This document shows positions 1-64,000 of a stretch of DNA of 64,000 bases, in pieces. The notes beneath the pieces were generated by a model, which worked only from the letters and a program-made list of their open reading frames with translations, searched no databases and was not told where the DNA came from. The position numbers and the translations under genes are program-made. The stretch's first letter is position 1, and each line of letters opens with the position of its first letter. The DNA is from Zygnema circumcarinatum SAG 698-1b (lineage: Eukaryota; Plantae; Zygnematophyceae): NCBI GenBank assembly GCA_037447605.1, contig CM074823.1, forward strand, positions 248,001-312,000, given 5' to 3'.

Positions 1-1199
1 CTGAGAATCACATAATTACGTCATCTATAACTGAATAGCATATAAATAGAAAAAAATTACATAGAAATTGGTCCCAAAATTGTCACTAAAAAAAATTGTT
101 CAAACTCGGAACCCAATATCAACTTAATTCATTATTTTTCTGGAAGTCGGTTTCAACCGCGAAACCAGGTTTCTGGTTTTTCCCCAAAAACCCGGTTTGC
201 ACTTTTCAACTCTCCCTCTTCAACATCCCTTTTCAAATTTAACATTTATGGCTTCAAAATCTATTTTTCGACGCTATACCCCATTTAGACCCGTCCGTTG
301 GCCCCCTTCAAACTTATTTTTTGCCTGAACCACATTGTACCAAAAGTCAAAGGGGTACCTATAGACCATTTGTACCCCTTTGACCGTTTGTCGTTACTTA
401 GGGCCCGCCCTGTCGCGCCCTTCAAATTGGCCGCGCTTTCATTTCCGTTCAAGAGGAGCGCTCCGGCGGGCAGGTCTGAAATTTACCGGTGGGTTCCGGG
501 CAGGAGACAAACTTTACTCTTCCGGTGACGGGCAGGAGACGAAACGTCTCGATTGGAGTACGGCCAAGCGTCGATTTTCAGCTCGGTAGCATCGGACAGG
601 CGCGCGGTCAGGTAAAAAACATTTCAGTTGACCACGGGCAGAGAAATGAAATTACGGCTTCGCTCTCGCGCGCTCGTCCTCCCTCTCCCTCTCCCTCTCC
701 CTCTCCCTCTCCCTCTCCCTCCCGCTCTCGCTCCCTTTCCCCTCTCACTCCCTCTCCCTATGCCTCTCCCATTCACCCTCACCCTCTCTCACTCTCCTTC
801 TACCTCTCCCTTTCCCTCTCCCTGTCCCTTTTCCTCCCTTCCCCTTCCCCTTCTCCTTCCCCTCTCTCCCACTCCCACTCCCTCTCCCTCTCCCTCTCCT
901 TCTCCCTTTCCCTCTCCCACTCCCTCTACCTCTCCCTCTCCCTATTCCTTCCTTTTCCTTCCCCTTCCCCTCCCCTTCTCCTTCCCCTCTCTCCCACTCC
1001 CTCTCCCTCTCCATCTCCCTTTCCTTCTCCCTCGTCCTCCCTTCCCCTTCCCCTTCCCCTTCTCCTTCCCCTCTCTCCCTCTCCCTCTCCCTCTCCCTCT
1101 CTCTCTCTCCCCCCACCCTCTGTCTTCCTCCCGCATTCTGCAATTACTTTTCATGTCAGTTTTTGATTCATTTCTCCGTTTTACTGAACTTCTGCAGAC

Positions 1200-4100
1200 A
1201 TGGAGACATCCGCAGCGAGTGATTTCCGCCCAACCGGAGTTGAGAATTTCACAAATCCAAAGTAAAAAGCAAAACTGCAACCAACACCATTTTCAGAAAC
1301 CCTAAAAACCAATCGCCTGCTATCAAAATAAAATGCATGCAACTTCAGTATAAACTGAAACGGAAACAGAACTGCATAGAACATCGATTGGAACGGAAAC
1401 AGGTAAAACCCAATAAAACGGAACGAAATGGAATTGAACGGAACGGAACGAAACGGAACGGAACGGAACGGAACGGAATTGAACGGAGCTAGCTCCTTCA
1501 CAAAGCACACTAAATTTTCGATTTTTTCTTTCTAACTTTCTTTTTTTTGTTTTTTTAACAGGGAATGCATGGAAGATGACGTGGATTTTGGGCTCCGCGA
1601 AAGGCGGTCGTCTCTTTCCGCCATTAAAACTTTTTCCCTTTTTGGACCGAACAGTCCACGTGCCCTCCGGGAAGGCGACGATGCGGAAAACGACAAGACT
1701 GGAAATGAGGAAGAAGACGAAGAAGAAGAAGAAGACGACGAAAGTCGGGAAAAATCGAATTATTTCGATACTGAACAAATTTTGAATGAATTTCTTTCCG
1801 AGAATATCGACGAGAACTTTTTTAAAGACGAGAATTCTGAAGTGGATTTGAAAGGGAAATCTGAGGCGAATTTTCCGGAAAATTTTAATAACAAAAATGG
1901 TCCCTATCGGCACCGAGCTATAAGTCGGTGCAGTCTTTCAATGGCGAATTCTTTTTTGGATCGGACCGTCTCCAGATCCCGCCATTCAAGTGCGTGATAA
2001 AAATTTAGGAAAAAAATCTAAATTTTTAATTTTTAGTCATTTTTCCTTACGTTTTGAAACAGTTTCTACATTTACTTAATTGATTCTTTTCGTTTTCTGA
2101 ATCTGAATCTGGTTTTTTTTTTTTACACAGGTAATTCACTCTATGCAGCGCTCTCAGCCCCTTCGGCGGCCAATGCACAAAATTCCGAAAAGGAAGTCGA
2201 AAATTTTACTTCCATTGAAACGGATTTACCGCCTCCGTTCAGTTCAACGGATTTCCGTAAAATGGAAACCCCGATCAGTTCCCGTACATTCTCTCCCTCG
2301 CGGCTCTCCCGCTCAAGCGGAAGCTCCTCGGATGCTTCCGAAAGTGACCGTTACGACCCCCACGTTCTCTTCCCCCCAAACGCAAAATTTGATTCGAATT
2401 CAGATTTGAATTCAAATTTGAATTCGAACTTCGACTTGTATCCGACCGTTGATCCCGATTCCACTTCAAATTTTCTCTCAAATTTCGATCCAAATGATGC
2501 CAATGAAAATGACGATGGCGATGTCGATGATGACGGCAGCGATTCCTGCGAATCCGAGGAAGGAGAGCCAAGTTTAACTCAAGTTTCCGTAGACGCATAT
2601 TTTGATCCACAAATTAATCTGGTCGGTGGATCCGAAATCAACCCTCAAAGAGGTGGATCCCGCAGAAACAGCTCGACGGAGAGATCCGGATCCACCCTCT
2701 CCCTGGATCCACAAGTTGATCCATCCACGACGGAAGGTAATAGAACCGTTGATCCCACATCCAGTTCTTCGTCTCGTCCACCCACGCCCCCCCAACGCCG
2801 AACTTCCTCGACTGCTCCTCCAACGGAGTATTCAACAAATTTATGCACATGTAACGCGGCCTAAACCCCACTCACACACTTGATCCAAACATTCCAACCG
2901 TTGACCTCATCCACTTTCCTGAACCCTCATTCCACCTCCATCCCTGCCCCCTCCTTTCCTCAGTTCCGTTTTCTGTTCCTTTGTTCTCTGTTTCTGTTCC
3001 ATCCTCAGTTTCACTATCTTCCATTCCATCCTCGTCAGTCCCGTCCTCAGTTCCGTTCCCCGTTTCGTCCTCCATTCCGTCCCAACTTCCACCGCCGACG
3101 GCGTACGGCCTCAACGGACTACGGAACGACAACGGAACAGCAACGGTTCTGGGCGCCATAGAACCCGAGCCCGTCCGGCGCCGGAGCCGGCTCTCCAGCG
3201 CGTGCGAGGACGCGCCCGCCGCCTTCCTCTGCCCAATCACGCAGGAGCTCATGGCGGATCCGGTTCTGGTGGGAACGGGCCAGACCTACGAACGGAGCTC
3301 CATTCAGAAGTGGCTCAGTCAAGGGCACCGTACATGTCCTGTCACGGGTGAGTTGGGGGGGGGGGGGGGGTTATACTAGCAATTAGTTTTATTGATAAAG
3401 TTCATTTAGTTTTGAATTGAGTTTTTCACTGGACCTTAAAGCTCTATCTTCAAATGTTGAACCCTAAACCCTATTCCCGTCCCTCAGGCCTTCCCCTGTG
3501 CTCGGTGGCGCTCCTCCCAAACTACGCCCTACGACACGCCATCCAATCGTACGCCGCCACGCGTGCGATCCCTCTCAAGGAGCCCGAGGCGGCGCCAGCG
3601 CAGACAGCCACTCATTACCTGCCACGTGGAAGTGTGGTAGCACGTGACACCCACGTGGCAGGCGTGGGCGCTCTCTGGGGGCGGAGTGTTCCCGACAGGG
3701 AGTCCCCGGCCATGGTTGCCGTTGGGATGCTTTTTGGGGGGACAGCGGAGGAGAAGGTGAGGGACTCAACAATGTTTACGGCTCCCCTCTCATATAACCC
3801 TAAACCCTGAACCCTAACCCTAAACCCTAAACCCTAAATCCTGAACCCTGAACCTTGGACCCAACCCTTCTTCCCCACTAGGACGCCGCCCTGGACACCC
3901 TCTGCCAGCTTGCGAGCAGCGCCGGCGAGGAGGGCCGCGCCGCCATAGTTTTGGCAGGCGGCGTGGCGCCCCTCCAGGCCGCCATGGCCTCGGCGATGGC
4001 GGCGGAGGGCGCCGGCGGCCATGCAGAGCGCGCCGCGCGGTGCGTCCGCTTCCTCTGCCGCAGCAACGACAGCTTCATTCTCCATGCGGCCTCGGGGGCC

Positions 4101-5919
4101 ATTCCGTTCCTGGTTAAACTGGTGGACAAGGTACGTGGAAAAGCGGGCATGGAACGGGGAGAGGGGATTTGGGGGGCGAACTGAGGATCTGGATCTTTGG
4201 AGATTCTACACGTGTGATGTATACCAAAATAGAATCTTAATGATTTTGATTCTGTTGACGGGCATCAATGATTGATCCAAAGGTTCTCTGGATGTGCGCG
4301 TTGCATTCTCCCCCTCACAAAGATTCTTTCTCTTGGAGGAATCTATTCGAATCTAGAAAGGATTCGTATGAGATTCTGTCAGACATTACTCCCCAGTCCG
4401 AGAAACCCTATTCATTTCCATATCTTTGAGATTCTCTTGCGTATATTTAAGATTCGATGAGCTTTTAACCTGTACGGCGCAGGGCTCCCCGGCGGCGCGC
4501 GAGGCGGCGGCTGGCGCGCTGGTCAATTTGTCGGCGAAAGCCGACATAAACAAGGTGACGATCGCGGCCGCGGGCGGGGCGGCACCGCTTGTCCGCATGC
4601 TGTCGGTGGGCCCGGGCGGGCGCGACGTGGCGGCCGCCGCGCTCTGCAATCTGGCGGCGGAAGACGACAACCGGACGGCCATCGTTGCGCTGCGCGCGAT
4701 CCCACCGCTCATCAAGGTAGGGAGTACCTAATTGTAATTAGTTTCTATTTTTTATTCATTCGGGCAGGCTAGAAATTCAGCGGACGTTCGCGATTGGTCG
4801 AATGTTTAAAAAATGTCGAGCATCGGCTTTATGTTTGTAGTTTTTGAAGTTTTTTCGCTTTTTTGTTTTTCGGGCAGCTGGCGGCGGAGGGGAGCGTGCC
4901 GGGCGGCGGCGAGTACGCGGTGCACGCGCTCGGCAGCCTCGCGTGCAACAGCGCGAACAGCTCCGAGGCGATCATCAGGGTGGGGACCCTTGAACCCTGA
5001 ACTCTGAACCCTGAACCCTAAACCCTGAACCCTGAACCCTAAACCCTCGACCCAAAACTCCAGAACACCCCTGAACCCTGAACGCCCTGAACCGTGAACC
5101 CTGAACCCTCAACCCTCAACCCTAAATCCTGAACCTTAAGACCCAACCCTTAACCTAAAAAACCCTGAACCCTGAATTCCAAACCCTGGACCCCGAAACC
5201 TGAACCTCAATCCTGAACCAAATTTTCATATGACCCAATTCCCTGTTCACTTTCTTTCCTCAGTTCCGTTCACCGTTCCGTTACACATAACGCTTTTCCG
5301 TGTATCCGTACAGGCCGGCGCCATCCCCGTCCTCCTGGCCATGGCGGCCTCCGCCAACTCGTGGGGCGAGGAGGCCGGCAGCCGCGCCCTCCGCAACCTC
5401 GCTGCCACGTCAGCACCCCTCGTCCTCGCCGCCATGCAACCAATCGGCGGCCTCGCCACTCTCCGCCGATTGGTCGAATTCGGCTCCGCACGTGCGGCCG
5501 ACGCCGCTACTTCCACCATCCAATTACTGAACGCTGCCCATCTCGGTCATGGAGCAGCACATGGAACAGCGTCTAACGGGATTTTCGACAGATTTCTACA
5601 TAGAAACCCGGTTCCGCCTCCGCCGGGGCCGCCGCGGTCGCGGTCAGCAGCTTCTGCGGAGTTTCACATGTGGAGCCGTTTTGTTACGCGTCGCAGTTCA
5701 ACGGGATCCGCCGATGGAACGGCAGTTCTGGCAGTTCAGTCGAGACACGGAACAGCCATTCCATGGGCGGCTCCAGTTGGAAATTCCAGTTCCAGTTCGA
5801 TTTCGCCCATGTATCCGGCGGGGCCGGAACGGCCAACGCCGCGATCCACGGGACAGCTGGCCGTTAGAACGGCGGCCCAACAGGGAACGATGCTGCCACG
5901 TCATCACTTCTCTGCTTGA
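1200..5919 (+). CDS. PUB: Plant U-box E3 ligase with ARM repeats and a long acidic/Ser-rich N-terminus (9 coding exons)
   Basis: U-box motif [34 protein letters not shown]...[16 protein letters not shown]; ARM-like repeats ([25 protein letters not shown]). Exons joined in frame at GT-AG: 1200-1261, 1562-1989, 2131-2850, 3051-3347, 3488-3756, 3882-4130, 4483-4716, 4878-4979, 5314-5919. Probable 5'UTR intron 612-1197. N-terminal exons are less certain. Confidence 0.88.
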
Positions 5920-6120
5920 AGATTTCGAATGACGACGTTTCTCGCCACTTTGTTGTGCCTTTAGGACTTCTGGAGTTTAGGGAATTAGGATTAAAGGTTT
6001 TTTAGGTTCGAGGTTTAACGGATTTAGGGTTTAGGGTTTAGGGTTTTGAGGGTGTATTAAAATATTAAGGTTTCAAGATTTAGGGTTTAGGGAGTCGAGA
6101 TTTAGAACTTTTGGGGTTTA

Positions 6121-6235
6121 GGTCCAAAGGAAGTGGCATTGATCTCACGATGGCAATGCCATCACATGGACTTAATCAATATGGGGAACCACAAGGAATT
6201 GATCGCAAAGGGGAACTGAGGACCAGTAAAAAGGG
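6121..6235. mobile_element. Partial, diverged copy (right half) of the 26153 MITE family
   Basis: TCTCACGATGGC..ATGCCAT..CATGGAC...ATGGGGAACCAC.AGGAA matches 26289-26360. Confidence 0.55.
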
Positions 6236-6519
6236 GGGGTTTAGAGTTTAGAGTTTGGGATTTAGGGTTTAGGGTATTAGGGTTTTTCCTCTTGAGAGCT
6301 TTGAGATTCTCAGCGCTTGTTTTAGGGTTTCTTTGAGACGATTTTTAGTTTAGAAAGGTTTTGCGGAAGTTACGGGGTGATAGAAACCACGAAAATTCTT
6401 TCCCAACGATTTATTTATTCATTTATTTTTTCACCCAATTCTCTCTCCTCAACACCAAAAGTTTCTGCACGACCCAATTAAACAAAAAAAAAAAAAGGGA
6501 AAGAAAGGACTTCAATTTT

Positions 6520-7940
6520 CTACGACCACGCTTCGATTACAAACCTCCCGAGCCGCTGCAGCTCGAGGAGCCACGTGGCGGCCTGTGATTGGCTCATTCG
6601 GCCCTCTGTCCGAACCACATCCTCCAATGCCGCGGTGACACCTGTCGGCATCTTATTGGCCGACCCCGCCACGTACACGGCCGCGCCTGATTGGAGGAGA
6701 GCCCAAACCTTCGAACTCTGCTCGCGAATTCTGTGCTGAACGTAAACCTGCGAAGATGCGAAATTTTTTTATTAAAGAAATTAAAAGAGGGCACAATTGA
6801 AAGAGTAAAGAAAATGGGGGAGAGGATAAGGATGGGGGTATGTGGGGAGAAATGTATTGATTTGGGGGGAGGGGGAGGGAGAGTGGGGAGGGGGGGAGAG
6901 GGAGGGGAGGGGGGAGGGGGAGAGGGAGGGAGGGGAGGGGGAGAGGGAGAGAGAAAGAGAGGGAGAGGGAGAGAGGGAGGAGGGGAGAGGGAGGGGAGGG
7001 GGAGAGGGAAGGGGGAGAGAGGGAGAGAGAGGGAGAGTGGGAGAGAGAAAGTTAGAGAGGGAGAGAGAGGGAGAGGGAGAGGGAGAGGGAGAGGGAGAGG
7101 GAGAGGGAGGGAGAGAGAGAAGGAGAAGGAGAGGGAGAGAAAGGGAGAAAAAGGGAGAGGGAGAGAGGGCGAGTGAGAGAGAGGAAGAGAGAGGGAGAGA
7201 GGGAGAGGGAGAGAGAGGGAGAGAGAGGGAGAGGGAGAGGAAGAGAGAGGACGAGGGCGAGGGAGAGAGAGAGAGAGGGAGAGAGAGGGAGAGCGAGGGA
7301 GAGGGACAGGGAGAGAGGGAGAGGGACAGGGAGAGAGAGAGAGGGGGAGAGAGGGAGAGAGTGCGAGAGATAAAGTTAGAGAGGGAGAGAGAGGGAGAGG
7401 GAGAGGGAGAGGGAGAGTGAGGAGGAGAAGGAGAGGGAGAGAGAGGGAGAGAAAGGGAGAGGGAGAGGGAGAGGGAGAGGGAGAGGGAGAGAGGACGAGA
7501 GAGGGAGAGCGGGAGAGAGAGACCTTGCGTTCTTGGTCTCGCGAAAACGCCACAAAGAATCCACCTCCCTTCTCCTCTTCCAGCACTCCCCCAGGACACG
7601 TGTAAGCCTTCCATTCGTCCCGGTACAAAAAATCTTTCGATTCGTTCCGGCACCCGAAAAAAAAGAGATTTGGGGCAGCGATTTTTTTTTCCGCCAAGGA
7701 AGCCGCGGAAGGTTCCCCTGATTCTTTTTCAAAAAATTGCTTTTTTTGAGCTGCCCGATCCGCCAAAAAAGATCGAAAAGGAGCGCATCCAGTTCCCGGG
7801 CCGACCAAAATAAGAGGTATTTCGGGGGGAGGGAGACGGAGGTAGCCTTTTGATACCCATATTGGGACGGTTCCTGGAGAGAGAGAGGGAGAGGGAGAGG
7901 GAGAGGGAGAGAGGGGGAGGGAGGGAGGGAGGGAGGGAGG

Positions 7941-7987
<47 letters not shown>

Positions 7988-10900
7988 TGAGAGAGGGAGA
8001 GGGAGTTTGTGCCTGTGGGAAACGCAGAGAGAGAAAGCGAGAGAGAGAGAGGGAGGGAGGGAGAGGGAGAGAGGGGGAGGGAGAGAGAGAGAGAGAAAGA
8101 GGGGGCACCTGAGTTGGGGTCCATCTGAGCCAGCCAATTGGAGCACAGCCCTCGGATTTGGCGCTTGTACGGAGTCTGCCACGTCAGCACCGCCACCGTG
8201 ACTGCCGCGCGGCGACACGTGGCGCGTTGAGAGGAGGAAATGGAGAAGGCGCGAGGACGGAGGCGAGGGAGGGAGGCGAGGAGGTGCGGGAGAGGGGGGA
8301 GGGAGGAGGGGAAGTCCTGGAGGACCTGGGGGAGGGAGGGGGGGAGGAGAGGGAGAGGGAGGGAGGGGAGGGAGGAGAGGGAGAGGGAGGGGAGGGAGGG
8401 AGGGAGGGAGGGAGGGAGGGAAAGAGGGAGGGAAAGAGGGAGGGAAAGAGGGAAAGAGGGAGGGAGGGAGGGAGGGAGGGAGGGAGGGAGGGAGGAGGGA
8501 GAGGGAGGGGAGGGAGGGAGGAGGGAGGAGAGGAGAGGGAGGGAGGGAGGGAGGAGAGGGAGAGGGGAGGAGGGAGGGAGGAGGGAGGGGAGGAGGGAGG
8601 GAAAGAGGGAGGGAAAGAGGGAGGGAAAGAGGGAAAGAGGGAGGGAGGGAGGGAGGGAGGGAGGGAGGGAGGGAGGGAGGGAAAGAGGAAAGAGGGAGGG
8701 AGGGAGGGAGGAGGGAGGGAGGGAGGGAGGGGAGGGAGGGAGGGAGGGAGGGAGGGAGGGAGGGAGGGAGGGAGGGAGGGAGGGAAGGATGGGGGAGGGA
8801 GGGAAGGATGGGGGAGGGAGGGGAGGGAGGGAGGGAGGGAGAGAGAGGAGGGGAGGAAGGAAGGATGGGGGAGGGAGGGAGGAGGGAGGGAGGGAGAGAG
8901 GGAGGAGGGAGGGAGGGAAGGATGGGGGAGGGAGGGAGGGAGGGAGGGAGGAGAGGGAGGAGGAGGGAGGGAGGGGAGGGAGGGGAGGGAGGGAGGGGAG
9001 GGAGGAGAGGGAGGGAGGGAGGGAAGGAGACAGGAGTGAGAGAGGAGGGGGGCCGAGAGGAAACGGAGGGAGATAGTGAGATAGATTCACCTCTAAAAAG
9101 ACAAATAGTTAACGAGTACTGAGCCACATGGAACAGTTGAGGAGGTCTGAACTTGAACTGACCTCCAACACGGAACGCCGTTCCCGTTGGTTGTAACGGA
9201 AAAGGTCGTCCCTCCCTTCCGCCGTTGCGAAGAACTGAAGCCGTTCGCGTTCACGCTCCTCTGTTGCGAAATGGCTTAAGATCTTCACGCGCAAAAAAAA
9301 AAAGAAAAACAAGAAAAAAAAAAGAGAAGAAAAGAAAAATGGACGATGAGAAGCTTGTTTGAGTTTTACTTGTTCACTCTTTCTTACTTTTTGCGATTTA
9401 TTTTGATTTTGATTTTTTTTAATACTAGGAAAATACCTCAAAAAAGTATCTGTTAGGAGACGCCGATGCTACGTCCAATGTGGCCGTGACAAGTGTCACC
9501 AAGCGGACTGGCAGAATTTTGTTTTGAGGATTTTCTGAGAAGTTTTTTTGCTGACCGTGTTGCTCTTGCAGCCAATCAGCAGCCTCCACCTGAACAAGAA
9601 ATGAATGAGGAAAAAAAAAAGGAAGATTAATGCCCTTCGTAGACCGTTGAAAACCCTAAACCCGAAACCCTACATCCCTAACCCTAAACCTAAACCCTAA
9701 ATCGTAGACCATAAACCCCTAACACTAAACCCTACACCCTTAGCCCGAAATCCTAAACCCCGAACCCAAACCCCAAACCCTAAATCCTAAACCCTAAACC
9801 CTAGACCCTGAACCCTAGACCCTGAACCCTAGAACCTGAACCCTAGACCCTGAACCCTAGAACCTGAACCCTAGACCCTGAACCCTAGACCCTGAACCCT
9901 AGACCCTGAACCCTAGACCCTGAACCCTAGACCCTGAACCCTAGACCCTGAACCCTAGACCCTGAACCCTAGACCCTGAACCCTAGACCCTAAACCCTAG
10001 ACCCTGAACCCTAGACCCTGAACCCTAGACCCTAAACCCTAGACCCTGAACCCTAGACCCTATACCCCTAACCCTAAAACCTAAACCCTAAATCCTAAAC
10101 CCTAACAACTACACCTTAAACCCCCAAACCTTTCTTTTTAGCGGGGAAAGATGGGGTACAAATACCGTTACAAGTGCATCAGGGTCCAAATTAAGTCGAG
10201 CCAAAAACTTTTCCACACATTGAAAATTTTGTGAAGGAGAAATATTCAAAATATCTCCCGGCTCGTAAGTCATGCCCTAACATCAATTAAAAAAAAAACA
10301 AAAGAAAAAAAAGGGTAAGTAAATCAAGAATTCGATCCAATTTTTTTGCTTTTTGCAATCCTACGATTTCTAAAGCCCTAATTTCCACTCCTAAGAATTC
10401 CAAAACTCCAAATTTCTAAGAAAACTAAAAATTTGAAAAACCTGAAAAAGAAAAAAAGGAGAAGCAAACAAACCGAGTTTTCCAAATCAAACTCGATGTG
10501 GCGAACATCCTGAAAGTGATCTGCTGACGTCAGCCTCTCATTGCTGACCTGCAACCATCGCCCTTTAAAGGTTCTTCATTGGGGGGTGGAGAGTGGGAGA
10601 GGGGGTGAGGGAGAGAGAGCGAGAGAGAGAGAGAAGAGAGAGAGAGATAGGGATTGAGTGGGAGAGAGAGAAAGAGTAGGAGACAGACGGGAGGGGGCGA
10701 GAAAATGACACAGATCAGAGAGAGAGGGAGAGAGAGATAGTGGGAGAGAGTGAGAGAGGGGGGGAAGAGAGAGGGAGAGAGAGAGGGGGAGAGAGAGAGC
10801 GAGAGGGAGAGAGTGAGAGGGAGAGAGAGAGACCATTTCTGAAGGCGTATTCTCTTACCATTCGCGCAAAGTACGGCCGCCATGGCCCATATTTCCCTAA

Positions 10901-13900
10901 TGTGACATCAGCACTACCCTCAATGACGTCAGCTATTTCGTCATGTGCGCCCCCCGAGGCAGCGGCCGAAGCGCAGTCCATCATTCGAACAGCTCTGCAC
11001 ATCTCCTCCTCTGCGGGCAGCCCAAAAAAAAAATGAGACGAGATTAGTTTTTTTTTTTACCCCTGCCCCTCCCCCATCCGCTCTCTCTCTCTCTCTCCCC
11101 CTCCCTGCTGTCCCTTTATTTCGCATCTAAACTTTCTTCTCTTGCACACCTCGAGGGCATCCGGGAGGGAGGGAGGGAGGGCGAAGGGAGGCGAAGAGAG
11201 GGAGTGAGGGAGGGAGGGAGGGAAGGGGAAGGGAGGGGGAAGGGAGGGGAAGGGAGGGAGGGAGGGAGGGAGGGAGGGAGGGAGGGGGGAGGGAGGGGGA
11301 AGGGAGGGGAAGGGAGGGAGGGAGGAAGGGAGGAGGGAGGGAGGGGAGGGAGGGAGGGGAGGGAGGGATGGAGGGAGAGAGGGCTCCCTCCTTTCCACTA
11401 CAAAACCAGCCTCCTTACTCCCTCCCTCTCCTCAATCCTTTCACCAGAAAATAACTTCAATTCTCCAAAAGAAACACCTAAATGAAGACTTTCATCGGTA
11501 AACCCTAAATCGTACCTAAATCTGTGCCAGGTGTCGCCCAGCCATTGGCCGATTTCTCCGCTCTAATTTCCGGCTTAGGATAAAATGTAATTTTAAATTT
11601 TGGAGGGTCTAAAGGGGGTATAGCGGTATCGTCCAATGGAGGATCGGAAAGTTCGGGCGGGAGCGGAAAACTTTGCCGCAAAATTTTCCAAAGGGAGGAC
11701 AGCCATGGATCTAGGGCAGCCTCATACCTGCCCGTGAAAAAAAAAATGGTAATACAATTTTAAAAGGAGGGAAAGAACGGGAGAGAGAAAATTAAGACGA
11801 TAGAGAGGAGAGGGGGAGGGAGGAGAGAAGGCCGAGAGAGAGAGGGAGAAAGAGGGGTTGAGAGAGAGAGGGAGAGAGAGAGGGGGGGTTGAGGGAGGGA
11901 AAGAGAGAGTGAGAAAGAGAGGGAAAGGGAGAGAGAGGGGGTTGAGAGAGGGAGAGAGAGCGCGAGAGAGAGAGGAAGAGAGCGAGAGGGGGTTGAGGGA
12001 GGGAGAGAGAGAGAGGGAGAGAGAGTGAGGGAGAGAGAGACGGAGTGAGAGAGGGGGTTGAGGGAGGGAGAGAGAGACGGAGTGAGAGAGGGGGTTGAGG
12101 GAGGGAGAGAGAGACGGAGTGAGAGAGGGGGTTGAGGGAGAGAGAGAGAGGAGGAGAGAGGGAGAGAGAGAGGGAGAGAGAGTGAGGGAGAGAGAGAGCG
12201 AGGGGGAGAGAGAGAGGGAGAGGCTCACTCGCTCACCCGGATGGGTGCTGGTCATCTCCCAATCCGCGAGGCAAAAGTGGCGTCGCTCCCAAATCCAACA
12301 TCCGACGGTCGAGCTTTTTTGCCACGATCTGATGGTCCAGATGCAGCACGTAAACTCAGATGCGTTCAGTTCAGTTGAGATCAGTTCAGTTCAGTTTTAC
12401 AATTCGAACGTACAATTGAAAAAAGTTGAATCCGGGGATAAAAAAAGAAAAAGTGGAGGGGGATGCAGGTTTGAAAAATGTCATGAGTTTCAGAGAGTGG
12501 GAATACTCAAATTATTATTATTATTTTCTTAAAATAGACGAAGATTACAAATTTATTCATCTTACATTGAATTTTTGGTACCCTGAATCGCCCAATCCAA
12601 AGACAGCGTAGCGAGTGGCTCCCAGCCAATCAGAGGGCAGACTTCGCCGAAGGAGAGAACGCCAAAATTTCTGCGGGCAGCCCTAAAAACATTAACAAAC
12701 CTGTCCAAATGTAGACATAAAACTTAACAAATATTTTCTTCACAAAGTTCAAAATTAAATGGTGATACCTCCGAATTGCTTTCTCGACACCTTTCCCCAA
12801 TCCCCCTCTCTCCCTCGCTTCCCACCTCTCCCTCTCTCTCCTCTCGCTCTCTCTCTCTTCTCCCCCCTTCTCTCTTTCTATCTCTCCCCCCCTCTCTCTC
12901 ACTTCCCCCCCTCACTCTCTCTCTCTCATCCTCCCTATCTCTCCACCTCTCCCCCTCTCGCCTCCGCACTCTCTCTTCCTCTCGCCCCTCCCTCTCCCTC
13001 GTGCCCGCATACCTCTCCTTGTCACCCCCCTCTCACTTACATTCTCGCTCCCTCGCCCCTCTCGCTCTCTCTCTCTCTCGCGCGCTTCCCATCTCTCTCT
13101 CTCCCTCTCTCTCTGTCTCTCCCTCAGGCTCCCCCTCACTCTATCACTCCGTCTCATCCCCCTCGCTCTATCGCCCCCCTCCCCTCCCCCTCTCTCTCTC
13201 TTCCTGTCTCTCTCTTTCTCTCTCTCTCTCCCCTCGGGCTCCCCCTCACTCTCTCACTCCGTCTCATCCCCCTCCCTCTCTCGCCCTCCTCCCCTCCTCT
13301 TCCCTTTCTCTCTCTCTCTCGCCCACTCCCTCTCTCTCTCCCTCCCCTTTTCTCTCTCTCTCCCTCTCGCCCTCCCCCTCTCTCTCTCTCTCTCCCCCCC
13401 TTAGCCACACACCTTCATGTTGGAAGGGGGGTCGCCCTGCCCAGTTGTTGAAACCAAAAAAATCACAAATTGCTCCGAACGGAGGCCGTCCTGAAAAAGC
13501 AGATTAATATCAATACCCCATTTATACCCCACTGCAGAAAATCAATGGAAAGTAACACTAAGAGGAACTCAGGCCGTATTGGGTTTGCAGGAGTAAACTG
13601 GTTTCAAACTTGAAAACTCAAAAAACAAAGGCATTTGTAAAGTTACAGAGGGTTCAAAATTTTAAAATTTAATCGGATACAAATTAGGTTTCTAAATACT
13701 TAAGCTTTACATTTAAGGGTTTTAAAGGCTTTCATTATTTTTAAGGTTTGAGGGTTCAGGGTTCAGACGCGTACCACCGACAGCGAATCCAGCGGCGCCA
13801 CGTGGACGCCGTAGTGCCGTCGCCGCCCCTCCCGCGCCACGCGTTCCGCCGCCTCCTGCGCCGTCCCCGACTGCGACCCGTAGCAGACAGCCACGTGGCG

Positions 13901-13906
13901 CGCCAT
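6520..13906 (-). CDS. NDOR1: NADPH-dependent diflavin oxidoreductase 1 (ATR3/TAH18; cytosolic Fe-S assembly)
   Basis: Flavodoxin motifs YGSQSGTAQEAA, LVSTTGQGDPP, YAVFGLGDSGYQKFN, LGDDQHPSGYE; FAD domain PRAFSISSS; NADPH domain LVGPGTGCAPFRS, FFGCRNESKDFLY, KVYVQH; C-terminus EAWS*. Exons 13775-13906, 13413-13490, 12566-12670, 12237-12328, 11516-11727, 10859-11010, 10474-10548, 10166-10276, 9437-9589, 9163-9282, 8109-8325, 7524-7873, 6520-6747. Confidence 0.95.
6860..9060. repeat. GA/GGGA low-complexity tracts filling three NDOR1 introns (CT-rich on the sense strand)
   Basis: 6860-7520, 7877-8100, 8326-9060. Similar tracts at 660-1130, 15680-16710, 17090-17390, 26750-27060, 27262-27715, 44230-44730, 50265-50630, 55130-55820 and elsewhere. 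Confidence 0.9.
9798..10061. repeat. Near-perfect 14-bp tandem array (ACCCTAGACCCTGA)n, about 19 copies, inside a larger degenerate CCCTAAA tract (9650-10130)
   Basis: Read directly; lies in NDOR1 intron 9590-10165. Confidence 0.9.
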
Positions 13907-14524
13907 GCCACGTGGCGCGAGCTGAGTGGCGGAAAGTCTGAAAGAGGAGGGGAGGGAGGGAGGGGCGGAAGGGAACAGTTGGCGACCCTTAAAGAAGGAA
14001 TAAACGGTCCCATGCCATGCCATGCCATAGCCATGTGCATAGGCATGCCATGCCATGGCCATACGACCCGAACTGCGCCAGCGACAGGATTTCCGCCGTC
14101 GGGATTCGTCGACGACCGAGCGTGCGACGACTAGGTGTCGCACTATGGCGTTCATCGGGCGCTATGATATGGTAGGTCGACTCATGCATGGCATGCCTCA
14201 TGGGGATGACGGATGGCGTGCCATGCAAACTACAGTTTAACGGTATCCAGTTCCAGTTCAACACAGAGAGCCAGCTCGGCCCAACGAACCAGTTACATGT
14301 GTCCCGTTAAGATCCACCCAAGCACATCGTGCCACGTCACACAAAATACCACGTGGTCGATTAACATTGGCTCCGAGTACCACGGGACAACGGTCAACTT
14401 TCCGTACGGTACTCTAACACAGACCGATGGCAGGAAGGGAAGGGGAAGGGCTTTTGAAGGAGAAGCGGAGGTAAAAACCCTAAGCACCTCAAGAACCCTA
14501 AAAACCCTAAACCCTGAAAGCGCC

Positions 14525-17500
14525 ATGGGCGGACCGCGCAGCTTCGACGCGGTGCTGCTCGTGGGCGATGGCGGCCGTGACTTCTTCCCTCTCGTGTCCA
14601 AGGCATGGCTTATGCTAACCCTAACCCTAATCAGCTCAGACTTTTTTGAGCTTATTACGTTAATCTTAACCCTAATGCCCAACCCTAACCTTAACCCTAA
14701 CCCTAATTCTACCCGTAACCCTAACTATCAGCCTAACTCTAACCCTAACCCTAACCCTAACCTTAATGCTCCCCCGAACCCTAACTCTAGGCCTAACCCT
14801 AACTCTAACCCTAACCCTAACCCTAATTCTACCCCTGACCCAAACTTTAAGCCTAACTCTAACCCTAACCCTAAATTCTGATCGCAGGAGCTGCCGCAGC
14901 CCCTCCTGCCAGTTGGCAACCGGCCCCTCCTCACATACACTCTGCAAATGTTCGAGGCATCGGGACTGCACTCCATTCTTGTGGTGTCTCTCTCTCTCCC
15001 TCTCCCTCCCTCCCTCCCTCCCTCCCTCCCTCCCCCCTTCCCTCCCTCTCTCCCCTCCGTTCTGTCTGCACAGTTACAGCGGTATTGTGTGAATTAGGGC
15101 ATTCTTTCCTTTTGCTATACATTTCAAATTCTATGTTTTATTTCCCCTGCATTGTGTTTTGTCAGGTAGTTGCCGGAGTTTCTGTTGCTGCTCAAGTCAC
15201 AAACTGGATCGGTGAAGCTTTCAATGGTCGCCTTACGGTGAAGGTAGAAGAGCTTTCCTCTCTCTCTCTCTCTCTCTCTCCCACTCTCTCCATCTTCTTC
15301 ACTTCCTCTTCCGGTCCCGTTCTCTCCCACGCCCTTTCTCTCTCTCTCTCTCCTTACGCTCTTCCTTCCCGTTCCTCCTCTCTTTCCCTCGCTTTCCCTG
15401 CTTTCTCCTCTGTTCATACCCCTCTCTCTCTACCACTCCCTCTACCTGTCTCACTCCCCCCTTTTTTTTTGCTGCCCGGATAGGTCGCTACAGTGCGGGA
15501 GGATGGCGGGACAGCCGATGCTCTGCGAGAGATTTTGGACCGCCTGACCGGTCAAGATGTGCTGGTAAGTAAAACCCCTTACAAGTAGACCTCATCAAAA
15601 CCAAAAAAATCTTAAAGAAACAAGAATAAAGAAACAAGAAATCTCTGTTCTATTCCCTAGGTAGACCCTATTTCTAAACTCTCTCCCTCCTTTCCTCTCT
15701 ATCCCTCCCTCTCACCTCCTCTGTCCTACTTGCCCTTCTCTCCGCCCTCCATTCCTCTTTCCCTCTCCCTTTTCCCGGTCCCTGTCCTATTCCCTCTCTC
15801 TCTCCCGTCACTTTCTCTCTCTCGTTCGTCCTTTCCCGCTCTCCCCTTCTCTCCCTTCTATCTCTTCCCCTACAACTTTCTCTCTCCTCTCCTCTCTCGT
15901 TCTTCCCCTCTCTCTTCTTCCCTCTCTCTCCTTATCTTCCTCCGCCACACACTCTCTTTTCCTCCACTCCTGTTCTTCCCGTCCCTTTCTCTTCTCCCCC
16001 CCTCTCCCCCACTCTCCCTCTCTCTCCCTCGCTCGTTCTCTTCCTCTCCCACTCTCTCTCCCGTCCCTCCTCCCTCTCTTCCCTCCCTCCCCCCCTCCCC
16101 CCTCCCCATCTCGCCCCCTCTCCCCCTCCCCCCTTCCCCCCCTCCCCCCTCCCTCCCCCCTCTCCCCACTCCCCTCCCCTCTCCCCCTCCCTTCCCCGTC
16201 CCTCCCTCCCTCCCCCTCTCGCCCCCTCTCCCCCCTCCCTCCTCCCCCCCCCTCCCCCCTCCCCTCTCTCCCCCCCTCCCCATCTCGCCCCCTCTCCCCC
16301 TCCCCATCTCGCCCCCTCTCTCCCCCCTCCCCCCTCCCCCCCTCCCTCTCTCCCCTTCCCCTCCCCCCTTCCCCTCCCCCCTCCCCCTCTCTTCCCCCCC
16401 TCCCCCCTCCCCTCCCTCCCTCCCCCTCTCGCCCCCTCTCCTCCCCCCCTCCCCTCCCTCCCCCTCTCTCCCCCCCTCCCCATCTCGCCCCCTCTCCCCC
16501 TCCCCATCTCGCCCCCTCTCTCCCCCCTCCCCCCTCCCCCCCTCCCTCTCTCCCCCCTCCCCCTCCCCCTCCTCCCCCCTCCCCCTCTCTTCCCCCTCCC
16601 CCCTCCCCCCTTCCCTCCCTCCCCCTCTCGCCCCCTCTCCTCCCCCCTCCCCCTCCTCCCTCTCTCCCCCCTTCCCCTCCCCCCCTCCCCTCTCCTCCCC
16701 CCTCCCACAGGTAGTGGGAGGTGACGTAGTGAGTGACGTCCCTCTCGGCTCCATTGCCGCCGCCCACCGTCAGCAAGGAGCCGCCGCCACCGTACTTTTG
16801 TACGGACGCCCGCCCGGAGGGGGGCCGGAAGGCTCTTCGGGCAGCGAAAAAAAAAAAGAGAAAGTGAAAAAGGATGTGATTGGAGTAGATTCTTCGGGCA
16901 GGCGACTCGTTTTTTGTGCAAGTAGTGAGTCCTTTCTCGCCCCTCCCCCCTACCCTACAAGGTTTAGGGTTTTAGGGTTTAGGGTATGGCGTGAGGGTTT
17001 AAGGTTTAAGGGGTATGTGAGAGAGTGTGTAGAAGATGGCACTCGAGTCGTAGCTTTTGTAGGCACTCAGGAGCAGCCCTCCCCCCTCCCCCCTCCTCCC
17101 TTTCCCCTTCCCCCTTTTCCCTCTCCCTCCCTCCACCTCCCTCTCTTCTCTCTCCCAATCCCTCTCTCCCCTCCTCCCGCACTCCACCTCGCCCCTCCTC
17201 CCCCACTCCTCCTCTCTCCCCGATCTCCCCCACTCCCCCTCCCTCCCCCCCTCTCCTTCTCTCCCCCTCTCCCCTCCTCCCCCACTCCCCTCCTCCCCCA
17301 CTCCTCCTCTCTCCCCCATCTCCCCCACTCCCCCACCCTCCCCCCCTCTCCCCCACTCCCCCTCCCNNNNNNNNNNCCCCCTCCTCCCGCAGGCAGTGAC
17401 GGCAGTCAGCAGCTCCGCATGCGGCGGTCTCTCCTTCGAGACATTGGCGTGGTCAGTCCATTTTTCCACCTTCACATGGAATGTTTTCTGGGTATAAATG

Positions 17501-18820
17501 GGAAAATTCTCATGTCAATGTAAATTGGGTCTGAAACTTGTACAGGTCCAAATGTGAAGCAGAAGGTGCTGCTACAAAATTAGGAATCTTTTCTTTCTTC
17601 TTTACATCTCGAGCGCAAATTTGTAAACAGCTACGTTTTATTTTATTTCATTGTTGAATTCATTCCTATTTTCTGCTTTGTGCTTTGTTGGGATAACCCT
17701 AGAATCTTCTAATAACTGATCCGTTCGATTCTTTTTTTTTTTTGTTTTTCTGTCCAGTTAACGCTGCATACAGATTTGGTCGTTGCGAACGTTTACGCCT
17801 TCAATAGGTGAAAGCCAATCTACAAATGTATACATATATCATATATTTACATTATGCTTAGAGCTTGTATCCTCCTATACCCCTTGCTACTTCTCTAAAT
17901 CTCTAAATTCATTTTTTTCATTATCTGACGTCAGCCGGCGTCATGGAGTGGGGGCAGGCAGATCTTGCAGGAGGCGCTAAAGACAAATTTGGCGATTTCG
18001 AGCATTCAAAGGGACCTGCTTCCCTACCTCGTCAACACCCAAACAACGGTAAATTCAAATTTTGAATATTTAAGTTTAAAATTTACTTTGCAGAAATAAG
18101 TGGCATGTTAACAAAGTGCAAGTCAAATCGTAAGCCTCTCTCCCTTCTTCTCTCGCTCTCGTCCCTATCTATCTTCTATGTGCCTCCTCTCCGATCTCCC
18201 TTTCCCTCACCCCCTCTCCCTCCATCTCCCTCTCTCTCCTTCTGACTCTCCCCCTCTTCCCTATTTTCTCCCTCCCCCTTGCCGCCTCCCCTGTCCGCTT
18301 CCCCATCTCTCCCTCCCTCTCTTTCTCTTTTTCCTTCTCCCATTCCCTTCCTCTTCCTCTTCCCCCTCCTTCCCTTCTCTCCCTCCCCACATCCCATTCC
18401 TTTCCTCTCCCCCTCCCCAACTCCCTCTCCCCCTCCCCAACTCCCTCTCCCTTCCCCCTCCCTCCCACTCNNNNNNNNNNGGGAGGGGAGGGAGGGGAGG
18501 GAGGGAAGGAAAGAGGGAGGGGAGGGAGGAGGGGGAGGGGGAGGGTTAGTAGCGTGGGGGGATGTTTTGTCTGATCTCTCCTTCTATCTCTCTCTCTCTC
18601 ACTCCCTTTCACTCTCTCTCCCCCTCTCTCGCTCTCTCTCTCTCTCTCTCTCCCTTTGTCGTGTTGTCTTATGTGAGCGCAGATGGCTGGCGATGCACTG
18701 CACCTGACCGGCTTTCAGCTCTCTGCCAGCAACAATGTCATCCATGAGTCGGTTGAGCTGGGCTCAAAAACTGCGGTTTGTGACTCTCCCTCACCCTCTC
18801 TCTCTCTCTCTCTCTTACTT

Positions 18821-18863
<43 letters not shown>

Positions 18864-20083
18864 CTCTCTCTCTCGTCCCCCACCCTCTCCCTTTCCCTCT
18901 CTCCTTCTTCCCCCTCTCTCTCTCTCCCACCCTCTCCCTTTCCCTCTTTCCTTCTTCCCTCTCTCTCTCTCTCGCTCTTTTCCTTTCCCCCCTCTTTCTG
19001 TGCTTTTACTTCTAAAGTAGTCGAATTCTTTTCAAATGCGCACATTCGAGTGTTTTTCCTTTTTCAAATTTAGTTGTTTTCTCGTCTCTCAACTTGTTGC
19101 CTGCTGCCCGTTTTTTCCGGGCAGGTTGGGCCTCAGTGCATGGTGGGGGAGGGCAGCCGGATGGGCGACAAATGCAGCGTCAAAAAATCGCTTGTTGGAA
19201 GGCACTGCCGGATTGGGTCTAATGTGAAGGTGATTCATTCTCTCTCTCTTCGCCTCTCTCTCCCCATCTCTCTCCCCATCTCTCTCCCTCCCTCTCTCGC
19301 CCTCCCCCCCTCCCTGTCTCACTCCCCTCTCTCTCTCTCTCCCTAACTACCTCTCTCTCCCGCCCACTCTCTCCCTCCCCCCCTCCCTCTCTCCCTCCCC
19401 TCTCTCTCTCTCCCCCTAACTACCTCTCTGTCCCTCTCTCTCTTTCTCGTTCCCACTCTCCCTCTTCCCCTCTCTCTCCCTCTGTCCCACTCTCCCTCTC
19501 TCCCTCTCTCCCTCTGTCTCTCTCGCCCTCTCCCCCCCTCTCTCTCTTCAAACATTTTTTGACCCGTTTTCCTGTTTAGTTTTTCTATTACTTTTTTTAA
19601 TTCATACCTTCTGTTCTTGGGTCTTCAGGTTTTTGGGGGCTGTAGATCTTTAGCCCCAAAAGCCCTTTCCTTTATTTGTCTATTTTCAACTTTTTTTTTA
19701 TATCTTGTTTTTTTTTTTTTTTTTTTTTTTTTTNNNNNNNNNNGGGAGGGGAGGGAGGGGAGGGAGGGAAGGAAAGAGGGAGGGGAGGGAGGAGGGGGAG
19801 GGGGAGGGTTAGTAGCGTGGGGGGATGTTTTGTCTGATCTCTCCTTCTATCTCTCTCTCTCTCACTCCCTTTCACTCTCTCTCCCCCTCTCTCGCTCTCT
19901 CTCTCTCTCTCTCTCCCTTTGTCGTGTTGTCTTATGTGAGCGCAGATGGCTGGCGATGCACTGCACCTGACCGGCTTTCAGCTCTCTGCCAGCAACAATG
20001 TCATCCATGAGTCGGTTGAGCTGGGCTCAAAAACTGCGGTTTGTGACTCTCCCTCACCCTCTCTCTCTCTCTCTCTCTTACTT

Positions 20084-20126
<43 letters not shown>

Positions 20127-21644
20127 CTCTCTCTCTCGTCCCCCACCCTCTCCCTTTCCCTCTCTCCTTCTTCCCCCTCTCTCTCTCTCCCACCCTCTCC
20201 CTTTCCCTCTTTCCTTCTTCCCTCTCTCTCTCTCTCGCTCTTTTCCTTTCCCCCCTCTTTCTGTGCTTTTACTTCTAAAGTAGTCGAATTCTTTTCAAAT
20301 GCGCACATTCGAGTGTTTTTCCTTTTTCAAATTTAGTTGTTTTCTCGTCTCTCAACTTGTTGCCTGCTGCCCGTTTTTTCCGGGCAGGTTGGGCCTCAGT
20401 GCATGGTGGGGGAGGGCAGCCGGATGGGCGACAAATGCAGCGTCAAAAAATCGCTTGTTGGAAGGCACTGCCGGATTGGGTCTAATGTGAAGGTGATTCA
20501 TTCTCTCTCTCTTCGCCTCTCTCTCCCCATCTCTCTCCCCATCTCTCTCCCTCCCTCTCTCGCCCTCCCCCCCTCCCTGTCTCACTCCCCTCTCTCTCTC
20601 TCTCCCTAACTACCTCTCTCTCCCGCCCACTCTCTCCCTCCCCCCCTCCCTCTCTCCCTCCCCTCTCTCTCTCTCCCCCTAACTACCTCTCTGTCCCTCT
20701 CTCTCTTTCTCGTTCCCACTCTCCCTCTTCCCCTCTCTCTCCCTCTGTCCCACTCTCCCTCTCTCCCTCTCTCCCTCTGTCTCTCTCGCCCTCTCCCCCC
20801 CCCCCTCTCTCTCTTCAAACATTTTTTGACCCGTTTTCCTGTTTAGTTTTTCTATTACTTTTTTTAATTCATACCTTCTGTTCTTGGGTCTTCAGGTTTT
20901 TGGGGGCTGTAGATCTTTAGCCCCAAAAGCCCTTTCCTTTATTTGTCTATTTTCAACTTTTTTTTTATATCTTGTTTTTTTTTTTTTTTTTTTTTTTTTT
21001 NNNNNNNNNNGGAAGAAGGGAAGGGAGGGATGGAGGGAGGGAGGCAAGGGGGGGAGGGAGGGAGGGGAGGAGCGAAGGGAGGGAAGGAAGGGAGGGAGGC
21101 GAGGGAGGGAGGGGAGGCCAGGGAAGGGGGGAAGGGGGAAAGGGAGGGAGGGAGGTGGGAGAGGGAGGGAAGGGAGGCGAGGCGAGGGAGGGGCGGGAGG
21201 GAGTGGGGGAGGGCGAGGGTGGCACTTGCGCATGAAGTGGAGGGAGACAGGGAGGGAGGGCGGACTGGAAGGAGGGGGGAGGTAAAGGAGGGCAGGGCGA
21301 GGATGAAGGAGAGGGAGAGGGGAGATGGAAAGGAAGGGGTACATGTGCATGGAGTCAAACTGACTTTCATCTAGTGGATGGGAGATCTTCACATTTGGTT
21401 TGATGTGTACCTCTGGAAATGTCATCTTAGATAAAAAATTCGGTGCACCTTGTTGGGTTTCATAGTTCTATTTTTGAGTATGCTTTTGAATGCATGCGTG
21501 CATGCATGCAGGCATGCATCCATCCCATCATGAAGATTGAAGGTAGCAAATTTTCCTTTCCTGCGGCTGCAGGTTGCTGCTGGGTACACTGTTGCGGCGG
21601 GAGTGGAGCATCAGAGAGAGGCTCTGGCGAAGAAGGACAAGTGA
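14525..21644 (+). CDS. EIF2B3: Translation initiation factor eIF2B gamma subunit (NTP-transferase-like plus left-handed beta-helix); some exons missing in gaps
   Basis: [85 protein letters not shown], last exon [23 protein letters not shown]. Exons 14525-14602 (GC donor), 14888-14983, 15166-15243, 15484-15564, 16711-16924, 17393-17451, 17758-17807, 17958-18048, [gap], 18683-18775, 19125-19229 (both repeated at 19946-20038 and 20388-20492), [gap], 21573-21644. Confidence 0.9.
14613..14876. repeat. Degenerate (CCCTAA)n hexamer tract filling eIF2B-gamma intron 1
   Basis: AACCCT units with CTCT and CCTT variants. Confidence 0.85.
18481..21000. other. Gap-flanked direct duplication (18481-19733 and 19744-21000), probable assembly artefact
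   Basis: The copies are identical except for one homopolymer length; each is bounded by N10. Confidence 0.8.
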
Positions 21645-22585
21645 TGTGCACATGTGTGTGGCTCAGTTCTAGTTTCAGTTCTGGTTCAAATCAGTTAAGA
21701 GTTGCAGAAGAATGTCTGCAAAGTCCTCATCGGCTTGTAGCGCTTACTCAGCTCTCAGCTGGCAAATAAATAAAAGTAAATGATATCTATGATATCTGGC
21801 TGAGAGGGAGGGGGCGATTGAGAGGGAGAGGGAGAGGGAGAGGGAGAGGGAGAGGGAGAGGGAGAGGGAGGGAGAGAGAGGAGAGGGAGAGGGAGGGAGA
21901 GGGAGAGGGAGAGGGAGAGGGAGAGGGAGAGGGAGAGGAGGGAGAGGGAGGGAGAGGGAGAGGGAGGGAGAGGGAGAGGAGAGGGAGAGGGGAGGAGAGG
22001 GAGAGGGAGAGGGAGAGGGAGAGGGAGGGAGGGAGGGAGAGAGGGAGAGAAGAGCGAGAGAGAGAGATAGAGAGAGGTGGGGGAGAGCGAGAGAGAGCTT
22101 TCACACGGCCATTCATGGACTCGTGGTTGCAAATGCACCGAAGCCAAAAAACGACATTGAAACACAGTTAAAAAACGCAAAATTCCAAATTGGATGAATA
22201 AAGAAAACCCCTCTAAACTTCACCAGCTTCCCATCTGCTGCGCGGTTCGATTGGAGCCGAGCAAAAAAAAAGGACTTCTCTTATGTGTTGATAAATGCCC
22301 CTAAAAAAATGTGAAATAGGGAGATGGAGACAGGGGGGGAGGGACGAGGAGGGTGAGATAGTGGAAGGAGAAGAGTGGAAGAGGGGGACAGAGAGAGAGG
22401 AGATGGGAGGAATAGGGAGGACAGATCTTACATATTGCAAGCCACGGATAGAGAGTAGAAAAGGAGGAAAAAGAGAGAGGGAAAGGAGAAAGTGAGGAAG
22501 AGATGGGGGAGAGGAAGAGAGTAGGAAGAGGGAGTGTGGCACGCGCGAGAGAGGGGAAAAGGAAGAGGTGGGAGGCAATCAGCAG

Positions 22586-22655
<70 letters not shown>

Positions 22656-22774
22656 GACAACAAAACGTCTCCCTCTCCTACCGTACCTTCTTTCACTTCT
22701 ACAAATGTACAACACGTATTCCCTACCACAGTCCTCATCACAACTTCCTTGGGAGCAAATCTCAATCGTTGATC

Positions 22775-23814
22775 TCACGCTGCCGTCTCCACGTGGCGCT
22801 TTAATGGCCGTTGGATCGGCCCCGCAGGAGAGGGCCCCCTGAACCCTTCGATCACTCGATCCTCCACGCACCAATGAAAGGGCGGCAATTCACCCGAATT
22901 TTCCGTACTCTTATTACAAACCTTGCAAATTTTTCGTTCCGAAAATTGCTGCGAATTTCTCACTAAGTCCTTCATAATTCCATTCAAGTTAAAAAAATCG
23001 CGAGTCAACGCGAAATAAGGAGATGGGAACGGTAACAGTAACGGTGATCCATGCAGATTTTTTGCCGTTGCGTGGAACGGATTCTGCTCCATGGAACCAG
23101 CCTGAGGGGCTGCTCCTGAAGGTTTGCCGCCTCTGCCAGGTGGCGTTCCCCCATTGGCCAATACTGCTGAAAAGTCCGACGTGTCAGTTGTCCTGCCACG
23201 TGGCACCCTTGAGCCGATGACACCTGGCCCCCCCTTTGTTCCCACTTGCCGAGTACTTATTCTCATTTCCCTCTCCTCCATGGCAGCTCCCCCTGGACTT
23301 GTTCGAGGCAGGGTATTTATTTCGGGGTGCTGCCCAGGCATCACACTACGCGACAAAAGAGTACGGCCGCCGCCCGGGACCGCCTCCTGTGCTCCTACCA
23401 CTATCCTCCTCTCAGGTTGCGCCACGTGTCTCGGCTCTGCAGCCCCCCTGCCGCCACCTGGCACTGAAAGATGCTGACGTGTCATTCCCCCCTGCTGCCA
23501 GCTGGCACCTCCTTGCGGCTGCAGCTGCTGTTGTTGCTGCTGGAGAGGTCCGGGGAGGCCACGGAGGACGCCACGTGGCGGCTGCTGATTCGTCGAAGCT
23601 TTCTGCCAGGCAGACGTGGCAGATGGCGAGCTCCCATTTGGTGACCGCTCGAAGGGATCTCGGATTTCTGAGGCAGTCCCGTGTCGCCACGTGTCGCTCT
23701 GAGATTGGACAATGAGTTCATTAGTTTCAAGTGGGGCCTAAACAGCAAGAGAAGGATATGAGGCAAGTGAGGGGCTGGGAACGAGGGAAGGAGTCAAAGG
23801 GGGAGAGAGTGAGG

Positions 23815-23845
<31 letters not shown>

Positions 23846-24775
23846 GGGGGAGAGAGGCGAGAAAGAGGAAGAGGGGAGAGAGGAGAGAGAGAGCGAGAGA
23901 AAGGGCGAGGGGAGGGAGGGAGAGAGAGAGGAGGGGAGAGAGGGAGAGAGAAAGAGGGGGGGGGAGAGAGAGAGAGAGAGAGAGAGAGGGGGGAGGGAGG
24001 GAGAGAGAGAGGAGGGGAGAGAGGGAGAGAGAGAGAGAGAGAGAGCTTACCGCAGACGATCCTCCGCTCTCCGCAGACTCGTCCGACTGAGAACTCGCAC
24101 CGTCATCCACAACAGCAACGGAACCAACGGAACCGCTCTCCTCCAACCCACTCTCTCCTCCTCCATCACTCCTCTCTCCCTTCCCAGCCTCCCCCTCTCC
24201 CTCCCACTCCCTCCCTCTCTCCCCTCCTCTTTCCATTCCCCTCTCTCCCTCCCTCTCCATCTCCAACTCCCTCCTTTCCCCCTCCTCCCCTTCTCCCCCC
24301 CTTCCCCGCTCTCGGTCTCCCTCCCCCCCTTCCCCTCCTCTCCCCACCTCCCGCGCCTCCCTCTCCCTCTCTCTCCCACTCCTCCTCGGCGCCTTCCTCT
24401 CCTTCTTTGACTTTTTCAAAGAGACCAAAAAGTGGCACCCCTTCTCCCTGCTCGGATGATGCTGGTTCAAAATTATGTTAAAATTCGTACTCTCATTTAT
24501 CGGCAGCTTCTGCCTCCTCTCTCCCGACCTCTCCCCTCCCACTCCCTCTCCCAGTCCCTCTTCCACTCCCTCTCTCTCCCGCGCTCTCTCTTTCCCTCCT
24601 CCCGCCTCCCTCCTGCACACAAAGACTGTAGATAACTGCGCGGCGGGGACCCCCATTCTATGTGAAATTAGGGTTTGGAAGCGCCGGAAGGAGAGGACGG
24701 AGTGGATGCCTACAACGCCCTTTTCGACTTCGCCTTCGCCGTCGTGGAAGAGGAGAGGGTACGGCGTTGCGAAAG

Positions 24776-24782
<7 letters not shown>
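22775..24782 (-). CDS. Plant uncharacterised protein resembling the DUF7138 / EDA12-like family (about 564 aa)
   Basis: Exon 24051-24782: METFATPYPLLFHDGEGEVEKGVVGIHSVLSFRRFQTLISHRMGV...KLPINESTNF...CHFLVSLKKSKKERK. Exon 22775-23737, in frame after a phase-0 intron, ends CKVCNK...FHWCVEDRVIEGFRGPSPAGPIQRP. The family assignment is from memory of these motifs and was not searched. Confidence 0.72.
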
Positions 24783-24819
<37 letters not shown>

Positions 24820-26152
24820 GTCTGTATCACTCTGTCTGTCTCTCTGTCTCTCGCTCTCCACTCTCTCTCTCCCTCTTAACTCTCACTCTCGCTGTCTCAT
24901 GTCTCTTTCTCTGATTCTCTCTCCCCCTCCTCCTCTCCCTCCCACTCTCCTTTCAAGCACTTCTTCCTACGCCACACATTCTAAACCCTAACTGTAACTG
25001 CCGCATAGAACTCTGCCATCCATCGGCCTCTCCCGCCTGTCCACTGCCCACGCGCCACGTGTCGCTTCTCCCCCCACGCGCCATCCGATCGCGTAGTCTC
25101 CCTCCCTCCCACCTCTCCCTCTCCCTCTGCCTCTCCCTCTGCCTCTCCCTCTCCCTCTCCCTCTCCCTCTCCCCGCCTCTCCCTCCTCTCTCCCTCCTCT
25201 CTCCCTCCTCTCTCCCTCCCTCCGCCTCAGCCATGGATCGGACTGTCCGAGGTCCCCCCCCCGTCAGCGTTGACCGACCGACCTTCCTTCCCTGTCCATG
25301 CAATAGCGCGACAGAAAGGTGGTCGCAGGGCTTCGCATGACGTCGCAGGAAGAATCAGACGACTACAGTCGCATTCCATCGCATGGTTGCTCGTTTCCAT
25401 TCAAAATGTAAGTCGCATCGAGTCGCACGGAGTCGCACATGTATGCGAATCGCACGTCGTCGCTCAAACGTCGCACAAGTGCGGGGTTGGGGACGGTAAG
25501 GGCCTTCCGAAGTGCGCGACAAAATTGCGTCGCAAGACGTCGTACGAGGTCGCATTATATATATTTAGGCTCGCAATGCGTCGCACTATGGCCGGCCAAT
25601 TCCGGAATGCCTTTGATTCCTGATTCCTCGCTCTACGGCATCGGCAGTTGAGAAAATGGTACTAATATTTCGTACGGTCAACGGTCAACCATTGTACAAA
25701 TGCGACAGTTCGGGCCGTTCAACGACGACATGCGATTATCGGATTGGGTGTGCGACGTCGTGCGACTTCGTGCGATTCTGTTGCTGGTCATCTCATTCCG
25801 TACGACCATGATATATTGTGTACGGACAATGAATGGACCAAACGTAAACGGTACGGTTGGTCGTTGGCCAGGACCGATTTTGTACGAATTGTACGGTTTT
25901 CAATTTACAGATCGTACGCCATCATGTTTCAATTGACGTCACTTAACCGCCTCCAGTTGAAAACGGTCAAGAGAGTCGACCGAAAAGGTTGCGGCCGTCG
26001 GTCGGGCTGCCCTTGCCCGACTTTTTATTTTTTATTTTTTTTTGGGGGAGGCGCGCCAATCCGACTTCGACACTTGACTAACATGGCCACATGGACCACT
26101 TAAATTCCGCCACGTGGCAACTTGCACCCAAGCATTTCATGCTTGTTTCCTC

Positions 26153-26378
26153 AGGTCCTTTTGCGCCCAGTTTGTTCCTCGTGGTTCCTCATGCTGATGT
26201 TGGCCATGTACATTTGATGGCATCATCGCCATAGTGAAGTCAATGCCACATCCTTCTCCTTTTTCATGTTTGATTGGGCGTCATTGGTCTCACGATGGCC
26301 ATGATGCCATACAATGTACATGGACGAACCAGCATCATCATGGGGAACCACGAGGAACTAACTGGGCGCAAAGGACCT
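26153..26378. mobile_element. MITE-like inverted-repeat element (about 226 bp)
   Basis: AGGTCCTTTTGCGCCCAGTTTGTTCCTCGTGGTTCCTCATG pairs with CATGGGGAACCACGAGGAACTAACTGGGCGCAAAGGACCT. No clear TSD. Confidence 0.65.
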
Positions 26379-27086
26379 AAGCACAAAAGGAAAAAGCTAT
26401 GAGCGGAATGATGTCGTTGTGATATCGTTGAGGCTTTCTTTTCGTGAGTTCAACTGTTTTCGTAAGAAAAGGAAGAATTTTTTGAACGTTCAAAACCAGA
26501 ACACGTACTCTGGGGACATCACCGTCCCTCTACAAAAAATCACAGCGTACAATGCAATGTACTAATATTGATTTAGCGACAGTTGGTACAATTTTCGTTT
26601 CTGTATGACCGTACTTAGCCGTACGGACGTACTTCCCAGCTGCAGGGCGGCAACGCTCTTTCCACGAAGCTTCCTCTTTTTCCGTGGTCAACATTGAGAG
26701 GCGGATGAAACGCGTGGAACAACGGAAATCTGTGGGACGAATCCAGGTGAGAGAGACACATAGAGGGAGAGAGAGTGAAGAGAGAAAAGAGAAAAGGGGG
26801 GAGAGAGAGAGAGTGGGAGAGAGAGTGAGAGAGAGAGAGAGAGAGAGAGTGAGAGAGAGGTGAGAGAGAGAGGAGAGGGAAAATAAGAGAGAGCGAGAGA
26901 GGGGAGAAAGAAAGAGAGAGGGGAGAGAGTGAGCAGAACGAGGAGAAAGAAAGAGAGCGGAAAGCGAGATAAGGAGATAGAGAAAGACAGAGAGATAGAG
27001 AGAAATAGAGGGAGGAGAGAGAGAAAGAGAGAGATAGCGGAGGGAGAGAGAGTGGGAGACACTCTGTCGTCCTCTGCGTGGCAGCC

Positions 27087-30113
<3,027 letters not shown>

Positions 30114-30564
30114 AAAAAATAAAATAATATGTTTATGGTTATAAATAAAAAAATAAAAAATAAATGTTAGCTTTTTAACAAGGTACCAACCGCAAGTAGA
30201 AGTGCTTTTACGTCAAAAAAAGTAAAAGTTAATTCGTATTTTTTCACTAATAAATAGCCAGGGTCTTTAAGACAGTCGGCCATGCAGGCGAAGGCGCTGG
30301 GATCGACCTGACCACGTGGCGATCTCCCATTGGTTAGACAGACCATAAGTCGTCCAATGGGGTTAAACCCAATTCAGAGGAACTATGGGCCAAATTACAT
30401 TATTAATAATGTAAAAATAATGAATGAATTATTATACAAGGAGTAGGACCCTGTACGGATGCTTACGTGGCAAGCCTCAATTGGCGGATGCCATCAAAAG
30501 TAGCGTCAATAAAAACCCAATCCTCTGCTGAGAGAGTTCAGCTCACAGTTAGTTTATTTTTTAA

Positions 30565-30660
30565 GTCCTTAGGTCTCTTCGGGTTGGTTCCTCGTGGTTT
30601 CCATGTCGATGTTTTCTATGTACATTTGATGGCATTGCCATGCGTGATATCAATGCAAAT
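30565..30660. mobile_element. Partial, diverged copy (left half) of the 26153 MITE family
   Basis: GTTCCTCGTGGTT.CCATG..GATG....ATGTACATTTGATGGCAT matches 26172-26225. Confidence 0.55.
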
Positions 30661-31559
30661 CATCGACGCCCTGAACCCTAAACCCGAAACCCTAAACCCT
30701 AAACCCTAAACCCGAAAACCCGAAAACCCTACTCCCCAAACCCTAAAACCCGAAAAACCTACCCCCTACACCCTAAACCCTACCCCCAAAACCTAAACCC
30801 TNNNNNNNNNNCCCCCCCCCCCCCCCCCTAATGTGAGTGCAAGTTGACTTAGTCATGGCTAATGACTAACCAATGGCCGAGCAAACTGGACACGTGGCAA
30901 CAAAATGACTAATCTAAAAAGATGCCTGGACGGGCATCAGAACGATTTTTCACGAGGTAAAATACCAGCACACGTGGCAATATTTCATTGGCTTGTCGTC
31001 CAAGACATCTCAGGCGCTATTTCTTTGAAAACCGAGATTTTAACGATATGAAGGCTCTGATTTGGTTTTTCGCTACAAACCACAAACCAGCACAAAAACC
31101 TTTGTAGGTTTTCAGGGTTCTTAGGGTTTTTAGGGTTTACTAGGTTTACAGTCTTTTAAAGACCCCCAACGGCCCCGTTTGCATGCAGCCATTCCGTTCC
31201 GTTCCGTTCTATTCTGTTCTGTTCAGTTCAACTGTTAGAGTGGATGAAAACCGTAGAGGAAGGGAGGAGGAGCCACAGCCAATCGGGATTCGCCACATGG
31301 ATGGAAACGCATCGCCATTCAGAAGTTGTAAAAAAACACACAAAATCGCATTTTCATGTTCTTTCCCCAAAAATAGCCCTCAAACATCCTCCTCCTCAAC
31401 CACTACCGCCGAAATTTCTGCTCCCCGATTTTTTTTTTTTTTTTCTTCCCCAATTTCTTCCCGTCACTTCTCCCCTTCTACGCTCCCAAAAATTCTTAAA
31501 ATCTGTTCCGTTCCGTTCCGTTCCACAACTTTCACAACTGCAACAGCGAACCGTGATCT

Positions 31560-34006
31560 CTAACTGCCGCTGCTCGCCGCTTGGTTCAACGGATTTAGAG
31601 GCGACTTTTTCCATGCCTTCCAAATCAGTTCTTTGTACTGATTCAAAGTCAACCCTGGTCGGTCAACTCTCAGATTTTTCAACTCCGCCTCCTCAAAAGC
31701 CTGTGGACCGAAACAAAGCAGAAGTGAAAGTCAGAGTCAAACAAGTCAACGAAGTCAAGAAAAAAGTCAAGATAAGTCATGAAGAGTCAAAGTCAGTCAA
31801 CCGCATACACTACACCCTGCACTCTAAACCCCCAAGACCCCTCCTAACCCCACTAAGCTTCACCTGTCTAACCTCTAAACACTAAACCCTAAACCCTAAA
31901 CCCTAGTTCTCTAACCAGTACACTCTGACCCCCCAACCCTAACCACCAAAACCCAAACCCCCTAAACTCCAAAATCCCTAGCCCCTCCGACGCCCTAGAC
32001 CTAGAACTCTAAACCCTACGCCCTAAACCTAACCCTAAACCCTGAACCCTAACCCTAGGTTCTAAACCCTAAACTCTAACCCTAAACCCTGAACCCTAAC
32101 CCTACGCCCTAAACCCTAAAACCCTGACCCTACTCCCTACCCCCTAGCCCCCTAAACCCTAAACCCTAACTCCCTAGCCCCCCTAAACCCTAACCCTAAC
32201 CCTAACCCTACCCCCTACCCCCTACCCCCTAGTCCCCCTAAACCCTAACTCCCTAGCCCCCCTAAACCCTAACCCTAACCCTAACCCTACCCCCTAAACC
32301 CTAACTCCCAACTCCAAACCCTAATCCCTAACTCCAAACCCTAATCCCTAACTCTAAACCCTACACCCTAACTCTAAACCCTAAACCCTAACTCTAAACC
32401 CTAAACCCTAACTCCCTAGCCCCCCTAAACCCTAACCCTAACCCTAACCCTAACTCTAAACCCTAAACCCTAACTAGTAAACCCTAAACCCTAACTCCAA
32501 ACCCTAAACCCTAAACCCTAAACCCTAAACCCTAACTCCCTAGCCCCACTAAACCCTAACCCTAAGCCATAACTCTCCGCCCTAAACCCGAAACGAAAAA
32601 CCCTAAACCCTTACTCCCTAGCCCCCTAAACCCTAAACTCTAACGCTACGCCCTAAACCCTAAACCCCAAACCCTAATTCCCACCTTGTACGCCGCCTTG
32701 GCCCGCTTCTCCGGATGCGCGTCCGCCTCCGCCTTCGCGCCCCCCCTGATCTGCATTTGCTGGATCGCCTCTCCAACGGAATGCGCGTCCACGAGCGCTT
32801 CTATGCGGTTCCGGTTTTCTATGTCTACCAGTTTTCCGTAATCGTCCTCCGCAACGGAACGGGAGCTGCGTTGTTTCTCTGCGGCAGCCGCCCGGGCGCG
32901 CTCCTCCGCCTCGCGCTCCCGCGTCTTCGCCAGCTCAGCAGCCGTCACCTGAAGGAGGGGGGAGAGTTGAGGGTTAGGGTTTAGGGTTTAAGGTTTAGGA
33001 TTTAGGATTTAAGGGGCTAGGGAGTTAGGGTTCAGGATTAAGGGTTTAGGGTTAAGGGTTTAGGGTTAAGGGTATAGGGTAAGGGTTTAAGGGAGTAGGC
33101 CCAGGTTTTACGGTTAGGGGTTTAGGAATAAGGTTTAGGGTTAGGTTTAAGGTTAAGGGTATAGGGTTAGGGTTTAGGGTTAAGGTTTAGGGTTAGAACA
33201 TAGGTTAGGTTTTAGATGCACAATTATGGGTTGAGAATTCAGGGTTTAGGGTTTACGCGTTACGACTTGGATTTAGAGTTTAGGGTGTCTGGTCTGTGGT
33301 CTAGGGTCTACGATGTAGGGTTTAAGGTTTAGGGTTACAAAAAAATACAAAACTACAAAGTCACAGAAAACACAGATCACAACCCCTTCTCCCCCTTCCC
33401 CCCCAACCCTCACCTTGGGAGATTTTAGGGTTAGGGTGTAAGGTTAAGGATACACGGTTAGAGTTTAAGGTTAGTGCGTAAGGGAATAGGCTTAGGGTTT
33501 CGGCTTAGGGTTTAGGGTTAGGGTTTAAGGTTAAGGGTACAGGGTTAGAGTTTAGGCTTAGGGTGTAAGGAAATAGGCTTAGGGTTTAGGCTTAAGGTTT
33601 ACGCTTAAAATCTAGGGTTAGGGTGCAAGGTTAAGAGTACACGATTAGACTTTAGAGATAGGGTTTAAGGCTATAGCCTTAGGGTTTACGCCCCCCCCAC
33701 CTTGGGAGCCGCCACCCCTCCCCCTCCCCCTCCCCCCGCCCCCTTCTTCGAAATCTTCGCCATCTCCCTCTCCTCCGCCTCCGCCAGCCTCTTTATCTCC
33801 GCCTTCTTCGCCGCCGCCTCCGCCTTCCTCGCCGCCTCCTCCTCCCTCTTTTTGGCCGCCCTGCCCTTCCCCGCGCCCTCGTCCGCCCACTCCGCGGCCT
33901 CCGCCTCCTCTCTCGCCCTCTCGGCCTTCGCCGCCGCCGCGCCCTCCTTGCGCCCGCGGGCCTCCTCCGCGCGGGGATTGGTGCTCAACGCCGGCTTCTT
34001 CGGCAT
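31560..34006 (-). CDS. CCDC124: CCDC124/Lso2 (DUF1014) ribosome-associated coiled-coil protein
   Basis: MPKK...NPRAEEARGRK, ENRNR, DAHPEKRAKAAYKAFEEAEL...PGLTLNQYKELIWKAWKKSPLNPLNQ. Exons 33701-34006, 32685-32948, 31560-31700. Probable 5'UTR intron 34011-35182. Confidence 0.93.
31880..32680. repeat. Degenerate telomere-like (CCCTAAA/CCCTAA) tract in CCDC124 intron 2
   Basis: C-rich on the + strand. Confidence 0.9.
32960..33690. repeat. Degenerate telomere-like (TTTAGGG) tract in CCDC124 intron 1
   Basis: G-rich on the + strand, opposite to intron 2. Confidence 0.85.
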
Positions 34007-34029
34007 GGCGCTGCGGGAGGAAGGGGGTA

Positions 34030-34990
34030 GAGGGGGTAGGGGGTAGGGTTTAGGGTTTTAGGGTTTAGGGGGTAAGGTTTAGGGGGTAGGGGGTAGGGGG
34101 TAGGGGGTAGGGTTTAGGGGTAGGGGGTAAGGGGGTAGGGTTAAGGGTTTAGGGTTTAGGGTTTTAGGGTTTAGGGGGTAAGGTTAAGGGGGTAGGGGGT
34201 AGGGGGTAGGGGGTAGGGTTTAGGGTTTAGGGGGTAGGGATTAGGGGTAGGGGGTAGGGGGTAGGGTTTAGGGTTTAGGGTTTAGGGTTTAGGGGGTAGG
34301 GTTTAGGGTTTTAGGGTTTAGGGGGTAGGGTTAAGGGAGTAGGGGGTAAGGTTTAGGGTGAAGGGTTTAGGGTTTACGGTTTAGGGTTTAGGGTTTAGAG
34401 GGTAGGGGGTAGGGTTCAGGGTTTAGGGTTTCAAATTTAGGGTTTTAGGGTATAGGGTGTAGGGCTGAAGGGGTGGGGTTTTAGGGTTTGGGGTTCAGGC
34501 TTCAGGGTTTAGGATTTCAAATTTAGCGTTTTAGGGTTTAAGGGTATAGGGTGTAGGGCTTAAGGGTGGGGTTTTAGGGTTTGGGGTTTCGGTTTCAGAA
34601 GTTTCAGGGGTTAAGCGTTTAGGGTTTAGGGGTAGAACTTGGGGTTTAGGGTTTTAGGGTTTAGGCGTTTGGGGTTAAGGTTTAGGGGTAGGGTTTAGGG
34701 GGATTAGGGGTAGGGTCAATGGTTTGGAGTCAGGGGTTTAGGGTTTTAGGGTTTTAGGGGGGTGTGAGTTTAGGGGTTAGACAGAAGGATTCTGGAGGGG
34801 TTTGGTGTGAAGGGGATAGGGAGGGAGGGAGTGAGTGTGAGGTGGGGGTATTAAGATTTTGGGTTTTTTGGAGGGTTCAGAGGGTTTGGAAGTTTGGGAG
34901 GAGGTTAAGGATGCCAAGGTTTAGGGTTTAAAGGGTGTCGGGGGGGTTTGGGGAAGTTGTAGGTTTTAGGGTTTAAGGAATATTGGGAGG
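34030..34990. repeat. Degenerate TTTAGGG/GGGGTAG tract in the CCDC124 5'UTR intron
   Basis: About 1 kb of G-rich heptamer variants. Confidence 0.88.
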
Positions 34991-36101
34991 TTTAAGGATT
35001 TGTGGAAAACTGGATTATAGGGTTTGGAGTTTTGCGCAATTCTAAAACCCCAATATGTGAGATGGTCGAAATTGAACCAGGAGAATTCAACGGAAAAGAC
35101 TTCAAAACAAAAAAAAAAAAAAACGCCGGAAAGGAGTAGAATCCGGAAAGATTTGAGCAGAAAAAACCCCAAAAAACCTGACCTCAAAAAAAGAGGGGGT
35201 GAATATTACAGCTCAGACGGACGCCTGAAATCAAACTCTTCAAGATTGGATGGCCGAGATTAAACCCCAGAAGGTGAATTCGGAAATTAAGTTCAAAACA
35301 AGGAAAGAATTTAACCCCAAAAAAAATAAAAATCGAAAGGGTTCAGAAACTGCAAGAAAGCAAATTCTCCGCAAAAAAACCCAACTGCCAATGAAAAGCC
35401 CAAACCCTAAACCCCTGAATAGCTGAACCCTAATTTTGGACGGACGCGATCAAATCGTGGCGACCAAGAAAGAGAATTTCCCAACCAATCAGAAGTAGCC
35501 ACCGACCTAAGTGCGGTCGTACGAAACAGTACTTTTTCGTACCGGAAATATACAGTAGGCCTACCAGTTTGACGTTTACGATGACGTTGGTATCGCGTAT
35601 CGTATGGAGTGTATCTAAAATATTGAAAATATTTTATATCTGAATATATCGTATCGTTGACTGTAATGCATGAATCGTCGATATTGGTTGTTTCTGTTTA
35701 TCGATATATCCTATCGTATTCAACGCATAGTAATATATCGTATCCCGATATCGTATAGTACATATCGATAATATCAAGCAGGAACTGCCGTACCGTACGG
35801 AATCCAATTTTACCGGTTGTAAGTGTACCTTTTCTTAATACGTTACTAATTTGCGTTGCGTACGGTAACAACTTAACAAAGCGAAAGAAGCAGAGTACCT
35901 ATCTCAAATTCAACCTCCAATTTTTTTCGCGCGTGCCGACGGAGCCAGAGATTGGCCGTTCGAGATCTGTAGGGTTTAGGGTTTAGGGTTTGAGATTTTT
36001 TCTGAACTCGAGGTCAAGATTTCTCCGGGGTTTAGGGTTTGAGGGTTTAGGGTTTAGGGTTAGGCTTTTAGGTTTTGCGTTTTCAGAAAGCAGCAGCAGA
36101 A

Positions 36102-38406
36102 ATGGGGTTTTTTGGACTCATAAAAGACAAGAAAGAGGAGGAGAAGAAGAAAAGAGAGGCTGCGGGAGAGAGAAGGGGAGAGGGCCCGGGAGAGGGAGAG
36201 AGTGTGCTAAAGAATGGAGAGGGAGAGGGAGCGGGAGAGGGAGGGAGAGAGGTGGGAGAGGTATCGGAGATAGTTGCGTTTGAGGTGAAGGATGACGGCA
36301 GCGTGACGGTGGCGGACTCAAAGGGGGCGGTGGTGCAGGTGGAAGGTGAGGGAGGGAGTCAGGGTTTAGGGTTTAGGGTTTAGGGTGAGGGTTTAGGGTT
36401 TAGGGTTTAGGGTTCGGGGTTAAGGGTTTTGGGTTTCGGGTTTTGGGTTTAGGGTTTCGGGTTTAGGGTTTAGGGTTTCTGGTTTAGGGTTAAGGTTTGG
36501 AGTTTAGGGGTGTTAGGCTGTTGGGTTTTAGGGTTTAGGGTTTATGGTATAGTGAGGGAGGGAGCGGGAGCAGTAGAATTTTCTCCCTTCCTCTCCTTTC
36601 TCCCTCCCTCTCTTTCCACTCTCCCACTTCTCTTTCTCTTCTCCCTCTCCTCTCCCTTATCTCTCCTCCTTATCACTTTCCACTTATTGTAATTTCCGTC
36701 TCTCCTCTGCAGAGCTTCCAGATGGAGCGGAGAAACTGAAAGAGAGCCCCCATATGAAGGACGTCGGAAAACTGAACAGTTTAACGGAAAAGGCTGTTAC
36801 GTCCGCCGGAAAACTGTACCGGTCCGTTGAGATCGTCCACAAGGGGGCCATTCCGTTGGACCTTGTCGTCTCCACTCTCGCCACCGCGATAGAAGATTTC
36901 AACGACCTCAAACAAGAGCTTGTGAGGGTTCAATTTTGATTTTGAATTTGATTTTGATTTTGGGTTTTGGGTTTTTATTATTGAGACCGGAAAAGAGTCG
37001 ACTATTTTTTAATATAAATTTCTTTTTTGTCAGTTGGGTTTTCTTAAAGAAGGCTTTTTTATATGTGGAGGAGTTTGCAGCATTCGTTTCAACGAGACGG
37101 AGTGATAGTGATGGATGACATCATGGATCGGTTTGCTGACATCATGGAGCACTGCCACGTCATCACCAAAATGGTGGAGGATCATCGCGATGCGGGTAAG
37201 GGAGGGGGGAGGAGAGAGGAGGTAGGGAGAGAAAGAGAGGAGGGAGAGAGAGAGGGAGAGAGAGGGAGGAGGGAGGGAGAGAGAGGGAAAGAGAAGGGAG
37301 AGAGAGGGAGAGGGAGGGAGGGAGAGAGAGGGAGAGGGCGAGGGGGAGAGAGGGAGAGAGGAGGAAGAGAGAGCGAGAGACGAGAGGGAGGAGGGGGCGA
37401 GATAGAGGGAGAGGTGGGGCGATAGAGGGAGAGAGAAAGGGAGGGAGGAAGAGCGGGAGAGGGGGGCCCAGGCAGGGAGAAGAGGAGAAAGGAGAGGAGA
37501 GTGACAGGGGAGAGTAATGTATTTGCCCTTAAGGTTTCGTTTTCCCTTTTACCGCAGGTGAAATTTTGGCTCAACTTGATGACGTCATCGTGGAAGTTCA
37601 ATCGTTTTTGGAGCTCGTCGGGCAGCGATGCAAAGACCTCCAAAAGCTTCGAGTAATATTTTTACCGTTTTACTTGTTTTGAAGGAATGAGAGTTAATCG
37701 GACGTAACACTTTTGACTTAAATCAATCTCTCCCTCTCTCTCTCTCTCTCTCACCCACTCTCTCCCTCTCCCTCCCTCCCTCCCTNNNNNNNNNNCCCTC
37801 CTCCCTCCCTCCTCCCACCGCCCTCCACACTCCGCCCCCCCTTCCCCCTCTCCTCCTTCTCTCCACCCCTCCTCCCTCCTCCCTCCCCTTCCTCCCCCTT
37901 CCTCTCCCTCTTCCTCTCCCATCTCCCATCTCCCCTCTCCTCCCTCCTCCCTCATCCCACCTCCCTCCTCCCTCCCCTTTCCGCCTCCTCCCCCTTCCTC
38001 TCCCTCTCCCTCTCCCCTCTCCCCCCTCCTCTCCCTCCTCCTGCCTAACCCCCCCTTCCCCCTCTCCCTCCTCCCTCCTCCCTCCTTACTCCCCCCCTCC
38101 CTCCTCCCTCCTCCCTCCTCCCTTTCCCTCCCCCCCCCCTTTCCCCTCCCTCTCCTTTCCCTCCCTCAACCACCTCCCCAAACCCTAATTCCGTGTCTCC
38201 ATGTGCTTGTTCCAACAGCCGTTGCGACGGCATCACACGTGGCGTTCTCTCCGTCGCTGGGCGCGCAGATCAAGGACATGGACTGCCACGTGGCGGCGCT
38301 AAACGACATGCGCCTCCAGGCGGGCCTCGTGGGGCGCAAGGCCGAGCACAAGAAGAAAATGGCCGAACTCGTGGGCGTGAAACCGACCAAAAAGTTTTGG
38401 TGGTGA
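36102..38406 (+). CDS. Hypothetical protein, predicted mostly alpha-helical, no family recognised
   Basis: Stop-free exons bounded by GT-AG: 36102-36345, 36713-36921, 37081-37195, 37558-37652, 38219-38406 (ends KPTKKFWW*). The first four join in frame. The last junction has a phase mismatch across the gap at 37786-37795, so an exon may be missing. Confidence 0.62.
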
Positions 38407-39165
38407 AATTAAAAAAAAAAAAAAAAAGAGAAGGAAAGGAGAATTCAGGGAAGGGGGGAAGGAGGAGGGAAGGGGGAAGGAAAAAGGAGAAATTTTGAAA
38501 AAAAAAGAACAAAAAAATTGAGAAAGTTGAGGGACTGACCGCTCAGATAGATGTACATATATGTATATGCTTTTTTTTTTTCCTTTTTTTTCTTTGGGGG
38601 GAAGGGGGGGGGGGGGTGGTTGTCTTTTTGACAAAAGGGTTTGGATGTAATTTCAAATTTGGGCCTCGCGAGGTGGGGATTAGCTATGTGAGGGGACAAT
38701 GCTTTTCTTTTGGTTTTGGGTGGAGCGGGCGAGGGCTAAATCTGTAATTTAAAGACCAGTGATCAGTGCAATGGAAATTTGTCTGAAATCTGACCGATTG
38801 GGTGAAACTGTTCAAACTTTTTATTAGAGTTCGCGTGTCTTCAAGTGCGAGGTCACGAGTTCAATTCCTACCATTTTCATTAGTACTCTTTATTTCATTT
38901 CATTGATGGCTGTAATTACACTTGCCAGTCTGAAATGCTTTTCTTGACAGGCTTTATCAAGTCTAACTTTATCAAGGGTCGCAATGGTCCGAGTTGTCAA
39001 ATGTGACTTTATCAGAAGACGTGCTATAGTTCATCCGTCAGGATATGACGTGGCATGACGTCACAGTACCAAACATGATTGATCGAAAGGATCATGAGAG
39101 AAACTGTAAAGAAAGGTGTGCATCTAGCCGAAAAGGTGTGTAAATAGACCCTATGGTTTTTTAAC

Positions 39166-40059
39166 GGGTAGTGATATTTCCACCCCTTTTTTGGATCCAA
39201 ACACCCCTTCCCGGCCGGGCAGATTTCAAAAAGGATTAAAAACGGAAAATGCTTTTTTCACACCTTTTTGGAATCGATACCCACCCTCCATCGGCTGATT
39301 TTATTTTTGCGAAACAAGGAAATAACCCGTCACCCCATTTTGAATATCCCGCCTACCTGAATTTTTTTTCACGCGTGCGGCCAATCGCAGCCGTCGATTC
39401 CCTCGCAGATCGCAACATGGCAGATCACTATTTGCTCTGCAGGAGGGCTCGGTCACAGCGAATGGCAGGTGCCCACGTATCCCGCCAAAGTCGTCTCAAA
39501 AAGTTGTCCGTACAAGTGTCGTACGGTCGCATCTTTGAGGAACCCAATATTTCGTACATTGAGAGCTTGGACCAATCAAAGTTTTTCACGTCAAAAATTT
39601 AACACGTGGCAGCGCACTCGCGCGTGCGATCCGGCTTTGGCGGGACTCGTGGGCGGTTTCCATTCGATAAGATCGAGCCCGGCAGCAGATCGAACGGTGA
39701 CCTGCAGTGGTGCGATCTGCGAGGGAAATCGACAGATGCGATTGACACGCACGTGTGAAGGACGGACACCCGCGAACGATCTCGTGGCGGACGGATCTTC
39801 CGCTCCGAGCGGATTCGGGCAGGCAGATATTTCTTTCCCTCAAAAAAAAAATTCAGGGAGGCGGGATACAGTATTCAAAATGCGGTGACGGGGTATCATT
39901 TTCCTTGGTTAGCAAAGATAAAATCAGCCGACGGAAGAAGGTGGGTATCGATTCCAAAAAGGTGTGAAAATAGCATTTTCCGTTTTTAATCCCTTTTGAA
40001 ATCTGCCCGGCCGGGAAGGGGTGTTTGGATCCAAAAAAGGGGTGGAAATATCACTACCC
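39166..40059. mobile_element. Non-autonomous foldback/MULE-like element with ~200-bp TIRs
   Basis: GGGTAGTGATATTTCCACCCC...(39166-39370) is the reverse complement of 39840-40059. Flanks TTTTTAAC / TTTTTAAA give a 7-of-8 TSD. The interior is also partly self-complementary. No ORF. Confidence 0.8.
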
Positions 40060-40680
40060 TTTTTAAATTGAGGAAACAATATACGAAATAAGTTTCTAGA
40101 CTCCGAAATTTCCAGTAACGGATCAAACCTCGTCTCTTACTCCTGGAAGTCCGCAGGTGTGGTCTCCAGCTGGACCAATCACAATTCATATGTGCTCGTG
40201 CAAGACCGCCAAGATTCCCACAAACGGTCAAATTTCTTCTGTCCTTTTGAACACTCCAGTTTGACCGATTTGTCGGTTATCAGCGGTAGTTTTTGGCACT
40301 GCACGGACGCACATGTGGCGCGACGGATTCGACAGGTGCAACAAACATAACCGCCATTTTGTCGCTTCTGCGAGCCCCGTTGACCCGGACATTCCGTGAC
40401 TTTGACCGCAACCTAAACGACAGCTAAATCGACAGTCTCGAATCTTCCATGTTAAATAAAAATTTAATTCCGGATTTTCCCTCAAAATCCGTTCAATTGA
40501 CTTTCCGAAACGACCCATTCGGCGACCCGTTGGTCCCGAAGGTCCGGCCCACTTGGATGACGTCACATCCGTAATATAACGTCACAGAAAGTACGCATGC
40601 GTCATCATAGTACAGGTTTTGTCGCTTCGGTTCGTAAAGGTCCAAGCATTCGTACATGAAATCCGTACAAGCTTCTGGAA

Positions 40681-41705
40681 GGAAAATTCTATTCTCACAC
40701 CTTTTTTGTCTACACACAGACCTCTTTTCGCCGGGCAGATTTTAAAATAGACAAAAAAGGAACACACCTTTCACACCTTTTTTTCTCTCACCTTTTTTTT
40801 CACATCTTTTTGGAATCGATACACGCTACTACTGAGCGGCCGAGCGCCGTGAGCACCATTTCTGTCGGGCAGATTTTACTCCGTATCATTTATTTTCAGA
40901 GAGAAAAATATCTGCCTGCCCGAATCCGCGCGGAGGGAAAGATCCGTCCGCCACGAGATCGTTCGCGGATGGCCGTCATTTACACGTGCAATAATTTCCG
41001 CCGTCGATATTCACTCAGATCGCACCTTGGCAGATCACCGTTCGATCAGCAGCCAGGCTCTGTCCCACGTGTCCCACCCAAGCCGGCTCAAAGGACCGTA
41101 CAAAAGGCGTACGTCCGCAGCTTCGAGGAAAGTCAAAAAACGTAATAAAAAGTTCAGTGCCTGTACCAATCACAGTTTGCCACGTCCAAAAATAACACGC
41201 GGCAGATGGTGATTGGTACAAGCTCTCAATGTAAGGAATTTAGACTTTCCTCGAAGCTGCGACCGTACGAATAGTGTACGGACCTCAAGCCGGCTTGGGT
41301 GGGACACGTGGGCGTGTGCCATTCGCTGGGACCGAGCCCGGCTGCCGATCGAACGGCGATCTGCCGTGGTGTGATCTGCGCTAGAATCGACGGTGTATGG
41401 TTTCTGCACGTGTGAAGGACGGCCACCCGCGAACGATCTCGTGGCGGACGGAACTTCTGCTCCGAGAGGATTCGGGCAGGCCGATATTTTTTTCTCTGAA
41501 AAAAACAAGAAGGGGTAAAATCTGCCCGATGGAGAAAGGTGTGTCGATTTCAAAAAGGTGTGAAAAAAAAGGTGAAAAAAAAAAGGTGAAAAAAAAAAAG
41601 GTGAGAAGGTGTGAAAGGTGTGTTCTTTTTTTGCGCTATTCTAAAATCTGCCCGGCGAAAAGAGGCCTGTGTGTAGACAAAAAAGGTGTGAGAATAGAAT
41701 TTTCC
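40681..41705. mobile_element. Non-autonomous foldback element, an almost fully palindromic ~1 kb, related to 39166-40059
   Basis: Ends GGAAAATTCTATTCTCACACC...GGTGTGAGAATAGAATTTTCC; perfect 8-bp TSD TTCTGGAA (40673-40680, 41706-41713); arms pair to about 41150/41225; shares GTGTGAAGGACGG..CCCGCGAACGATCTCGTGGCGGACGG with element 1. Confidence 0.88.
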
Positions 41706-42164
41706 TTCTGGAATTTGACATCAATTCGTACGCTTTTGTCATAATAGTTTTCGTTTTTCGGCGATAATTCAAGCGACTCACAAATAATATAAGAAATGCA
41801 TTGGACCAATTACAACATTACGCTACGTGTACATTATGTCGACGTGGCGCGTTGTATTGGTTGTAAAGTCAGTTCCGACGCCTCTAACCGATACCAAAAA
41901 ACGACAAATTTCTTCAGTGAAAGTACGACCTGTTCATACTCCCATCTCCGTATGAAAATATTCTGTCCGCATTAGATTTTGTCCGTACAGTTACAAACCG
42001 ACATGCGAGACGAATCCGCTACCGTGTTTGACCTCTGAATTTCACCCGTACTTATTGTACGGTCTATGTCGGCAGACCCGACAGTCGCTTCGGGGTCCCA
42101 GTGAGCAAACGGCCGCCAGCTACTCCGCTCAGCGACAAAAAACGTTCAGATTCTGCGGCGGCCC

Positions 42165-42358
42165 ACCGACATCTAAATCTCCAAACTTCCAAACTGCACC
42201 GACATTCGACCCTTCCACCGACATATTCTAACTTAGTCGATCCATCCCACCGACATTTTTCCATCTCACCGACATTTCAACACTAGCCACCGACATGTTT
42301 TGCATCCAACAAAAATTTTTTCTCATTGTCCACCGACACTTGTCCGTACCCACCGACA
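42165..42358 (+). promoter_or_regulatory. Array of eight ACCGACA motifs upstream of the subtilase
   Basis: Copies at 42165, 42198, 42217, 42249, 42268, 42289, 42332, 42352. The motif contains the DRE/CRT core RCCGAC and the AuxRE TGTCGG (reverse). Function is inferred. Confidence 0.55.
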
Positions 42359-43080
42359 AATCTTCTCCTTGTCCTTAGAGACCCCTCCCCCCTCCCCAAA
42401 TCCGATTATCTATTTCCGCCGTCCGTACAGAACGACCGACAGATGGTCAACACGTGGACCCCTCGGGCCAATCGCAACCGTTCGTACGAGATCTCGTCTG
42501 ATCTGACGGTCCGGATGGATTCGTACGAACGTTGGCCCTTGCCGCCAGCTGGGGCCGCCCAGGGCCGTGACCGGCGGTCCGCACAGAATGTCGGTGGCTG
42601 AAATCGAGGGTGAGGAGTGTACGGACGGGGGAGGGTTCAGGGGGAGGGGGACAGCTGGCGCTGTCAGGGCTGGGTACGAGGGAGAGGGGAGGGAGGGGAG
42701 GTGACGGAGAGGGTGAGGGAGGGNNNNNNNNNNGGGGGTATAAGGGGACTAGGGGAGGAAGGAAGGAGGTATCGCGCTCTCTCTCTCTCTCTCTTTGCGA
42801 TCTGTTGCTATCTCGGAACGGTGAGGGAAGGGAGAGAGAGAGAGAGAGAAGAGAGAGGGAAGTAGAGAGTGAGAAAGTGTGGAATAGAGAGAGAGAGGAG
42901 AAGAGAGAGAAAGAGAGAGAACGAGGGAGAGTAGTAGAGAGTGAGAGAGTTTGGAAGAGAGAAAGAGAGGAGGGAGAGAGAGAGGAAGTGATCGAAAGCG
43001 CGAGAATAAAGCGAGTTGCCCAATCCTGGAACGCCACGTGGCAGTATCTGGGTGTCGGAGCTGCCCAGTGAGAAGCCGCC

Positions 43081-44238
43081 ATGTGGCAGGCGCGGCGAGG
43101 CCAGCTGTCCCGTTCCATGTTGGGCCTGTTCGCAGTTCCGTTCTGTTCGCTGTTGCTGCTGGCGGTGGGCTCCGCGACGGCCAAAGCAAATGAAACAGGT
43201 ATTGCATTTTTTTTTTTGGGTAACTTTTTTTTAGGTTTTTTAGTTAAATTTAGAATAGTCGAATCCTACTCTTTTCGAAACATTTAAAGGTAAAGGATAA
43301 GGATGGGATAGGAGGGAGGGGAGGGATGTAGTTGTGAGCTACCCCTTTTACTTAATCCTTGAAGGGTTTCTGTCTCTTTCCTACCCCCCTCCACTCTCTC
43401 CTCCCCCTCTCTCCTCTCCCCCTCTCTCTCTCTTGCTCTCCCCTCCCCTCCTTTCCCTCCCCCCTTCTCTCTCTCTCCCCCCTCCCCTCCTCTCCCTCCC
43501 CCCTCTCTCTCTCTCCCCCCTTCACTCACTCTCCCCCCTCCCCCCCTCTCTCCCTCCGTCTCACTCTCTCTCCCCTCCCCCCTCCCTCCCCCTCTCTCTC
43601 TCTCAATCTCCCTCCCCAGCCCTCTTTCTCGTTCTTTAAAAAGTAACTTCTTGAAATGTGTCAAAAGATGAACTTTTATTTATTCTGGTCTTATAAAAAC
43701 TCGTCGCCAGGGCCAAAAAATAAGGGATTGGGCAAATCGTAATTAAAAAAAAAAAAATTTGCGGAGAAGTCAAAGCCCTTAAAGGTGGTTCCCTTTTCAA
43801 CTACGCTAGACTCCATTGCCGGTGGATCCTGAGTCCACTTTTTTTTTAACCCCTCGGAAGTCCAGGTTTCAACTTCCCACTAGATGTGAGGTCCACGTGT
43901 CAGTTGCCTTATTGACCAGTCGTTGACCAATGCAAGTCCACGTGTCAGTCGTTGACCATTTGTTGACCATATCGTGAGCACTTGGGAGTCCACGTGTCAC
44001 CCTCTGATGGGTCCTCCGGGTGCAGTGTACCTGGTCATGATGAAGGACCTGCCGCCCACTGTCGCCTACCGCGGCAGTTTGAAGGGCTACCGCGCCACGG
44101 AGGCCGCGTCCAATGGCAGACTGACACGTCGCTCGAGCGCTGTACGGAAGTACGCGGACCACCTCGGAAACTGCCAAGCGGCCGTCATGAAAAGGAACCA
44201 AGTCTTACTCAAGAAGCGCCTCTATAGGTGCTCTCTCG

Positions 44239-44290
<52 letters not shown>

Positions 44291-46182
44291 CTCTCCCTCT
44301 CTCTTTCTCTCTATCCCCGCCTGTCCTTCTCTCCCTCTGTTTCTCTCTCCCTCTCCCTCTCTCTCTCCTTCCCTCTGTTTCCTCCACCCGTTTTTTCTCT
44401 CTCTCTCCCCACCTTCGTTCTCTTCTCCTCCCCCTCCTCTCCCCTTTTGTTTCCTTCTCCTCTCTGTCCCTCTCTCTCTCTCTCTCCCTTTCTGTTTCCT
44501 TCTCCTCCTCCCCCCTCTCTCTTTCTTCTCCCCCTTCCGTTTCCTACTCTCTCCCCCTCTAATACTCTCTCTCTCTTTTTGTCTTCCCCACTAGTAATCT
44601 CTCCCTCTCTCTCTCTCTCTCTCTCCCCCCCGCCCCTCCTCTCCCTCTCCTCCCCCTCCCCCTTTTTCCTCCCCACCCATTTCCTCCCGCTCTCTCCCCC
44701 ATTTCCCCGCCACTCACTCCCTCCAATCCAATCACTTCACGCCACTGACCTCTTTCCTTGTCTATGTGTCCCGCTGTTCAGTTACCGTTACAGTTTGAAC
44801 GGATTCGCGGTCTCGCTGACGTCAGCGCAGGCGGAGAAGCTGAAGGCCGACCCCGACATCGCGATCGTGGAGCCGCAGCGGACCATTTCGCCGTCGTCTC
44901 TAAGCACCGTGAAGTTTTTGGAGCTGCCCGGCGGGCTCTGGCGGGACGTGGGCGGGCGCGGGAAGGCGGGGAAGGACGTCATCGTGGGAGTGGTCGACAG
45001 CGGGATCTGGCCCGAGCACCCGAGCTTCTCTGACCAGGTTTGACTTGACTTGACTTGACTTGATTTGACCTGACTTGACTTGACTTGGCTTGACTTGATT
45101 TGATTTGACTTGACTTGAGTTGTCTTGACTTGACTTGAGTTGACTTGACTTGACTTGATTTGATTTGACTTGACTTGAGTTGGCTTGACTGGACTTGACT
45201 TGACTTGACTTGATTTGACTCTACTCAGCTTGGCTGGGCTTGGCTTGATTGACTTTACTTGACAAACTTGAGTCGATTCGACTTTACTCGATTTGGCTTG
45301 TTGTGGCACGATTTGGCTTGGCTCGACTTGGCTTGACTTGGTTGAACCTGGCTTGACTTGGCTGGACCTGGCTTGACTTGGCTTGACTTGGGTTGACTTG
45401 GCTTGACTCGCCTCCATCGGACTCCATTGGAGTCAACTCGACTTGCCTTGGCTTCGTTTGGCTTCTCTTTATTGAATTTTTTTTACTTGATCTGAACTCA
45501 CTTGACTGGCGACGGCTCGACTCGACTTGATCGTTTCCATGGTTTGATTTGACTTGACTTGACTTGACTTGACTTAACAAACCATGCTTAGCCATGTCTT
45601 TTTTTGGGGCTAAACGGTGCGGATTNNNNNNNNNNTATAAAAACTCGTCGCCAGGGCCAAAAAATAAGGGATTGGGCAAATCGTAATTAAAAAAAAAAAA
45701 ATTTGCGGAGAAGTCAAAGCCCTTAAAGGTGGTTCCCTTTTCAACTACGCTAGACTCCATTGCCGGTGGATCCTGAGTCCACTTTTTTTTTAACCCCTCG
45801 GAAGTCCAGGTTTCAACTTCCCACTAGATGTGAGGTCCACGTGTCAGTTGCCTTATTGACCAGTCGTTGACCAATGCAAGTCCACGTGTCAGTCGTTGAC
45901 CATTTGTTGACCATATCGTGAGCACTTGGGAGTCCACGTGTCACCCTCTGATGGGTCCTCCGGGTGCAGTGTACCTGGTCATGATGAAGGACCTGCCGCC
46001 CACTGTCGCCTACCGCGGCAGTTTGAAGGGCTACCGCGCCACGGAGGCCGCGTCCAATGGCAGACTGACACGTCGCTCGAGCGCTGTACGGAAGTACGCG
46101 GACCACCTCGGAAACTGCCAAGCGGCCGTCATGAAAAGGAACCAAGTCTTACTCAAGAAGCGCCTCTATAGGTGCTCTCTCG

Positions 46183-46234
<52 letters not shown>

Positions 46235-49200
46235 CTCTCCCTCTCTCTCTCTTTCTCTCTATCCCCGCCTGTCCTTCTCTCCCTCTGTTTCTCTCTCCCT
46301 CTCCCTCTCTCTCTCCTTCCCTCTGTTTCCTCCACCCGTTTTTTCTCTCTCTCTCCCCACCTTCGTTCTCTTCTCCTCCCCCTCCTCTCCCCTTTTGTTT
46401 CCTTCTCCTCTCTGTCCCTCTCTCTCTCTCTCTCCCTTTCTGTTTCCTTCTCCTCCTCCCCCCTCTCTCTTTCTTCTCCCCCTTCCGTTTCCTACTCTCT
46501 CCCCCTCTAATACTCTCTCTCTCTTTTTGTCTTCCCCACTAGTAATCTCTCCCTCTCTCTCTCTCTCTCTCTCCCCCCCGCCCCTCCTCTCCCTCTCCTC
46601 CCCCTCCCCCTTTTTCCTCCCCACCCATTTCCTCCCGCTCTCTCCCCCATTTCCCCGCCACTCACTCCCTCCAATCCAATCACTTCACGCCACTGACCTC
46701 TTTCCTTGTCTATGTGTCCCGCTGTTCAGTTACCGTTACAGTTTGAACGGATTCGCGGTCTCGCTGACGTCAGCGCAGGCGGAGAAGCTGAAGGCCGACC
46801 CCGACATCGCGATCGTGGAGCCGCAGCGGACCATTTCGCCGTCGTCTCTAAGCACCGTGAAGTTTTTGGAGCTGCCCGGCGGGCTCTGGCGGGACGTGGG
46901 CGGGCGCGGGAAGGCGGGGAAGGACGTCATCGTGGGAGTGGTCGACAGCGGGATCTGGCCCGAGCACCCGAGCTTCTCTGACCAGGTTTGACTTGACTTG
47001 ACTTGACTTGATTTGACCTGACTTGACTTGACTTGGCTTGACTTGATTTGATTTGACTTGACTTGAGTTGTCTTGACTTGACTTGAGTTGACTTGACTTG
47101 ACTTGATTTGATTTGACTTGACTTGAGTTGGCTTGACTGGACTTGACTTGACTTGACTTGATTTGACTCTACTCAGCTTGGCTGGGCTTGGCTTGATTGA
47201 CTTTACTTGACAAACTTGAGTCGATTCGACTTTACTCGATTTGGCTTGTTGTGGCACGATTTGGCTTGGCTCGACTTGGCTTGACTTGGTTGAACCTGGC
47301 TTGACTTGGCTGGACCTGGCTTGACTTGGCTTGACTTGGGTTGACTTGGCTTGACTCGCCTCCATCGGACTCCATTGGAGTCAACTCGACTTGCCTTGGC
47401 TTCGTTTGGCTTCTCTTTATTGAATTTTTTTTACTTGATCTGAACTCACTTGACTGGCGACGGCTCGACTCGACTTGATCGTTTCCATGGTTTGATTTGA
47501 CTTGACTTGACTTGACTTGACTTAACAAACCATGCTTAGCCATGTCTTTTTTTGGGGCTAAACGGTGCGGATTTTGGGGTCGTTCCATGTGCGGATGTTG
47601 CAGGATGGCAGTTACGGCAACATTTCGACTGTGAGGCCGACATGGAGCGGGGGCTGCGCCGCGACGGCGGACTTCCCCGAGTGCAACGGCAAACTCGTCG
47701 GCGCAAAGTTTTTTGCGGACGGCCTCGAGGCGTCCGGCGACATCGTGGACACTTCGCTGGATTTTTTGTCTGCCCGGGACAGCACCGGTACGCCTCTCCT
47801 TCAAAAACCCTAAACCCCTAAACCCTTGACGAAATTGAGGAGGAATAGGGGGTGTCAGACTTAACAAAATCTTACGAAAAGCGTTACGAAAAAAAAGGTT
47901 ACGAAAGTACTCCGCCGCAGGAGGATCGCGATTATACTGGAGTACTCGTTCTGATGTCAAACTTACAAACACGCGTACTGAAATTTTTTAAGTCTGACAC
48001 CCCCTAATGTGGAGGAACGCTGTCGTTTTCCAAAAATTGACCTTTAAACAAGAGTTTTTGTTGCCACATGGCACCCTCTTATTTGCGTCACAGCCATTGT
48101 TGCCACGTGGCGCCCTCCCATTGGCAGGTCATGGCAGCCATTCTGCCAGCGTGGCAGCCGGGAATTACGGAGTTCCCATCTCCTTCGCCAATAGGACCAG
48201 CCTCGCCTTCGGGCCGATCGGAAAACTTTCGGGGGTTGCCCCGCGGGCGCGAATTTCGGTGTACAAAGTTTTTTGGACGAGCGCGCTGACCGGGGAAAAT
48301 AAGGCGTACTCGAGTGACGTCATCGCGGCCATCGACATGGCAGTAGGTACGTTGAACCTGGACGGGTTATTGGGTGCTTTGGGAATTGGGGTTTTGGGGT
48401 TTTGGGGTTTGGGGGTTTTACGGTTTTGGGGTTTAAGCTTGGTTGGGAGAGGATGTTGCGGGACTGTCGTCTGTTGAGGGTTTAGGGTTTAAGGCTCGGA
48501 AGTGAAAGTTTATGGTTTGTTTAGAGTTTTGGGTATTAAGGGTTTCGAAAACTCGAACCCTAAATCCTCAAATCGCGAAAGTGCTTTGGCGTTTCGCAAA
48601 TTTCACGCTTCAAAAACGGACTCTTACTGGCACGTGGCGCGATTTGAGTAGCTCCAGTAGCCCCTGGTTTGGCACGTGTCGAGCCTCTAGCTGTCAGAAT
48701 CTTTTTCTCCATAATTCTCGACCACATGTTCAGACAAGTCCAGAATGACGACGTGGCACAATTTTAACTTTTCGAACGGATTTCGTACGAATTCTTGCAA
48801 CGCCGACATTTGCCGGCAGAATCCGACAAAATTCGTTGACGAGCCAGGGCGGCATGGAGTATGTTGTCGTTTGGCCCTTCGGCTAAAGATGGGCCGCAAC
48901 CGTGCTGTCTTTTTAGGCTGACCGTCGTCATCCCTAAACGACAAAAAAGCTGACAAAACCATTGCGTCGGTTATTCTTGTCGTCTTGTATTAGTTTTGTC
49001 GTGTCTATAAGGAAATTTTGTCGTATTAGAGTTTGATTCGTCCAAGGTTTTTCCCCTTGTGCCGGTCCGTTCCTTGGAACGCTGTCACGTCACGCTCAGT
49101 CTTGAGCCCGGTCAAGGTTTCTTGTCTTTTTCCGCCAATCAGATTGAGGGATCAATCACAGGCAGCCACGTGGACAATTTTTTACACGTGTAACCTCTGA

Positions 49201-52200
49201 TTGGCTTACGCTTCGCAGGTTTTTATTTCAGGGCGATCGAAACCTGTAATGAACTGCAGGACCGAATGTGACTCGGAACCAGATCGTGATTCTTAGAATT
49301 AAATTCAGATTTGGACAATTCCATAGACGACAAACTGAATCACTAACCGTACGATACGATACGATATGATACACGATACGTCACGATGCTATATGTACCG
49401 CAAAATGAGATACAGTATGATACAAGATACGATACGATACTGTACGATATGTTACGATACGTTTCGCTTTGATTGAACAGAATGGTACGGCGCGTACTTT
49501 CCCTCCCCCACGGTGGTGGAAATTTTTTATGAACGGTAATATTTTTTTTAGGGTCTGCCCGGCTTTACGTGGCCCATTGTACCGCTTAACTGAATTGACA
49601 GATGGTTGTTGTACGGACAGGGATGGGATCGATCACTTTTTTGTTCTGACCGTTCTTGAAAATAACTTCCAAACTCGTCCTCCAGAAAACTTAAAATCAA
49701 GACCAACGAATAACCCTAATTTAGTTATGTTTTCTTTTTTTGGGAACGGTATTTTTTTCTTATCGGTTTTTTTGGACCAATGGGAGCAGCGGACGGCGTG
49801 GACATCATCAACTACTCGGCGGCCCCCAATTACCTTTCGTCCTTTTTCGACCCCGTCATGCTCGCCGCCCTTTTTGCAAGTATGTGCTCCATGTCGCAGT
49901 TTCAGTTTCCGTTTCAGTTCCTGTGTATCACGAAGAGATCCTCTCTCTGTTCAGTTTCGCCATTTAGGTTCCGTTCCAGTTCTATCCTCCTAGTTCCGTT
50001 TCTGCGCCAATTTACGGAAACGGAACGTCATAGAACGTGAACTTCATGACCTTTTCGACCCTTTCCTTTTTATTGGAAAAAAAAAAAATTGCGGCAGTTT
50101 TCCAATGTCTGATTGGCCCAAAAAATTCGTTTTACCTGTCTACCCGCAATGCAGCCGAAAGTGGAATTTTTTTCTCGGCGGCCGCCGGCAACCAAGGGCC
50201 CGGGCCGAGCACACTTGTCAACTTCCAGCCGTGGGTCACTACTGTTGCGGCGACGTGAGAGACCTCTCTCTCCCTCTCTCTCTCTCTCTCCGCCCCACTC
50301 GCTCTCTCTCCCTCTCACGCTCTCTGCCCGTCTCGCGCTCTCTCCCTCTCACGCGCTCTGCCCCTCTCGCTCTCTCTCCCTCACACCCTCTCTGCCCCCC
50401 TCTCTGCCCCTCTCGCTCTCTCTCCCTCTCACCCTCTCACCCTCTCTGCCCCTCTCGCTCTCTCTCCCTCTCACCCTCTCTGCCCCTCTCGCCCTCTTTC
50501 CCACTCACCATCTCGACCCCTCTCGCTCTCTCTCTCTCTCACCAACTCTGCCCCTCTTGCTCCGTCCACTCCCCCCCCTCTCTTGCTCTCTCCTTCTCAC
50601 CCCCTCTCCCTCTCTCTCTCTCTCCCTCGCAGGAGCGACGACCGGTTTTGGCGCAACGGCGTGCTGTACGGACGGAACCAGTGGCTGCCGGGGACCGTCA
50701 TCTCGCCGGGGACCAATTTGTCGTATCCGGTAATCCTGGGGCAGAACGCGTCCCTCCCCGACGCCGAGGCGGGGACGGTACGGACAACCCAAATCCCAAA
50801 AACCAGAAACCAGCAAAATCCGCTCTAACGGAAGGTCCTGAACCCTCGACCCCCAACGCTTACCTCCGTTCCATGCGCGTTTCCATGCAGGCGGAGTTCT
50901 GTTTTCCGGATTCCCTGGACCCGGCGCTGGTGGCCGGCCGCCTCGTTCTATGTACAAATCCGTTCGACGGAGCGGCCCCGTTCTTTGCGATGCTCGTCGA
51001 GGAGGTGAAGGCGAAGGGGGGGGTCGGCGTGATCGTACGGAACAGGGACCCCGCGGAGGTGGAGCAGGCCTACGTGGCGACGCCCTCCGAGTTCCCATTG
51101 GTCCAAATTTCGTTCCAGGACGGCCAAAAGTTGGAAAGCTATTGCGTGGCGAAGGGGGTGGGAAAGTGAGTTTTTCGGCGGAGAACTCTATACCCCCTTT
51201 TTTGGGATCGAACTATTTGGGGTGTTGGGAGTTTTTTTTTGGAGTTGTTGGGTTGGATTTGGTCTATTGGGGGATGCAATCTGTGGTGCTGTACGGACTT
51301 GTCGTTTTGTGGATATGGGCCAGTTGGGTTTCGTTTAGGTCTTGTCAAAGATTCTTACTGCAAATCTCTGATTTTGTCGTTTGCTCCAAGGTTTTACTTG
51401 CTCTTGGTTTTGTCGTTTCTATAAGATCTGCGGTTCCTAATCGTTTCGGGTCTGCAATCATCAGGATTTTGTTCTTTTGTGAAGATTTTGGTCTCCAAGA
51501 TCTGCTATTACTTGGATTCACCTTGTCTTGCAATCTACTACCCCTTTGGTTTGTCGTTTTGGAGGATTCTGATTCGTTCAAGATCTGCTTGCGATTCCCC
51601 CTAAGCGAATCTCTGATCCTTTTTTGTCGTTTCTTCGTATCTCAGTGCCACCGCCCAAATCCTTGGCGCTTTCCCAGAAGCCGGCAACCGCGCGCCGGCT
51701 GTGATGGACTACTCCTCGAGAGGTCCGCTCAACAGCGTCAGCAATCCCACTCTTGTCGCCAGCGCAAACGACATCCTCAAACCAGATATAGCCGCCCCCG
51801 GGAACACCCTCTGGGGAGCGTACAGTCCCGCTACAGGAGAAAGTTTCCAGATCGAATCTGGGACGTCCGTATCCGCCGCCGTGATCTCCGGATTCGCCGC
51901 CCTCCTCAAAGAGCTCCATCCTGATTGGTCGCCGTACGCCATGAAATCTGCCCTCCTCACTACGTGCCAAACCACCGACAATTTCGGCCTCCCGATTGGG
52001 TACGGATCTTCGTACACTCTGAGCCCTGGCTGGGCCCTCAAGGGCGCACAGGGACCGTTCGATTTCGGGTCGGGTTTTGTGGATGGCGATAAGGGCGACG
52101 AGCCGGGGCTGGTCTACGATTCGTCCTTTTGGGACTACGTGGCGTTTCTCTATACAATCAGCCCGACACGAGCCGCGCGGGGATTGGTCGGAATCCCGAA

Positions 52201-53178
52201 TCCGGGGGTCAACATGACCGGGCGGGACCTCAATTTGCCGAATTTTGGGATTTCGAATCTCGTGGGATCCACGACCGTACAGAGATCCGTCACCAGGTGA
52301 CTAAATCTTGACTAAATGGTGACTAACTCCGCTCTGCGGTTTTTCAGATTTTTAGGGGAAATCTGAATCTGAATTTTAGCCCGAAACCGGGGTTTTAGTT
52401 TTTTTTTCCAAAATTTCCATTCATGTTGCCTGATGGTGTCCCTTTCGCATATTTTCTTTAGGATAGGTTTTGTAAACTCAGGTTTTGGGTTTTTCTTGGT
52501 TTTTGGTTTGCAGCGTGACGTCAGGCGACGCCCGGCTGTGGCGAGTTCTCGTGACCGAGCCGGCGGGCGTCACCGTGACAGTCTCGCCGCCCTCCTTCAA
52601 GCTCGCCGCGGGGGATGTCGCCACGTACAACATCACTTTCACGGTCAGCGCTACATCACATCACATCACATCACATCATCACATCATCACATACACGCTC
52701 GACACAACATTCTGTCAAGCGACGCGCGTCACGTCACGTCACGTCACGTCCCATATAACATCATCGCACCATTACTCATTACCACTCATGTCACATCCTG
52801 TCACGTTACGTCACGTCACGTCCCATATCACATCATCTCACTTCATTACTTTCATTACCACTCATGGCACATCCTGTCACGTCACGTCACGTAGTGAGTG
52901 ACATGGAGTAAACGATTGCACAAAAGAAAACCCTAAAATCCCTAAACCCTAAGAACCTGAAAGCAAATTTCTGAACCTACCTAGTTGTTCATTTTCTTCA
53001 GCAAAAATGTGCTGTTCCTCACTGGGGGAGTCGCCGGCGTTTGTTTTTTTTTTTTTTTTTTTGTTCGCAGGTTTACAATGTCACAAATTCTCCAAATTTC
53101 GTGTTCGGGTCGCTGGTTTGGAGAAGCGGAAGGTACCGCGTACGGTCGCAGATCGCTGTGCAGCCAATCGGACTGTAA
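43081..53178 (+). CDS. SBT: Secreted subtilisin-like serine protease (signal peptide, I9 prodomain, S8, PA and Fn3-like domains)
   Basis: Hydrophobic leader; YRYSLNGFAVSLT (I9); Asp VVDSGIWPEHPSF; His GHGSHSASVAAG; AAGNQGP; SSRGP; KPDIAAPG; Ser SGTSVS; FGSLVW. Exons 43081-43198, 44026-44227, 44782-45037 (repeated at 45970-46171 and 46730-46985), 47604-47787, 48128-48346, 49790-49879, 50155-50254, 50633-50777, 50891-51165, 51646-52296, 52514-52643, 53071-53178. Confidence 0.93.
43692..47573. other. Direct duplication across an N10 gap (43692-45625 and 45636-47573), probable unmerged contig overlap
   Basis: Identical except for 4 extra nt in a CT tract; the junction is exactly the gap. Confidence 0.85.
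45038..45575. repeat. (TTGAC/TTGGC)n pentanucleotide array filling subtilase intron 3 (repeated at 46986-47523)
   Basis: Starts at the donor GTTTGACTTGACTTG. Confidence 0.92.
49348..49462. repeat. (ACGAT)n-type pentamer tract in subtilase intron 5
   Basis: CGTACGATACGATACGATATGATACACGATACG... Confidence 0.8.
52650..52895. repeat. (TCACA/TCACG)n pentanucleotide array in the last subtilase intron
   Basis: Read directly. Confidence 0.88.
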
Positions 53179-54408
53179 CTGCTCGCAGTTCTGTTCCGTT
53201 TTCTGTTGCGCGTAACGGAGCGTTCCATGTGTTCGCACCGACTGTTGTATGGCCGCGGTTGGGAGAGAATAAAACAACGCAAGCGGAAAGTGGTCGGACG
53301 GTTTGGTCAGGTCGGTCAACGCTGGTCAAAGCTGGTCAAGGTTGGTCAAGGTTGGTCAAGATTGGTCAAGGTTGGTTAACGGCTGGTCAACATTGTGGTC
53401 AGGCGTGAACGATCTTGTTAAACTTTGGAACATATTCAATATTCTTTTGTTTATTGGTTTGGAAAAAGGGATAGGGAAGGTAGAGAGAAGGGAATAAAGG
53501 TGGGGGGGGGGAGGGAGGGAGGGAGAGGGGTGGGGGAGAGAGGGAGAGAGAGGGGAAGGGAGAGAGAGGGAGAGAAAGGGAGAGAAAGAAAGAGAGAAAG
53601 GGGGGGAGGGAGGGGGGAGAGTGGGAGAGGGAGAGAGAGAGGGGAAGGGAGAGCGGGAGAGGGAGAGAGCAAGAGAGGGATGGGGGGAGGGAGGGGGGGA
53701 GAGGGAGAGAGAGGGAGAGAGAGGGGAAGGGAGAGAGGGAGAAAGGGAGAGGGAGAGAGAAAGAGAGGGGGAGAGAGGGCGTGAGACACTAGCACGCCAA
53801 GTTAGGTTTTAGGGTTTAGGGTTTCGCTCGATGTATGATACCACATGCGCTTCAGTTCCGTTCCCGTTCCGTTTCAGTCTCTTCATGTACATGCTTTGTC
53901 GCATGGAGACAGTCTCAGTTTAACGGAGAACAGTACAGTTTTGACCATAGGAACCTTCCCAGAGAAGGGGGCTGTAATCTTTCCTTCAAAAAATAAATTT
54001 CGCTGCAATTGTTCCCAATTCAAATATTTTCCTTCTGATGCCTTTCCTCTTTGTGCTCCACACACTTAGGGTTAAGCTCGCGTGCTTAACCCTAAAGTGA
54101 CATCCTAAAACCCTTCAAACCCTAAAACCCTAAAACCCTTAAATCCCTAAAAACCCTAAAAGAGGGAAATCTGGTTAGTCATGTCCTGCTTGCTGAGTTT
54201 TTTAGCCATGTGGGATTCGCTGACTAAATTTCTTAATCATAACCAACTTGAAAAACCATACACGGTCAAGGTCGCATGTGTCCTGTTCGAACTGTAACAG
54301 AACGGAGTTCCGAGTTCCATGTGACGTACTCTTTGACAAACAAAGTTTAACCTCTGTTCTTTGATCTTATGTATTCAGTGTGGTTTTCTGTTTTGTGGTT
54401 TGTAGAGG

Positions 54409-54447
<39 letters not shown>

Positions 54448-54829
54448 AGAGAGAGGGAGAGAGAGAGAGGGAGAGAGAGAGGGAGAGAGAGATCAGATTT
54501 GAACCTGCCGGCAGCCCCTTCTATAATTCTTGTGTCCACAGTTACAACAAGTAGAGTTCCGAACCGAGAAACCAATGTATTCTCAAAAAGAAAAGAAAAA
54601 AATCAGTTGAAAATAAATGTAAAGGGGAAAAAAACACATTTATTTCTTAAGGGAGTTCCGCACTAAAAAATTGAAAAAAAAAAAAAACTGCGTACTCTAT
54701 TTTCGGCTCTCTCTACACGTGATTGCTTCACTCTTCATCATCTGCGTTACTCTGTCACGTCACAGTTTGACCCACTTTGACTGCTCCGACACATGCGACA
54801 AAACTCCGGAAAAAGCCAAAATGAATTCA

Positions 54830-54966
54830 GTCAACTTCAACTGAATCTATAACAGTAACTGCAACTGTAACTGTAATCGTAACTAGAACTCAAACTGACT
54901 GAGACTTGGCACTCAGAGTGAGACTGAAACTGAAACTGAAACTGAAACTGAAACTGAAACTGAAAC
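54830..54966. repeat. (AACTG)-rich tract ending in perfect (GAAACT)n
   Basis: Intergenic between the subtilase and WDR5 3' ends. Confidence 0.8.
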
Positions 54967-55779
54967 TCAAAGTGAAGCTAAACGGGCGATCCATGTATTC
55001 ACTCTACACCAACCTCTCAACTTCTCCGCTCCCCTTTAACAGAACTATAATCTTCATTCACACATAGAACACTTGGTAACGTCAGCATGTCAACATACTA
55101 CGACATGCATAGAGAAGCTGTCTCCCCCTCTCTACCTCCGTCTCCCTCTATACCTTTCTACATCCCTCTCCCTCCGGCCATAACCTCCTCTCCCTCTCCC
55201 TCCACCTCTCTCTCTTCTGTGCCTTTTTATTTACCTCCTCCCCTCTCCCGTTCTACTCTCTCCACTTTGTCTCCCACTTTGCCCACAGAAAACTTTCATC
55301 CCCAAACTCAGATAGTGCGACTTCTCTCCCTCTCGCAATTCCCCCTTCCACATCGTCACCTCCTTCTCTTCCCTCCCCTCTCTTTCCCTCTCTCCTCCCT
55401 TCACCCCTCCGCCTCTTCCTCTCCACCTCTCTCCTTCCCCCTTCTGCCTCTCCCCTTTCTCACTCCCTATACTCCCCTCTCCCCTTCCCCCCTCTGTCGA
55501 TCCCCTTTCTCTCTCCCTCATCTCTCCTCTCTCCTTCCCCCCTCTGCCCCTCTCTCCCTCATCTCTCCTCTCTCCTTCCCCCCTCTGCCTCTCCCCTTTC
55601 TCTCTCTCTCCCTCTCCTCTCCTATCTCCTTCCCGCCTCTGCCTCTCCACTTTCTCCCTCCCTCTCCCCTTCCTCTCTCACTCCCTCTCCTCTCCTCACC
55701 TTCCCCCTCTGCCTCTCCCCTTCCTCTCTCCCTCTCCTCCCCTCCCCCCCCCCGCCCCCTTTCTCCCCCCCCTCCTCCC

Positions 55780-58248
<2,469 letters not shown>

Positions 58249-58519
58249 CTAAAACCTGAACCCTAAAATGCTAAACCCTAAAGTCCGAACTTTCAGACCC
58301 TAAAAGAACCCGAAGCTGCGGATCACCTCAAAAGCCTTGGAATGTTAAACGTTAAAACCCGAGGAACAACCCAAAACCCTATGCTAAAACCCTCCAATGG
58401 GGTTCGAGATACTCTGTAGAAGGGCCAAATGGAGGCTTAAACCCTAAGAAAGTTCGAAAACCCTAAAATTCCCTCAGCCCCCGGAAACCACTTGGTGACC
58501 CTCGGAAATATCCTGGAAT

Positions 58520-58633
58520 CCTATGTGGCAGGTCTTCTGGTCCACGTGGCAGGTCCTATGGTCCAGGTCCACGTGGCAGGCCTTCTGGTCCTACGTGGCA
58601 GGTCTTATGGTCCTACGTGGCAGGTCCTACGGT
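58520..58633 (+). promoter_or_regulatory. Five-copy ~22-bp repeat containing the ABRE consensus YACGTGGC upstream of WDR5
   Basis: Unit CTACGTGGCAGGTCTTATGGTC; cores at 58523 (variant), 58543, 58570, 58592, 58614. Confidence 0.55.
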
Positions 58634-60493
58634 CTCGATATTCAAAAGACAGCAAATCGCGGCCGGGATAGAGAGGGTTTAGGGTTTAAGGATTAGGGTT
58701 TTATGTACTACACAAGGCCTCGGGGGGGAGGAGGAGGAGGTAGGGTTTGGGTTTAAGGGATTAAAGGGGTTCAGATTAGGGTTCAGAAATTTAGGGTTTT
58801 GGCAGATACTGCGCCTCGCGGCCGCATGACGCTAACTGGAACCATGGAACTACATGGAACGGGGCGGCGGCTTGCACGTGTGAGGGGTCGTCGCACGTGT
58901 GAAGGGGCGCGCGCGCAGAGGGAAGGGGCAGGGAGGGAGGGTTTTACCGGTACATGAAAACGACGACGCGGGAAACGTCAAAAAGGGGTTAGGGTTTAGG
59001 ATTTCAGGGTTTAGGGTTTTTACAAAGTTTGGAAAGCTCGTTTTTTGGAGGGAAAAAACTGTACGGCTGTACGGTACGGTTAAAGATTCGAATGTCACGT
59101 CACATGGATGGACAGAGCGGTGACGGTACGAACTAGACAAATCTGTACGGATAGAAACAGTTTGGCCAATGGAATGTTGCCACGTCAGCACGTTTGTACG
59201 TGTCAAGTTTTGATTGGTGTTTCCCTGACACGTGTACATTCATTCCACGTGGCGTATTTCCAGTGGCTTAGGGTGGGTTTCCATCAGCCCGTTTCGTAAC
59301 AAGCTCGTTACGGTCCACGTAGGACGCCGTTTTGCAGATAAAATGACGAGTTCCATCAAAACGCCGTTTTCCAATCAGCGATCGCCACGTGCACAATTTG
59401 AAGCGTGCGCCGTGGCCCACAGCGGTTACCGTCCGCGCGTCGCCGCGGACAGTTTTTTAGGGTTTGCAGGAGGCGACGGCCGCCGCCATTACAGCCGCCA
59501 CTTCCCCTCCCTTCTCTTCCCTCCTTCCCTGCCTTTCGCAGCAACGCCATTCGCGGCGTTTGCCTCGCAATTCAAGAGAATTAAATATTATTGTTGTGGT
59601 GGAAGTTGTGGAAAGGACATGTGACNNNNNNNNNNGTGGAAAGGACATTTGACAACATACGTCTCTCTTTTCGTTTTTTTCCTTCTCCAAAATGCAAGCA
59701 TAAAAAAATGAAAAGAATGAGAATGAAAGCAAAAATCTGACAGTGAAAATTTGCCAATCACGTACTCAAATTAATTAAACAAAAAGAATAATAATAATTA
59801 CAATCCTAATCAATTGCTTCTAAAGCGCGGAGGAGCGGCGACACAACCATTAGACCTTCACCACAGAGTGCGATCTCCCTCCTCCCTTTAATAGAAAATC
59901 TCCATCGGTGCGAGAAGTAAAGGGAGAGCCCCCCCCTCTCCCGGCATGCTCCAGAGCCGTCTCCAAACCCTAATCCTAAGGCGAGAATGGGAAGAGAGGC
60001 CCCTCGGTGCTTCATCCCCTGTCTGTTTTAGGGTTAAGCACCGGAGCTTAACTCCGCAGCCCTCCCTCTTGCAACGAGCTTCTACGTCGTTTGGCTGACT
60101 GGCTCATGGAACGCCCGTTGTCCGTTCGCAGGCACTCGGGCTTCTCCTCGTGGTTTTTCAGATAAGTCGGCAGCCATGGCTGCACCTTGGGAAGCTTCCT
60201 CGGCGCTGAAGCGACCTGGGACCACGACCGGCGGTCACCGAGCGTTGACGGCTTCCAGCCAGCGTGGCAGTCGCACGCTGGCGGATCTTTGGTAGCCACG
60301 TGGCGGCACGCGAATGGTCGTAATGGCGTTACACCACCTCCGGAGCAGCATTCTGTGGAACGGTGCTCGTTACCACGTGGCAGCCACGTCGGCGCCACGT
60401 TGGCGGAAACGGCCTCATGGAACCCATGGGTCGTCGTCCATTACGACGCCACGTCGGAATAACGGGCTGATGGAAACCCACCCTTATCGTATT

Positions 60494-60770
60494 TAAGGAC
60501 ATTTTCGATCGAGGTCGCTGGTTCGAACCCCGATATCACACCACCCGTAGTTCTCCGAAGCTCGGTTGAGGTCGCGACTCGCGAGTTCGAACCCGAACAC
60601 CGCACGGATTTGGCGTCTCTGAACCCCAGTCTCGAGGTCGCGGGTTCGGACCCCGACATACATGATTTAAGGGCATTTTCGATCGAGGTCGCGGGTTCGA
60701 AACCCAACACCGCACCAGCTCCGCCAGTCTCTGAAACCCCAGTCTCGAGAACCACTGAACCCCAAGCGCT
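60494..60770 (+). repeat. Repeat with four tRNA T-arm/B-box-like motifs upstream of DUF1350
   Basis: GAGGTCGC(G/T)GGTTCGAA-CCC-like motifs at 60511, 60568, 60634, 60685, arranged in a ~175-bp duplicated unit. No complete cloverleaf. Confidence 0.65.
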
Positions 60771-60828
60771 CGCACGTGCTAAAACTTCCTCCCCGCCAAC
60801 CGGCGTCGTTCCCCGCACGTGCGAAGCC

Positions 60829-63700
60829 ATGGCTTCCGCTCTCCTCGCCGCTCCGTGCCTATCGGCTCGCAGCGCCACGTGGCTCACTTCCGAGCGCCAC
60901 GTGTCGCGATCCTGCCGCGTGTCCTCTCCCTCGTACTCCCCAAACCCTAATTTGGCACGAACTTTCCGCGAAGCTCCTCGCCAGGGTTCAGCAATGACAC
61001 AAGTTGCCTTTTTATTTTTTTATTTTAATTAATTGATTTATTTCTTATTTATTTTGTGCCACGTGGCAGGGGTTCACAGCGTGCGCGCTTTGTAGGGTTT
61101 AAGGTGTCATGTCACGCCGCCGTACGGGAGAGAGTGGCGGACTCTTTTGTCGTTATTCCCACGGAGCTGCCACGTGGCGGCCTTCCAAAGGGGTTGATCC
61201 ATTTCTTAGGAGGCGCATTCATCGGAGCGACGCCAGATGTCACTTACAGGTTGGACCCCTAATTTTAAATCTCTGAACCCTAATTTTAAATCTCTGAACC
61301 CTAATTTTAAGTCTCTGAACCTTAATTTTAAATCTCTGAACCCTAATTTTCAACCCCTCTGAACCCTAATTTTTAGCCTCCGAACCCATTCTAGTTTCTG
61401 TACCCGAACCCTATATAACTGAAACCTTAATCCCAATTGTGAATCCCAACCTTAATGTGTGACCCCAAATGTTGATTTCTGAAATAATCCTCTAACGCCT
61501 TCTTTTCCATTTTCTGTTCCTGTTTTTACTTGCTTTTAGTTATTTAATCGACCGCCTTGCTGACGACGGCTATCTTGTCGTTGCCACTCCGTACAACGTC
61601 ACGTTTGACCATCTTGACTGCGCCGCCACCATCCAATCACGGTTTGCCACGTGTCGCGAGCGCCTCCTCGGAGGGGCGTTGACTTTTGGCGGATGGAACG
61701 GACCGGAGCTCGCGGACCTCCCGGTGTACGGAGTCGGCCACAGGTTTGAAAACCCGCTCGTGGTTTCTGGTTTCTGGTTTTTAGGGTAAAGGTTTAGGGT
61801 TTAGGATTTAGGGTTTAGGGTTTAGGTTTTTAGGGTAATGGTTTAGGGTTTAAGATTGAGGTTTTTAGGGTAATGGTTTAGGGTTTAGGGTTTAGGGCTG
61901 AGGTTCGAGGGTTTAGAGTTGAGAGTTGGGGGGTTAAGGTTATGTGAAGAAGGGGTTTCAAGTGGCGTTCTATGTAACACGCTCCGTGCAACGGATTCCG
62001 TGTGCAGCAACGGAGCGCTCATGCACGTGCTCATGGGATGCCTCTTTGATAAAGAATCGCTTCCCTCGGTATGCCCCCTCTCCCTCCCTCCCTCCCTCGC
62101 TCTCACTCTCTCCCTCCCCCTCTCTCTCTCTCTCAAACCCCTTTCCCTCTCCCTTTCTCTCACTTTCCCTCCTCTCTCTCTCTCTGTCCCTTCTCTCTCC
62201 CTTCCTCTCTCCCTCTCTTTCTCTCTCTCTCGCTTTCTTCATGATGGGACCTTTGCTCTGTTTTTTTCAGTTTGGGGGGCATTTTAATTACGCTTCTTCA
62301 ACCCCTTTTTTTTTTTTAATAGTTTACGCATGTCGACAGGGAAATCTTATCTTCTTTCTTACTATTGTCTCTTAACAGTCAATTTTTCCTTTTTTTTTTT
62401 GGTGAATTTTCAGGCTAACGTTCTGATCTCCTACAACAACAAGCCGGCTTCCGAAGCAGTTCCTTTTTTCGACCAAGTGTGAACACCTCCTCGCTTAGTT
62501 ACAGAGGGAGGGAGGGAAAAAATATGCATTCTCATGTATCGGGATATAACAAGATATATCGAGATATCTTTACATCTCAGTATCCCCCAATATTGGGATA
62601 TATCTCAAACATTTCCCCCTATATCTAGACCTACCTATAGAGAGAGAGAGGGAGAGAGAGAGAGGGGGGGGGAGAGAGAGAGAGAGAGAGAGAGCTAGAG
62701 ATGAGATGAGATGAGATATATCGCGATATATCTCGATATCATTGCACAAAGTTCAACATACCTCGTTCGATCAAACTTAATTCATGCATACAAAAGCCCT
62801 AAATCTTTTTTCTGCCCTTGTGCCATGTGGCGTGTACAGATTGGCCCGTTCTTCAAGCAGGCAGCGCCTGCAATCGAGGCTTTTCCTTTGACAGGAATCG
62901 CACTCAGCTTTGCAGGTCAGGCCGTGTCTCCGTAAACCTTAAACCCTAAAATACCACCTTAAGTAACCCTTAAAGAAACCTTAATAACCTCCCTCCCTCC
63001 TCCCTCCCTCTCCCTCCATCCCTCTCCCTCCCTCCCTCCTTCCTCCCTCCCTCTTTCCTCCCTCCCTTCCTCCCTCCCTTCCTCCCTCCCTCCCCCTCTC
63101 TCCCTCTCTCTCCCTCCCTCCCTCCCTCCCTCCCTCCCTCTCCCTCCCTCCCCCCCGTCCCCCCCTCTCTCCCTTCCCACTTCCTTCCCTCCCTCCCTCC
63201 NNNNNNNNNNCCCTCCCTCTCCCTCCCTTCCCCTCTTCCCCCCCTCCCTCCCTTCCCACTTCCCTCCCTCCCTCCCTATTTTTGTTATTTTTTCAAACGT
63301 CATTTTTTTTGGGAAGGAGTGGCATTACGCAGAGCAGGCGTTGCAGGAGCTGGAGCGAGCCAATCTGCCGCTGCCACGTGGCATCGCTCCGGAGGATCTC
63401 GAGCCTCTCTCCCGATTCGCCGATCAGATTGCCCCGGTCTTCGGGCAGGTAAAAAAAAAAAAAAACCTCGTCTGAAGTTTATTTTTTGATTTTTTTCTGA
63501 CAGGAAACAAGTACCAGCTAAACGATTAAATTCAAGTTTCTTTTTAGTTTTTTATTTTTTCGAAAAAATTGTTAAATGCCATGATTTTTAAGTCTGTGCT
63601 GACGTGGCAGGTGAGGGAGGGCGTCTCTGAGTTTCGTCCGACCCCGTCCGAAAATCGACGAAATATCGCTTTGTCGTATTCGGTCCCGAAAAACCTTCTG
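60829..63700 (+). CDS. Plastid-targeted alpha/beta-hydrolase-fold protein, DUF1350 family (3' end beyond window)
   Basis: Ser/Arg/Ala-rich transit peptide; IHFLGGAFIGATPDVTY, GYLVVATPYNVTFDH, LPVYGVGHSNGAL, NVLISYNNKPA, EFRPTPSEN. Exons about 60829-60985, about 61096-61249, 61540-61743, 62008-62068, 62414-62476, 62840-62915, 63333-63448, 63611-63700. The first junction is ambiguous. Confidence 0.87.
61257..61385. repeat. 21-bp tandem array (CCCTAATTTTAAATCTCTGAA), 4 good plus 2 degenerate copies
   Basis: Begins 7 nt into DUF1350 intron 2. Confidence 0.88.
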
Positions 63701-63714
63701 GTAACACAACCCCT

Positions 63715-64000
63715 GAAACCTAAAATCCCTAAAACCCTAAACCCCTGAAAACCCTGAAAACCCTAAAAGCTCTAAACCCTAAAAACCCTAAAAGCCTAAA
63801 GCCGCTAGCCGCTTTTCGAAACCCTAGAACCCTAGAAACCCTGGGAATGCAGAAACCCTGGAAACCCTGAAACCCCTCAAAACCCTAAAACCCTAATCTC
63901 AAACCCTTAAAACCCTCAAACTCTAAAACCCTAAATCCTTAAATCTCTAAAACCTTAAAACCCTAAAACTCTAAAACTCTAAATCCTTAAATCCCTAAAC
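63715..64000. repeat. Degenerate (AACCCTAAA)n nine-mer tract in a DUF1350 intron
   Basis: Follows the donor at 63701; similar to 28410-28565. Confidence 0.85.

What the first reader, a model, noticed from the sequence alone, without database searches (positions are those of the whole stretch)
3543..63378. Pervasive fixed-spacing composite CCAAT-N9-CCACG (ERSE-like) in exons, splice acceptors, promoters and a transposon
Seen: 13 exact copies, + strand at 3543, 41166, 43020, 59166, 59371, 61633, 63360 and - strand at 6574, 14352, 30315, 30466, 30973, 48106. About 17 one-mismatch copies keep the same 9-bp spacer: CCACT-N9-CCACG at 3608, 13911, 25041, 26096, 59248; CCAAT-N9-CCACC/CCACA/ACACG/TCACG/CCGCG at 9572, 23139, 23690, 31279, 35485, 39572, 41198, 59199, 62826; others at 23574, 49152, 60299. 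Uniform-composition expectation for the exact motif is 2x64000/4^10, about 0.12, and I noticed only isolated 8- or 10-bp spacers. Four exact copies lie inside coding exons (PUB, NDOR1, DUF1350 twice) and three abut or span 3' splice sites (9572, 48106, 62826). Established: this is the ER-stress element geometry bound by NF-Y plus a bZIP (ATF6 in animals; bZIP28 with NF-Y at CCAAT-N10-CACG in Arabidopsis), normally in promoters of unfolded-protein-response genes. Inference: here it may be a genome-wide intragenic element, such as an NF-Y/bZIP mark for exons or nucleosome positioning in a genome whose introns are simple repeats. None of these genes is an obvious chaperone.
Basis: partly seen in the sequence, partly recalled or inferred. 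Interest (0 to 1): 0.8.

Follow-up and report, generated by a model that had tools for sequence, protein, structure and literature searches.

The report
Fixed-spacing CCAAT/G-box element, also exonic
A known two-part DNA switch (a CCAAT box exactly nine bases from CCACGT) occurs hundreds of times more often than chance in this land-plant-related alga, before genes, inside mobile elements and even inside protein-coding exons whose codons appear chosen to keep it, so here it is probably a general regulatory landing site and not the ER-stress switch it is in animals and Arabidopsis.

Summary
There are 13 exact CCAAT-N9-CCACG copies against 0.03 expected, and 43 copies with at most one mismatch against 2.6 expected. 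Spacers of 0-24 bases show a single sharp peak at 9. The fuller consensus is RR-CCAAT-[C/G]-N6-Y-G-CCACGT-[G/C], a CCAAT box with NF-Y-like flanks plus an ACGT-core (G-box or G/C hybrid) site. The G-box alone is also very abundant: GCCACGTGGC is about 180 times over expectation.

Three exact copies lie in coding exons supported by homology: the U-box exon, the last exon of an NDOR1/CPR-like gene, and a DUF1350 exon. Resampling synonymous codons gives 0.06 expected copies, and 0 of 20,000 resamples reached 3. So the DNA motif, not the peptide, is what is kept.

Other copies sit just upstream of start codons, as facing pairs in intergenic DNA, at the centres of two foldback transposons, and near the ends of a PIF/Harbinger-like MITE. 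Most exons have none, so it is not an exon mark. The nearby genes are not chaperones.

Small samples from relatives show no such excess. No RNA or binding data could be obtained.

The scan had already found this motif on other pieces of this genome. New here are the exonic copies and the synonymous-codon test.

The parts
3543..3561 (+). Exact copy inside the second U-box exon of a PUB-ARM gene (+ strand). It is in sense orientation and encodes (A)IQSYAAT. The variant CCACT-N9-CCACG at 3608 and three G-boxes at 3623-3657 follow.
   Evidence: U-box profile positions 2-45 are in 3038-3376, and the rest of the domain ([14 protein letters not shown]) is in 3487-3570. An Arm repeat lies downstream.
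6574..6592 (-). Exact copy in the last coding exon of an NDOR1/CPR-like diflavin reductase gene (- strand). It is in sense orientation, encodes SQSQAATW and lies about 50 nt before the stop codon. The neighbouring gene is convergent.
   Evidence: the ORF 6523-6768 aligns to the C-terminal 78 residues of human CPR (3qfc), E 3.8e-12. Also.
13911..13929 (-). Variant CCACT-N9-CCACG that ends 5 nt before the NDOR1-like start codon (ATG at 13906-13904). G-boxes flank the ATG at 13909 and 13892.
   Evidence: The Flavodoxin_1 profile starts at residue 15 of the ORF 13766-13930.
14318..14370 (.). Facing pair (dyad): CCAAG-N9-CCACGTCA, a 15-nt gap, then CCACGTGG-N9-ATTGG (read on the + strand). The exact arm at 14352 is on the - strand. 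The pair lies about 410-465 nt upstream of the NDOR1-like ATG.
30315..30333 (-). Exact copy about 260 nt after the end of the Sec7 domain exon (+ strand gene). It is either intronic or intergenic; this is unresolved.
   Evidence: The Sec7 profile ends at about 30056.
30466..30484 (-). Exact copy in the same unresolved stretch as 30315.
30973..30991 (-). Exact copy about 160 nt beyond the gap at 30802-30811 and about 300 nt upstream of a possible ATG at 31296.
31279..31297 (+). One-mismatch copy (CCACA) that overlaps a possible start codon (GCCACATGG) of an ORF with no known homologue.
39158..40067 (.). Foldback transposon 1 (131-nt arms, 95% complementary). ERSE-like copies at 39572(+) and 39648(-) and a G-box at 39603 surround its centre.
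40673..41713 (.). Foldback transposon 2 (86-nt arms, 92% complementary). A facing pair, 41166(+, exact) and 41198(-, one mismatch), lies close to its centre of symmetry.
   Evidence: pairs I5 and I18.
43020..43038 (+). Exact copy in sense orientation that ends 42 nt before the subtilase start codon (ATG 43081, followed by a signal-peptide-like sequence). It is the only recognisable element between a GA repeat and the ATG.
   Evidence: Subtilase exons are supported by Pfam hits to Inhibitor_I9, Peptidase_S8 and PA.
44110..44128 (+). CCAAT-N10-CACG copy (ACACG) inside a probable I9-propeptide exon, encoding SNGRLTR. It is duplicated at 46054 in the 1944-nt tandem copy.
   Evidence: This exon itself has no Pfam hit.
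48106..48124 (-). Exact copy, antisense to the subtilase gene. It ends at a likely 3' splice site (…CCCATTGGCAG|GT) just before the GHGSH catalytic-His exon.
   Evidence: The Peptidase_S8 alignment starts at residue 43 of the ORF 47998-48474. There is no RNA evidence.
59166..59217 (.). Facing pair: CCAAT-N9-CCACGTCA, a 14-nt gap, then the reverse complement of CCAAT-N9-ACACG on the - strand (59199). It lies in the intergenic DNA upstream of WDR5 (- strand, ATG at 58224).
   Evidence: WDR5 is supported by Pfam, E 8e-106.
59270..60484 (.). PIF/Harbinger-like non-autonomous element with a perfect 24-nt TIR and TTA on both sides. It carries an exact copy at 59371(+), a one-mismatch copy at 60299(-) and several CCACGT repeats near its right end. 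It contains the gap 59626-59635.
61633..61651 (+). Exact copy inside DUF1350 exon 3, in sense orientation, encoding IQSRFAT.
   Evidence: (DUF1350 profile 34-99, E 2e-8). The orthologous exon in a relative reads IQNRFNR and has no motif.
62826..62844 (-). One-mismatch copy spanning a likely 3' splice site (…GTACAG|ATTGG…) in the DUF1350 gene.
   Evidence: This is inferred from the sequence only.
63360..63378 (+). Exact copy in a probable C-terminal exon (…ERANLPLPRGIAPEDLE…). Its membership of the DUF1350 gene is unproven, because the gap 63201-63210 lies upstream.
   Evidence: No Pfam hit.
60773..61176 (.). Cluster of six G-boxes around the DUF1350 start (ATG 60829): at -56 and -13, two in exon 1 (encoding SATW and RHV), one at a likely acceptor (CCACGTGGCAG|G) and one in exon 2 (encoding LPRG).
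   Evidence: DUF1350 profile positions 6-37 fall in 61029-61259.

Best explanation
This is a real composite protein-binding DNA element: a CCAAT box with NF-Y-type flanks (RR-CCAAT-[C/G][A/G]) held exactly nine bases from an ACGT-core site, CCACGT[G/C]. The most likely reading is that an NF-Y-like trimer on CCAAT and a bZIP dimer on the ACGT core bind together, as at the ER-stress element of animals and Arabidopsis. In this alga the pair seems to have become a very abundant, general-purpose regulatory landing site. It occurs singly just upstream of start codons, as facing pairs in intergenic DNA, with extra G-boxes around gene 5' ends (including 5' exons), and in three transposons. Copies are also kept inside ordinary coding exons, where they might act as internal regulatory sites.

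Shown: the motif, its strict spacing, its excess, its locations, and the DNA-level constraint in exons. Inferred: which proteins bind it and what binding does.
For: Excess and a unique spacing peak. The flanking preferences fit an NF-Y site as I recall it, and the other half is YGCCACGT[G/C]. Seven of 20 sites read CCACGTC, which is not an E-box, so a bZIP is a more likely partner than a bHLH (the inference rests on my knowledge of these families). The pentamer 14 nt upstream of CCACG is CCAAT 13 times against 0.3 at control offsets. Sequences flanking the copies are unrelated, so this is not a repeat family. Promoter-type placement: 43020 ends 42 nt before the subtilase ATG and is the only unique element there; 13911 ends 5 nt before the NDOR1-like ATG; G-boxes cluster around the DUF1350 and NDOR1-like starts. 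In 6.3 kb of homology-supported coding sequence there are 3 exact copies against 0.06 after synonymous-codon resampling (0 of 20,000 resamples reach 3). In the same sequence CACGTG is 9 against 2.2, CCACGTGG 6 against 0.56 and CCAAT 22 against 9. The ERSE geometry and its NF-Y plus ATF6/bZIP28 binding are established (PMC3645738).
Against: Copy 6574 lies in the last exon of a gene whose neighbour is convergent, so it cannot be an ordinary promoter. The presumed PUB start (2262) has no copy. The stretch 31-38 kb, where I infer the Ccdc124 gene starts, has no G-box at all. Density in coding sequence (about 0.48 per kb) is no lower than in unique sequence overall (about 0.30 per kb), which does not look promoter-specific. 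Several copies lie so close to the ATG that they must be transcribed. The identity of the binding proteins is purely inferred.
Confidence: 0.55

Rival explanations
1. A chromatin or architectural element and not a promoter part. The same NF-Y-like/bZIP pair (or one other sequence-specific protein) is placed every few kilobases, whatever the annotation. It might keep chromatin open, act as a barrier against the surrounding simple and telomere-like repeats, or mark replication origins or recombination sites.
For: Copies are spread roughly evenly over exons, introns or junctions, 3' ends, intergenic DNA and transposons. Coding density is not reduced, and copies are kept against codon expectation. 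A third of the window is tandem repeat, and all copies lie in the unique islands. NF-Y is known as a pioneer-type factor (my own knowledge).
Against: Sites are not regularly spaced. There are long empty stretches (14.4-23.1 kb, 31.3-35.4 kb, 49.2-58.5 kb). Copies and G-boxes clearly cluster at several gene starts. There are no chromatin data.
Confidence: 0.2
2. A transposon-borne motif. It is a promoter or protein-binding site of mobile elements, and host copies are mostly remnants or by-products of their spread.
For: Facing pairs lie at or around the centres of two foldback elements. Copies and CCACGT repeats lie near the ends of a TIR element with a TTA duplication. About 8 of the 43 sites are inside these elements.
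Against: The flanks of host copies share no similarity. The exonic copies lie in conserved domain-coding sequence aligned to Pfam or PDB families. There the motif arose by point substitutions, as in IQNRFNRC in a relative against IQSRFATC here. It is just as likely that the elements captured the host module.
Confidence: 0.1
3. The exonic copies have an RNA-level or peptide-level cause, for example an mRNA-binding-protein site or a favoured peptide, and are unrelated to the DNA element.
For: All five exonic copies are in sense orientation, and the three verified ones share one reading frame (x-Q-S-x-x-A-T-x).
Against: Resampling that keeps the peptides does not reproduce the motif. The same motif with the same spacing occurs on both strands in non-coding DNA and transposons. 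Five cases are too few for the strand bias to carry weight.
Confidence: 0.05
4. A true ER-stress (unfolded-protein-response) regulon element, as in animals and Arabidopsis.
For: The geometry is identical. Some copies read CCACGTCA, which is the UPRE core.
Against: The density is about one exact copy per 5 kb. The neighbouring genes are a U-box ligase, a diflavin reductase, a subtilase, WDR5, DUF1350 and a Sec7 protein, none of them a chaperone. Copies also occur in exons and transposons.
Confidence: 0.04
5. Chance, base composition, or an assembly or repeat artefact.
For: One pair of copies is doubled by a near-identical tandem duplication that contains a gap.
Against: None of 100 shuffles came near the observed counts; the maxima were 1 for exact copies and 8 for copies with at most one mismatch. 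There is a single spacing peak. No copy lies in a tandem repeat or within 150 nt of a gap.
Confidence: 0.01

Closest known systems
Mammalian ERSE-I (CCAAT-N9-CCACG; NF-Y plus ATF6/XBP1)
   Same: The half-sites and the 9-nt spacer are identical. The CCAAT flanks are of NF-Y type. The orientation at promoter-proximal copies is CCAAT distal, CCACG proximal.
   Different: ERSE-I is restricted to a few dozen chaperone and ER-quality-control promoters. Here there is about one exact copy per 5 kb, next to unrelated genes, in coding exons, at a 3' end and in transposons. The right half extends to a full G-box or G/C hybrid (GCCACGT[G/C]).
Plant pERSE (CCAAT-N10-CACG; bZIP28 with NF-YA4/B3/C2) and pUPRE
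   Same: The geometry is the same: 20 sites fit CCAAT-N10-CACG. The lineage is streptophyte. Some copies carry the CCACGTCA core of pUPRE.
   Different: In Arabidopsis this is a stress-specific promoter element. Here it is not linked to unfolded-protein-response genes and is vastly more frequent.
Plant G-box (CACGTG / GCCACGTGGC; GBF, HY5 and PIF classes)
   Same: The perfect G-box decamer is the commonest form of the right half. It is about 180-fold enriched on its own and clusters near gene 5' ends.
   Different: About a third of the G-boxes here have a CCAAT-like pentamer at exactly N9. Their density inside 5' coding exons is unusual.
General NF-Y promoter CCAAT boxes of animals
   Same: A common promoter element near transcription starts, found in many unrelated housekeeping genes and carried by some repeat families (my own knowledge).
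   Different: In those promoters no obligatory partner site sits at a fixed distance, and there are no exonic copies kept against codon expectation.

Membership tests
ERSE-I / plant pERSE | CCAAT and CCACG (or CACG) half-sites separated by exactly 9 (or 10) nt | tested here: met
   13 exact copies and 20 CCAAT-N10-CACG copies, with a single spacing peak. The definition is taken from PMC3645738.
ERSE-I / plant pERSE | The CCAAT half looks like an NF-Y site (purines 5' of CCAAT, C/G then A/G on the 3' side) | tested here: met
   Position tables: 3' position +1 is C or G in 19 of 20 sites; among the 13 exact copies, 5' position -2 is A (7/13) and -1 is G (7/13). The NF-Y consensus itself is recalled from my own knowledge.
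ERSE-I / plant pERSE | Located in promoters of ER chaperone and quality-control genes | tested here: not met
   The neighbouring genes are PUB-ARM, NDOR1/CPR-like, Sec7, subtilase, WDR5 and DUF1350. Copies also occur in exons and transposons.
ERSE-I / plant pERSE | Confers induction by ER stress; bound by NF-Y plus ATF6/bZIP28 | not testable with these tools
Plant G-box | An ACGT core within CACGTG, preferably CCACGTGG, enriched near gene starts | tested here: met
   66 CACGTG (3.9x), 27 CCACGTGG (24x) and 14 GCCACGTGGC (180x). They cluster at the NDOR1-like, DUF1350 and WDR5 5' regions.
Dispersed repeat or transposon family | Copies share similarity beyond the motif, or lie within element boundaries | tested here: not met
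   The 40-nt flanks of the 13 exact copies are unrelated. Only about 8 of the 43 sites lie in the three recognised elements.

The most novel reading that the evidence does not exclude
The element is a lineage-specific, genome-wide landing pad for an NF-Y-like/bZIP pair. Selection keeps it wherever unique sequence is available, including inside conserved coding exons at the cost of amino-acid changes. It acts on chromatin (opening, a barrier against the repeat-filled introns and spacers, or origin or recombination marking) and not as a gene-specific promoter. Transposons carry the same module, either to exploit it or to spread it.
Probability: 0.22. Interest if true: 0.82.

Novelty: new variant of a known kind. 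Interest (0 to 1): 0.62.

Why it matters
A stress-specific composite element of animals and flowering plants appears here as a mass-produced, general element. If this window is typical, the genome holds on the order of one exact copy per gene. That would be an unusually clean natural system for three questions: how a fixed-geometry transcription-factor pair is reused during evolution, how regulatory code is written over protein code (the exonic copies beat synonymous-codon expectation), and how transposons and host promoters exchange modules. It also gives a simple, testable candidate promoter or enhancer cassette for an alga close to the origin of land plants.

Tried and rejected
RNA evidence:
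- The look-up of sequencing runs listed seven holder runs of the same organism.
I therefore have no transcript starts, splice junctions or expression data.

Gene models:
- The protein database holds no proteins of this genome (best identity 85%), so annotated models could not be fetched.
- I mapped genes exon by exon with Pfam and PDB and a crude codon-usage score.
- A simple GC3 filter was too crude to be useful.

RNA genes: tRNA and Rfam scans of 1-61700 found nothing, so the GGTTCGAA-like units at 60.5-60.7 kb are not tRNA genes.

Relatives:
- WDR5 loci from metagenome relatives (10 kb, 7 kb, 4 kb) and from Closterium (21 kb) show no composite and no clear G-box excess (9 CACGTG against about 5 expected in Closterium).
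- The same holds for an NDOR1 fragment from a GC-rich alga and for DUF1350 loci.
- All are too distant for a synonymous-site conservation test.

Other:
- The ORF 22778-23485, with ERSE-like copies upstream, has no homologue and no Pfam hit.
- A maximal-order Markov k-mer ranking does not bring out the G-box, because its sub-words are also enriched.
- Literature searches found no report of an alga-wide ERSE-like element.

Full report
**1.

Dinucleotide-preserving shuffles give 0.03 expected.

A scan of spacers 0-24 gives 13 at k = 9 and 0-2 elsewhere. The window holds 139 CCAAT and 176 CCACG over 128,000 strand positions. From these numbers I calculate that independent placement would give about 0.19 copies at any one spacing.

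With relaxed half-sites the peak sharpens. CCAAT-N10-CACG has 20 sites and CCAAT-N11-ACGT has 17, against 0-3 at neighbouring spacers. The reversed CCAAT orientation shows no peak. The pentamer 14 nt upstream of CCACG is CCAAT 13 times, CCACT 5 times and CGAAT 5 times, each against 0.1-0.3 at control offsets.

No exact copy lies in a tandem repeat, although 33% of the window is tandem repeat. The window has 12 assembly gaps, and none is within 150 nt of a site. A near-identical 1944-nt tandem duplication that starts near 43692 and contains a gap doubles two sites, so 44110/46054 and 44723/46671 should each be counted once.

**2. What the motif looks like**

The 40-nt flanks of the exact copies are unrelated, so this is not a repeat family. 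The consensus is RR-CCAAT-[C/G][A/G]-N-A-N-N-Y-Y-G-C-CACGT-[G/C].

- The left half has the flanks I recall for NF-Y sites.
- The right half is a plant G-box or a G/C hybrid.
- Seven of 20 sites read CCACGTC, which is not an E-box. From my knowledge of these families, this favours a bZIP over a bHLH partner.

The G-box is very abundant by itself: 66 CACGTG (3.9x), 27 CCACGTGG (24x) and 14 GCCACGTGGC (about 180x). By my count from the table, about a third of the G-boxes have a CCAAT-like pentamer (at most one mismatch) at N9 on one side.

**3. Where the copies are**

On the + strand:
- a PUB-ARM gene at about 2262-5900 (U-box and Arm hits);
- a Sec7 gene, with exons at 27.8-30.1 kb;
- a subtilase, from ATG 43081 to about 52.7 kb;
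- a DUF1350 gene, from ATG 60829.

On the - strand:
- an NDOR1/CPR-like reductase, from ATG 13906 to the stop at 6523;
- Ccdc124;
- WDR5, from ATG 58224.

The named best WDR5 matches are streptophytes (Closterium, Spirogloea, land plants).

Placement of the copies:
- **Exonic, verified.** 3543 is in the second U-box exon, 6574 is in the last exon of the reductase about 50 nt before the stop, and 61633 is in DUF1350 exon 3.
- **Exonic, probable.** 44110 is in a probable I9 exon. 63360 is in a probable last exon, but a gap lies upstream and there is no homology.
- **At likely 3' splice sites, from sequence only.** These are 48106, 62826 and 9572.
- **Promoter-type.** 43020 ends 42 nt before the subtilase ATG and is the only unique element after a GA repeat. 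13911 ends 5 nt before the reductase ATG, with G-boxes on both sides of that ATG. 31279 overlaps a possible ATG.
- **Facing pairs of 51-53 nt.** These are at 14318-14370 and 59166-59217.
- **Transposons.** Two foldback elements (39158-40067 and 40673-41713) carry facing copies at or around their centres. A PIF/Harbinger-like element (59270-60484; 24-nt TIR; TTA on both sides) carries copies near both ends.
- **Unresolved.** 30315, 30466 and 30973 lie after the Sec7 domain exon and may be intronic or intergenic.

**4. The exonic copies are not a by-product of the peptides**

I took 6.3 kb of homology-supported coding sequence, kept every protein sequence, and redrew codons from the local codon usage. 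This gives 0.06 exact copies on average, and none of 20,000 resamples reaches the observed 3. In the same coding sequence, observed against resampled means are:

| Word | Observed | Resampled mean |
|---|---|---|
| CACGTG | 9 | 2.2 |
| CCACGTGG | 6 | 0.56 |
| CCAAT/ATTGG | 22 | 9 |

None of 3,000 resamples reaches any of these observed counts. The coding G-boxes are concentrated in the 5'-most exons of the reductase and DUF1350 genes.

In a distant DUF1350 orthologue the exon reads IQNRFNRC where this genome has IQSRFATC. So the motif was built here by two amino-acid changes plus codon choice.

Coding density is about 0.48 per kb, no lower than the roughly 0.30 per kb in unique sequence overall. 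Even so, only 3-5 of about 23 exon segments carry a copy, so it is not an exon mark.

**5. Taxonomic spread, from small samples**

None of the following contains the composite or a clear G-box excess (9 CACGTG against about 5 expected in Closterium):
- 21 kb around WDR5 in Closterium;
- 10 kb, 7 kb and 4 kb contigs from relatives with 75-81% identical WDR5;
- a 4.5-kb contig from a GC-rich alga carrying NDOR1;
- three DUF1350 loci.

At this window's density, several copies would be expected in that much sequence. The amplification therefore looks lineage-specific, but the evidence is thin.

**6. Interpretation**

The geometry is that of the ER-stress element, where NF-Y binds CCAAT and ATF6, XBP1 or bZIP28 binds CCACG (PMC3645738). 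The strict spacing, the independent abundance of the ACGT half and the NF-Y-type flanks fit cooperative binding of two factors on DNA.

The element is not tied to unfolded-protein-response genes. The promoter-proximal single copies, the facing pairs and the 5' G-box clusters fit a general regulatory module. Earlier follow-ups of this scan reached the same conclusion on other pieces of this genome.

New in this window:
- copies lie deep in coding exons and at a 3' end next to a convergent gene;
- those copies are kept against codon expectation;
- some gene starts lack the element: the presumed PUB start, and the G-box-free 31-38 kb stretch where I infer the Ccdc124 gene starts.

A purely promoter-based reading is therefore incomplete. 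A chromatin or architectural role, or internal and antisense promoters, remains open. Transposon dispersal explains at most a minority of copies.

**7. Limits**

- No RNA, transcription-start, chromatin or binding data were obtained.
- The gene map is partial and based on homology.
- Splice sites and several start codons are inferred from sequence.
- All statistics are for one 64-kb window.

Noticed in passing
window 45040-45408 and 46988-47356: Two arrays of about 74 copies of the pentamer TTGAC (the W-box core) lie inside the subtilase gene region, one in each copy of the 1944-nt tandem duplication.
   Followed up: no
window 58515-58640: A minisatellite of about five 27-nt units, each carrying a G-box-like core (GGTCC[A/T]ACGTGGCAGGTC…), lies about 300-420 nt upstream of the WDR5 start codon.
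   Followed up: partly
whole window: The palindrome TACGTA is completely absent (0 against about 14 sites expected). CACGTG is about 4-fold enriched, and GACGTC is at expectation.
   Followed up: no
window 59270-60484: A 1.2-kb non-autonomous DNA transposon has a perfect 24-nt TIR (AGGGTGGGTTTCCATCAGCCCGTT) and TTA on both sides, so it is PIF/Harbinger-like. It is inserted 4 nt from an ERSE-like site and holds an assembly gap.
   Followed up: partly
window 60490-60700: There are four repeats of a GAGGTCGC(G/T)GGTTCGAA(C/A)CCCGA-like unit, resembling a tRNA T-arm/B-box. ARAGORN and Rfam find no tRNA there. This could be a tRNA-derived SINE or a tail.
   Followed up: partly
window 18481-19538 vs 19744-20801, and 43692-44304 vs 45636-46248: There are exact duplications at offsets of 1263 and 1944 nt, each bounded by or containing 10-N gaps. 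These may be assembly artefacts and not real tandem duplications.
   Followed up: partly
window 3608, 13911, 25041, 26096, 59248: A recurrent variant, CCACT-N9-CCACG, occurs 5 times against 0.2 at control offsets. NF-Y is not expected to tolerate this change, so a different CCAC-reading partner (for example a CCT-domain/NF-YB/YC complex) is conceivable.
   Followed up: partly
window 3543, 6574, 61633: The three verified exonic copies share one reading frame and give the same peptide pattern ([I/S]-Q-S-x-x-A-T-x) in three unrelated proteins.
   Followed up: partly
window 43894, 43939, 43991 (and the duplicate copy): Three GTCCACGTGTCAG units, 45-52 nt apart, lie just upstream of the second subtilase exon, probably in intron 1.
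   Followed up: no
whole window: 33% of the window is tandem repeat, mostly CT/GA-rich tracts and interstitial telomere-like (TTTAGGG)n arrays. These fill the introns and spacers, and genes sit in unique islands between them.
   Followed up: partly
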